A stretch of 64,000 bases of DNA, taken from positions 48,278,307-48,342,306 of the forward strand of contig NC_081378.1 in the NCBI RefSeq assembly GCF_030684315.1, in the 5' to 3' direction. Below are positions 1-64,000 of this stretch, piece after piece (within the stretch, counting starts at the first letter, position 1; every line of letters begins with the position of its first letter). This DNA comes from Stegostoma tigrinum (Eukaryota). The translations under genes were made by a program, and so were the position numbers. The notes below the pieces were generated by a model. The model had not been told where the DNA came from and made no database searches. It saw only the letters and a list, made by a program, of their open reading frames with translations.

Positions 1-350
1 GCACTGTAGTAATTTCACTAGTTTAGCAATTTAGCGCCAAGGCTATTGGAAGATGTGGGTTCAAATTCTACTATGGCAGATGGTGAAATTTCAATTTGAT
101 AGAAATATCAAAATTGGAATTAAAAGCAACCCTAAGGATGGTCACTGTCCTATTGCTGTTAAGTAAAAATCTGATTCACTAATATCCTTCAGGGAAAGAA
201 AACTGCTGTTCTTATCTGGTCTGGCCTACAGTGACTCCAGAACCACAGTAATATGATTGATGTTTAACTGATCTCTGGGCAATTAAGGATGGGCAATAAA
301 TGTTGATCTGGCCAGCAACACACACATCCCATGAAACAATTTTTAAAAAA
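1..350 (+). mobile_element. tRNA-like-headed SINE sharing head and tail with the LINE at 10686-14750
   Basis: B-box-like ggttcaaattc, body 'ttcactaatatccttcagggaa...gtgactccaga', tail 'gggcaataaatg...cacatcccatga' then A-run. Confidence 0.75.
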
Positions 351-682
351 ACATACAATGGGAAGTTTCCATTCCCATACCCAGTATTTGGAAGTATATT
401 AACATCCGCACTTTGCTACAAAGCCAAAACTCATAACTAACAACAAATACTTTCATTCCAGCTTCATTTCTTTGTTATCACATACACAAAAAAAACAGAT
501 TTTTGTAATTGTATTACTGTATCACAGTGAAATCACAAATTCTAGCATGAATTGCTATGTTGGGAGTTGTCAATATTTTCATCTGGGCTTCACCGAGTCT
601 CCTTACTGCTTTTGTGGCTATATCTGCAGTTCATTTACAAAACTGCCCTTTGACTTTCCAGTGGCCAGAGCTTATTACCAGA

Positions 683-2769
683 TATGGAGATAGCAAGAAT
701 TGCAGGTGCTGGAGTCAGAGTCAACAGAGTCAGGTCAGACAGCATCACAGGAGCATAAAAGTTAACATTTCAGGTCAGGACCCTTCTTCATAACTGGAGA
801 GGGGGAACGGAACTCTGAAATAAATGGGGAGTGGTTGGAGCTGGGGAAAGGTAGGTGGGATGGTGATAGGTGGATGTAGACCGGGGTTCTGGAAATTGAT
901 CAGTGCGAAGGGTAGGGCAGATAGGCGGAGAGAAGACAGACAGGTTGTGTCAGGTCAAGGAGGCAAGAAGGAGGATGTGTGGGGCTGGGGAAAGGTAGGC
1001 AGGGTGGTGATAGGTGAATGCAGGTAAGGGGTAGTGGGGATTGGGCATTGGGAAGGCTGGGAGAGAATTTGGACAGGTTGTATCAGGTCAAAGAAGGAGG
1101 TTTGGATGCGGGATGAGGCCAGGGGTAGGGAGATTTTAAAACTGGTGGAATCTATATCTGAGCTAAGTCTGCTTCCTCGTAGGGTAGTGGAACAGTCCCT
1201 TTTATGCTGTTACATCAGCACCATGCTTCACCTCTTTCTCAGTCATATTGATGACTGTATCAGTGCTACCTCATGCTCTCACGAGGAGCTTGAACAGTTC
1301 ATCAACTTTACTAACACCTTTCACCCCCAACCTCATTCACCTGGACCAACTCAAATTCCTGGACCTTTCTGTCTCCATCTCTGGTGACCGCCTCAACACT
1401 GACTTCAATGTCAAAACCACCAACTCCCATAGCTAAGATAACAAAGTGTGGAGCTGGATGAACATAGCAGCCCAAGCAGTATCTTAGGAGCACAAAAGCT
1501 GACGTTTTGGGTCTGGGCCCGAAACATCAGCTTTTGTGCTCCTAAGATGCTGCTTGGCCTGCTGTGTTCATCCATCTCCACACTTTGTTATCTCGGACTC
1601 TCCAGCATCTGCAGTTTCCATTATCTCTCAACTCCCAAAGCTACCTATACACCATCCCATATGCCTCCCCTCACCCACCCTCCTGCAAGAATGCGATCCC
1701 TACTCTCAGCTTCTCTGCTCCGTCACATCTGCTCCCAAGATGGAGTGCTCCACTCCTGGATATCCCAGATGTCCTCCTATTTTAAGGACTGCAACTTGCC
1801 CCCTTCGGTGATCAAAAATGCCATCAACCATATCCCTTGCATTTCCCACACCTCTGCTCTCAAGGCCCCTCTCCCCAAAAAATAAAGACAGCGTCCCCCT
1901 GGTCCTCATATACCACTCCACCAACCCCTGCATCCAGTGTATCATCCTCTGCCATTTCTGCCACCTAAAATCTGACCTCATGACCAAAGAGATATTTCCC
2001 TCCCCAACCCTATCTGCCTTTTGTAGGGACCGCTCACTCTGCGACTCCCTGATCTGCTCCACACTCCCAACTAACCCCACCATACTTGGCACCTTTCCCT
2101 GCAACCGTAGGAAGTGCTACACCTGCTCCTACACCACCCCCTCAGTTCCAGTTAAGGCCCAAAGCAAACTTTCCCTATCTAGCAGGGGTTAGTCTGTACC
2201 TCCTCCAACCTGATCTACTGCATCCATTGCTCCTGATGTGGCCTCCTCTACATCAGTGAGACCAAGCTCAGACTCAGGGACTGTTTCATGGAGCATCTGT
2301 GCTCTGTGAACAATAATCGACAGCACCTTCCAGTTGCTAACCATTCTAACTTCCCCCTACTCCCTTGATGACATGTCTATCCTGGGCCACCTCCAGTGTC
2401 ACAATGACGCCACACGCAAACTGGGCAAGCAGCACCTCATGTTCCACGCAGGAGCCTACAGCCTGTGGCCTGAACATAGAACTCACCATTTTTAAAATCT
2501 CCCCACCCCCAGCCTCATCCCACATCCAAACCTATCACCACCCCACCTATCCTTCCTCTTGCCTCCTTGACCTGACACAACCTGCCCATCTTCTCTCCCA
2601 TCTATCTGCCCTACCCTTTCCACTGACCAATCCCCACCACCCTCTACCTGCACCCACCTATCACCATCCCACCTACCTTCCTCCAGCCCTATCCCTCCTC
2701 TTTCTATTTATTTCCCAGCTCCCTACCTCCTCCACAGTTCTGAAAGAGGTTCCCAACCCAGAATGTCAA
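683..2769 (+). mobile_element. Penelope-like element with inverted 5' pseudo-LTR (683-~1150 minus; body plus)
   Basis: Decayed RT C-terminus and GIY-YIG motif (NLIYCIHCS*CGLLYISETK near 2207); hammerhead-like ends; TSD cttattaccaga 671-682 / cttattatcaga 2770-2781. Confidence 0.85.
1436..1628 (+). mobile_element. Fold-back PLE pseudo-LTR mini-element nested in a PLE
   Basis: Hairpin ~1436-1593 plus a ~35-nt one-sided tail; 15-bp TSD caactcccatagcta / caactcccaaagcta. Confidence 0.85.
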
Positions 2770-2789
2770 CTTATTATCAGACTTTGCTT

Positions 2790-4330
2790 TTTGATTCATT
2801 CATGCAATACAGGTGAACTTGACTAGGCCAGTATTTATTGGCCATCCCTGATACCCTTGAGGTGGTGGTAGTGAGCTAGCTTCTTGAACCACTATGGTTC
2901 ATTTGGCATAAGGATATTTACATTGCTGTTTAGAAGGAAGTTCCAGGATTTTGACCCAACAACAGTGAAGGAGTGTTGACATAGTTCCACATTAGCTGTG
3001 TGCCTTGCAGAGGAGCTTTCAAATGGTGGTGTTCCCATGTGTCTGCTGCCCTTATCTTCCTAGTTTTTAAGAGATCATGAGTTTGGAATGTGCTGTCCAA
3101 ACAGCCCTGATGCATTTCTGCAGGGAATCCAGAAGATGGTATGCACTGCTGCCATTGTCATTGTTTTTGTAGAACCAGTATTTATAAAGCTGATTCAATT
3201 CAATGGTCACCTCGAGGATATTATTACTGGGAATTCAGTGATGGTTATATTGAATGTCAAAGGACAATGGTTTGATGATCTCCATTAAGAGAGAATCTAT
3301 GTTTCAGATTTGTGCGACGACTTGATGCCCGAGCCTGTATGTTTTCCAGATTTTGGGCATATGGACACAGATGGCTTCACTGTCTGAAGTATCGCAGATG
3401 GTACTTAACATCATGCAATCATTGGCAAATATTGCCACTTCTAACCTTATGATGGAGGGAAGGTTGCTGATGAAATAGCTGGAGATGGTTAGATTTACAT
3501 ACTACCCTGAGGAACACATGCAGAGCTACCCTGGAGCTGAAATGACTGACCTCCAACAACCATAACCATCTTCAATTTTACAGGTATGACTTCAACCAGG
3601 AAGAAATCTTTTTCTGATTTCTAATTATTCCTGGTATTGCCAAGGGACCTTGATGCTGTACTCAATCTCAAGCTTAAAGAGTATCATTCCTACCTCACCT
3701 TTTGGATCTAATTCTATTGTCTATATTTGGACCAAAGTTGCAATGAGATCAGAAGCTGGAGAAATCCAAACTAAGAGTCATTATGTAGGTTATTCCATTA
3801 TGAGTGCCACATGATATTACATGGAATGAATCAAATTTGTTAAAGTCTGGTAACGGTGATATTTGACCACAGGAGAAGGCCAAGACGGAGCACATGTGTC
3901 CGGCTGGGTATAGATGCAAATAAAACAGCCTTGTCTTTTGGGCTGTTGTGGTGGACTCTCCTATCATTGAGGGTAACAAGATTTGTGAAGTCTGTTTCTC
4001 CTTTTAGTGATTTAATTAACCATCGCTATTTAGGGTTGGATGTAGTGGGACTGCAGAGCTTAGATCTAATTCACTGACTGTGAGATGGCTTCTCCATGCC
4101 TACTGCATGTTGTTTCTGCTATTTAGTGTAAAGGTACTCCTACATTGGAGCTTCATGAGATTGACATTTGAGCTTTAGATAAGCTTGCCGCTGTTCCAGA
4201 CATGCATTCCTGCATTCTTTTTTCGACCAGGGTTGTCCTCCCAGCTTGATGGTAATGGTGGACTACTGGATATGCTAGGGCTTTCATACGGAGGTTGAAT
4301 ACAAATCTCCTCCATCTGAAGGCCCACTGT
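2790..4330 (-). mobile_element. Decayed LINE, same family as 10686-14750
   Basis: Reverse complement of the family's 3' tail (tttattggccatccct) and RT-region fragments. Confidence 0.7.
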
Positions 4331-4342
4331 GCCTCAGAGAAA

Positions 4343-7170
4343 TCATAGAATGTTACAGTACAGAAGATGGCCATTTGATCCATTACATCTGTATTGGCTT
4401 CTGAAAGAACAACCCAGCCGTATCTCCATACCTCTCTACACACACACACATATACATATAGTATATATGCATATCTCCTTTGAAACTTCCGATGGAATTA
4501 GCCTCCACCATTCCCCGAAACAACACATTCCAAATCCTAATAACTCTCTGAGTAAAGAAGTTTCTCCTCATCTCACTCCTAGCTCTCGTCAATAATCTTG
4601 AAAGTGTTAGCCCTAGTTACTGACATATTAACAAGTGGAAACAAAACTGTTCATAATTTTGAATATTTCAATAAGGTCACCTCTTAAATCTTCTTTGCTC
4701 CAAGAAGAATTAGCCCAAATTCTCAGATCACTTCTTGTACCTAAAATCCCATAATCCAGGTATTATTCTAGAAAATCTCATTTGTAGTTGCATCATGAGG
4801 TTTAAGATCCTTCCTTTAATAAGGTGTCTGGAACTGAACACAATATTCCAAATGTGATCTGACTAATGATTTGTAGTGCTGTAGCATCACTTCCTATTCT
4901 GTACCTACATTTATAAACCCAATTATTCTATAAGGCTTTATAACAACAGGTTACCTTAAAAACAGGTGGCCTTGCCTAGCCACCTTCAGAGAATTATGTA
5001 CGTGAACCCCAAGGTCCCTTTGCTCTAGTACTCCCCTCGAAGTTGTACCATTGAGCCTGTATTGTCTCTGTGTTTCTTCTACCAAAATGCATTACCACAC
5101 ATTTCTCTATATCGAGATTCATCTGACAGGTATCTGACATTTGGCTAACTTGGTCAATGTTCCTTTGAATCACTCAGCATCAACCTCACAATCCACTATT
5201 CTCCCAAGCTCAGTATTACCTGCAAATTTAGAGATTTTGCCCTCAACGCCTATTTCAAAATCCTTTATATAAATTAAGGAAGAGCAAGAGTTCCAACACC
5301 AATCCCTGGGAAACACCACTTTCAACTTGTCTCCAGTCTGAGAAATGCCCATCTATACTTACTTTTAGTTCCCTATATTTTAGCCAAATTTTATTCCATA
5401 ATACCAAGGACCAATCAACCCCAAGTATTTCTAAATTACCAACCAACCTGTCACGTGGAACCATATTAAATGCTCTCTGAAAGTTCAAATACACAACATC
5501 CACAGCACCATCCTCATCCATTGTCTGTGTCACCTTGTCTAAGAACTCAATTTGTCAGACATAACCTGCCCTTGACAAAGCAATATTGACCGTGTTGTAT
5601 TAATTTAATACTGTCTCTGAGTGTATATTTTTATCAGCTATCCCCTGGTTGATGTCAAGGTAACAAGTCTGTAATTTCTTGGGTTATCCTTTGCCCTCAA
5701 CTTAAACGACGGTGTTAAGTTTGCAATCATCCATTCCCTCGGTGCTAATCCTATGTTCAGACAGGCCTGGAAAAATTCTGTCAATATCTACACAATTTGC
5801 TCCCATCCACTCTCTGCAATCTAGGATGCATCCCACCCAGGACTGGAAACTTCTCTACCTGGAGTGCTGCCAGCCTTTTGCACCTCTTTACCTATTTAGT
5901 ACCTCTTTCATACCCATAATCTCATACTTCAGTGAGCAGCTTACCCTGCTTATTCCTTATAGGTTCTCTATTCTCCACTGATCTTTTACTATCAATATGT
6001 TTGAAGAACAGTTTACTATTTGTTTTAGCACAGCCCAACATATTTTCCTTGAGCTTCCTCTTAGCCTTTCTTATTCCAGCATTAGCCCCGCTCATGCATG
6101 AGATACTCTACTGATTTCTATTGCTATTATTATTCTGGTATGCATCATATTGCCTGCTTTCCCCCCCCCCATATTTTCTCATTAATATTCTTAGTCATCC
6201 AGGGAACTCTAGCCTAGCTTGTATACTATTCATCTTCTCCCTGAAAGTCTTCCATTTTTTTATCTACTGTTTTATCCACTAAAATTTGTTTTCAATCAAC
6301 TTGCTCCAATTCAACTTGTAGAGCTCTAAAATCTGTACTTTTCCAATCTGGGATCTTAATCCTTGACTGATTATTTCCTTTTCCAACTTAATATTGAACT
6401 TGTTTATATCACGTTTGCTATTTCCGAAATGCTCCCCCAATCTAACATTCTCTCCTTGGCTTGCCTCATTTTCTACGAGCTGATCCAGAAAGTTCTCCGG
6501 CACGCATTGCAGGAATTTCTCTTCTTTCATGCTTCACACTCCACCTTTTTTCTCCAGTCTATCCTAGAGGAATTGAAATCACCAACTATCCTAACTCTAC
6601 TTGTCCTGCAGGTTTTCATAATCTGCCTACAAATGCTCTCTTCTACTTCCTCCCTACTATTTGCAGGTCAATAGTAAGTACCCAACAAGGACACCGCTCC
6701 CTTCCTGTTTCTCACCTCCAACCATACAGATTCTAATTCGGAACTGTATCTCATTTAAGGGCTATGATATTATCTTTGACCGAGCCTGCGACACCACCTC
6801 CTTTTTTTAAATCCTTCTTCATTGATCAACTCACCCCTGCCTTACAAGTGTAAATCCACCAACTATTTCAGCAAAGACATTAGTTATGCTCATCCATTTA
6901 TGCTCAAGTGAAGCCCATCTCTTTCTCCTTTTCCAGAAGTAATCCTAACATCCCAAAAATCTAAACCCTTGCTCCTATGCCATCCCTCAAGTCAGGCGTT
7001 TACCCCGATCTGACTTTGCCTACATGTTGAAGCTTCTGACAGAGATGGTATTTCTGAGATTACTATCCTGGAGGTCCTGCTTTCAACCTACTCATTAACT
7101 CCTGAAATTGATCTTGCAAGTTGTCCCTCCCTATGTCATTGGTTCCCACATGAACCACAACCACTGGTTG
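4343..7170 (-). mobile_element. Decayed CR1-type LINE
   Basis: Fragments RRNFFTQRVIRIWN, VDVVYLNFQRAF, SGVSQGLVL, ISKFAGNTELG. Confidence 0.85.
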
Positions 7171-7269
7171 TTAACCTTCCCTTTCCATACATGCTTTGAC
7201 ATTGGATCCTTTAAGATTCCCTCCTCAGCTGTGATGAGTGAGCCAACTTCTCTCAGAATCCTCCTCTGT

Positions 7270-7835
7270 CACTTCTCACTATCAACCTCTGTTCTAGTTG
7301 GCCAGTGTTCAGACTGCTGATCCAGTTTTGAGTCGCTGGATCTGTTCAAAGCCTGGCCCATTAGCACAGTGGCTGTATTCTCAATGTGAAGATTGCACTT
7401 CATTTCCACAAGACGAGGCAGTGGTTTTTCCTACCAATATTCCCTCAGACAGAAATATATAAGACAGGTAGATTTGTGAGGTCAAGTAGGTCTTACCCTC
7501 TTGTTGGTTCCCTCATCACTTGCTGTAGGCTCAGTTTAGCAGCTGTATCCTGTAACACTCTGCTAACTTAATCAGTATTGGTGCTAACAAGGCATTCTTG
7601 CTGATGGACATTAAAGCTCCCTGTGCCCTTGTCATACTCAGTCTTTTCTCCAAGTATTTCTAACATTGAAGAGCATTGATTCGTCAGCCAAGAGGGAGCA
7701 GCAAGTAGTAAGCAGCAGGAGGTTTCCTTGCAATATTTGATGTGATGTCTTAAGATTTCATGGGCTCCAGAGCTTATGGCAACGACTCCAAGGGCAACTC
7801 CTTCCCCATGATATACCATAGTGCCATCACCATTA
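7270..7835 (-). mobile_element. LINE endonuclease-region fragment (family of 10686-14750)
   Basis: Reverse-strand similarity to 11290-12200 (EGVALGV). Confidence 0.6.
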
Positions 7836-8782
7836 CGCAGCTGGCCTATATTCTCTGCACCACGTTCTTATTATCCAGAAAAAAAATTTCATACAGAAGT
7901 ATATATTTCTGACTTCACATACATGAAAGGACAGCACTTCAGGTTGAGGTCCTTCAGTAACAGCCAGTGTTATGAGCAAACTTTTTCATCTTTGGTTGCC
8001 AGCTGTATCAAAAGGATTGAAAATATTTTCAAGGGAGTGCAGAAACAAGAGAGTTCCATGAGGTCACGTACACAACTATTTGAAGATAGAAGGAGAAATG
8101 AATGGATCTGCTTTAAAAAGAGGTACCTTGTATTAATAAATAAAGCACAAATGGAAGGAGTTTTGCCATTTTTTTAATGACACACTGGGTAGGGCCCACC
8201 TAGAATATTGTATTATTGTTGTGTAATTATAAGCATCACATTTACAAAAAGGATGCCAGGAAATGCTACAGAGAAGATTTACTATATATTTTCATTACCA
8301 GGAAGGTCAGCAACCAGAGAATGCAGATTTAAAACAATTAGCAAAAGGATGAGAAGAAATTGCTTTGATTCTGACCTGTGATGCTCTGGAATGTACTACA
8401 TGGAAGTGTGGTGGAAGGAGATTCAGTAGTAACTTTCAAAGATGATTTGGATACACACTTGAAAAAGAGAAACTTTCAGGGCTGTGGGGAAAGGACAGAC
8501 GAGTAGGACTAATAGGTATGTCAAAGAGCTGGAACAAACACAAACCAAACTGTCTCCTGCTTTATGATTCTAATTAATCTTTCCTTGCCGAATTAGAAAC
8601 ATAAGAGCAGATTTTCAACTTCAGGTGTCTTGTAAATACATATTAGATATTTAGTTAGAAGCTCCAAAGTCTAAATGTTGTAAAGACCCAGCACAGGTAA
8701 ATGGATTGAATAACCTTCTTTGTAAATTCCATTATTTATAAAATTTGGAGTAAAACTATGAAGCCAACAAAAGAATTAAGTA

Positions 8783-9013
8783 GAGATAATGGGAACTGCA
8801 GATGCTGGAGAATCCGAGATAACAAAGTGTGGAGCTGGATGAACACAGCAGGCCAAGCAGCATCTCAGGAGCACAAAAGCTGATGTTTCGGGCATAGACC
8901 GTTCATCAGAAAACGGTCTTTTTTGATGAAGGGTCTAGGCCCGAAACGTCAACTTTTGTACTCCTAAGATGCTGCTTGGCCTGCTGTGTTCATCCAGCTC
9001 CGCACTTTGTTAT
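8783..9013 (-). mobile_element. Fold-back PLE mini-element with two inverted hammerhead motifs
   Basis: Arms ~8819-8908 / 8923-9013, one-sided ~35-nt tail, approximate TSD aaaagaattaagta / aaaaggaattaatta. Confidence 0.85.
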
Positions 9014-9339
9014 AAAAGGAATTAATTACATCATTTCTTGAAAAAAATTGATTCATGGTTTGATGATCTGTAATATAGCTCTGATCAGATAAATTATTAG
9101 AATTTCCCTTCAACTAGTTCTGACTGGTCTTCCACTAGTAAACTTGAGGTAATTCAAAACTCTGCTGTCCATGTCTTAGCTCATAACTAATTCCAATTCC
9201 CTATCATCTCTGTACTCTCACTGACTACCACTCTAATGAAACCTTAATTTTAAATCTCTAACTCTTGTTTTCAAGGCTTTCTCCTCCCTGACTCTGCAAT
9301 CTCCTCACACTCCACAACTTCTGAAATATGTTAGACTAC

Positions 9340-9792
9340 AAAGCGGACACAAAACATTCTCAAGAGTGTTGCCGGAACTGAAGGGTTTGAATTATAAGGA
9401 GAAGCTGGATAGCTGGGACTTTAACCCCTGGAATGTCGAAGGCTGAGGGGTGATCTTATAGAGGTTTATAAAATCATGAGGAGCATTAGTAAGGTAAATG
9501 GGCAAGATGTTTTTCCGAGGGTGGAGGAGTCTAAAACTAGACGACATAGGTTTATGATGAGAGGGGAAAGATTTAAGATGCGTCCTAGGGGCAACTTTTT
9601 CACACAGAGGGTAGTGCATGTAAGGAATTAGCTACCAGAAGTGGTGGAGAGGGGTACAATTACAACATTTAAAAGATATTTGGACAGGTATATGGGCCAA
9701 AAGCAGACAAGTGGGACTTGTTCTGTTTAGAATACTAGTCAGCATGGATGTGTTAGGCCAAAGGGTCTGTCTCTGTGCTGTATGACTCTATA
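9340..9792 (+). mobile_element. CR1-type LINE 3' end
   Basis: RT C-terminal coding remnant and tail 'ctgtgctgtatgactcta'. Confidence 0.8.
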
Positions 9793-10499
9793 TAATTTTG
9801 CCCTTTCAAGCATCCTCAATTTTAATCACAGCACTGATGGCTGTGCCTTCTGTTGCCTGGGTCTTAAGATATAGAAATGCCTCCCTACACTTTTCTACGA
9901 TCCTACCCCATTTTTCTCCTTTAAGGCATTCCTTATAACTACCTCAACCCATCTATCTTAAATATTCTTAATATCTCTCTTTGTGGCTTTATATCATATT
10001 TTGTTTATAATGGTCTGCAATGTGGCTTGGGACTTTTATTGCAACTAAGTCACCATAAGTAGTTGCTGTTATACTTAACCATTCCTCACCACCAGCATAC
10101 CACTTACTTTCTCCTAATGCTCTTGAAACAAATACTTCTCTTCGAAATTTTGCTACATATGCAAAGTTGGAAATTTCTGAACACATTACATCTGCATGAA
10201 GTGCAGTTATTTGCATCATGACCATGTTTTGACATATACAATTCCCAGGATCAAAGTATCTTGGTTGATTTGCAGCTCAACTCCACTTTTGAATTATTGA
10301 TCCATCTTCCTTGCTTCCCTGCCGAGACAAAGCCTATCTTGCTTAGTCCTGAACATTTTAATTTACGACTCAACACCCACTCCTCCAAAATTAATTACAG
10401 CATTTTGTGGTATCCTGTTTTGATGTTGATTTCCAAACTTTTTAAAACAAAAGTTGCATTCAATAACTTCTTGAAACTGAAAAATTGCATGTGATTTAC

Positions 10500-10621
10500 T
10501 TCCCATCATAAATGAGTTCTGTATTTGGTAACTTTGCATCAATATCGTCGGCAATTCGTTCTACGCTTGGTGATCTGCTTCTCAATTCTGTTTCCTCCTT
10601 GGAACTGGCACTTATTGCACT
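10500..10621 (-). CDS. DNAI7: Probable DNAI7/CASC1 exon 10 (SAISASSKEETELRSRSPSVERIADDIDAKLPNTELIYDG); 3' boundary uncertain
   Basis: Strong acceptor ttttgtag|, open phase-0 frame, Ser/Glu-rich in unique sequence; the donor is weak (AA|gtaaat). Later exons were not found in the window. Confidence 0.6.
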
Positions 10622-10685
10622 CTACAAAATAGTAAAATATTAGTTACATTTTATGAAGATTAATGATGGTAATGAAATTGGTGTG

Positions 10686-13600
10686 AGAGGCAACGACCTA
10701 GTGGTATTATTGCTAGAATCCAGAAACTCAGCTAATGTTCTGGGGACTCAGATTTGAATCCTGCCATGGCAGATGGTGGAATTTGAATTCAATAAAAAAA
10801 ACTCTAAAATTAAGAATCTACTGATGACCATGAAGCCATTGTCAATTGTCAGAAAAACCCATCTAGTTCACTAATGTCCTTCAGGGAAGGAGCTCTGACA
10901 TCCTCACCTGTGTGGCTTATATGTGACTCCAGACCCACAGCAATGTGGTTGACTCTCAACTGCCCTCTGAAATGGCTTAGCAAGCCATTCAGTTGTACCA
11001 ATCACTACAAAGTCTCAAAAAAATGAAGGCGGATAGATCACCTGGCATCGATATAGGCACTGGAAAAGACAATGGCAGAAATAGCCCTGTCAAACTAGCA
11101 AAGCCCTCCTTACTAACATCTGGGGGTTGGTTACAAAATTGAGAGCGCTGCCTCACAGACTAGTCAAGCAACAGTGTGACATAGTCATACTCACAGAATC
11201 ATATCTTACCAACAATGTCCCAGACACCACAATCATCATCCCTGGATATGTCCTGTCCATTGGCAGGATAGACCCAGCAGAGGTGGTGGCACAGCGGTAA
11301 ACAGTTGGGAGGGAGTTGCCCTTGGGAGTCTTCAATGTTGACTCCAGACCTCATGAAGTCTCATGGCTTTATGTTAAACGTGTTTTTCTTGAATTTTTTT
11401 AACAAATCTGTTACAATGCCAAAATAGGTTTTAGTTAAGATCCTTCAAATAAGCATAGATTCCGAAGTAACTATAGATCCACCTATATACACAAAAAAAA
11501 TCATTAAAGAAAAAGTATCAAATTAGTTTCAGACAGTAAAAGCAGCCTTCCATATCATTGCAGAGAGAAATGAATCAGCTAAGTATTTAGTTAATTGGCA
11601 GTTAATACAGTGCAGCTGGCAAATGTTACTTGAATACAGTATCCATTATGAAATGCCTCAAGAAGGAAGATAGGAAAGTCTGGGAAAAATATCATGAAAG
11701 ATGGCAGGGTGGACCACAAGCCTGTCCACCTCTGTCACTCAGTGATATGTTTAACTTAATTGGAAATACATTGAAGTTGCTAAAGCAAGCTTGAACTGTA
11801 TAAAGGTGCTGTACCAGAGAGCCAAATACAAAGGGATAACACAGCAGCGCTGACCAGTAGTAATCAAAGCTGGGTGCATGCGCTATAAATTTAAACTGTA
11901 TTAAGTTGAGACATTCTGAAGCTTTTTGTGTGTGCCTTATTGCTTTGAAGAAACAAATGTTACCTGACACCATCCCCTAACTCGGATTCTCATTGGAAAA
12001 TATATGAGATCTAACAACTGATTAATCAGTACTACACCATGCTGAACAACACTGAGAGGAAGCACTGAGCATAGTAAGAGCACAAAATGTACTCTGGATG
12101 GGGGATTTCACTGTCCACGATCAAGAGTGGCTCAGTAGCAGTACTAAATCGAGCTGGTCTGGTCCCAAAGGTTAGCTGCTGGACTGGGTCTGTGGCAGGT
12201 GGTGAGGGAACCAACAAGGTGGAAAAACATACTTGATATCATTCTTGCTAATCTGCCAGCTGCAGACAGATCTGTCCATAACGGTATCATTAAGAGAGAC
12301 CACCACACAGACCTTGAGGTGTTAACCTGGTGAAGCTACCAAACAGGACTTGCATGCCAAACAGCATAAGCAGCACGTGATAGACAGCACGAAGCAATTC
12401 CACACCAACAAATTCAGATCTAAGCTCTGCAGTGCTGCCACATCCAGTCATGAATGGGGGTGGACAATTAAACAACTCACTGGAGGATTAGGCTCCACAA
12501 ATATCCCCAACCTCAATGATGGAAGAGCCCAGCACATTCATGAAAAAGATAAGGGTGAAGGTTTTGCAGCAATCTTAAGCCAGAACTGCCATACTGATCT
12601 CAGCCTCCTATGGTGGTTCCCAGAATTAAACATGAGTCTTCAGCCAATTTGATTCATTCCGCATCACATCAAGAAATGGTTGGAGACACTGCTTACTGCA
12701 AAGGTATGGAACCTGACAACATTCCGGCAAGAGCACTGAAGACTTGTGCTTCTGAACTTGCTGCCCCTCTAGTCAAGCTGTTCCAGTACAATTACAATTC
12801 TACCCAAAATGTGGAAAGTTGTCCAGGTATGTCCTGTACAATAAAAGCAGGACAAATCCTACCCGGCCAATTACCGTTGTATCAGTCTACCCTTGATCAT
12901 CATTACAGTGACAGAAGGTGTCATCAACAGTCCTTTCAAGCAGCACCTGCTCAGCAATAACCTGCTCAGTGACGCCAAGTTTGGGTTCTGCCAGGGCCAC
13001 TCAACTCCTAACGTCATTGCAGCCTTGGTTCAAACATGGACAAAACAGCTGACTTCCAGAGGTGAGGTCAGCAGGACATCAAGGCAGCATTCAAATGAGT
13101 GTGGCATCAAGGACACCTGGCTAAACTGGAATCAACGGTGATCAGGGCAAAATCTCTTTACTGATGATCGAGGGTAGACTGATACAGCGGTAATTGGCCC
13201 AGTTGGATTTGTCCTGCTTTTAATGTACAGGACATACCTGGACAATTTTCCACATTGTTGGGTAGTATTGTAATTGTACTGGAGCAGCTTGGCTAGAGGA
13301 GCAGCAAGTTCAGAAGCACAAGTCTTCAGTGCTCTTGCCGGTATGTTGTCAGGGCCCGATGGTTAGAGTCATACCTGGCACATAGACAGATGGTTGTGAT
13401 TGCTGGAAGTGATTCATCTCAGTTCCAGGACATCAGGCATAGATAGAGTCGATAGCCAGAGACTATTTCCCAGGGCAGAAATGGCTAGCACGAGGGGTCA
13501 TAGTTTTAAGCTGGTTGGTGGAAAGTATAGAGGGGATGTCAGAGGCAGGTTCTTTACGCAGAGAGTTGTGAGAGCATGGAATGCGTTGCCAGCAGCAGTT

Positions 13601-14750
13601 GTGGAAGCAAGGTCATTGGGGTCATTTAAGAGACTGCTGGACATGCATATGGTCACAGAAATTTGAGGGTGCATCCATGAGGATCAATGGTCGGCACAAC
13701 ATTGTGGGCTGAAGGGCCTGTTCTGTGCTGTACTGTTCTATGTTCTATCTCTGCAGGAGCTCCTCAGGGTAGTGTCGTGGGGCCAAACATCTTCAGCTGT
13801 TTCATCGCTGACCTTCCCTCTTTCATAAGGTCAGAAGTGTGGATGTTTGTTGATGATTACACAATGTTCAGCACCATTCATGACTCCTCAGACACAGAAG
13901 CAGTCCATGATCAGATGCAACAAGATCTGGACAATTTCCAGTCTTGGGCTGACAACCGGCAAGTAACATTTGTGCCACACAAGTGCCAGGTCATGACCAT
14001 CACAACTAAATGAGACAATCTAACCAACCACCCTTGATATTCAATGGTGTCACCATCTCTGAAACCCCCACTATCAATATCCTGGGGGTTTATCATTGAC
14101 CAGAACCTCAGCTGGACTCAGCACATAAACATAGTTGCTACAATATCAGGTCAGCAGCTAGGAATACTGTGAAATGTTATTCACCTCCTGACTCCCCAGA
14201 GCCTATCCATCATCTACAAGGCACAAGTCAGGATGTGAGGGAATACTCCCCACCTGCCTGGATGAGTGCAGCTCCTACAACACTCAAGAAGCTTGACACC
14301 ATTCAGAACAAAATTAGCCTGCTTCCCTGGCAGAACATTCACAAGCATCCATACTCTGCAACACCAACGCTCAGTATCAGCAGTGTATATCACGTACAAG
14401 ATACACTGCAGAGATTCACCAAAAATCCTCAGACAGCACCTTCCAAACCCATGACCACTTCCATTTAGAAAGACAGCAGCAGCAGGTACATAGGAACACC
14501 ACCACCTACAAGTTCTCCTTCAAGCCTTTCACCATTCTGATTTAGAAATGTATCACTTTTCCATCACTGCCACTGGGTCAAAATCCTGGAATTCTCTCCT
14601 TAATGGCATTGTGGGTCAACCCACAGCAAGTGGACTGCAGCGGCTCAAGAAGACAGCTCACCACCACCTTCTCAAGTGCAACCAAGGACAGGCAATAAAT
14701 GCAGGCCCAGTCAGTGATGTCCACATCCCACAGATGAATTAAAAAAAAAA
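10686..14750 (+). mobile_element. Near full-length decayed APE-RT LINE with tRNA-like SINE head and no visible ORF1
   Basis: SINE-like head 10686-~11000, endonuclease (NIWGL...DIVILTESY...IPGY) from ~11115, RT (GAPQGSVVGP, FVDD), tail ending in poly-A at 14741-14750; interrupted at ~11381-12010, 13157-13355 and 13435-13746. Confidence 0.8.
13435..13746 (+). mobile_element. Young CR1 3' end nested in the LINE
   Basis: Open peptide GIDRVDSQRLFPR...RGRFFTQRVVRAWNALP and (tgttcta)2 tail; splits the host at ggacatc/tctgcagg. Confidence 0.88.
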
Positions 14751-15565
14751 TTGCCATTAAATGTGTAACGATAGCGGTGTCATGATAAATCAGTAAGCAT
14801 TGTATTGCTTACAACCTGGTCTTGTAATAACCATAGGAAAACAATATTCATATCTGAGGTTATATAAAACAATGCTGCTTGTCTCTTAATTCACATTAAA
14901 TTCTGTTCACCAATCACCCCTGTGCACTGTCTCCTGGTCAAGCAACATTTTGATAAAATTCTTACAATTGTTTTCAAGTTCTTCCACGGCCTCACCCCTC
15001 TCTACTTTTGTAATATCCTCCGACCCCTCAATTCTCTGAGGTACATGCACTCATTGAATTCTGATATCTTGAATATTATTACAATTAGGAATGAGTGCTC
15101 CAGAAATCGAGAGTCGCAACGTTAGACCAAATGTGTTAAAGTCCATTTACTTTACACTCCTGCTGCAGCAGAAGATCAAACCATCTTCCTTTGACAGTCA
15201 CTGGCATTACCTTTGCTGAATCCCCCACTAGCAACATCACTGGGGTTACAATTGGATGAAGAAATAATGTTGCAAGGCTGCATCTCATTTCCCTCTTTTC
15301 TGCACATGCAACTGTCTATTTCCCCAATATAATGAAAAAAAGTAACAGGGCCATATCTATGTGAAGTTTGTGATACTCCATACATCTCCATGTGCTGTAC
15401 ATGTGGTTCCAGTGACTGTCTAATGACTGACATCTCTAGAGTCTGATTTGAAGCCAGGCGGACAACATATACTCTTTCAACAAAAGTTAACTTCAGTCCA
15501 AACTGATTCATCCTACTACGAAACTGTAGCTGCAGTTCAAACTGTACTGTAGAAATTATTAGGTG

Positions 15566-16341
15566 CAATTTTTGACTTGCCCACTGAGTCAGTAAGTTTA
15601 TTCGCAAACGTTCCATCACCATGCTAGGTAACATCATCAATGCATCTCCAGTGAAACGTTGGTGTTTCTGTCCAGCTTGCTATTCATGCGTCATAGTTTG
15701 ATGGAGTAGGTGGTATCACTTCTCGATTTGTTCCTTAGTGATTAATATACAAGGTCCAGCTTTATACATTTATAAATTCCAGTCTGAGTGCTAGGCCTCC
15801 AGAAATTGTTGTGTGTGCCTTTGCTTGGCTTGTCCTAGAATGGCTATGTTGTCCCAGTCAAATTAATGTCCCTCTTGGTCATGTCTCTTCGGAGCTAGTT
15901 AGTGTTTATGAATCCTGATGGCTAGTTTCCTTCTGGTTTGCCCTACGTAATGTTTTTGGCAGTCTTTCCATCGTATCTTGTAAATAAAATTAGTTCTGTT
16001 AGTTTTGGTTGACACTAGGGAGACATCAGTCACCCTTCCATACATTAAGAACATATCTGAAATGACCACCAGATTACTCCACCCCTAGAAATCATGGTAG
16101 CCCACAAACTGACAGCTACTGATACACCGACCACTAAGAAACAAATCCAGAAGTGTTAATCCACCCCAACAACCCAAGAGAGATAAACAGCAAGGGGTAC
16201 AGAATACTGACACTTCACCAGAGGCGCACTGATGACTTTACATAGCATGGTGACAAAATGTTTGTGAACAAACTTACCAACTCAGCGAGCTAGACGACAA
16301 CAGCATCAACAACCCAAGCTACAAATCTTCTCAAAAACCTT
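15566..16341. mobile_element. Penelope-like element (second family) with inverted pseudo-LTRs
   Basis: Minus-strand GIY-YIG remnant (NFIYKIRWKDCQKHYVGQTRRKLAIRIH, ~15905-15995); exact 14-bp TSD gaaattattaggtg 15552-15565 / 16342-16355. Confidence 0.85.
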
Positions 16342-16559
16342 GAAATTATTAGGTGTTTATTCACCTTCCTTTTCATTAGTGAACAGACAATCAAATGTCA
16401 CCAATTTACTACCACAAAAAGAAGTGAAAGCACCCCACTGGGTTACACGCATTTGAGGAAATAAAACATTTTGGATGGGTGTGCAGAATATTCAATATTA
16501 AAGCAGGCCCTGACTTTACACCTATTCCACAACTTTTCTTAACTTATCAGAGGTGCCTT

Positions 16560-16797
16560 AGCGGTCTCATCTCTGAGTCAGAATAACAGTACAGGTCCTT
16601 TTCTAGGAATTGAGCTGCTACACACAGTATGGTACTGAGGGTATGCCATCCTATTGGTGGTGTTGTCTTTCAGATAAGACAGAAAATAATGCCTCATCAG
16701 CCCTCACAGATGGATGCAAATGATCCTTATGGCACCATCTTGAAGAACAGCAGCTGACTTCTCCCCAGTTTCTTGGCCAGTACATCAATTTGTTGCA
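16560..16797 (+). mobile_element. Ancient Deu-domain SINE (SacSINE1/AmnSINE1-like)
   Basis: 'gtactgaggg...gtctttcagataagac...tggatgcaaatgatcc...ggcacc...gaagaacagcag...ttctccccag..tcttggcca' follows the recalled Deu-domain consensus. Confidence 0.65.
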
Positions 16798-18004
16798 GTA
16801 GTTCTTTGGATAAGATGTGGGCTTATGGCTTTCCACCATCTCACTAAAGGTTGCTGCCACTGCCCATTGGAAGATTTAGGGCAGCACACCTGCAAATTTT
16901 CCAATTAGCATTCATAGCCAGATATCTCACAGTTAAGCACTTGCTACCCTCATGCAGAATGTAGGAGAGAAATTAGAAAGCTTGTCTGAGTGCCAAATGC
17001 CAATCTTAATAGTTTCAAAATTTCAAGTAAATTATCTTTCTAATTTATACTTCCAATGCAAATTAATTCTCTCATAACTCAAAAATCAATGTAGCAAATT
17101 ATAAAAATCAACTGCAAAACAATCAATCCAACGCTATTATTTTAATAAAGAATCAAGCTGAAGGACTGAACAGAAAAAGGAGTTTTCAAAGTTCAGAGCA
17201 GGAGGAAAGATAAATTCTGTAAACCTCTACCACAAACTTTCAAAGTTGTACTTATATATTGTACTTATATATTGCTAGAATCAGCAGATAACCTGGATAT
17301 TATTACACAAAGGAAACCCATCACTGAAGTTCAACACACGCTGGTCATAGTGTTCTTCATAAGGGCAAATCTATAAGCCAAGGATAGTAACTGTATCAGA
17401 TAGCCAAGGCAGCCACATTCACTGACAATCATCCTAGGGCATTATCTGATAATGCCTTAACTCCAAATTGAGGAGTGGCTGTTTGGTTTAATTAAGTCAT
17501 GAAAGTCAATTAAGTCAATCTGTTTTCTTTTCTCCAAATTATATGTGTGTGTGCACATGTTTGAGGAGGAAGTCCCAGTGTTAATCAGTCAGTTTCACAT
17601 TAAAAGGGTAGGCCACAGCCTGAAACACTCATTTTGACTGACAAGTATTTCTAAGGCTTATTAGAAGTGACCAGACCTTTTACTGATAGAGGCAAGATAC
17701 CTCTTCCTACAGGCTGAGCAGTAACCTGCAGGCAGTCTAGATTCTAGAGTTAGATAGAGCAAAAAACATTTTTGAATCTTAGTGTGACCTGGTGAAAAAT
17801 GTCTTATATTACAGACAAGGTAAAAGAAAAGAGAATTTAGGGAATGTTTATAGCATATGGACCACTGTTTGATTAAGAGAGAAAGCAATTAGAACATAAA
17901 GGCATTGAACCACCCAAAATATTCCAAATTTCAGATATACTAGGAAGCATATAGCCATTGATAACTTAGAGATGCCTCTAAGTAACAACTCAACACATTC
18001 ATAC

Positions 18005-18362
18005 CTTTGATCCCGTTCGTTTTGTTTCTTCATCAGCTGATAGCTTCTTTTCGAGAGCTTGTTCCTCTTCAGGAATGTTTTGTTCTTCATGAGATTTTTG
18101 TTCTTCAGGTATGTTTTGGTCTTCAATAGTTTGGTATTCCTCTATCTCTCCTAGTGCCTCCATATCCTCATGTATATCCTGCCTAATTTCAACTGCAGCT
18201 GGCTTAGTTTTAAAAGCTCTCTGATGAGCATTAAACGCAGGACTGTGGCAGGATATGTGATCATAATGTGTATGTAAAATCCGTACAGCAATATCACTCA
18301 TGGCCAATGGTTTAGGGAGTTCAAATTCCATGTGATGCTTGACAAATGCATAACCTTTAAAC
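18005..18362 (-). CDS. DNAI7: DNAI7/CASC1 exon 9 (FKGYAF...FELPKPLAMSDIAVRILHTHYDH...acidic region...TGSK)
   Basis: ctcacag| 358 nt |gtatga; conserved SDIAVR.LHTHYDH motif followed by a Glu-rich segment; phase 2 to 0. Confidence 0.95.
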
Positions 18363-18618
18363 CTGTGAGAAAATCAGAATAAATTTTAAAAGTCTTTTGT
18401 TTTGGTAACTATCAGCAATAGTGATTGATAACAATAGGCTTAATTGTCCAGTAAGCTAATAAACAAACAAAATTTATATTCAAAGAATCCAATGTCAGGG
18501 GGATTTTATACATGCACTTCAGTTGCTGAATAAGACGAGCCATAATGTTCAATTACAGCATCCCCCTCAAGTGACTAATTCACAATTGTGGAAAAAAAAT
18601 AAATTCGAGTGACTAATA

Positions 18619-18855
18619 GAGATAGTAGGAACTGCCAATGCTGGAGAATTTGAGATAACATGGTGTGAAGCTGGATGAACACAGCAGGTCAAGCAGCATC
18701 AGAGGAGCAGGGAAGTTTGACGTTTCAGGCTGAGACCCTTCTTCAGAAGAAGAACTTCTTCAGAAGAAGGGTCTTGACCCGAAACGTCAAACTTTCCTGC
18801 TCCTCTGAAGCTGTTTGACCTGCTGTGTTCATCCAGCTTCACACCATGTTATCTC
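18619..18855 (-). mobile_element. Fold-back PLE mini-element with two inverted hammerhead motifs
   Basis: Arms ~18651-18748 / 18759-18856; TSD gagtgactaata 18607-18618 / aagtgactgata 18856-18867. Confidence 0.85.
18717..18748 (-). ncRNA. Minimal type I hammerhead ribozyme motif (best-preserved copy seen)
   Basis: Minus strand UU-CUGAAGA-A-GGGU-cuca-GCCU-GAAACGUC-AA: both core boxes, stem II and the palindromic ACGU in place of stem III; stem I is very short. Confidence 0.6.
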
Positions 18856-19822
18856 AAGTGACTGATACCTACTTCTGTAATTAAGGAAATGAGCAGTAAA
18901 TTGCAACACCTCAGTAATGACCCTCTTGTGCTTCTTCAACAGTTAATAAGTTCCCCAAACATCATATTTATTGCCATTCACTCTGGAGAATCTACTGCTT
19001 CTTCAAAATTTCTCAACAACAATTGGAAACAATTTAGCTGACGGGCTTAACTGCCCAGAGAAATTGTGTATACGTTAGTAAGTTCACTTCAGGAGAAGGC
19101 GGAAATGAAAATTTAGTTAAAATAAAGTTAAAATTTTCCTCTGAAAAAATGATAGCAAAAAATCCTGCTATTGATAATTTAAAGCGACTATAGTAGGGCA
19201 AAGCAATCAATTGACTCAATCTATGTGATGCAAACCAAATTTTTACAATCTCTGCAAAACCATAATTCCCTGGTGTTACCTTTACCCTAAACTCATACAT
19301 CTTATTCTTAATGATTCTGGCTTTTAGATTTCAGATAATCTCTACCCTTTCAGGCTTCATTTAATATTTCTGCCCTAGCTTACTAATGTTCTTCCTTTGC
19401 TCAACTCCCTTCCAAGTTTTACACATCTGTTAAGAGTCTTTTCCATTCCCTTTACATTTTTAATTCAAATGAATTTGAGCTACTTTTACTGCAGTGAAAG
19501 TCTGTGTTTCTGTACTTGCCTCATAGACCATTTGTCCTTTATTAGTCTGCCTTATTGTTATGGGAGGGGTTCAATCTAACACGTTTAATGTTCCTGCTCC
19601 CTATTCAGAAGAAACTTAAATGAATTTCTAACATTTTCCACCATTTACATAACTCTTTGTGCACATCCTACTCAGCATCCTGAAATCATTCCAACCATAA
19701 AGCAATATCTTTCTAAAGAAGCTCAGTCATAAACATTTTCATCTGTTTTGTAATAGTTTATGGATTACAGAGAAGTTGTACTGACTTGAATCACAAGGGC
19801 CTGCCCACAGTTGTTCTTTTTA

Positions 19823-20148
19823 AACTTATTCACAGGATGGGAGCATTGCTGGCTAGGCTAGCAGTTATTCTCCATCCCTAATTCCCAGAGGGCAAGTAAG
19901 AGTCAATCGTATTGCTTTGGGTCTGGAGTCACATATAGGCCAGACTAGTTAAAGATGGCAGTTTCCTTCCCCAAAGGGCAATAGCGAACCAGATGAGCTT
20001 TTCCAACAATCCAAAATGGGCTTGTGGTTATCATCAGACTCTTAATTCCAGATTTTTTTATTGAATTCATGGCCGGATTTGAACCCAGGTCCCCAGAACG
20101 TTACTTGAGTCTCTGGATTAACAGTCTGGCAATAATAACACTAGGCCT
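19823..20148 (-). mobile_element. tRNA-like-headed SINE (same family as 1-350)
   Basis: Reverse complement of the head (gggttcaaatcc), body and tail. Confidence 0.8.
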
Positions 20149-21359
20149 CCCCACATGTTAAGAGGAGCTTCTTTCTCGATAGCCAAGGAAACCGCAGCAT
20201 ACCCCTATGTGCCTACATAAATGACCTTTTTACATAATGATGTCCATAATAGATACTTAGAAATTAATCACTATCTCATAGTTCCTTAAGTGTGTCCATG
20301 GTAGATCGGTGAATTAGCACAAATGATGTGACAGCAAAGGGTAGTGGGTCATCAATTAGTATGTGTTTACACAAAGTTGATATAGTGTCTATAAGGGGCC
20401 ATCACGGTTTGGAATGTATAGGTCTGGGAGTGGGTTAAAATGTAAGCAATATTTGGCGTTCAAACTAAAGGGATGAATATATAAGAAAACAAATGGGACA
20501 AAGACAGAGGGAACCAAGGCAGACCTCCTAGTCATTATAACTCAGCACTTAGTAGTCCTTGGGGCTGCTGTCAATCTGAAATGGGGGCAGTGGATTGACT
20601 CCATCCCGCATCCACATCTTGGAACAAAGATCCTGCCAATAAGTTTACATTTTCCCAAGATAAGTGCAATGACCTGTTAAGTATACACTCTCAGCCTACC
20701 AGCTTCATAGTGAAAATCCAGGCCTTGCATTCCCTGGATTCTTGAATTTGTTAATGATCTTAGTGTTATGTATGATCATTCAAAATTTGCATTTTAATGA
20801 TTTGATTCTATCAGTTTCCATAATAATTGCTCAGTTCAAGTTTTGTACCAGATAAATTTCAAATTTGCAAATATTAAAGTTCATGTTCAGTCTACCACTT
20901 TCTACATATTAGTTTAATCGATGTAAAATTTGTCAACAACAACAATAGTGCTACATAGTGTCCAAGTCCAATGGACTCCAGATTGTTGGAGATCGGCTAT
21001 ACATCACAAGATTCTATCAGGATGTTGTGGAAGGCATGCCATGACGGCCAATGTGAGAATTGCCCAGGAAATTTAGACTTCTGATAAGCAATTCCTTTGT
21101 ACCTCAGGAACCTCCACAAACATCTCTGCCCCTAAGCTGAAGTTGAAGACTAGGGATAGGCATGTGGTACTTAATCTTCTTATGATGTGTTCAACTGCAA
21201 TCATCCAATTTTTAACACCTGGATCCTCAAATGAACTAAAATGGTTTTAGAAGGAAAAATTTTTGAATTAAAATAATTACAGTGACAACCCAACCAGGTT
21301 GAGGCAATCTTCTCCACAAAACCAGTCAACTGTTAACAAGCTAATTTCAGTTCAGACTG

Positions 21360-21536
21360 AATAAAAACCGAAAGAACTGCGGATGCTGTAAATCAGGGAC
21401 AAAAACAAAGTTGCTGGAAAAGCTCAGATAATGAGTTCTGAGGAAAGGTCACTGGACGCAAAACCTTAACTCTGTTTTTTCCTTCACAGATGCTGCCAGA
21501 CCTGCTAAGATTTTCCAGCAACTTTGTTTTTGTTCT
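21360..21536. mobile_element. Partial fold-back PLE pseudo-LTR
   Basis: Inverted 'caaaaacaaagttgctggaaaa' / 'ttttccagcaactttgtttttg' with a degenerate ctgagga...aaac motif. Confidence 0.7.
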
Positions 21537-21611
21537 ACAATAGAGATCCCTGTGGGAACTGTGCTGTGACAGCCACATCATACAATGTAATTCAATACAG
21601 TACAATATAAT

Positions 21612-22178
21612 TCAAAACAGCACAAGAACAGGCCCTTGGGTTCACTAAACTTGTGTTGATTCTAATCCTTACTTAGACCCACTACTTCCTACCCATGCGC
21701 AGTTTCTACTCCTCTGTTTGTCACCCGTTCATGCGTCTATCAAGATAGACCTTAGATGTTGCTAACATGCCTGCTTCCACCACCTACACTGGCAGTGTGT
21801 TCCAGGACCCACCATCCTCTGTGTGAAAGATTTTCTTTGCATTTCTCAACTTTTCCCCCCTCATCCTGATCCTGTGCCCTCCTGGAGTTGACATTTCCAC
21901 CCTGGGAATAAAACCTCTTACTAACCACCCATACCATCTATGCCTCTCATAATTTTGTAAACCTCTATCTTGTCGCTCTTCAGACTCCATCTTTCCAGTA
22001 AATATGATCCAAATTTATCCAATCTCACCTCATAACTGAAACCATCCTGACCAGGCAACATCCTGGTAAACCTTCCTTGCACCCTCTCTAACGCATCCAT
22101 GTCATTCTGCTTTTGTGACGAACAGGACTGCACACAATATTCCAAACATGGCCTAACAAAACTTTTATAAAGCTGTAA
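21612..22178 (-). mobile_element. CR1-type LINE 3' part
   Basis: LYKSFVRPCLEYCVQ...LERVQGRFTRMLPG. Confidence 0.85.
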
Positions 22179-22261
22179 AAGAAAGAGAAAGAAATTTACA
22201 GCAGCATTGGGCCAGATGAACCTTTGTGCATTGCTGTAGCTTGGATAATTCAAGTCACTAT

Positions 22262-22598
22262 CTTGAGAAGATTTGTAGCTCAGGTTGAGGTTCTGGATGT
22301 GAGTTTGCTCGCTGAGCTGGAAGGTTAGTTTTCAGACGTTTTGTCACCATTCTAGGTAACATCATCAGTGAGCCTCCGACGAAGCGCTGGTGTTATGTCC
22401 CGCTTTCTATTTTCTGGTTAGGTTTCCTTGGGTTGGTGAATGGCAATGACATCACTAATCCAAGGAAACCTAACCAGAAAATAGAAAGCGGGACATAACA
22501 CCAGCGCTTCGTCGGAGGCTCACTGATGATGTTACCTAGAATGGTGACAAAACGTCTGAAAACTAACCTTCCAGCTCAGCGAGCAAACTCACATCCAG
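22262..22598. mobile_element. Young near-perfect palindromic PLE pseudo-LTR element
   Basis: 147-bp arms 22293-22439 / 22452-22598, 12-nt loop, ~31-nt one-sided tail, TSD agtcactat 22253-22261 / 22597-22605, hammerhead motif in each arm. Confidence 0.9.
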
Positions 22599-22656
22599 TC
22601 ACTATTTCCTCAGCATGGGAATAAAATTTGACATTCACCTGCAACAATATGCATAC

Positions 22657-22760
22657 CTGGGATTTTTGTTGAAGTTTGCCCACAAGCAGAGAGTGACGTT
22701 CTCATCAGTAACTACTTCTTGCATATTTCCAGTCTCAATGTCAACAAGATCAATTGCTTT
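22657..22760 (-). CDS. DNAI7: DNAI7/CASC1 exon 8 (KAIDLVDIETGNMQEVVTDENVTLCLWANFNKNP-R)
   Basis: tttttag| 104 nt |gtatgc; conserved GNM..V..DENVTL..WAN..KNPR motif; ends in phase 2. Confidence 0.95.
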
Positions 22761-22949
22761 CTAAAAAGAAATTCAATTTTTTATAAATGCAGTGAATTTT
22801 CAGTATTTTCAAGGGTAATGTGTCCTTGAAAATAAGTGTCTGCCAAGTCTTCTCCTTAATTTAAAACTAGAAGATGTCAAACAAAATACATCAAAATGTC
22901 ACATTTGCTTAACCTGACAAAATAACCAAAAATTATCTCCATTTCTTAA

Positions 22950-23402
22950 ATAAAAACAAATAAAAACGCTTCAGAAACTCAGCAGGGCTGGTTGCATATG
23001 TGGACAGAGAGAAACAGCGTGATTATTTTGAGTCAAATGATGTTTCTTCCAAATAGAAAGGTCTGTAAAATTATGTTTATTATGTTTTGGATGAAGGTGG
23101 AATAGGTGGGGAGGGTGCTTAGAGCAATAGACAAAGGGAGAATTAATGGTATAAAAGGAGACATGTAAATGCAAAATACGTGTTAATGTTAGATGTGAAT
23201 AGCAGAAAATAGGTCTGCTATGCTAGCCACCATACTCAAGACAATGGGTGCAGACAGGCTATATTAAAAATGGAAGACAATATTCATAGTCTGCAGTTAT
23301 GGAACTTAATGTTGAATCCTGAAGGATGTAAAGTGCCTAAGTGGAAAATGAGGTCGTCCTTCTCCAGTTTGCATTGGACTTTGCTGAAACACTGCAGCAA
23401 GC
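22950..23402 (-). mobile_element. PLE 3' fragment
   Basis: Similar to 28392-28930 (pseudo-LTR plus ORF end). Confidence 0.65.
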
Positions 23403-26400
23403 CTAGGAGATTATGATATTTTTAAACTTTTCCATGTACAGTTGTGACTGATGGTGGACAATTAAATGGCTCACTGGAGAGGAGATTCCACAAATATCTC
23501 CATTCTCAATGATGGTAAAGCTTAGCACATCAGTGAAAAAGATAAGGCTGAAGCATCCACAGCAATCTAGAGGCAGAAGTGCCGAGTGGATGATCCCTCT
23601 TGGCCTCCTCCAGTGCTCCCAAGCATCACTGATGCCAGTCTTCAGCCAATTCAATTCACTCCACATGATACCGTGATATCAAGAGACACTGGGTATGACA
23701 AAGGCTATGGGGTTTGACAACATTCTGGCAATAGTACTGAAGACTTCTGCTCCAGAACTTTCCACTCCTCCAGCCAAGCTGTTCCCGTGCAGTTACAACA
23801 ATATGGAAAATTGCTCAGGTATGTCCTGTATACAAAATGCAGGGCAAGTCCAACTTGGTTAATGAACCCCTCATTGGTTTACTATCAATCGTAAGTTAAG
23901 TGATGGAAGCTGTCATCTAGAGCGCTATCAAGCAAAAACTAATAGAACCGTGGATGCTGTTAAACAGGAACAAAAACACAAGTTGCTGAAAAAGCTCAGC
24001 AGGTCTCCCAAGCTGACTGTACCCCCGCCCCACACAGCTCACTTCTACCTCCTTCCAAAACTCCACAAACAGGACTGCCTGGGCAGACCCATTGGTTCAA
24101 TCTGCTCTTGCCCCATGAAACTCATCTTAACCTACTTTCGCTGTTTTCTCTTCTCGGTCCAATCCCTGCCCATGTACATCCATGATTCCTCTGATGCCTT
24201 ATGATAGTTTTAAAACTTCTAGTTTGCCAGTTCCAGCTGCCTCCTCTTTACCATGGATGTGCAATCCCTTTACATGTCCATTCCCCACCAGGAGGTCTTA
24301 GGGATCTCCATTTCTTCCTGGAGCAAAGACTTGAACCATCCCCACCCACCACCACCTGCCACCACTTGGCCGAGCTTGTCTTTGCCCTCAACAACTTCTC
24401 TTTTAGCTCCTCTCATTTTCTTCAGGTAAGAGGGGTGGCCATGGGTACCCACATGGGCCCCAATTAGGACCTTCTCTTTGTGAGGTACATGGACTATTTC
24501 TTGTTCTAGTCCTATTCCAGATCCCACCCTCAACTCTTTCTCTAAAAGAAAACATTGGTGCTGCTTCCTCCTCTCATCCAGAATTGGAAAAGTTCATTGA
24601 TTTTGCTTCCAATTTCTCTTTGCCCTCTCTGTCACTTGGTCTATTTCCGACTCCTACTTTCCCTTCCTCAACATTTTTGTTTCCATTTCTGGGGATAGAC
24701 TAGCCATTAATATCCACTATAAACCCAATGACTCCCACAGCTACCTGGACTATACATCCTCACACCCCACTTCCTGTAAAGACTCCATCCCATTCTCTCA
24801 GTTCCTCCATCTCCATAGTTTGTGTTCAGATGAGGTCAACTTCGACAAGGGAACCTCAGAAATGACCACCTTCTTCCTCAACTGAGGATTCCCCAGCACC
24901 GTTGTCGACAGGGCCCTCAACCAGGTCCGACCCAACTGCCGCACTTCCACCCTCACCCCTTCTCTTCCCTTTAGCAATAGCGATAGAATTTCCCCTTATC
25001 CTCACCTACCATCCCACCAGCATCCACATCCAGAAGATCATCAAACACCACTTCCACCACCTCCAGTGAGATGCCACCACCAGAAACATATTCCTCTCCC
25101 CTCTCTTGTCTGCCTTCCGCAGGAACTGTTTCCTCAGGGATTCCCTGGTCCACTCTTCCTTCGCTCTCAACAACCCCTCCACAGCCCTATGGCATCTTCC
25201 CCTGTAATTGGCGAAGGTGCAACACCTGCCCATTTACCTCCTTCCTTCCCAGTATCCAAGAGCCCAAACATACCTTCCAGGTGAAGCAACATCTAGGTTA
25301 TGCTCACAAAACAGACCCTGCGCTACCTGTTGTCTACGATTTTAACACATCATCCTGTTCCCTGGCCAACATCTGTGTCTCAGACATGCTGCAGTGTTGC
25401 AGTGAGGCTCAACGCTAGCTGAAAGAACAACACTTCATTTTCCACTTGGAGACCCTGCAACTCTCTGGACTCAATACTGAGTTCAATAATTTTGAGGCCT
25501 CAACTCTCCCATGTCCTAACCCCCGACCCCACACACCAGGCCTTGTTATCACAGAGCCTACTATTACATACTATCTGTTGTTAGTTACTAACAGTCTCCA
25601 TTAACAACTATTCACACTCCCAGCGGGATCGTTATCATCTCCTTTGTCTGTCCAACTGTTCTTCTCTCTCTTTGGGCTCTATCCTATCGTTTACCCCCTA
25701 CCCCACAACCCCTCCCTATTTTGTGCATACAAACCTATGTTTTCCCAGCTACCATCAATTCTGAGGAAGGGTCACTGGACCTGAAATGTTAACTCTGATA
25801 TTTTTCTTCATGGATGCTGTCAGACCTGCTGAGCTTTTCCAGTGCTATCAAGCAGTTTGGTTCTGCCAGGGCCACTCAGCTCATTACAGCCATGGTTCAA
25901 ACATGAACACAACAGCCGAATTCCAGAAGTGAGGTGAGAGTGACAGCCCATGATATCAAGGTCACGTTCGAACAGGTGTGGGAATCAGAGAGAAAACTCC
26001 CCGCTGGGTGGAGTTACAGCTGGCACACAGGAAGATAGTTGTGGTTGTTGGAGGTCAGTCATCTCAGATCTAGGACATCTCTGAGGAGTTCCTCAGGGTA
26101 GATTAATGGACCCAAACATCTTCAACTGCTGCAGCAATGACGTTCCCTCCACCATAAGGTCAGAAGTGGGGATTTTTACTGATGATTGCACAATGTTCAG
26201 CACTATTCGTGACTGTTCAGATACCAAATCAGTCCATGCATCAAAACCTGGACTTATCCAAATGACTTTTAAACATTGTAATTATACCACTTCCTCAAGA
26301 AGTTCATCCCATACCCGAACCCACTCTGTGTAAAAAATTCACCCCCATGTCTTTTTTAAATCTCTCTCCTCTCACCTTAAAAATGTGGTCCCCAGTCTTG

Positions 26401-27236
26401 AAACCCCCATCCTAGAGAAAAGACATCTACCATTAACTATACCTATACCTTTTTTAAGAAACTTATTTTATAAACTTCCATTAGATTGCCTCACAACCTC
26501 CTACACTCCAGTGAAAAAAGTGCCAGCCTATCCAGCCTTTCTTTATAACTGAAATCTCCCATAGCCAGCGACATCCTGGTAGACCTCTTCTGACCCCTCG
26601 CTGAAAGGTCTGTTTCCATGTTGTAAGACTCTACAGACTCACCAAATAAATACAACAGCTGCAAGAGTAATTCAGAGAGTAGAAATACTGCAGCGAGTAA
26701 CTCACCTCCTGATTCCCCAAAGCCTATCCACCATCTAAAACGGACAAATCAGGAGTGTGATGGAATACTTCACACTTACCTGGGTGAGTGCAGTTCTAAC
26801 AACACTCAAGAAGCTTGACACCATCCAGGACAAAACAGCCCGCTTGATTGGCACTGCATCCACAAGCATCCACTCCCTCCATCACCAATGTTCAGTAGCA
26901 GCAGTATGTACTATCTACAATATGCACTGCAGAAATTTACCAAAGATCCTTAGATAGCATCTTCCAAACACACAAATACTGGGACTGCAGATACATAGGA
27001 ACACCACCGCCTGCAAGATACTCTCTAAACCACACATGACATTGACTTGGAAATAGATCACCATGCCTTCACTGGCACTGGGTTAAAATCCTGGAACTCT
27101 AGAAGGGCATTGTGTGTCTCCCTAAGAACATGGCCCACGACAGTTCAAGAAGGCAGTTCACCGCCTCCTTCACAAGGGCAACTAATGCTGGCCTAGCCAG
27201 CAATGTCCACGTTCCATCAGTGAATTTTCAAAAAAG
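23403..27236 (+). mobile_element. Decayed LINE (family of 10686-14750) interrupted by a PLE (23935-25840) and a minus-strand CR1 piece (~26255-26600)
   Basis: Colinear similarity to 12440-14750, including FTDD and the 3' tail. Confidence 0.8.
23935..25840 (+). mobile_element. Penelope-like element with RT and pseudo-LTRs
   Basis: FYLLPKLHK...GRPI and QVRGVAMGTHMGP PLE-RT motifs; hammerhead-like ctgagga...gaaatgtt at 25761-25790; 14-bp TSD agcgctatcaagca / agtgctatcaagca. Confidence 0.9.
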
Positions 27237-28391
27237 CACCAATACAAAGGTCACGGAATTTCAAATGCAAAGCATATTCAGTACAAAGTAAGCCTAAATT
27301 AAGTTTTGCACTGGTTTAAAAGAACTGTCGTTTAAGTCAGCCCTGTTCACAACACTTGCCTTGTTTCCAGAATGATCTAATCAACAGTGCCAGAGCTCTG
27401 TTGTTACATATATTTGCAGATCTTCAACTACATTATTTCAGAAAAATAATGAACAGTAACACTAATAGCTGCGTATAAAAAGTGCTGAAGCTTCTGAAAC
27501 CCAGTCATACATTCATAATGATTAAAGCGGTCATGACAAAAGTTCTTAGCTGCGTTCATTGAAATTGACAGAATGGATGATGTACCACTTCCAACTTAAT
27601 GCAGAGTGTCCATAAATCGGTGGAGGGTAATTGATGCTGAGATGCATTTCAATTTTCAAAAGTAGGTTTCTTTTAAAAAGAGAGCTGACTTTCAACTTAA
27701 ATCATAGTACAACATGTGACAGCAGAGGTTGATTTTCAATCCATAGTGGCATTTTGATAATTACGTACTTTAGAGGATTCTGAGATTGCAGAAGATATAG
27801 TTAGAGGGAGAGGGTAAGACCACATAGGAATTCAAAAGCAAAGATAAGAATCATAAAATCTACGTCTTTTTTAACTAGGACTCAGTGTGCATAGTAGTAA
27901 TGGTTGTGAAGGTCTTGGTGCAAAAATGGGTACAAACAACATTGTTTTGAATGACAAAGTTTACAGTGGGTGGAACACAGAAAACCACCGACGAGCACAT
28001 GAAAATAGCCAAATCTCTTAGTAACAGAGGCATGGATGATGTTTTCAACAGTGCACGAAATGCTGCAGCGGTGCAAGTATGGAAATGGAGATCATACTCT
28101 CAGTGGTAGTGCAGACCTGTACTCAAGTAATATAATCTCAGCACTGCTGTAACTTATCCAAGACCGTTTATTTTAACAAATACAATCGTTTTCATTATGC
28201 TTTCTCCCATAACCATTAGCTTAAATTTATTTAAGGACAAAACCATAAACTAAGATCTTTCCCTACTCTTAACCTTGCCCGTCATATAATTCAATAACTC
28301 GGAATTTCCAAACATTACATATGTTGTTTTTAATTGAACTACCATTCTTAGTAAACCCTGCATTAGGTATTAATTTGGTAATATTTAATGT

Positions 28392-29322
28392 CATAAAAAT
28401 CAAAAGAACTGTGGATGCTGTAAATCAGAAAGAAAAACAGAAATTGCTAGAAAAGCTCAGCAGGTCTGGTAGCATCTGTGGAAAGAAATCAGAGTGAACA
28501 TTCCGGGTCGAGTGAACATTGCAGGTCGAGTAACCCTTCCTCAGAACTTATCATAGCTAGGAAAATGTGTGTTTACATGCAGAAAATAGGGTTGGGGGTG
28601 GGGGGCTAAGGAGTAAACATTAGGTGGGGAGACCAAACAGAGAGAGAGAACAGTTAGACAGTCAAACGAGTGGATAACAATTTGGCTAGGAGGATGAATA
28701 GCTATAAGTGGCCACTTTTAGTGGCTAACAATGGGTTATCTGTAAAAACAGACTATGTGATAACAAGGCCTGGCATGTGCAGGTTGGAGTAGTGACATGG
28801 GAGAGCTCAAGCCCTAAAATTGTTGAACTTGATATTGAGTCCAGAAGATTGTTGTGTTCCCAACTGGAAAATGAGGTGTTGTTCTTTCAGCTTGTGCTGA
28901 GCTTCGCTGAAACACTGCAGCAAGCCTGAGACAGAGATGTTGGCCAGAGAACAGGGTGGTGGTAAAGTGGCAGACAACTGGAAGTTCAGGGTCTTTTTAC
29001 AGACAGAACGTAAGCATTCTGTGAAGCAGCCACCCAGTCTATGCTTCATTTGCCCAAAGTAGACGAGACCACATTGTGAACAGCGCATGCAGTAGACTAG
29101 ATTGTGTGAAGCACAGATAAAGCCCTGCTTCATCTGGAAGGTGTGTTTGGGCTCTTGGGTACTGAGGAGAAGGAAATAAATGGACAGAACAAACAATTTC
29201 TGTGGTTGCAGGGATAGGTGCTATGGGGCTGTGAGCGGCATTGGGAGTGAGGTAAGAGTGGACCAAGGTGTACCGGAGAGAATAATCTCTGGAGAAGACT
29301 CACAAAGAAGGAGAGGGGAAGG
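28392..29322 (-). mobile_element. PLE 3' part with GIY-YIG domain and pseudo-LTR
   Basis: ORF 28807-29196: NLVYCMRCSQCGLVYFGQMKHRL...EQHLIFQLGT...GLNIKF. Confidence 0.88.
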
Positions 29323-29329
29323 ATATTAT

Positions 29330-29783
29330 TAAATGGGAAAGGGTTCAGAAAAGAGTTATCAGGATGTTGCTGGGATGGAAGGTTTGAGTTATAAGGAGAG
29401 TCTGGATAGACGAAATTTTTTTCACTAGAGCACAGGAGGTTGAAAGGTAGAGATTTGTAAAATCATGCAGGGCATAGATAAGGTGAATAGCAAAGGTCTC
29501 TTCCCTGAAGTAGGCGAGTTCAAAATTAGCAGACATATTTCTAAGGACATGAGGGGCACCTTTTTTACACAGGTTTGTGTGAGGAATGAAATGGCAGAGG
29601 AAATAATGGATGCAGGTACAGTTACATCATTTAAAAGATGTTTGGATAAGTACATGAATAGGAAAGAGTTGTAGGGATATGGGCTAAACACAGGCAAGCA
29701 GGCCTAGTTTAGGGTAGGAAAATGGTCATTGTGGACCAGATGAACCAAGGGTCTGTTTCCATGCCGTATGACTCGATGGCTCT
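29330..29783 (+). mobile_element. CR1-type LINE 3' end
   Basis: MQGIDKVNSKGLFP...FFTQ; tail 'gtatgactcgatggctct'. Confidence 0.82.
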
Positions 29784-29813
29784 TTAATCTGAATAATTTG
29801 CTGAAGCATCTAC

Positions 29814-29960
29814 CTTTAGAAGGATATCAGTTGCTTTATCATTAATGTCGGAGAGAAGTTCCTGAAGATCCCAAATGGTCTGCTGATACTGGTTCGAAAT
29901 TCCCTCCAACAACTCATCAAGTGGAGTGTCAGTTAATACCATTTCCAATTCATCCAAAAG
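29814..29960 (-). CDS. DNAI7: DNAI7/CASC1 exon 7 (LLDELEMVLTDTP...KATDILLK)
   Basis: tgcag| 147 nt |gtagat; matches recalled LIEKLKFILLETP...QYQESILQLQELL...ATEILLR. Confidence 0.92.
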
Positions 29961-30916
29961 CTGCAACACATTTTATGAAAGTCACAGGGCAAATTTAAAT
30001 GTTGTCTTTATATTCAAAACTCAAAAGCTTTTGTTAAATGCTTCTAATGTCTAATTGAAATGATTCAATACATTCGAAAACAAATAACTGAAGAAACAGA
30101 ATGTCTTTGAAAATTTGTTTCTGAAAGCAAATTTTAGCAGTTTCACCTGTGCAAATTCAAGTGCAAAACTTCTAATCAAGCGAGAGAGAGAGAGAGAAAC
30201 TATTCCAATTTTGAATAGCGAGTCTCAAGGGGGAAAGAAGACGCGCATGAAGAAGAAGCAAGCATTGAGAAAGAGAATGTTTAGATTCACAGGAGAGAGA
30301 GTGTAGCGATCACTATAGCCAAATTTCCATAAACTCCAGAATTCCTTGTATACATTTGATATAGGTGTCTCAATGAGGAGTTCAAAACTATATTTTTTGA
30401 GAATTATTTCAAAATTATTATAAGGACTGATATACGTGGGTGATTTGAAAAATATGTTTTAGTGACCATGCAATTGAGGTATATTTTTTGCTGTGGTGGA
30501 TTAATATTGTGGTGATAAAGCTAATCCTGATATTCTATCATCTTCAGACAACATATTAGCAAGTCAAGACGTAAGATGTTAAATGCAACATACTTTGGAG
30601 GTCTACAGTCCTAAAGCTTTCTACCACTGAGTTTTCTCTCATGTCATTCTTAGGTCTCTTGAACATTAAATGATAGAGGATTAATTGCTATGATTGGCCA
30701 ATACCTTCATTATCCAGGATCATCTACCAGGGTAGTGAATATAAACTAGACAAATGTTGATCTACCTATCAAATAATAATTCTAAAACTGGTAGTTTATT
30801 ATTGTGTTCCGGTGTCACATTGCATGCACTGAAAGGAAACAAAAGCCAGAGAGAAAGAAACTTGTTTTTTTCCCTAACAACATTCTAAGGCCGATAATGT
30901 TAACTGAGTAACTAAC

Positions 30917-31054
30917 CTGTAATATTATTCTACCTCCTTCAAGCAAACTTTTTACATCTACATTTGGATTCTCTTTTGAAAGGTTTATGAAAGTATTAAT
31001 CTCCTGAGGTATTGTTGGATCCGGGGTCCCATCGCAGCGCATGTAACGTTGCCA
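30917..31054 (-). CDS. DNAI7: DNAI7/CASC1 exon 6 (WQRYMRCDGTPDPTIPQEINTFINL...IILQ)
   Basis: ttcag| 138 nt |gttagt; contains the diagnostic Casc1_N motif W..Y..CDG.PDP...QE.NTFI.L. Confidence 0.95.
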
Positions 31055-32143
31055 CTGAAGGAAAAGCAAATAATAACAACAGTAGCTTACTTATTTCAAC
31101 ACTGATCCTTTGGATATCTAACATAACAATCTAAAATATGATGCTGAAAATTGAAAGGAACAGAAATGCCTTTATCCTCAAATTACATCTTAATTTGTTC
31201 TGAATTTAAAACAAAGCATCTCTCCCACTAAATGTGTGATGCTGCCTAGACACCCTTGACTTAAATGAGCTTTCTCAACAGTTAAATAAATAGTTTTGAT
31301 GAACGTAATTGAAATTTCCATATTTTGTATTAACAATCATAATTTCTTGTTAACCTTCTGCTTACCACGGCCACAAAGAAATGCTTTCACGCACAACTTC
31401 TGTATTCAAATTAAAAAACATTTGAAACTAAACAGCTGGATTTGTTAATTACTACATAAAAGGCAAATCACATTTCCAAATTTCAGAATGTAAAACTCTT
31501 CAGTCAGTCCCTTGACTCCAAGTGTGCTTTATACAATGGTTACCAGGAGGTTTAGGCCCAAAGTTCGATTATCTCTGTAACAAGCTGATTCCTGACTGTC
31601 AAAATTTCATGAGCTTATAACAGAATCAAGAGACTTGGTCCCAATAGCCAAGCTAACATTGCAATGTCACACTGAGGCTAAAAGATCTGGAATGCACCAT
31701 CTGCAAATATGCTTGAGACAGAATCAACTATTCATTTCCAGTCTCTTAGTCTAAAAATATTGGCATGAATGAAATGGTCAGCGATGTCTGGGGCAGGGGA
31801 GGGTCAAATCAAGTGGTTGGGGGGGAGGGGGGCAGTTATGCTCACCTCAACAGCTTTTTGAGAGGGAGAGTTCCAGGTTTTCACTATCCTTTGTGTGAAG
31901 AAATGCTTACTGAACTGCTTAATTCTAAACTTAAAAGTTATGTTCCCTTGTTTGGGACTATCCCAACAGTGAAGGTATTTTGTTTTTGCTTATGTACCCT
32001 ATCGAATCCTTCAAACACATTAGACACATCAATCTTATAAAACAGAATTATTTTATAACACCACTGCATTCACGTTTATCTATTCAACAGCCACAAAAAG
32101 TTCTAAAATCAAGGGAATAACAGCCTACACTAGGAAACATTAC

Positions 32144-32248
32144 CTTCTTCATTTCTCTCCGGCTTTTGTGCACCTTCTGAACAGTATGATGTTTTCTTTC
32201 CAAAATCTGGTAAAGTTCGGGTAGTTCAAGTTCTTTACGTGCTTTATC
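32144..32248 (-). CDS. DNAI7: DNAI7/CASC1 exon 5 (DKARKELELPELYQILERKHHTVQKVHKSRREMKK)
   Basis: aaatag| 105 nt |gtaatg; matches recalled human DLERRNEELEELYLLER; phase 0/0. Confidence 0.88.
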
Positions 32249-32841
32249 CTATTTTGAGGTAAAAACCAAATCAATCCATGTCAGCTATATTAGAAGAAGT
32301 TGCTCTGATATATAATGTAAATTTAATCGATACTAAGTCCACTTTTCCCGCACTTCAGAAGAAAACAATTTAAGGAACAATTTTTGAGAGACTGCCAAAC
32401 ACTCAGTACATCACGCATAATACGCAGCCACGGATTATTGTCCAATTCAACTTGGCATGAAATGGATTGATTTTCTTTGCAATAACAACCTGAACATTTT
32501 AAATCTGTGTATATATTATTACAAGCTAAATAAATTGTGTTGGCATCAGTTGAACTCCCACTGGTTTGTACATGGATTGTTCTAATTCTAGAGCATATTC
32601 CTGATGAATTGTTACCAAGATGCCTGTCCCTTTAAAATGGCAGCTCAGGTGGTCCTATTAGATAGGTTGTCTCTAAAGGGCTAGAGTTGTATTAAATTAA
32701 ATATAACAGGTTTTAAACAAGTGGAACGGTCTCCCACTAATCCAAATTTGTCTGGACATCTTTCTCTGTAAAGGCACCAACTCCATGAACCCCCATCCCC
32801 AAACAGACCACTTCTACCTCATTCACAAGGTCAACACTTCA

Positions 32842-33180
32842 GGTGACACCCTGGCACAGTGGTTAGCACTTCTGCCTCACAGCACCAGGAACCCAATTAA
32901 ATTCCAACCATGTGTGACTATCTGTGTGGAGTTTGCACAGTTTCCCTGTGTTGCCGTGATTTTCCTGATGGTGCTCCACTTTCCTCCAACAGTCCAAAGT
33001 TGTCCAGGTTCGGTGGATTGGCCATACTAAAAAGATCCCCATATGTCCAGGGATGTGCGGATTAGTTGGGTTAGCCCTGATAAAAACCGCATGTGGATTA
33101 TAGGGATGGGATGGGGAATCAGTGCAGAATCAATGGGCTGAATGGCTTCTTTCTGCACTGTAGGGATTCTATGATTCTAA
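32842..33180 (+). mobile_element. HE1-like V-SINE
   Basis: tRNA-like head tggcacagtggttagcac, V-domain 'ctgtgtggagtttgcac', tail gattctatgattcta. Confidence 0.8.
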
Positions 33181-33327
33181 TAAAGCAGATTAGCTTGCAG
33201 ACCATTTTCATCAATCTGTTTAAGCCCCACTGAAACAATTTCTTCCTGCTCTGACTCAATTTTCTCTTTCAGTCCCTTCCCACCTGCATCATGACCCTTC
33301 TGATGCCAGCTGGCTCCTTAAGAGTTC

Positions 33328-33950
33328 GCATAGAACAGTACAGCACTTTACAGGCCCTTCGGCCCACGATGTTGTGCAAACCTCCACCCCTACCTTATAC
33401 TATCATCCATATGCCTATCTAACAGCCACTTAAATGCCCCTAATGAGGACAAGTCCACTACTGTCTCCGGCAATGCATTCCACACCCCTACCATTCTCTG
33501 AGTAAAGAACCTACCTCTGCCGTCTCCCCTATATCTACCTCCACTCAGTTTAAAACTATGTCCCCACATAATAGCTACTTCCACCCTTGGAAAAAGTCTC
33601 TGGCTGTCCACTCTATCTATACCTCTGATCATTCTGTACACCTCTATCAAGTCACCTCTCATCCTTCGTCGTTCGGAAGAGAAAAGCCCTAGCTCTCTCA
33701 ACCTTTCCTCATAAGACCTTCCCTCGATTCCAGGCAACATCCTGGTAAATCCCCTCCACACCTTTTCCAACGCTTCCACATCTCACCTGTAATGAGGTGA
33801 CCAGTACTGGACACAATACTCCAGATGTGGTAGAACCAGGGTTTTGCATAGCTGGAGCATAACTTCATCGCACTTGAGCTCAATCCCTCTATTAATGAAA
33901 GCTAACATACCATACGCCTTCCTAACAACTGTATCCACCAGGGTGGCAGG
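33328..33950 (-). mobile_element. Young CR1 3' part nested in an old PLE remnant (~32750-34667, resuming 38242-38600)
   Basis: ORFs 33390-33779 and 33783-33974 (PHLEYCVQYWSP, RGRFFTQR). Confidence 0.88.
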
Positions 33951-34667
33951 TTCTAACAGCCTCCTTTTCATCACAGATGTCCAATCACACTACAATTCCA
34001 TTCCCGCACCATTCCCCTGCTCCAAATTCACCCTCCCCGAAACTTCACCTATAATCCTCCAAATAAATGTATTGTCAAATGTACATAAATGGGTGCAGGC
34101 TATGCACATCTTCTGTGGGATATGTCCAAACAAGGCCCTTTCCCTCACCTTGTTTATAAATGACTGTAAAGATGCTATTTCCTACTTTTGCCCTGAAAAC
34201 ATTATCTAGTTTGCTACTAATTTCAACACTTGTTTCATTTTCAAATAGTCCGTCTCTAACTCTTCATTTTCTAACCATGATTTCTCTAATATTCACAATA
34301 AGCTCTCTGATTACCATAGCTACCTTGAATGCAGTTCCTCACATCCTGCTTTCCCTATCCCCGTTTCTCTGTCTCCGTCACATTGGGTTTGAAGATGCAA
34401 CCTTCCATACTAGCACTTCCAATATCTTTCTTTTTCTTTACCCAAGGAATTCTCCAACTACGTTTGACAGAACCCACTGGTTTGACCATTTCACTTCATG
34501 CAACATCCCACCCTTTTCCTGCATTCCCACAGTTAAATTGATTACACTGTCCTTAATATCCATTCAGCAACTCTGTATTCAATGCATAACTCTCTGCCAT
34601 TCAACCATCTCATGCATAATATCATTGCCAGACAAATATTATCATATCTGCTTCTAGAATTTAGAAG

Positions 34668-35180
34668 ATGTGGAGGTGCCAGTGCTGGACAAGGTCAAAA
34701 ATCACACGACACCAGGTTATAGTCCAACAGGTTTATTTGAAGACACAAGCTTTCAAGGTCTCACTCCTTCTTCAAGTGTTTGTGAGAGAGGTGGCATCAG
34801 ATACCGAATTTATAAGCAAAAGATCAAAGGGTTATAGAACTGATTCAAATGTATTGAACAAACCTAAGATGGCTGTTAACTTTTTAATCAGTTAGAAAGG
34901 AGATGTTTAATATGAAAATCGCAGAATTTCTTTCAAGTCACTGCCGATGATAACTAAAGATATTAACGTATACCAGAAATGGCATCTCAGGTCATTTTAG
35001 GTGTGAGGCCTTGTTTAGAACCTGTCTGGTTTTTAACATGGAGTTAGGCTAGGTTTATTTCCAAATCAGGAGTTTATAGAATGCCATATTGACTGTCTAC
35101 AAATTGTGTGTTTTTTGAACAAAATAGAATGTATCGGCAATTACAAATCTGTAAATACAAATTCAACCCATAGACCTATA

Positions 35181-35236
<56 letters not shown>

Positions 35237-38229
35237 AGAGTGTGATGTGTGAAAGTGTATAGTGTGGTGGTGTCACCTGTAGTGCAACATGAACTCAAGA
35301 TCCCAAGTTCAGGACATCCTCATAGGTACCGAACTTGACTATCAGCCTCTACTCGGTGACTCTGCATTGTTGTGTATTCCAAAGTCCGCCATGGAGGATG
35401 TTTACCCGAAGATCTGAGGCCGATTGTCCCTGACCGCTGAAGTGTTCCCCCATTGGGAGGGAACATCCCTGTCTGGCAATTGTTGTGCAGTGTCCATTCA
35501 TCCGTTGTCATAGCGCCTGCCAATATACCATGCCTTGGGGCATCCATACCTGCAGGCTATGAGATAGACAACATTAGCCAAGTCACGAGCGTCTGCAAAG
35601 CACTTGGTGGGTGGCGTTCCCGTGAGTGACAGGAGTGTCCATGTTAATGATCTGATATGTTTTGCAGAGGTTGCCAGAGGTTTGGTGGTCAATTGAAAGT
35701 AAGAAATGGTGGCATGGGGAAGACCTTGGCATGGGGAAGAACATGGTGTAGGTTCTCCACTCTCGGGAAGTACTGGATGGCAAAAGATGTCTTATCAGTC
35801 GTATCCCGTGTCTGTCTTCTGAGGAGGTCATTACGGAATTTTGCTGTGGCATGTCAGAACTGGCAATCGATGAGTCAAGCATCATATCCTGTTCTTATGA
35901 GGGTGTTCTTCAAGGCCTTGAGATGTCCGTCGCGTTTCTCCTCATCTGAACAGATCCTGTGTATGTGTAGGGCTTGTCTGTAAGGGATGGCTTTTAAAAA
36001 ATATGTTTGGGGTGGAAGCTAGAGAAAAGCAGCATCATGAGGTTATCTGTAGGCTTGTAGTACAGTGAAGTATTGAGTTATCCGTCCTTGATTGACAAGC
36101 GTGTGTCCAAGAATGAGACTAATTCTAATGAGTAGTCCACAATAAAACTGACGGTGGGATGAAACTTGTTGATATCACAATGTAGTTGTTTCAGTAATTC
36201 CTTGCAGTGAGTCCAATGGAAGAAAATGTTGACAATGTATCTGGTGTATAGCATTGATCAGAGGCCCTGTGCAGTAAAGAAGTCTTCTGCATGAAAATAT
36301 TTGCATATTGGGGTGCAAATCTGGACCCTAAGACTGTCCTGTATGTCTGGATGAAGAACTGATTGTCGAAGGTGAAAATGTTGTGGTTGAGGATAAAGCT
36401 GTTGAGTTGTCAGATGGTGTCTGTAAATTGTGGGCAGTTGTTGGTATTGAGTACTGAGGATGTTGCAACGACACCATCATTATGGGGAATGCTAGTGTAG
36501 AATGACGACAGACAAAATGTCCATTGTGATGAGGAGTGTTCCTGGTTCGATTGGTCCATGGGTACTGAGTTTCTGTAAGAAATCTGTAGTGTCACAACAG
36601 AAGCTGCAGGTTCCCTGTACAATGGGCTTCAAGATGTCTTAGACATAACTAAAGAAATTCTTTGGTTCCCATTACCTGATACGATGGGATGTCCAGGTGT
36701 GTTGACTTTATGTATCTTCGGAAGACAGAGAAGTACCCTATGCGAGAAGTACGCAGGATGAAACTGCATAGAGTACTCTGAAGGACTGGATCAAAAGTCT
36801 TGATCAATCTGTTAAGTTCACAAGTTCACTACCCAGCCTTCAGGACATCAACTACAACACCATACAACGCTGTCATGGCAACCCCTGTAAGACATGACAG
36901 ATCATCGACTTGGATACTACCATCACACATGGGAACAGCATCCACCATGTGCACAGCAGACACTCATGTGACTTGGCCAACAATGTCTATCTCGTATGTA
37001 GCAGGCAAGGCTGCCCTGAGGTATGGTATATTGGTGAAACCACGCAGATGCTATGACAACGGATGAGTGGACATTGCACAACAATCATCAGACAGGGATG
37101 TTCCCTCCCAGTGGGGAGCACTTCAGCAGTCAAGGAGATTCAGCTTCAGATCTTTGGGTAAACATCCTCCAAGGTGGACTTCGGGATATGCAACAACGTG
37201 GAGTCACCAAGCAGAAGCTGATGGCCAAGTTCGGTACTCATGAGAACAGCCTGAACCGGGAGGGTTCACTTTGCATTGCAAGTGACCCCCAACACACCAT
37301 ACACTCGCTCTCTCTCTCTCACACACACACACATGCACTCATACACACAAATAGATCTACGGAAAACAAAACTAAAATTGCTGGAAATGCTCAGCAGGTC
37401 TGCCAGCATCTGTGAAGGAAAAAGACAGAGTTAATGTTTCGGGTCCGGTGACCCTTCCTCAGAACTGATGGTGGTTGGGAAAATGTCAGTTTATATGCGG
37501 AAAAATGGGAGAGGGCAATTGGGTAGGGAGTAAATGATAGGTTAGAGCCTAAAGAGAGAGAAGAGCAGTTGGGCAGACAAAGAGTTGATAATGATCAGGC
37601 TGGGAGGGCGAACAGTTGTTAATGGGGACTATTAGTGACTAGTAACAGGTAGTGTGTAATGGTAGGCTATGTGGTAACAGGGCCTGGTGTGTGGGGTAGG
37701 GGGCTGGGACATGGGAGAGTTTAGGCTCTAAGGGCTGAATTTGCATTTGCAGAATTTTAATTGCAGATATATTCTATTTTGTTCAAAAAGCACACAATTT
37801 GTAGAGTCAATGTAGAACTTTATAAATTCCTACTTCAGAAATAAAACCAGTCTGACACCAAGTTGATACTCAGCCAGATTCTAAACAAGGCCTCACACCT
37901 AAAGTGCATTGTCTGACTGAGATGTCACCTCTGGTGTACATTGATAAAACCTTTAGTTACCTCAGGGCGGTGGCTTGAAAGAAATTCTGGGATTTGCGTA
38001 TTAATCAATTGAAACCTGCATCTCCCTTCTAAGTGATTAAAGATTTAACAGCCAACTTAGGTTTGTTCAATACATTTACATCAGTTTTATGGCCCTTTGA
38101 TCTTTTGCTTATAAATTCTGTGTCTGATGCCACTTCTCTCACTAATACCTGAAGAACGTGAGAGATTCTGAAAACTTGTGTTTCAAATTAACCTGTTAGA
38201 CTATAACTTTATGTTGTGTGATTTCTGAC
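34668..38229. mobile_element. Large PLE (third family) as an inverted partial dimer: 34668-~36820 minus, ~36820-38229 plus, with a nested PLE piece ~37360-37731
   Basis: NVVYLIACRYGCPKAWYIG GIY-YIG motif on both strands, RT remnant (FYTSIPHNDG), inverted terminal regions, exact 12-bp TSD agaatttagaag. Confidence 0.85.
35185..35235. repeat. (TG)n microsatellite within the PLE 3' region
   Basis: About 25 uninterrupted TG units. Confidence 0.95.
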
Positions 38230-40904
38230 AGAATTTAGAAGGCAGGTTCTATTCTGAACACCCTGGTCCATACCTTAATCATCTCCAACATTCCATTTCT
38301 TTCTCAATACACCTTTCCATCGAAGCATAAGAGACGCAACACTTGAACTTGTGTCTCCTCTCTCCTCACCGTGCTAGGCCTAAACATTCCTTTCAGGTTA
38401 AATAGCTATTTACATGTACACCTTGCAATTGACTTTAGCACCTTTGCTGCTCACAATTCAGCCTAACCTTCACAGTGGGATCTAAATGCAGATTGAGTGA
38501 TCACTTTGCAGAATGCCTCCCTTCAATCTGTAAGCAGGACATTAGCTTCTGATCACACGTTAATTTTATAACCTACTACTCTGAACCTCTCTGTCTAGGA
38601 TGAACTGGCATGAATAGTTTAATGAGCAAGGCAGGACTATAAAAATGTATAAAATATATAGGGAAAAATAATAAAAAGATGCTGAAGGACAAGGATTTTA
38701 ACCAAAATCAGAGTTCTTCATTCAAATACACAGAGTGTAAGGAACAAATTAGATGAGCTGCAGGCAAAGATTCAACCTCTAAATTAAGATTAAGGAGACC
38801 TGGTTAAAGTATGGTCAGATCTGGGAACTAAACATACCAGGATGTAAGGTTTATAGGAGGGATAAAGAAAATGGCACATTGGGTGGAGAAGTATTACTGC
38901 TTAGAAACAGAATCACTTCGATGGTGAGGGAGGGAAGATGTAATGAGGGAAAAGCACCCTGTGGAGATCTTAGGAATGAAACTGAGGAACCGTAAGAATC
39001 TAAAACCACCATTGGTGTCACATATTGGCCACCTGGTAGCAGCTTAGAAGTGCTAGAGTGTATAAATGCTTAAATTAGGCAACTACATAGCACAGGCATA
39101 ATAGTATTAGTGGGGAATTTTAATCTGAACATAGACTGGAAAAACCAGACAAGCACCACCCAGAACAATTGTGAATTTCTCAAGTGTGTCCAGCATAATT
39201 CCCTACTTTATACCTCTTGGATGTAACAAGGGTACCAGCAATATTGGATCTAGTAATGAGCAATGAGGTTGATGTAATTAGCAACCTAATTATTAATTAG
39301 CCTTTGTCAAATAGTGATCATAACATGATTGACTTTCATGTAGTGTTTGTAAGAGACGAGCAAAGATCTGGTACTCGGATTTTGGACTTACATTAGGCAG
39401 CATTTAATGGGATGATGCAGACACCGTCCACAATAAACTATGAAGTTCTGCTAATAGATAAAACAATTGAGGAACAGTGGATGGTGTTCGAAGAAATATT
39501 TTATGCTATTCAGAAGTAGTTTGTACCCATGAGAAGGAAAAGCTCCACCTCACAATAAAAAAGGGCATCAAACAGGGTAAGGGGCACCAAAAAATTAAAA
39601 AGAAGGGCTTATAAAAATGCAAAGAATAGGACAGATCCCACAGAATCAGACAAATGCAAAGACCAATGAAGGGACACAAAGTGGCTTGTAAAAGCACCTA
39701 AAAAGGATTATGAAAGGAAACTTGCAAGGCACATAAAAGACAAATAAGGTATTTATAGTCATATAAAGTGAGTGGCTGGTTAAGATTAGTAATGGTCCAC
39801 TGAAGGCTGAGTTTGGGGATGGAAAATGGCTGACATGCTAATGATTATTTAGCTTCAGTATTCACCCCAGAAAAGGAGGATAGCTTGCCCAGAAGTCCCA
39901 TGGAAATTAACAGAGTATCAGGGGCAGAGTCTAAATAAAATTAGTTCAAGTAATCATCAATAATGGGGCAATTATTGGAACTGAAGAGTGAAAAATCCCC
40001 AGGGCCTGATGGCTTCCTTCTACAGGCGTTAAAGGAAGAGCATATTGCCGATACCTTAACCATAATTTTTGAGAGTTCTCTGAATGCAGAAATTATGCCT
40101 CTTGATTGGAAATTTACACATATTTATCTGCTCTTTAAGAAGGGTGACAGAGGAAACCAGAGAGTTACAGACTAGTTAACCTAATATCTGAGGTGGGGAA
40201 ATTGTTGAAGTCTATAATCTATGGGTAACTGATCACCTTGAAAAATTTCAGTTTATCAGAGACAGCATAGATTCATGAAGGTTAGATCATGCCTGACAAG
40301 ACTCAGAGTTTTTTGACATAGATGGTGGGAGAGAGCAAAGTCAATGGGTGTTTTTTTTTTATCACATGGACTTCTGGTGGCTTTTGATAAAGTCCCACAC
40401 AAGAGACTTAGCGAAAGTGGAAGCCCACAGAATTGAGGGCAAATTACTGACATGGATAGGAAACTGATTGAATGGCAGGAGACACTGAGTTGAAATAATG
40501 GGTGATTGGCAGGACATAAGTGGTGGTCTCCCACAGGGATCTGTGTTGGCACCTCAGTTATTCACAATATTCATTAACAACATAGATAATAGGATATAAA
40601 GTCAAATATCCAAACTTGCCGACACAAAATTGGACAGCATTCTAAACAGCGTTAATATTAGCATAAAATTACTACAGGATATTGATAATTTGGGTGAATG
40701 AGCAAAGCTGTGACAGATGGATTTTAATATAAGCAACTGTGAAGTTATCCATTTCAGACTGAAAAAGGATCTATCTGGGTGTTTTTAGAAGCCACCAAGT
40801 TAAATATAGTGAATGTCCAACAAAATTTGGAGATTCAGGCGCATATCTCTTTAAAATTCCATGAACAGGTGCAGAAAATAGTCATAAAGGCTAACGAATG
40901 CTGG

Positions 40905-42369
40905 AAAGTCACAGATGATTGGAAAATTGCTGTTGTAATCCTCTTGTTTAAGAAAGGATCAAGGCAAAAGATAGAAAATTATAGGCCGATTAGCCTAACC
41001 TCGGTAGTTGGTAAAATTCTTGAATCCATTGTCAAGGATGAGATTTCTAAATTCCTGGAAGTGCAGGGTCGGATTAGAACAAGTCAGCATGGATTTAGTA
41101 AGGGGAGGTCGTGCCTGACAAGCCTGTTAGAATTCTTTGAAGAGGTAACAAGTATGTTAGACCAGGGAAACACAGGAGATGTTATCTATCTTGACTTCCA
41201 AAAGGCATTTGATACGGTGCCTCATGGGGGGCTGCTGAGCAAGGTGAGGGCCCATGGTGTTTGAGGTGGGCTACTGGCTTGGATTGAGGATTGTCTGTCT
41301 GACAGAAGGCAGAGAGTTGGGATAAAAGGCTCTTTTTCGGAATGGCAACCGGTGACAAGTGGTGTCCCACAGGGTTCAGTGATGGGGCCACAGCTGTTCA
41401 CCTTATATATTAATGATCTGGATGAAGGGACTGGGGGCATTCTGGCGAAGTTTGCCGATGATACGAAGGTGGGTCGACAGGCAGGTAGTACTGAGGAGGT
41501 GGGGAAGTTGCAGAAAGATTTAGGAAGCTTAGCAGAGTGGTCCAGGAAATGGCTAAAGATATTCAATGTGAGTAAATGTGAGGTTTGGCGCTTTGGAAAA
41601 AAGAGTACAGGCATGGACTATTTTCTAAATGGTGAGAAAATTCGTAAAGCAGAAGTACAAAGGGATCTGGGAGTGTTGGTCGAAGATTCTCTAAAAGTTA
41701 ACTTGCAGGTAGAGTCAGTGATTAAGAAAGCGAATGTAATGTTGTCGTTTATCTCAAGAGGGTTGGAATATAAAAGCAGCGATGTGCTTCTGAGGTTTTA
41801 TAAAGCTCTAGTTAGACCTCATTTAGAACACGATGTCCAATTTTGGGCCCCACACCTCAGGAAGGACATACTAGCCCTGGAGCACGTCCAGCAGAGATTC
41901 ACACGAATGATCCCTGGAATGGTAGGTTTAATGTATGATGAACGGCTAAGGATCCTGGGATTGTACTCATTAGAGTTTGGAAGGTTGAGGGGAGATCTAA
42001 TAGAAACTTACAAGATAATGTATGGCTTAGAAGGGGTGGACGCTAGGAAGTTGTTTCCGTTAGGCGGGGAGACTAGGACCTGTGGGCACAGCCTTAAAAT
42101 TAGAAGGGGGAAACTTAAAACGGAAATGAGACGACATTTCTTCAGCCAGAGTGGTGGGCTTGTGGAATTCATTACCACGGAGTGCAATGGAGGCCGGGAC
42201 ATTAGATGCCTTCAAGGCAGAGATCGACAAATTCTTGCTCTCTCAAGGAATCAAGGGCTACGGGGAGAGTGCAGGGAAGTGGAGTTGAAATGCCCATCAG
42301 CCATGATTTAAATGGAGGAGTGGGCTTGATGGGCCAAATGGCCTTACTTCCACTCCTATGTCTTATGGT
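40905..42369 (+). mobile_element. Young 5'-truncated CR1 with nearly intact RT domain
   Basis: NYRPISLTS, YLDFQKAFD, GVPQGSVMGP, FADD in one frame with a single TGA (41262-41264) and a frameshift near 42150. Confidence 0.93.
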
Positions 42370-42829
42370 CTTCATATCTAAAACTTTGGAGTATAAGGAT
42401 GCAGACATTACACCGCAGTTATACAAAACACTAGTTAGACCCACTTACAGATCTGGGTGACACACCTTAGAAAGGATGTTTTGTCCCTGCAAGGAGTTCA
42501 ATGCAGGTTTACAAGGATGATACCTGCCTTTATTCTCTAGTATTTAGAAGGATAAGGGATGAGCCAACCAAGGTATTCGGGATATTAAAAAGAAAAGACA
42601 GGATAGATGAAGATAAACTATTTACACCGGTTGTAGATTCTAGAATCAGGGGTGTAGTCTTACAATTAGGGCTGCACCATTCAGAAGGAATATTAGAAAG
42701 CACTTCCACACACAAAGATTAGTGCAGGTTTGGGACTCTCTTCCTCAAATGGCAGGCAATGCTAACTAAATTGTTAAATTTAAAGCTGATATAGATGACT
42801 TTTTAATAAGCCAGGGTATCAAGGGATAT

Positions 42830-43111
42830 AGAATTAGAGGGGGTAAATTTAAAACTGAAATGAGAAGACATTTCTTCAGCCAGAGAGTGGTGGGCCTGTG
42901 GAATTCATTGCCACGGAGCGCAGTGGAGGCCGAGACGTTAAATGTCTTCAAGGTAGAGATTGATAAATTCTTGATCTCACAAGGAATCACAAGGGCTACG
43001 GGGAGAGTGCAGGGAAGTGGAGTTGAAATGCCCATCAGCTATGATTAAATGGCGGAGTGGACTCGATGGGCCGAATGGCCTTACTTCCACTCCTATGTCT
43101 TATGTTCTTAT
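42830..43111 (+). mobile_element. Young CR1 3' end, same subfamily as 40905-42369
   Basis: Highly similar to 42098-42369; ggatat duplicated at the flanks. Confidence 0.88.
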
Positions 43112-43929
43112 GGATATGGACCCCCAAAGCAGGCATATGGAGTTAGGCCATAGATCAAGCATGACCATGCTGATTGATGGAGCTGGTTTCAGTGGCTGAA
43201 TAGTCTACTTCTGTCCTATGTTCTAGATTTATAAATATCACTTTCAGTGTCTGTAGTTTATTTTTGTTTTAACTATTTAGTATCTCGGTCTTCCAGAGAT
43301 CAGTTTTATTTAAAGAGTTTTCGGGTCAATGTCCCGCTTAGATTTTGAGAGTTCAGTGCTGAGTATTTTAGTTGTCAGGGTTTCTGTGATTTAGAAGTCA
43401 GTATATTGACTACCATGGTACACCTCCATTGAGTGGTTGCACAAACATCCTATTCCACTGGAGAATTCCAGGACACTCCCTACATTCCAGACAACCTTGT
43501 GTGTGGAAAGTTCCATCAGTTTCTGAAGCTCAAGGAGAAGTCTGGCCAGCGTATGCAGTTTGGATTGTTTCAAGCGGTGGTCACCATATAGTTTCAGAAG
43601 ATCCACAAAGTTAGGGAGAAAGTGACTACCAGACGTAAGTAGTGGAGGAATTCTCCAAAGCCAATAACAATTAATTGCCATTTAAGGGACATTTCCACTC
43701 CCATATCCCTCATTTCAATTTTGAGGTTGATAGAAGATTTGGGAGTGGCGTAAAGTGCGTCAAATTACCTTATTTACACCCTGGGCCCTCGAGGGCTCCC
43801 CTTTCCCAACTGGGGGCTGCACCATAAGGTCGGTCCCTCCCAGGTGCTTTCTGCACCCTCAACCCTAGCATACAGAGCCACATCCAATGCCCCACCCCAA
43901 CTGCATTATCATTGTCAACTCTCATGGCC

Positions 43930-45900
43930 ATCACCTTTAAAAAAATCAATAAATTTGGTCAAGCAAGATTTTCTTCTTTGAAATCCATGTTGACTTTTCA
44001 TTATTTATTTTTTGTTTCTATATGCTTTTCTGGGAACTGATTAGCCTAGTTGGCTAGACAGATAGCACATAGTTCACTATGATACCAACAGTGTGGACTT
44101 GATCCCCATTCCAGCTGAGGTCGATTTGGTGCATAAGTTGTGGTCAAGTGACCTTTGTCCAGTCAAGAATGCTATCTGGAAAAGAAAGGGATTCTATTAT
44201 TTTACGAAAGCTGATGTTAAGCTGACTGGTCTACAATTCCCTATAAACATGTTCTGTCTCCCTTCTTAAGTACATAAAATTGCATTAGCTATCCATCAGT
44301 CCTCTGGCACTACACTCTAATGATTTATTAAATATGTGCAGCAATGTCTCTGATAACGCATGCAATCCATCTGAATTATCGACTTTTATTATTCAATGCA
44401 TCTTTTCATTTTAAGTTTTAAAATATTTTATTGTTCATCTCACGATTACCCAGTCTATCACCTCAGTAAACATCAAAAGAAAATAATTAATCAACTTTTC
44501 CACCATCTTTCAATTTTTATTTGTGGCATTATCCTGCCAATGTTTAATAGTTCTACTCCTACCAGAACAATTTTTTAAATGATATGTTTGTAAAATATTT
44601 CATTACTTCATTTTATGCTTCTTGATAGTTTAATTTGAGGTTTTTGTTTTTGCCCTCCTGTTTCTTTAACTTCACTTATAATCTCTCTGTATTCTCTTAT
44701 CATGCTCTCCTCTGCTGTCTATGTCCTTAATGTACGTTTCTATCCTGAACTTCACTTGCTCCCAAAAATCCTTACTCATCCATGGAGATTCATTGATATT
44801 TAGTTGCTTTTTCCTTTTAAAGGACTATATTTTCCTGTATGCTGTTGAACACAGTTTTAAAAGATTCCTATTATAATTTTAGGTCATTGATTACAAATGT
44901 CATTGCTCATTTATTTTCTCAAGTTCCATTCTCAGGCCCTTCAAAATCATTTGCTCTCCAATCTATTAATCTGTTTTTTGTCATTCCGGCCTCCTTCTGT
45001 ATCATTGTACATCAGCTTTTCTTATTTGCTGAGATTTATTGCCCATTACCTGATACACATATTCACTCATTGACAGAATGGGGGTGGTGCTGCCTACGCA
45101 ACCATTTACTGCCTCTCCCTAATTGCCCTGGAGAAGGTGATGGTGATCCATTGCAGTGCTTAAGTCCAGGCAGACCTACAGTGCAATTAGGAGTCCGAAG
45201 ATTTTGATATTAACAGAGAATTGGTGATATGGTTTCAAATCAAGATAGCGTTTGACCTGAAAGAGAACTTGCAGGTTGTGTTGATCTCATGTATCTGTGG
45301 CTCTTATCCTTTTAGGTGTTAGAGGTCAAGGTTTTGGAAGATGCTGTTGAAGCAGCTTTGGTGAGTTACTGCAGTGTATCTTATGGATGCACAAAGCTGC
45401 CACTATGAATGTGAATGGAGTGACCATTGAAGATTTTGGATGGAAAGCCATTCAAATGAGTTACTTTGTACTGGATGGTGTCAAACTTCTTGAATGTTTT
45501 TGGAGCTGCACTCAAACTGGTAAGTGGAACAAACTCCATCACACTTCTGACTTGTGCCTTATTTTAGTGGACAGATTTTGGGCAGTCAAGAGGTGAGTTA
45601 TTTTCATCACAGATCTCCCAGCCTCTGATTTGCTCTTGTAGCAACAGTGTTTGTGACTGGCTCAGTCCAGTTTCTGGTCACTGGTAGCCCTCAGGAATTT
45701 GATAGCAGCTGGCAATGATGGCAATGCCATTGAATTTAAACAGCAATGTTAAGATTCTCTCTGTGGGAGCTGGTTATTGCTTGGCACTTGTGTGAGATGA
45801 TTATAAAATATCACTTAACGGCCTTGAGTAATGTCCAAGTCTTGCAGCATACAGGCACAGACTACTTCAGTATTTGAGTGTATCATACAAACACAGGCTG
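43930..45900 (-). mobile_element. Old CR1 remnant followed by a decayed LINE 3' region (~45050-45900); SINE head inserted at ~44030-44130
   Basis: Degenerate similarity to other LINE copies in the window. Confidence 0.55.
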
Positions 45901-46869
45901 CTGCAGTACCTGAGGGTATCAGTGAATCTGCCCTTGCTGTGCCTTTCACAAATTGGGTTAGACAAGAGTCCTGAACACATTGGAGAAACTCTACTCTCTT
46001 GACCCTTTTGCCTATGTTTTGTCCAAAAAATATCAAGGTAGTTGAAATTCTCAATGATTAGTTTCCTATGATTTTACTCAATTCCCTGACTTATAAGCAT
46101 CTTTCAACCTCCACCTTCCTTCAGTCTTCCAGCTCCCACTTCACAGGATTTCTGCATTGCCTCAGCTATCTGTATTTCTTTATTCTGCTTAGGTTCTTTT
46201 GTTTCTTGTTCTTTTGTTTCAATTAATAGCTGTGCTTCCTCTTCATAATGGTTACATTGGAGAACTAAGAGAAAAAAAGTTTTAGAAGTTGGGTAAGTAA
46301 TTAGTAGCGCAGAAATATTGACTTGGGAAGTCAACTTATAGCTGAATCAGATGAGGTGTGCAGCAAGTGGCTAATTTGGCATTAGGCCTTTATACCCTTA
46401 TAAGTGTTTCTCTATTCTGACAGAAGTTGTAAGTTCCTCTTTTCTTTCTTATATTTGTAATGATGATTAGATACAGCAAAGATAATTGTGCGGTAGATTT
46501 TGATCTAATTGCTGGCTGTTAAAAACATCACATGGTTGTGGAGCACATACAGTGAAATGTACCAGCAGACATACGCTTGTTACACAATCTGATTTTCCTT
46601 TCAATCATTTAAATGGGTGGAATGTTAGTGGCGTTTTCTCATGTATGGATGGCAGATGCAGTCCCATTTCCTCCCCACACTCCATACAGGCAATGCCTAG
46701 CACCCAGTCAACAACAACTGCTAACTCTGTAACCGTTTTCATCCTTGCAATCCATATAAATTTTCTCCAATTCTGGCCCCAATGCCACTCTGATTTCCAT
46801 TACTTCGCTATTGGCAGCAGTGCTTTCAGCTGTCCAGGGTTTGGACCTCTGTATTTCCGTCCTTGCAGG

Positions 46870-47056
46870 ACAAACTCAGCAGATCTGGCAGTATCTGTGG
46901 AGAGAAAACAGACTTAACACTTCGAGTCTGATGACACTTCGTCAGAACAGTTTTGTATTTTGTGTCCACAGATGCTGCCAGACCTGCTGAGTTTCCCCAG
47001 CAATTTCTGTTTTTGTTTCAGACTGCCAGCATCTGCAGTTCTTGGATTTATTTTCT
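46870..47056. mobile_element. Fold-back PLE pseudo-LTR remnant
   Basis: aaactcagcagatctggcagtatctgtgg / ccacagatgctgccagacctgctgagttt inverted pair plus tail. Confidence 0.75.
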
Positions 47057-47346
47057 TATAATGGAGATGAAATGCTTTGGCTATATGCTTCCTATCACAG
47101 TCAATGAATCCTACAACTTGAGAGGCTTGAGAATTTAAATCACAGCTCATGCAACAGTGCTCTGTAGGGTCATGTTCAGGAGAAAAAAGGGGATAATGAA
47201 TTGGCAGCCTATTTCACACCACTTTACTCCCCTTTCCCACAATACCCCACACATCATTTTCGTTTCCATTGACTTCAGACCAATTTCAACAGCTCAACTC
47301 TTTATTTGATTCAGATGCTGAGTACTCGCAGTAAAACCATACTAAC

Positions 47347-47438
47347 CGCTGCTGCAATTCTTGCCCTTTCTTCTTCTTCAAGTCTCAGTTTCTCAAGTCT
47401 CTCTTGTTCTGCACGTTCAGCTGCCAGCCTTAGCTCCT
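47347..47438 (-). CDS. DNAI7: DNAI7/CASC1 exon 4 (EELRLAAERAEQERLEKLRLEEEERARIAAA)
   Basis: aacag| 92 nt |gttagt; phase 1 to 0 matches both neighbours; aligns with recalled human EEARLKYEKEEMERLEIQRIE. Confidence 0.88.
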
Positions 47439-49564
47439 CTGTTACATATGAAACATTTGTCAGTTCTTACAGGGAATATAAAGCTCTTCTCTCTACAATG
47501 ATGTGAACATTATAGATTCTCTTTGGTCCTTTCTTTGTACATGAACACCCTACCCCTTTATTGATCTCTAGCTATAGCCAGGTTGATTTTTTTTGGGAAG
47601 GAGCAAGGTTTTTTGGAGGAGTACATTTTTGTAGTTTGTACACTGTGGCTTGCCATAATCATGTGACGTTTGATGTAGTTGCTTTCAGTATGGAGGCATG
47701 AAGGCAGAAGTAATTAAAGGCAGCACATGGAACAAAAGTGGTGGCACGAGATTGCTGTACCCAAATCACTTGCCACCCTACTTCCAGCATGGCTTCAACC
47801 TTCACCCTATTGTTGGGATCTTTGACAAAGGGGCTCAGGCAGCTGGCCAAAACAAGTCATGCCTGTATGATAATCAGCCGTACCAAACCACCACAGAATC
47901 GGCTGTAGTGGTTCAAGAAGTGGGTTATCAACATCTTCTCCAGGTCAACTAGGGATCAGTGTAACTTGCCAGCAAAATCCACTTGCTGAAAGAATTTAGA
48001 AAACTGTGTTCCAAATGCTGATACTTAACTGCAAGCCTTAGTTTCACCTCATATTTTGTTGGCCTCAATGTTGAGATTTTAAAAAAATTTTTGGTTGGAA
48101 CTGTGAGCTATGGTGATATATGATGGTGATCTTCGGACTATAAGCAGCAGCATTAAAATAAAACAAAAAAAAACAATACTTTTTTTATAGGACCTGGTCT
48201 GGAAGTTAGTTGCAGGTTGCTTTTTGCTCAAGGAACACTGTAGATATTTTGGCTCTGGGAATGCATCAAGCTCAAGTGTTAGCATATGTTTGAATGTCAA
48301 CAATTGTCATCACAGGGGCAGCTGATGCCAATCTACCAAACAGAATGTTGAAAAAACAGAAAGAGAAACCAAAGTTTGAACTGGTTCTGAACTGTATTTT
48401 TCGGACAAGAGTATTGTGGCTGTCAAGGCTGTAGGATGGAGGTTTGATTGTTCCCTGGTTATCCTCCCATGATCAACTTATTGCAAGTTGAAGAATCAAA
48501 TCTTAGTTTATAAGCATTTAATGACTATTTCTTGAAGCCTACTGGAAGCTATTTGCATTGACTGACGTCTTCAGAAATCAAAGAAGATACAATTCTATGT
48601 CCCTGTAATTCTAAGTTTTGTGCATAAAACTTAATAGAACAAGCCAATTACATCTATTTTTCTTCAAATTTGTCTCATAATTGGGTCTGCCTGTTTGTCT
48701 ATGTGTGAATGAGGGCTAGAATCAAAGAAGATTGGGTTTAAATCATAGACAATAATTAGATTGTCTTGCTATTTAACTTTGCTCATCTGAAGCTATTGTA
48801 TTCATCACAAATTGTTAATTATTTTGTTTAGGCTATAAAGTTGGTACTGGTTATTCACAAAGTCTGATTAGCATCAATTGTGAGGGTCATTGAATGTTCT
48901 GATTTTACTGTGGTGTGAATGCAGGAGTAGGGAGGCTGATTTGATTTGGCTATCAATACTTGTATAGTAATACTGAATCTCACCAGGAACTGAATCAGGA
49001 TCTGATTTTATTTTCAACCAACATAACTTATGAGAGGAGATGCCATAGCATTTGTCTGCCAGTTTTTTTTCTCCCTCATAATGAACATGTCAGGAGATCA
49101 GTTACTTACCAGCTGGGCAAATTCACTCTCACATTCTAATACTCATTGGGACTGTTCAACAGATGACTATAAATTGTTTATAACCATTAAAATATGGATG
49201 CAATCAGGTCGACCATCTGCACAGGGTTGGTGCCATGATGTGACCTTGCTGTCAGGTTTCCAAATGGCACCAGGAATTATTGGAGTTTTTGTGGAAATGA
49301 CACAAGTTCCTTAATCCACTGATAAATATCGGGCCTGAGCTGTGTGCACTTGTGCATTTAGTGAGGCAAGCAAGACTATAGCTTGGAGAATTTTGAAGGC
49401 ACCTATTAGAGGTTTCCTTTGGGTATTTTTCTTCGGTCATTGCTAAAAGGTTCCCTTGTCTAAATTGCACTGACGTTGTCATTTCTTTTTGGGATGTGCA
49501 CAATAACAATATGGTGGAAATTCATAGTTGATTTTATATATAAAAAGCAATTACAAAACAATAA

Positions 49565-49826
49565 GCTTGTTGTCAAGAACCAAATATTGATTCACTGATG
49601 TCCTTTAGGGAAGGAAACCTGTTCTCCTTAGCCAATATAGCCTCTATGTGACTCCACTCTCACTTCAGATTTGTTGAGTTTTAATTGTCTTCTGTTGTGA
49701 CCATGCAAGAGACTCAGTTGTGTAAGAAAAATATTCCAAGATAAAGGCCCACTAACATCTTTCTCAGGCCAATTAAGGATAAGCAAAACATACTAATCTT
49801 GCCATTGATGGTCACACCACAAGAAT
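49565..49826 (+). mobile_element. Old SINE of the 1-350 family, abutting the exon 3 donor
   Basis: 'ttcactgatgtcctttagggaaggaaacct...tatgtgactcca' body and tail. Confidence 0.7.
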
Positions 49827-49851
49827 TAACTAAAAACAAAAGAAGCTTTAC

Positions 49852-49945
49852 CCTCTTCCAAGCGTCTTCTCTCCTCCTCTTGTCTGAGGACTTTTTCTTC
49901 AGATCTGGTAAGTCTTTGTCCCTTAGCTGAGCTCATAATGGACGA
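49852..49945 (-). CDS. DNAI7: DNAI7/CASC1 exon 3 (SSIMSSAKGQRLTRSEEKVLRQEEERRRLEE)
   Basis: tttcaag| 94 nt |gtaaag; charged coiled-coil similar to the CASC1 N-terminus; ends in phase 1. Confidence 0.85.
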
Positions 49946-51384
49946 CTTGAAAGAAACATATGCCAACAAAACATCTGTTTTATACAACTGAAAGTCAAAA
50001 CAGTAATCTCTGATGTGAAATAAGTGCTTAGAACAACAACAGTACAGAAACATAGCAAAGACCTTCTGAATTTCATATTTTGACTGTTAGGTTGTGGTTT
50101 AAAACCATCTAGGTGGAATGTGAAAAAATGTCACATTAATTACTACACTTTCTCTTCTTTAAATCCCGCCAAACTTGCACCCCACAAGTCTGCCCTCTTT
50201 CTGTACCAAGGATTAGGAAATAACTAAAATGTCTGGTGACATTTCCTGTGATATAAAAAGAAACTCATACTATAGACATGATACAACCAATTTGGACACG
50301 GCTGTACCATTCCACCTGACTTTTAAATAACTGAAATTCTAAGTACATAGTGAACCATGTTTGCCAGCAGGGGAAGTATCTTAAACACATTCTACATAGG
50401 AAAATAAGTTTTCATTAGCCGGAAATTGAAGTTTCACCTAACTTACATAATTTTAGCTCTGGACTCTTTGTGTTCAAATCCCAGAATGTTTATCAATGTG
50501 AACAGAGCAAACACATTCCAACTACTGAAAATATACTTGTATGATTCTGTTATGAAAGGATGCAGTCCACAGAAGAACATCCTGTGTTGTGTTGGCTGCC
50601 TGGGGGACAAGTGAGTGTCATCCCTCAGTATCTTTGAGCCAGCACAAAAACTTTGTCCTATTCCCTTGTTATCAGAACTGTTCTCTAATCATTATCTTTC
50701 AGGATGCCAACTGCTGTTCACTGATTCATTGTTCAATTCCTTATGCGCACTTATTCATCTCCAGCAATATTGCTCATAGGGAAAAGTGAAGAACAATTTT
50801 GTTTTAGAATGCCCTTTACAGAAGAAGCATCTTGAAAAAAGGGGCTACCCATACAAGGAAATCTTTCCCCCTCCTGCGTTCAGCATGAATGAAGCCAGCT
50901 ACAAATAAGCAGACTAATAAGTACATAACTAGAGATAAAAAGCAGTCACTTTAAAATACTAATCGTGCTGACACAGATTGATTGAATGGCTGCCAGCGAT
51001 GACCAATGGGCATCACTCTCTGCTATCCAATCAAACAGCTCAAAAGTAACATATTTAATTAACAAAAGAAAGCAGCATAATACTGGAGGAGTTGAGATTA
51101 ATATCACCTAAAACAAATTCTTTCATAAAAAATTATAGTATTCAATCTCATATAACATTGCAAAATCAATGCAGAGTTAGAACCTTTCATTTTCCAACAT
51201 CACTAGGATAGTTCTAAACATATTAACAGCTTTTTCTAATGGCACTCTTTCCAAAAGACAGCTTGTCACCTCCTCACATTCAGGTGTGCCAGGCAAATAT
51301 AAATGATAAATCTGACAGCTGTACTAAAAATGTGTAAATCTCAAACTTTTTCAACACTACCACTATACCTGCCTGTTGCCATAC

Positions 51385-51411
51385 CATTTGTTTCTTTCTT
51401 TGCTTTGGCGG
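51385..51411 (-). CDS. DNAI7: DNAI7/CASC1 exon 2 (PPKQRKKQM)
   Basis: Pyrimidine tract ...tggtgccag| then 27 nt, then |gtatgg; resembles the basic N-terminus of CASC1; phase 0/0. An alternative donor exists at 51369. Confidence 0.7.
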
Positions 51412-52304
51412 CTGGCACCATAGAGAGAAGAAAAGAGAATTTGTGAGATATTTTGAAAAGAATCAGAACAGTTTAAAAGTTTCACTAGCATTAAACCTGT
51501 ATATATAGAAAAAAAACAAAACTAAAAGTTTATAAGACTGGACTTATACTGCAATGTAATTGACATCAGGATACAGTGATGCCTTAATGCACAAGGCCTC
51601 ACATCTCAATACTTTGGTGTGTTCTGCACTTGTTGGTATTCAATTGTCACTTTATGTGTTGATGTACACTGAAAACGATGTTGCAAAGATGCAACACAAC
51701 AGCAGTATAAATTGAGCCTAAAATATGCTTTGAAATCAGCAGAATGCGGTTTGATCCAGTAGCCATTAAAATAAAATATTTTCTCTTCAATTGCACTGTT
51801 GTAAGCAAAGGAACCTATAAAAAGAATGGAGTTGTTTGCCCAGGCAAAAATATCCTGGCAAAGACTAGTACACTCACTCACCCTATTGCCATGAAAAGCT
51901 TCCAATACACACTTCAAGTCTCTAATTTTTAAAGAATTGATTTCTCTTGACTTTTATGTTAAGAACATATCTAAAAGGAAGCAAATGATGAATATTGTAG
52001 CATCTTCCAATTATTCATTTTAAAGAATTCAGGACAATTGACATCATTCAACAGGATGTCAATATCTTTGTGCCCTACCTTGCAAATGGAAAAAATCAAA
52101 TTGCACTTAGACAGCAACTTTCACCTACTTAGCATGTGCTTTACATACAATGAAACAGTCACGGTCATAATGTTGAGAAACTTTCACACAGGAAGGTCCC
52201 ATAAGGAACAATGAAATGCAATTTCTGTAACAACATTTATTAAGGAATAAACATTGTCTAAGAATCTAGGAAAATACTGTTTGTCAAATCAATCAGAGTT
52301 TTTT

Positions 52305-54045
52305 TTACTCTAGGAAGGAGATAAGCCACCTATGGTTAACCAGGGAAGTTAAGAATAACATCAGATTGAAAGAAAAACACACAATGTGGCAAAGGTTAGT
52401 GATAAGACACAGGGTTGGGAAAGTTTTAAAAATCAACAAAAGATGACAAAAAAAAAAGGGAGAAGTTAAACATACAAGTAATATCAAGCATACAGCAAGA
52501 GCTTCTTAAAATGTATAAGAAGGATCAGAGAGGCCAAAGTTAATAAGTCCCTTAGAAAACAAGGCAGGGGAAATAGTAATAGGGAACAAGGAAATGGCAC
52601 AGGAATTGAATAAATACATTACATCTGTCAGCACAGCAGAAGACATTAATAGCGCTCCAAAATTACTAAATAATCAAGAGTTAAAAGGAAGAAAGGAAAA
52701 ATATACAATAACTGTCACTAGAGGAAAAAGTGTTAGGGAAGCTCATGGGGTTAAAGATCACTAAGTCCCTGGGCCTGATGCGATGCATCCTAGAGTACTA
52801 AAACATGAAGCTACAGACATAGTGTATACACTGGTAGTAATCTTCCAAGATTGTGGAAATGTCCCGGGGATTGGAAAACTGCCAATGGAACACCTTTATT
52901 TAGAAAGGGAAGGAGACAAAAAAACTATACGCCAATTAGCTTAATATATGTTATTGCGAAAATATTAGAGTCTGTTTTAAATTATGTAATAGCATTTAGA
53001 AATCATAGAATCCCTACAGTGTGGAAACAGGCCCTTTGGCACAAGTCCACACCAACCCACACAGCATCCCACCCAGACCCATCTCCTTATAACCCACCTA
53101 ATCTATACATCCCTGAACACTACGGGAAATTTAGCATGGCCAATCTACCTAGCCTGCACATCTTTGGACTGTGGGAGGGAGCCGGAACACCTGAAGAAAA
53201 TGCACGCAGACACAGGGAGCATGTGCAAACTCCACACAGACAGTCGCCTGAAGATGGGATCAAGACTGGATCCCTAATGCTGTGAGGCAGCTGCACTAAC
53301 CACTGAGCCCCTGCACAGATCAAGCAGAGTCAGTATGACTTCACAAAGTGGAAATCATGCCTGATAAATTTATGAGAATTCTTTGAGGTAAAAAGCAGGA
53401 TAAAAAAGGAAGCAGTGGATGTTTGGATCTACCAGCCTGAAATTACCATGAAGGACCATTCTTCTCAACTGAGGCATAGTGACCCTCGGGTTAAACTATG
53501 ACCAATTGTCTCTCTCTAACGAGACAGCAGCCAATGATCTGGTAGAACTTGGGTGACTTTACCATTACCTTACACATTGACATAGATAGGTTAATTGAGT
53601 ATGCAAAAAATTGGCAGCTGGAATATAATGTGGTAAAATGTGAGATTATGCAATTTGGCACTTTGCAGAAAGTATAAGAGAGCTGGATATTTTTTAAATG
53701 GAGAAAGACTGCAGAAAGATACAGCACAGAATGATATAGGAGTCCTCCTAATCACAAAAAGCGAGCATAAAAGTTCAGTAGGTAATAGGGAAGGCAATGG
53801 AATGTTGGTCTTTATTTAAAGAGGAAGGAGTATAAAAATCGGGCACTAGTCAGGCCACGGTTGCAAAACTGTAAATAGTTTTTGTTCCCTTATGTAAGGA
53901 AAGCTATACTGTCATTGCAGACAGTCCAGAGAAGGGCCACTAATCTGATTCTGAATATGAAGAAACTGTCTTATGAAGCTGAATGGGTCTGTACTCATTG
54001 GAGTTTAGAAGAATGCGCGGTGATGTTGTTGAAACATACAAGATG
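52305..54045 (+). mobile_element. Decayed CR1-type LINE with nested SINEs
   Basis: DWKTANGTPLFRKG...NYTPISL and later RT remnants. Confidence 0.78.
52997..53315 (-). mobile_element. HE1-like V-SINE
   Basis: Minus strand ggctcagtggttagtgcagctgcctcacagc...gactgtctgtgtggagtttgcaca...gattctatgatttct. Confidence 0.85.
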
Positions 54046-54099
54046 CGGAAAGATTATTTCCTCTTCTGGCAGACTCAATGACATTTATATTGTTAGCAT

Positions 54100-54400
54100 T
54101 AATTACTGCCTGTTCCTATTGCTCTTGTACTGAAATGCCTTACCAGGACATATAAAGATCAGCTATGTAGCTGTGGGTCTGGAGTCACAGACCAGGGAAG
54201 GTCAAAAGATTTCCTTCCCTAAAGGCATTAGTGAACCAGACTGGCGTTTTTTGACAATCACAGTGATCATTAGTCTTCTAACTGAAATTTATTGAAATTT
54301 CGCCGTTTGCCATGGTGAGATGTGAACCCATGTCGCAAAAGTATTAGGCCAGATCTCTGAATTACAGGTCCAGTGATACATCTTCACAACCACCTGGCCA
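54100..54400 (-). mobile_element. SINE of the 1-350 family
   Basis: 'tgggtctggagtcaca...ttccttccctaaaggcattagtgaaccaga...ccatggtgagatgtgaaccc'. Confidence 0.7.
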
Positions 54401-54749
54401 TTATTCCGCACTCTCTTTGTCTCATGTTGCCAATTGCCTAGCTACGTCAATAGCTCGCTTTCAATTTGGTGATCTTCAGCTGTAACTAATCCCTGGACTT
54501 TAGCAAAAACCCACTGGAAGTCACACAAATAATATCCCATAATTCAGAAGATGTATTCATAACTTGGCAACTCCTTCCAACATGTGCTAGGGGTGGGCAG
54601 AAAGAGTGACAGAGATTCCTGGCCAGACATGTGAAAGTACTACAGGTTCTATCATGCTATGTATAGCTCCAGGCTACAACATACTTGGAAATGCATGTGT
54701 TGCAACCCACACTCAGCAAAACAGGCCCTGCACGGCCGGCCATGCAGTC

Positions 54750-55857
54750 ATGCAGATTAGGTCGCATTGTATCCAGGGAGAGCTAGGTAATTGGATTCAA
54801 AATTGGCTTGATGGTAAAAAGCAAAGGGTGATGGTTGAAGATTATTTCTCGGACTGGAGACCTGTGACTAGTGGTGTGCCATGGGGGTCAGTGCAGGGAC
54901 TTTTGTTATTTATTATTTACATAAATGTGAATGTACAAGGCATAATTAGTAAGTTTGCAGGTGATCCAAAATTAGGAGGTATCATTGATAGCAAGGAAGG
55001 TTATCAAAAATTACAGAGGGATCTTGATCAGATGGGGAGTGGGCTGAAGATTGGCAAATACAATTCAATACAGATAAACATGAGGTGATGCACCTTGGAA
55101 AGTCAAACCAAGATAGGACTTAGACAGTAAATGGTAAAGTCCTGAGGAATGTTGTCGAATACAGGGACCCTAGAAGAACAAGCACATACTTCATTGAAAG
55201 TGGAGTCACAGGAAGACAGAGTGATGAAGAAAGCATTTAGTGTGCTGGCCTTCATCAGTCAAGGCCCTGAGTATAGGAGTTGGGATGTTGTGTTACAGTT
55301 GTATAAGTTATTGGTCAGTCCACACTTGATGTATTGTGTATAGTTTTGGTCACCCTGTTATAGGAAAGACACTAAACTGGAAAGTGTGCAAAAAAAAATT
55401 TACGAAGATGTTGCCAGGACTTGTAGGCCTGAGTTATAGGGAAGAAGTTGGCCAGGATAGGACTTTATTCCTTGGGTTGTAGGAGAATGAGGGGTGACCT
55501 TACTGAGGTGTATAAAATCAAGAGGGGCACAGACAGTTGAATGCATATCATCTTTTTCCCAGGGATGGGGAATTGAAAACTAAAGGGCACAGGTTTAAAA
55601 TGAGAGGAGGAAGAATTAAGAAGGACCTAAGAAGCAACTTCTTCACGCAGAGAGTGGTGCGTATTTGGAATGGATTGCTGGAGAAAGTGGTTGAGGTAGG
55701 TACAATAGCAACATTTTAAAAACATTTGAATAGGTAAATGGACGGGAATGGTTTAGAGGGATATGGACCAAATGTGAACAATTGGAACTGAGTGGGCAGC
55801 ATGGACAAATTTGGGACAAAGGGCCTGTTTCCATGCTGTATTACTCTATGACTTTAT
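54750..55857 (+). mobile_element. CR1-type LINE 3' kb
   Basis: WRPVTSGVPWGSVQG, ISKFAGD, FFTQRVVRIWN, tail actctatgactttat. Confidence 0.88.
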
Positions 55858-55859
55858 AT

Positions 55860-56145
55860 GATATGGAATATATCTACACAATATATCTATATTATTCTAG
55901 TGATATTAAACTATTACAATATTAATATTAAACTATTTATTACAATTAATATTAAACTACTATTCTATTGATATTAAACTGTTATGATATTCAAATTAAA
56001 TCACATGATGCATTGACACAAAAATATGTAACATTTTTGATACGATACTAGGCCAGTGTTGACATGCTTACATTATATTGACATTAAACCACATTACAAT
56101 ACTGATATCAAAGTATGTTATAATACTGATATTAAACCACGTTAC
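55860..56145. repeat. AT-rich degenerate minisatellite
   Basis: Recurrent unit gatattaaac(t/c)a(ca)ttacaat(act), at least 6 copies. Confidence 0.7.
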
Positions 56146-56273
56146 TGACATGAAACTGGGGCGGAGAGCAGTAAAGATGGGAAACTTTGAAGAGAACTTG
56201 AATGAGCTCTTTAAATGTCGTAACGTTCAAGGCTATGGGGCCAAATGCCAGAAAGTGGGTCTGGTACAGGCTT

Positions 56274-56460
56274 AGAGATAGTAGGAACTGCAGATGCTGG
56301 AGATTCTGAGATAACAAGGTGTAGAGCTGGATAAACACAGCAGGCCAAGCAGCATCAGAGGATCAGGAAAGCTGACGTTTCGGGCCTAGACCCTTCTTCG
56401 GAAAATCTGAAAGGCCTGTTCGGCCTGCTGTGTTCGTCCAGCTCCACACCTTGTTATCTC
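56274..56460 (-). mobile_element. Fold-back PLE mini-element at the start of DNAI7 intron 1
   Basis: Same family as 8783-9013; one hammerhead motif (minus, 56371-56402) and a truncated second arm. Confidence 0.85.
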
Positions 56461-56580
56461 TGGTGTAGACTGAGATTAGTTTTCTTTTGTCGGTGGGTAC
56501 TGGATGGGCCGAAGGGCCTCTTCTGTAACATATTATAGTACTGCATTTTTTAAAAAAAACCTCTCCCTGCTTGAACTCAC

Positions 56581-56583
56581 CAT
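56581..56583 (-). CDS. DNAI7: DNAI7/CASC1 coding exon 1 (ATG only)
   Basis: Minus strand reads gccaagATG|gtgagt: good Kozak context and a consensus donor at the CpG island edge; phase 0 fits exon 2. Confidence 0.75.
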
Positions 56584-56626
56584 CTTGGCTTCTTGTTCGA
56601 GGAGCTGTTCACAATAAAAACACAAA

Positions 56627-56713
56627 GTTGCCCGATATAACCGCAGACAGGTCGAAGGCCCGGCCGCGTTGCTAGGGACAAGCTTGTTTACCACGGCTCC
56701 GTTGCTGGGAGAC
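56627..56713. promoter_or_regulatory. Cluster of RFX X-box-like motifs with a forkhead (FOXJ1-type) site
   Basis: GTTGCCCGATATAAC 56627-56641, GTTGCTAGGGAC 56668-56679, TGTTTAC 56685-56691, GTTGCTGGGAGAC 56701-56713. Confidence 0.55.
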
Positions 56714-56799
56714 GCTCCCGGCCGCAAGACGCAGGCGCGGCACACGTCGCCTCTCCCAACCCCCATGCCCGCTGCCGCAAAGGACTGAGTACGACAGGG

Positions 56800-56890
56800 G
56801 CCGGCGGTCAGTTTGCGGCAACGGCCTCCGTCACTGCACCAGTGGCTCCCCTCACCCTGCGGTTTTCGTCGTCGGTGTCTGCTGCCGCCG
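56800..56890 (+). other. ETFRF1: Putative non-coding first exon of ETFRF1 (start approximate)
   Basis: CpG-rich segment ending ccgccg|gtaggg; the exon at 59080 has an acceptor and therefore needs an upstream exon. Confidence 0.45.
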
Positions 56891-57224
56891 GTAGGGCCTG
56901 GGATTGTAATTGAGGCTCGGTTACTAGGTGTAACGGGGGGAGAGAGAGAGAAAAAAAGGGTGGGATTGACGTTTTGTTGGAGTCAATGTGAAGGTGCTGA
57001 TGGTGTCAGGCAAGAACGAGGATAATGAACCACACAACATGGCTGAACATGGATCAGAATTAGGGTATAAATTGGGACAAGCCTGGGAGTGTGATTTGGT
57101 GTTACGGTCTCCATCAAAGAGCAAATCAGTACCAATCCGGGTGGTACAGGTAAAGTTTAGTGATTTGGAATATTTTTATTGCACAACTATACTTTTATTC
57201 ATTAAAAAACACCTGTGCATACAC

Positions 57225-57502
57225 AGAAAGAAAATCAGAAGTTGATGGCAAAACTCAGCAGGTCTGGCACCATCTGTGAAAAAAAAATCAGTTATCTTTT
57301 CGAGTCTGGTCATTCTTCCTCACAACTGAACTTTTGCCCGGAAGAGACAGGAGATGTTGAGTTCCCGGGAAGGGTTACTGGACCCGAAACGTTACTCTGA
57401 TTTTTTTTTCTTCCCTTAACAGATGCTGCCAGACCTGCTGAACGTTTCCGGCAACTCGTTTTTGTTGCTGATTTACAGCATCTGCAGTTTTTTTGGTTTT
57501 TA
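57225..57502 (+). mobile_element. Fold-back PLE pseudo-LTR element in ETFRF1 intron
   Basis: tcagcaggtctggcaccatctg / cagatgctgccagacctgctga inverted pair; 'gggttactggacccgaaacgtt' hammerhead half. Confidence 0.78.
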
Positions 57503-58337
57503 TATATGCACATACTGAAGCACTTCTGTGCAGTCTTTGCACATGAATAACAAAGAAACATTGGAATTTGGCATTTCCTGCAGTTGAAAAAAAAACAAGG
57601 CATTTCTTTTTTGTACATGACTGTGGTTGGGTCCATTTGACACATTGAGTGGGTTTGATAACTGAATGGATGCACATTTTAGTTTGTCAGAAAAATGCTA
57701 AATGGTGGTTCTCTCTCGGTGGCAGCTGCCCCAAGCTTTAGTGCTTACCTCAGCACATAGTCCTCAACCTTGGAATTTGAACATTTGGTTAGGTTCTTTG
57801 CAGTGGAAGGCCAGCAAGTTTTGGGCAACTCAAACAGCATCTCTGGAGTTGCTAGTCCTCTAGGTGCAGTCAGTGTTTGTCTCGATGTGCTCTACGATCT
57901 GTTCTCCAAAACGCACAGTCCTGTATCACAGCTGCGTGGGACAAACCACGACAAGAACCACTGCATCATCTTCACAACTTGGCAAAAACACATTCCCGAA
58001 GGAGACGTGGGACAGTCTGTTCGCCTAGTTCAGCTGCAGCATGTAGTGGTGGACAAAGTCTGGATGTAAAAATTAAGCTAGCAATGTCCTGGTGGTTTGT
58101 TTTGACAGTTCTTATCTATCAGCCAAACAGCGAATAGAGATGATGTTGGGAACTGAACTGGCTAGTTTTGTTCTTGTTTAACTGGTGAAATACCTATGTT
58201 TTGAATTGTGGTTATGTACTATAGTTGGAAGACAAAGCTTTATACCATCAGCAAATAAACAGATTTGTATTTAAATAATGCTTTTTATGATCACTAAAAG
58301 AAAGCAGGCTGATAGGGTCCTTGGTTTAAAAAGAACT

Positions 58338-58455
58338 CATCCAAATAACAGCATATCCAAAACAATGCAGTTCTCCCTCAGTACTATGCTGGACTGTAAA
58401 ATTTTGTAGATAAGTCTGGACCTTGTGACTCTGACAAGAGTGCCATGGCTGATGT
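58338..58455 (-). mobile_element. Deu-domain SINE fragment
   Basis: Reverse complement of 'cagcatagtactgagggagaactgcattg...tttggatgag'. Confidence 0.5.
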
Positions 58456-59118
58456 GAAGCAACGTATGGATGCCAGTTTTGATGAGTGAGCCACGGTCAT
58501 TACTTAGAAGGCAGAGGGCAGAAGGTTTTGAGCGGATGCTGTTTTTCCCAGATGTAACATTTTTTTTCCCTACATTCACAACTTTTAACAACACTTATCA
58601 GAATGTGACGTGAATTACTTTAGTGACCATTTACAATGTTTGATCTATGATAATCTAGTGATGGTTGTTGTTCTATTACTGAGTGTTAACTTTTGTTTAC
58701 ACACATTTCAAACATCACGTTTAAGGTCCTTCAAGGACAAAGGTTAGCCGATAAGTGGTTAAAATGAAATTATGATTGTCCACAAAATGAGGAACTAATT
58801 TGTATTCTAAAGTCAGCAAGGAAACTTAATGACCTTCTGTTGACAAGGAGAGCAAGAACTTTCCAGAATTTGTAGTATGAGGGGATCATTCTTAGTCGAA
58901 TAGTTAATGTAAATCATTGAAACACAAAACTCCATTACTCTTTGAACAGAAGTGTCAGCACAAATTCTAGACTCGAGTCTTGCAGTTGGGCTTGAATTCT
59001 GTCTTCAAGGGAAGTCTGCTTCACTGGCCTGAGACTGCTATTTAAAGTATGCCTAAACTTGACACCTGTTTTGTTACAGAGACAGTGAAAAGCTGGATGG
59101 AAAAGCTTTTGTTTGAAC

Positions 59119-59163
59119 ATGGCAAATCCTTTAAGAAGTGAAGTAATAAAACTGTATAAAAAT
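59119..59163 (+). CDS. ETFRF1: ETFRF1/LYRM5 first coding exon (MANPLRSEVIKLYKN)
   Basis: Acceptor ttgttacag| at 59079/59080, gaacATGg Kozak, donor |gtaagt at 59164; matches recalled human MANSLRGEVLKLYKN with the LYR-like LYK motif. Confidence 0.95.
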
Positions 59164-59941
59164 GTAAGTTTCTGGTCATCTACTTTAACTATAAATTTAA
59201 TGTTACACAGTTGTTTCAGCAGGTAGATCTACTACTTGATATGGTATTAAATCATGCAAAACCACAAATTTCCAGGCCAAACCCTTTGTTTGTAAACCTG
59301 TGCTGTCTTAGGTACACAGCAAATCAACCTCAATCCTCTTTAGGATAGGGTAGAGAAGGGTACAGAATCAATTGGGTTTCTAATTTCAAAATCTAATTAT
59401 CTTTGTGGTACTTTAAAGCAACCTGCCATGACATCACCTGGGCAGGTGGAACCTTCCGCCCTAGAGGAAGGGTCACTTCCTCTACGGTACAGAGCCCTCA
59501 AACTGAAACTGAGTTCATGTCCAAAAGAAAGGAACTGCTACAAAGAGCCATTTGCAACAAATTTTCACACCACTCAGGTTCAAACTCATGCCCCTGTGGT
59601 GATTAGAATCTGAATCTAGTGCCTTAGACCAAATTAAGTATTGTATCGTCAAGTAAAGCTGAAACAACAGAAAAGATCCTCAGTGGATGTGTAGCAACAC
59701 GTGTTAACAGAGACACAGTTAATGCGCCCAACCCTTTCTCAAGGTTGGACACAGTGGTACTATTAGGCAAATGTCAAAAATCCCTCAGGGTTTGGAACAC
59801 TAGATGGTCAATTGGAGGATAAGAATCAGAGGGCAAGAACTAGAGGCAGGAATTTATCCCGTGGCAAGGATGTGGAATGTGCACGAGTATGGTAGAGGCT
59901 TCAATCATGGCTTTCAAAAAGAGGTCTAAGAGAGTGTGGAA

Positions 59942-60269
59942 ATCCATAGTTTTGGCAAAGAGGTTATTGACTTGCTTGCCAAGCTGCCTTGTTCTCATTC
60001 AGATGTTTCATCACCATCCTAGGTGACATCAGCAGTGGAACCTCAATGAAGCGATGTTGTTCTACTCCATTTGGAACTTGTACTGTCTGGTCCGTTTATC
60101 GCGAGTAGTGTCATCGCTGGTTTTGATCTGTTTGGGTTTGTATATGGGATTGTATCTGTTTGTTGATAGAATTGCTTCAACAGAGGCTCCACTGCAGATG
60201 TCACCTTGGATGGTGATGAAAAGTTTAAATGAGAACAAGCCAGCTTGACAACCAAGTCAACAATCTCAG
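59942..60269. mobile_element. Older fold-back PLE element (family of 22262-22598) in ETFRF1 intron
   Basis: Inverted arms ~59967-60045 / 60182-60262; TSD gtgtggaa 59934-59941 / 60270-60277. Confidence 0.75.
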
Positions 60270-61722
60270 GTGTGGAAGTGGCAGGGAACTGGGACTAGAT
60301 GACATGTTGTGGAATCTGACACCCTGTGGAAATGGACACCTTAGTAACTACATGAATGTTGCTTGTGACTGTTAGATTTTAAAAACACTTCATTTTTTTT
60401 CTACTGTCATTATTTTTGTGCAAAGAATGGAAGTTTCAGATGAATAAGGATTAAAGAAACTTTTTAATACATTAGTGCTTGCAAATTGCAACAGTCCATA
60501 TTAACTTTGGAAAAATAATAAGGAAAAAAAAAACTCCATGACAGCCATTGCAATAGTCACATTCTTTACTTCTCTCCTCCCTGAGAAGTCAAAGTAGCAG
60601 CTTGAGTACCAATATTTAAAAAAAAAAGTGTAGAAAAAGAGCAGTGTCCTGAGTTGTTTTCACATGATGTCAGGACAGGCTATTCGCTAATGCTTCTAAT
60701 GTTCACCTCCGTTGCCTGTGAAATTACAAATGAAGCATATTCAAAAGTATTGACAAAGCCCCTGGTTTTGGCTGATATGGTGGGGAATATTTGCCAAGCA
60801 ATGATAAAAGGTATTAACTTGGTTAAAAGGATCTTTTCATTTCAGCACAACAAATGCCAGTCTTCCATCTAGCCTTTGACTTAATGAATGCTTTCTTAAC
60901 ATGACACTTGAGCACCAATCATCCCATACCTTCAACAAAGCATCTTAGACATTGGAGAAAAGGGACTGGACAGACTAGCCTGTCAGTTGTTTCAGGGAGG
61001 CTGGATAAGAAAATAGAAGAAAAAAGAAGGAACAAGGATAGAGAAAATATTCCAAGAGTTTGGTAGCAAGAAAGCTGAAAGCTTCTCCAAGGAGGCAAAG
61101 CTGGAATCATTCTGTATTATAGGAGGATAAAACAGGGTTTCAAGCCTTGCTGCATATTTAACAGAACATGCAATCTAGTACCAACTGAGTTGCTAGGGAC
61201 GAGGGAGTTAAACAGAACAATGGTAGAAAGTGAAAACCCCTTCCATCCAGGCTGTCCAGTACAGTTGTTTTGCAAAGCACCCTTCTAGAAGAGGTGAGAT
61301 AAAAATTAAAATCACAGGCCCAGTGGGAAGACAGATTTGGGAATTTCATTTCAGATTTCAACTTGAGCAACTGAAACTGACCCAGGAAGAGATTGCACTG
61401 GCCTGAATAAGGAATTTAGAATTGTGAATCATTGTCACCGTAGTTGGAGCATTTCCCCCCCCCCCCTTGCAAAAAGAACCACCCAACATTGATAGAGACT
61501 GTGGTCCTCCCTCGCCTACTTATTTGGAAGTTCTCAACCGAATTCCTCTATTCATCTCAAATACAGATTATTTCAAAGTTTTGAAAAGTTTTTTAAAAAG
61601 TGGATGAAAATCCCTTAACTAAATGAGGGAACAGCATGTAAAAGATACTTATTGATTTATTTTAAAAAACAACTTTAAAATACATTTCCCTGGACTAAAA
61701 GATGAACATTTTATCTTAAAAG

Positions 61723-61935
61723 TTGCTGTACCTTGGCAAAGAATATCCAAAAGGAGAAGACTACTTCAGAGATCGTCTTAAGGCAGCTTTCATTAAAAAT
61801 AAAGACATTACAGATCCTGAACAAATCAAGGCATTAATAGCTCGAGGAGAGTTTGTGATAAAGGAACTGGAGGCACTGTATTATCTTAGGAAATACAGAG
61901 CTATGAAACAGCGTTATTATGAGAAGAATGAATGA
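61723..61935 (+). CDS. ETFRF1: ETFRF1/LYRM5 last coding exon ([11 protein letters not shown]...[17 protein letters not shown])
   Basis: AG acceptor at 61721-61722, phase 0; highly similar to LYRM5; spliced product is 85 aa. Confidence 0.97.
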
Positions 61936-62361
61936 CCTTATGATGGGGGCAACTTTAACACCTCAATTTGAAGACATGCAGAATGTATCACTTTACAAGT
62001 ATGGCTCTGGGATTTGGCCAAATCCTCCACATCTAGATGCATGTCTTAAAATGCTGTTTAAATTGGTTAATTAAGAATGGAACTTTTAAGAAGCCATTGC
62101 TAGGGAGTGTTCCAACAATATCTCTGTAATACAAGTACTAATGCTGGTCAGTATTCATTCAATCAGATCTTGCTATAATAGCATAATCAGCATGGAACTT
62201 GCTCAATCACTGCAACTAGTGGATATGCCAGTCAAAATCCCAAACAGATTTAAGAATGTTGGCCTTTGATCAAGATTATTGCTGCCCAATTGTGCCATGA
62301 TCGTACTAAAATGAGATCCATACTTTTGGGGTAAACCAGTTTTAAAGTGTGCCTTTCAATT

Positions 62362-62449
62362 AATAAACAGTTACAATGCAAATGCTGAAAACCATGCAAC
62401 AGTTGCAGTTTTAGGCAACTGTAATGTGTTGTAAAGTGATAATAATAAA
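62362..62449 (+). terminator. Candidate ETFRF1 polyadenylation signals
   Basis: AATAAA at 62362-62367 and 62444-62449, about 430-510 nt after the stop, with GT-rich sequence downstream. Confidence 0.45.
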
Positions 62450-62689
62450 ACACTGGTGCAAAGAAGTTTGCAGACAATACAGGAGGTGTATTTTGTTTTA
62501 CTTCTGCCTGGATTAGTGTTTGTAACACACTAGATACACGTGTATTAAATCACTGCTGAAAAGTATCAATTTGCAAAAAATTCAAGAACTTCATAGCAAT
62601 ATTTGGTCAGCATTCAGCTGCTATAAGTTGAGAAAAAATTTCAAGTGTACTAGCTTTGTGATTTGTGCATAAGTAGACTCGAGTCCTTG

Positions 62690-63495
62690 ATTGTTTTTCT
62701 CCTCTGCAAAAAGAACTTCACATTTCCCACATTGTACTCTATTTGCCAACGTTTAAACCCAGTTTACAGAAAGTGATAAGTTGTTTGTAACTCTTACAAA
62801 CTGTTTTTCCACCAACTTCTCATCTGCAAATCTGGCTATAGTTCATTCAATTTCTCCAAGCCACTTAATACTTGGTAAAAATTATGCACATCTCTTATAA
62901 ATGATTGATGTTTCCATGTATTAAGCATTAAAAGAAGCAAATTCTCAGTATCACTATGTTTAATAGGCAAACAGAATGAAATGGAGGTTTCAGTTATGAC
63001 CTTAGTGAATGGTGGACGCTGCTGTGCCTGCTTGGGATGCAGACAGGAAAATCAATGTTGCATCTCCATCTTGAAATGAAGACCCAGTAGTCTGAACTGG
63101 TGACCCAGTTCTAGATTTCCCCATAAAGGGGGAAAACATCTTCAGCATCTAACCTGTTAAAGTATCCACAGAATCCCACAGGTTTCAATAAAGCTTTTTG
63201 TAAACCAACATCTTCATCCTAACTTCCTAAAGGTTCCTCCTAATAACCAAAAAAAAACTGCAGCGTAGGTACACAGTCTCACTAATGTCTGAATTTTATT
63301 TAAATCATTGCGTTTGCAGTGAAGATCAACATTTCATTCACCTAATTACTGGATGTATGTGCATGCTAATTGTGTGGGGGTGTACAAAGACCCCTAGTTC
63401 CTTTTGTACAGCAGAATTCTGCTGTTTCCACGCAAGTAATATTCTGCTTTTCTCCTCCTACTGCCAAAGTGTAGACAGTCTGACTTTCTCTGCCA
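62690..63495 (-). mobile_element. Fragmented CR1-type LINE pieces
   Basis: 'cacatttcccacattgtactc', 'catctgcaaa', 'acccctagttccttttgtac' CR1 RT-region remnants. Confidence 0.55.
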
Positions 63496-64000
63496 CAGCC
63501 TGCATCCTGCAGCTGGCTAGCCATCAGGTACTGGAGATGTGAGAGCCTTTGTTCCCATTAGATTTCACCTGTAGTAATTCTGATAAGTTCCTCTTTTGCT
63601 CTGCTGGTATCATTGGCCATTTTTTAAAAAAAAAAGCAGAACTAATGTATTGACACTTTAATTACAAATTAAAACTAAATTCAGTACATTTATGTTCAAA
63701 CATTGATATTGAGACAACAGATTCAAACAAAAAGTGACATTACCACACATATACATCAAGCTATTCAATAATGCTTGATAAAAATGACTGATCCTTGATA
63801 CATAAAGGACCAAGTATAAATAAAATTCTATTTTCAATTTTGGATTTGTAAATAACGTGTGGATGGCCAATCTATATGTAGCCTACCATTCACGCAGATA
63901 GTTATTCATTCAACAAGCCGAGTTTAGTACTCTTAAGTGCACCCTTTTCAACACTGCTGAATGTCAGTTTTAAGATTCACAGGCTGTTAAGCACCATGCT

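What the first reader, a model, noticed from the sequence alone, without database searches (positions are those of the whole stretch)
683..60269. Several families of short, TSD-flanked fold-back elements built from hammerhead-bearing Penelope pseudo-LTRs
Seen: about eight 180-340 bp non-coding elements (1436-1628, 8783-9013, 18619-18855, 21360-21536, 22262-22598, 46870-47056, 56274-56460, 57225-57502, plus 59942-60269) share one design. Each is an inverted pair of PLE pseudo-LTR ends with a short extension (often 30-40 nt) on one arm only and CTGANGA-[stem]-GAAACGT motifs near the fold; many have 8-15 bp TSDs. Coding PLEs in the window carry related ends and similar TSDs. Known: PLEs carry minimal type I hammerheads with a palindromic ACGU thought to act as dimers, and often insert as inverted partial repeats. 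Inference: these are either extreme fold-back products of PLE integration or MITE-like, ribozyme-processed non-autonomous retroelements that amplify independently in sharks. Fold points differ between copies, which favours de novo formation at each insertion.
Basis: partly seen in the sequence, partly recalled or inferred. Interest (0 to 1): 0.72.

Follow-up and report, generated by a model that had tools for sequence, protein, structure and literature searches.

The report
Twin-primed stubs of Penelope retrotransposons
These small mirror-image insertions are very common stubs of Penelope-type jumping genes, likely made afresh at each landing when both cut DNA strands start copying the same RNA, so they are a known kind of debris that also records how this poorly understood class likely inserts.

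Summary
The nine hairpin elements are real, but they are not a self-amplifying, ribozyme-processed family. They are the short end of a continuum (arms 14-1,400 nt) of head-to-head Penelope-like (PLE) insertions: 93 pairs in 1.37 Mb of unbiased genome, about 200,000 by extrapolation. The parent is a Neptune-type RT + GIY-YIG element.

Junctions are almost all unique (64 distinct of 66). Exactly one arm carries the 35-nt tail (61 of 63). In 34 of 66 pairs neither arm contains the other, which excludes snap-back copying there. Sister arms share rare variants and correlated lengths, and young TSDs are 13-16 bp.

Short arms stop at a cliff 30 nt below a TATA-like box, at the hammerhead's 5' edge and often after an extra G. 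They do not stop at the cleavage site. Best reading (0.7): both nicked strands prime reverse transcription at two fixed sites of one uncut RNA, run to its capped 5' end, and are end-joined.

The inverted pLTR + tail + TSD design is published; I found no paper with these rules. The scan noted the same pattern before on other DNA (318 notes, at least 35 genomes).

The parts
1436..1628 (.). Family A pair: tail-less arm (+65 to -6 relative to the hammerhead cut site) and tailed arm (-18 to +100). It folds inside hammerhead stem II, has a 15-bp TSD and is nested in the ORF of the 683-2775 element
8782..9013 (.). Family A pair: tailed arm (+100 to -34) and tail-less arm (-32 to +63), 11-bp TSD; holds the only exact hammerhead core of the nine (minus strand)
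18618..18856 (.). Family A2 pair: tailed (+100 to -29) and tail-less (-29 to +67), 10-nt junction insert, 11-bp TSD
21360..21536 (.). Family B pair: tailed arm +104 to +37; the tail-less arm starts at the predicted transcript start after an extra G; neither arm contains the other; no TSD found
22262..22598 (.). Family C (Penelope/Poseidon-type) pair: tailed (+72 to -105) and tail-less (-115 to +42), arms 99% complementary, 9-bp TSD
46863..47056 (.). Old family B pair, decayed core, no TSD found
56274..56460 (.). Family A2 pair: tailed (+100 to -30) and short tail-less arm (+22 to +66), 11-nt insert, at most a decayed TSD
57225..57503 (.). Old family B pair: tail-less left arm, tailed right arm, about 30-47 nt junction insert; the right arm starts at the predicted +1 after a G
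59942..60269 (.). Divergent family C-like pair, arms 86% complementary, 8-bp TSD, decayed cores
683..2775 (+). Older coding PLE of the same design: inverted 5' arm (about 683-1160) plus a sense body with RT-thumb, Cys-linker and GIY-YIG remnants, 10-bp TSD
23934..25842 (+). Coding family B insertion: tailed stub 23934-24006 in inverted orientation, then ORF remnants 24010-25502 and the family B end with hammerhead
28393..29515 (-). 5'-truncated coding family B copy with tailed end

Best explanation
These elements are short insertions of Penelope-like retrotransposons with two inverted ends, one tail and a target duplication, most likely made anew at each site when both nicked DNA strands prime reverse transcription on the same uncut RNA. 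Inferred steps: (1) The GIY-YIG enzyme, probably as a dimer, nicks both strands about 14 nt apart in family A and about 9 nt apart in C. (2) One target 3' end starts cDNA at the distal site (+100, with tail) and the other at the proximal site (+65, no tail). (3) In Neptune-type families A and B, most cDNAs start in the 5' leader of the transcript and run off its capped 5' end at -31/-33, 30 nt below a TATA-like box and at the first base of hammerhead stem I, often adding a C opposite the cap. (4) The two cDNA 3' ends are trimmed and joined by palindromic microhomology or short templated inserts, then filled in. The ribozyme is a passenger inherited from the parent's pLTR, and the stubs are dead ends. 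Shown: anatomy, parentage, one-tail rule, length coupling, TSD lengths, end positions. Inferred: the transcript start, the cap origin of the G, one RNA for both arms, the dimer, the repair route.
For: Parent: L135 carries a 686-aa ORF with RT (E 3e-5) and GIY-YIG (E 0.002; both below Pfam cut-offs) and ends in the family A terminus. In L287 the tail runs straight into the 5' end of the ORF. 93 outward pairs against 1 inward pair in 137 x 10 kb. One tail in 61 of the 63 classifiable family A pairs (of 69 in all), 0 with two tails, p=2e-16 against 50%. In family C, 14 of 14 partner arms found among 29 tail-selected copies are tail-less. 14-30-nt remnants obey the same rule in 7 of 8 short cases, including tail-only remnants with no overlap to the partner. 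The tail-less arm reaches further upstream in 34 of 66 pairs, which snap-back cannot give. Arm lengths correlate (rho 0.70; 15 both long, 52 both short, 2 mixed). Sister arms are concordant at subfamily sites (0 of 16, 0 of 30 and 0 of 44 discordant at three sites). They share 13 rare variants against a null mean of 2.9 (max 9), and the L102 arms are 99.9% alike over 1,379 nt against 99.3% for the best other copy. TSD in 34 of 40 young pairs, 30 of these 13-16 bp. Cliff: 75 family A arm ends at -36..-27, 0 at -46..-37. The TATA-like box lies 26-27 nt before the core in 115 of 123 long A copies and 26 nt before it in 11 of 12 B copies. G before the predicted +1 in 15 of 27 stops against 39 of 247 elsewhere. 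Junction overlap of 3 nt or more in 15 of 38 insert-free junctions against 6% simulated. PMC11167929 (main text read): an anole PLE cuts and extends both strands, starts RT at two sites that define the tail, is predicted to be dimeric and uses uncut RNA.
Against: No RNA data: no RNA holder was listed, so the transcript start is only predicted. The G excess is uneven (B 9 of 12, A1a 4 of 7, A2 1 of 6, E 1 of 2). I noticed it before counting, and the control is diluted by subfamily differences. Family C shows no cliff (ends from -6 to -900). Many single arms have neither a partner remnant nor a TSD (31 of 49 short young solos), so double priming is not shown for all insertions. The sister arm is the closest match in only 7 of 14 long pairs and 15 of 53 overall. 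The two arms of 8783 differ at three sites (-19, -13, +16) where both variants recur in other copies, so two RNAs or later conversion cannot be excluded. Shared variants could also come from gene conversion between arms. One junction (-28/-28) recurs, and fold-point sharing exceeds the permutation null (6 vs 1.4, p=0.008).
Confidence: 0.7

Rival explanations
1. Snap-back: one strand primes a tailed cDNA whose 3' end folds back and copies itself; the endonuclease then trims the copy at +65.
For: It explains correlated arm lengths, near-symmetric long pairs (-1308/-1307, -166/-168, -229/-233) and shared rare variants. 1436 folds at the stem II hairpin. PMC8557442 (passage) suggests the tail comes from endonuclease-mediated resolution.
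Against: It predicts the tailed arm always reaches at least as far upstream; the opposite holds in 34 of 66 pairs. Tail-only remnants sit opposite tail-less arms with no shared sequence. Single arms end at +65 as often as at +100 (78 vs 71).
Confidence: 0.1
2. Double priming, but on two separate RNAs of the same active subfamily, with the stop at -31 due to an RT pause at the hammerhead structure rather than the RNA's 5' end.
For: The sister arm is not the best match in 38 of 53 pairs. The cliff coincides with the hammerhead's 5' edge, so structure and transcript start are confounded. The 8783 arms differ at recurrent variant sites.
Against: Length coupling persists among long arms with no common stop (rho 0.78, n=15). 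A pause should fall at the 3' foot of a helix, not after the RT has read through it. The extra G and fixed TATA spacing fit a capped start. Family C has a hammerhead but no cliff.
Confidence: 0.13
3. MITE-like or retrozyme-like non-autonomous elements that are cut out by their hammerheads and re-amplify as units.
For: Very high copy number. Real hammerhead cores in the families. L043 and L057 share an identical 29-nt junction with the tail on the same side. 1436 and 8783 have near-twin junctions elsewhere (93-94%).
Against: 64 of 66 junctions are distinct. The recurrent one is a 5-nt palindrome at the commonest stop, and the same symmetric fold recurs in another subfamily (L121). The closest match to the 8783 junction carries the tail on the other arm, and a 1436-type junction recurs in subfamily A2. 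Four genome searches found no exact twin among the 40 scored candidates each. No enrichment at the cut site. The core is locked in a -166 kcal/mol hairpin. Over 750 different joints appear in contigs of public runs.
Confidence: 0.05
4. Assembly chimeras or DNA-transposon MITEs.
For: Palindromes are a known assembly artefact (recalled).
Against: Arms have diverged with CpG-type decay. TSDs are 13-16 bp, not TA or 8 bp; ends are asymmetric; the sequence is continuous with an RT ORF. Contigs of run X4 join both flanks of 8783 to the element (may be the assembled sample).
Confidence: 0.02

Closest known systems
EN+ PLE insertions with inverted pLTR, one-sided tail and TSD (Adineta Pen2a_Av, PMC3846280; scheme in PMC8557442 Fig. 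2 legend; D. virilis Penelope, PMC2377424)
   Same: Inverted 5'-truncated copy, 30-40 bp tail on one arm, TSD, TATA/Inr-like motifs in the pLTR, microhomology junctions.
   Different: Here both arms are usually shorter than one pLTR and there are about 10^5 copies. The tail is not 'optional' but on exactly one arm (61 of 63). TSD length is nearly fixed per family, and arm ends mark one position.
Poseidon_Ac in vitro system (PMC11167929)
   Same: Two internal RT start sites defining the tail near the ORF start, both strands cut and extended, uncut RNA as template.
   Different: That paper saw no difference in start site between strands; the genomic pairs here imply that the two strands of one event use different sites. 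It proposes multi-copy transcripts and, in the parts read, does not treat inverted stubs. Families A and B are Neptune-type.
Minimal type I hammerheads of metazoan PLEs (PMC4209133)
   Same: CUGANGA, bulged base, G-C-closed stem II, palindromic ACGU (AGCU in family E); that paper notes opposite-strand pairs 100-700 bp apart in Schistosoma.
   Different: Family A stem I is only 2 bp (B and E up to 4, C 3). Most stub copies have decayed or truncated cores.
Non-LTR retrozymes (bioRxiv 10.64898/2026.07.22.740005)
   Same: Non-coding, PLE pLTR-derived, hammerhead-bearing.
   Different: Retrozymes are head-to-tail tandems with a ribozyme in each unit; these are head-to-head and have unique junctions.
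L1 twin priming (recalled, not from a call)
   Same: Both target strands prime cDNA on one RNA, giving an inversion inside a TSD.
   Different: In L1 the second primer lands at a variable internal site and the two parts barely overlap; here it starts at a fixed site 35 nt from the first, so the 3' end is duplicated.

Membership tests
EN+ Penelope-like elements | Parent ORF with RT and C-terminal GIY-YIG | tested here: met
   L135, 686 aa: RVT_1 E 3e-5, GIY-YIG E 0.0023 (both under curated cut-off); YIDD motif visible; family C copy L223 shows YVDD and GIY-YIG-like motifs
EN+ Penelope-like elements | pLTR followed by a 30-40 bp tail that leads into the ORF start | tested here: met
   Two 3' end modes 35 nt apart; L287 tail continues into the ORF
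EN+ Penelope-like elements | Inverted 5'-truncated copy and TSD | tested here: met
   93 outward vs 1 inward pairs; TSD in 52 of 92 sample pairs, 34 of 40 young
Neptune clade (families A, B) | Cys-rich linker between RT and EN; placement on an RT tree | tested here: inconclusive
   A CxxxxCxxC linker is visible in L135/L102 and absent in family C; no tree was built
Minimal type I hammerhead | Conserved core, stem II, palindromic helix III | tested here: met
   122 cores vs 0-2 shuffled; different stem sequences in four families; exact in only 1 of 9 window elements
Minimal type I hammerhead | Self-cleavage | not testable with these tools
   Needs an in vitro assay; the indirect genomic test at +1 was negative
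Non-LTR retrozyme | Head-to-tail tandem units each with a full hammerhead | tested here: not met
   Pairs are head-to-head
Non-LTR retrozyme | Circular RNA | not testable with these tools
   No RNA holder listed
MITE (DNA transposon) | Symmetric TIRs, superfamily-fixed short TSD, uniform length, transposase parent | tested here: not met
   Asymmetric ends, 13-16 bp TSD, continuous arm lengths, RT parent
Independently amplifying non-autonomous element | Internal junction shared by many loci | tested here: not met
   64 distinct of 66; no exact twin for four window junctions; the sample covers 0.04% of the genome, so small bursts could be missed

The most novel reading that the evidence does not exclude
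The short arms are a PLE counterpart of retroviral strong-stop DNA. A dimeric enzyme starts two cDNAs in the 5' leader of one capped RNA that begins with the hammerhead. To copy the ORF it must jump to the RNA's 3' end, using the 31-nt hammerhead body as terminal redundancy (start site at the 5' end, ribozyme cut at the 3' end, held together by the palindromic helix III). The stubs are failed jumps. This would give the PLE ribozyme a role and link PLE replication to LTR-type strand transfer.
Probability: 0.15. Interest if true: 0.75.

Novelty: new member of a known kind. Interest (0 to 1): 0.42.

Why it matters
How PLEs form their tandem/inverted ends and tail is described as unresolved (PMC8557442, passages). 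About 10^5 tiny double-ended insertions in one genome give quantitative rules that an existing in vitro system (PMC11167929) can test directly: one tail per event, coupled arm lengths, a fixed stagger, and a stop at the transcript start rather than at the ribozyme cut. Practically, such hairpins will be misannotated as MITEs or miRNA precursors, and as long perfect hairpins in introns they would be a large source of double-stranded RNA. As a new element class the finding does not hold.

Tried and rejected
Rfam: no hammerhead hit; the 14 matches were all below gathering score. Pfam on nine window ORFs: only the unrelated LINE RT at 41265 hit. Cleavage-site enrichment of arm ends: none in A (7 vs 23, p=0.22) or B (1 vs 8). 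Cap-G scar at -32 in long copies, a prediction of the strand-transfer idea: not seen (2 of 123). RNA evidence: no RNA holder listed; only contigs could be laid, and its joint table is censored for short skips, so I drew no position statistics from it. A genome search with the youngest family A end returned nothing (common words are skipped). One search stopped with a script error and was redone as without the junction-selected loci L168-L215 and duplicates. The peak of arm ends at +17 was treated as a subfamily alignment artefact. Tail status in family B was not counted because one reference lacks the tail. Target-junction microhomology (2 nt or more at 13 of 22 tail-less ends and 7 of 22 tailed ends) is suggestive, but some large values are boundary artefacts, so it is not used as main evidence. 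No target motif beyond mild AT richness (22 TSDs). Literature searches found no paper on the one-tail rule, twin priming or capped-end run-off in PLEs. The library lacks most subscription journals and Repbase/Dfam notes, and I read no supplements (PMC11167929 Figs S1-S2 and PMC4209133 Figs S2-S4 may bear on this).
Full report
OBSERVATION. The window is G000:C33:48278307-48342306 in a 3.2-Gb genome. All nine listed elements are inverted pairs of three families: A (1436, 8783, 18619, 56274), B (21360, 46870, 57225) and C (22262, 59942). Five have clear TSDs of 8-15 bp, two at most decayed ones, two none. Only 8783 keeps an exact hammerhead core; 1436 has lost CUGANGA altogether. The motif is real at family level: 122 cores in 1.37 Mb against 0-2 in five shuffles, with different stem sequences in four families and a palindromic helix III (ACGU; AGCU in family E). 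Coordinates below are relative to the predicted cut site.

PARENTAGE. I drew 137 stretches of 10 kb at fixed positions on the large contigs. Family A ends belong to a PLE: L135 has a 686-aa frame with RT and GIY-YIG matches (weak, below Pfam cut-offs) and a Cys-rich linker. It detects coding remnants in the window at 1187-2456, 24010-25502, 28813-29515 and 36009-37116. Family B ends adjoin those at 24010 and 28813. A family C copy has RT and GIY-YIG-like motifs without the linker and an ORF running into the pLTR, as PMC3846280 describes for Penelope/Poseidon versus Neptune. In L287 the tail runs on into the 5' end of the ORF, so the order in a transcript is start, hammerhead, +65 site, +100 site, ORF.

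CENSUS. The sample holds 93 outward pairs (A 69, B 21, C 3) and 1 inward pair, about 68 per Mb or roughly 200,000 genome-wide by extrapolation. Arms range from 14-nt remnants to 1,400 nt with the same design, so the short elements are one end of a continuum. 3' ends fall in two modes, about +65 and +100 in A. Of 69 A pairs, 63 could be classified: 61 have one tail, 2 none, 0 two (p=2e-16). In family C, all 14 partner arms found among 29 tail-selected copies lack the tail. TSDs scored in 52 of 92 testable pairs and in 34 of 40 young ones, 30 of them 13-16 bp; none of 300 shuffled flank pairs reached the threshold. Family C gave 9, 9 and 14 in the sample and 9 and 8 in the window.

DE NOVO OR AMPLIFIED? 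Oriented by the tail, 66 junctions give 64 distinct types. One type recurs three times (-28/-28 over a 5-nt palindrome), twice with an identical 29-nt string. This makes fold-point sharing exceed the permutation null (6 vs 1.4, p=0.008). I read it as a hotspot: -28 is the commonest stop and the same symmetric fold occurs in subfamily A2 (L121). Genome searches with four window junctions found no exact twin among 40 scored candidates each (best 94, 93, 87 and 94%). The closest match to 8783 has its tail on the other arm, and a 1436-type junction recurs in another subfamily. Contigs of public runs show over 750 different joints on the 8783 element. The stubs lack the TATA-like box, and their RNA would be a long hairpin (8783: -166 kcal/mol; 21 kcal/mol to unpair the core). 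Small bursts could be missed in a 0.04% sample.

HOW THE TWO ARMS ARISE. Snap-back of a tailed cDNA requires the tailed arm to reach furthest upstream. It does in 25 pairs, ties in 7, and does not in 34. Among short apparent solos, 8 have a tiny inverted remnant, and in 7 it has the opposite tail state; several are tail-only pieces sharing nothing with the partner. In those cases both arms must be templated separately, which fits priming from both target strands. They are nonetheless coupled. Lengths correlate (rho 0.70 overall, 0.78 among 15 long pairs, 0.43 among 49 short). Subfamily sites are concordant while CpG sites differ as expected from later decay, and rare variants are shared (13 vs 2.9). 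Against a single template: the sister is the best match in only 15 of 53 pairs (7 of 14 long), 8783's arms differ at three recurrent variant sites, and conversion could mimic sharing. Junctions show overlap of 3 nt or more in 15 of 38 insert-free cases (6% simulated); 28 of 66 have inserts, many resembling nearby element sequence by eye. That pattern resembles polymerase-theta end joining (recalled). 31 of 49 short young solos show neither remnant nor TSD, so other outcomes exist.

WHERE SHORT ARMS STOP. Among 271 family A arms, 75 end at -36..-27 and none at -46..-37; the cut site is not enriched (7 vs 23). Family B ends cluster at -29..-35. The cliff lies 30 nt below a TATA-like box whose distance to the core is 26-27 nt in 115 of 123 long A copies and 26 nt in 11 of 12 B copies. 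B, A2 and E have an initiator-like motif there (consensus recalled), and it is also the first base of hammerhead stem I. Arms stopping exactly there are preceded by G in 15 of 27 cases against 39 of 247 at other stops, as expected if RT adds a C opposite a cap (recalled from L1 and retroviruses). The signal is strong in B (9 of 12), absent in A2 (1 of 6), and was noticed before it was counted. Family C has no cliff; family E was sampled too thinly (20 loci). No RNA data could test the start site.

COMPARISON. Papers seen: PMC3846280 parts 1-3 of 5 (inverted pLTR, optional 31-bp tail, 8-10 bp TSD, TATA and Inr in the pLTR); PMC8557442 passages (inverted truncated copy, 30-40 bp tail, mechanism undefined); PMC11167929 parts 1-2 of 4 (both strands cut and extended, two start sites, predicted dimer, uncut RNA used); PMC4209133 parts 1-2 of 4 (minimal hammerheads, opposite-strand pairs, low activity); PMC2377424 passages (TATA-less internal promoter in D. 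virilis, unlike here); bioRxiv 10.64898/2026.07.22.740005 part 1 of 5 (tandem retrozymes). No supplements were read. The architecture is therefore known. The one-tail rule, the exclusion of snap-back, the fixed stagger and the run-off at the transcript start were not found in eight searches. The scan's own index holds 318 notes on this theme in at least 35 genomes. Several reach the readings I had recorded beforehand; two claim a signal at the cut site, which I did not find.

VERDICT. Real and abundant, a new member of a known kind: dead-end, double-primed PLE stubs (0.7), not an independently amplifying ribozyme element (0.05). Their value is as a record of PLE integration. The bolder strong-stop/strand-transfer reading is not excluded, but its one test here, a cap scar in long copies, was negative. 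Interest 0.42.

Noticed in passing
window 18002-18373 (-): Exon-like frame matching dynein axonemal intermediate chain 7 (E 6e-10); several of the stubs may therefore lie in introns of this gene.
   Followed up: partly
window 12712-13353: LINE-like fragment with a 200-bp inverted duplication (92%) unrelated to the PLE families; possibly an inversion of the twin-priming or fold-back type.
   Followed up: no
   Followed up: partly
L048:5135-5997, L025:1595-1738, L150:9379-9498, L121:3207-3308: Rare arms that end at +188 to +216, inside the ORF's 5' region, suggesting a third, more distal RT start site.
   Followed up: no
window 15577-15684 and 16185-16334: Older family C-related inverted pair about 500 bp apart.
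   Followed up: no
window 34993-37906: Nested inverted repeats with PLE coding remnants (36009-37116) and a family B end at 37362-37469; structure not resolved.
   Followed up: no
L026-L030; hits on C474, C443, C110, C82 and others: Near-identical copies with shared flanks on many small contigs, pointing to a large tandem or segmental repeat that carries family A copies.
   Followed up: no
family A leader (e.g. L135:5943-6075, minus): Hammerhead stem I is only 2 bp in the most active family, and a 13-codon upstream frame starts inside the core; the ribozyme may need a partner or be inactive.
   Followed up: partly
window 56533-56982: GC-rich stretch that looks like a gene start or CpG island next to the 56274 and 57225 elements.
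   Followed up: no
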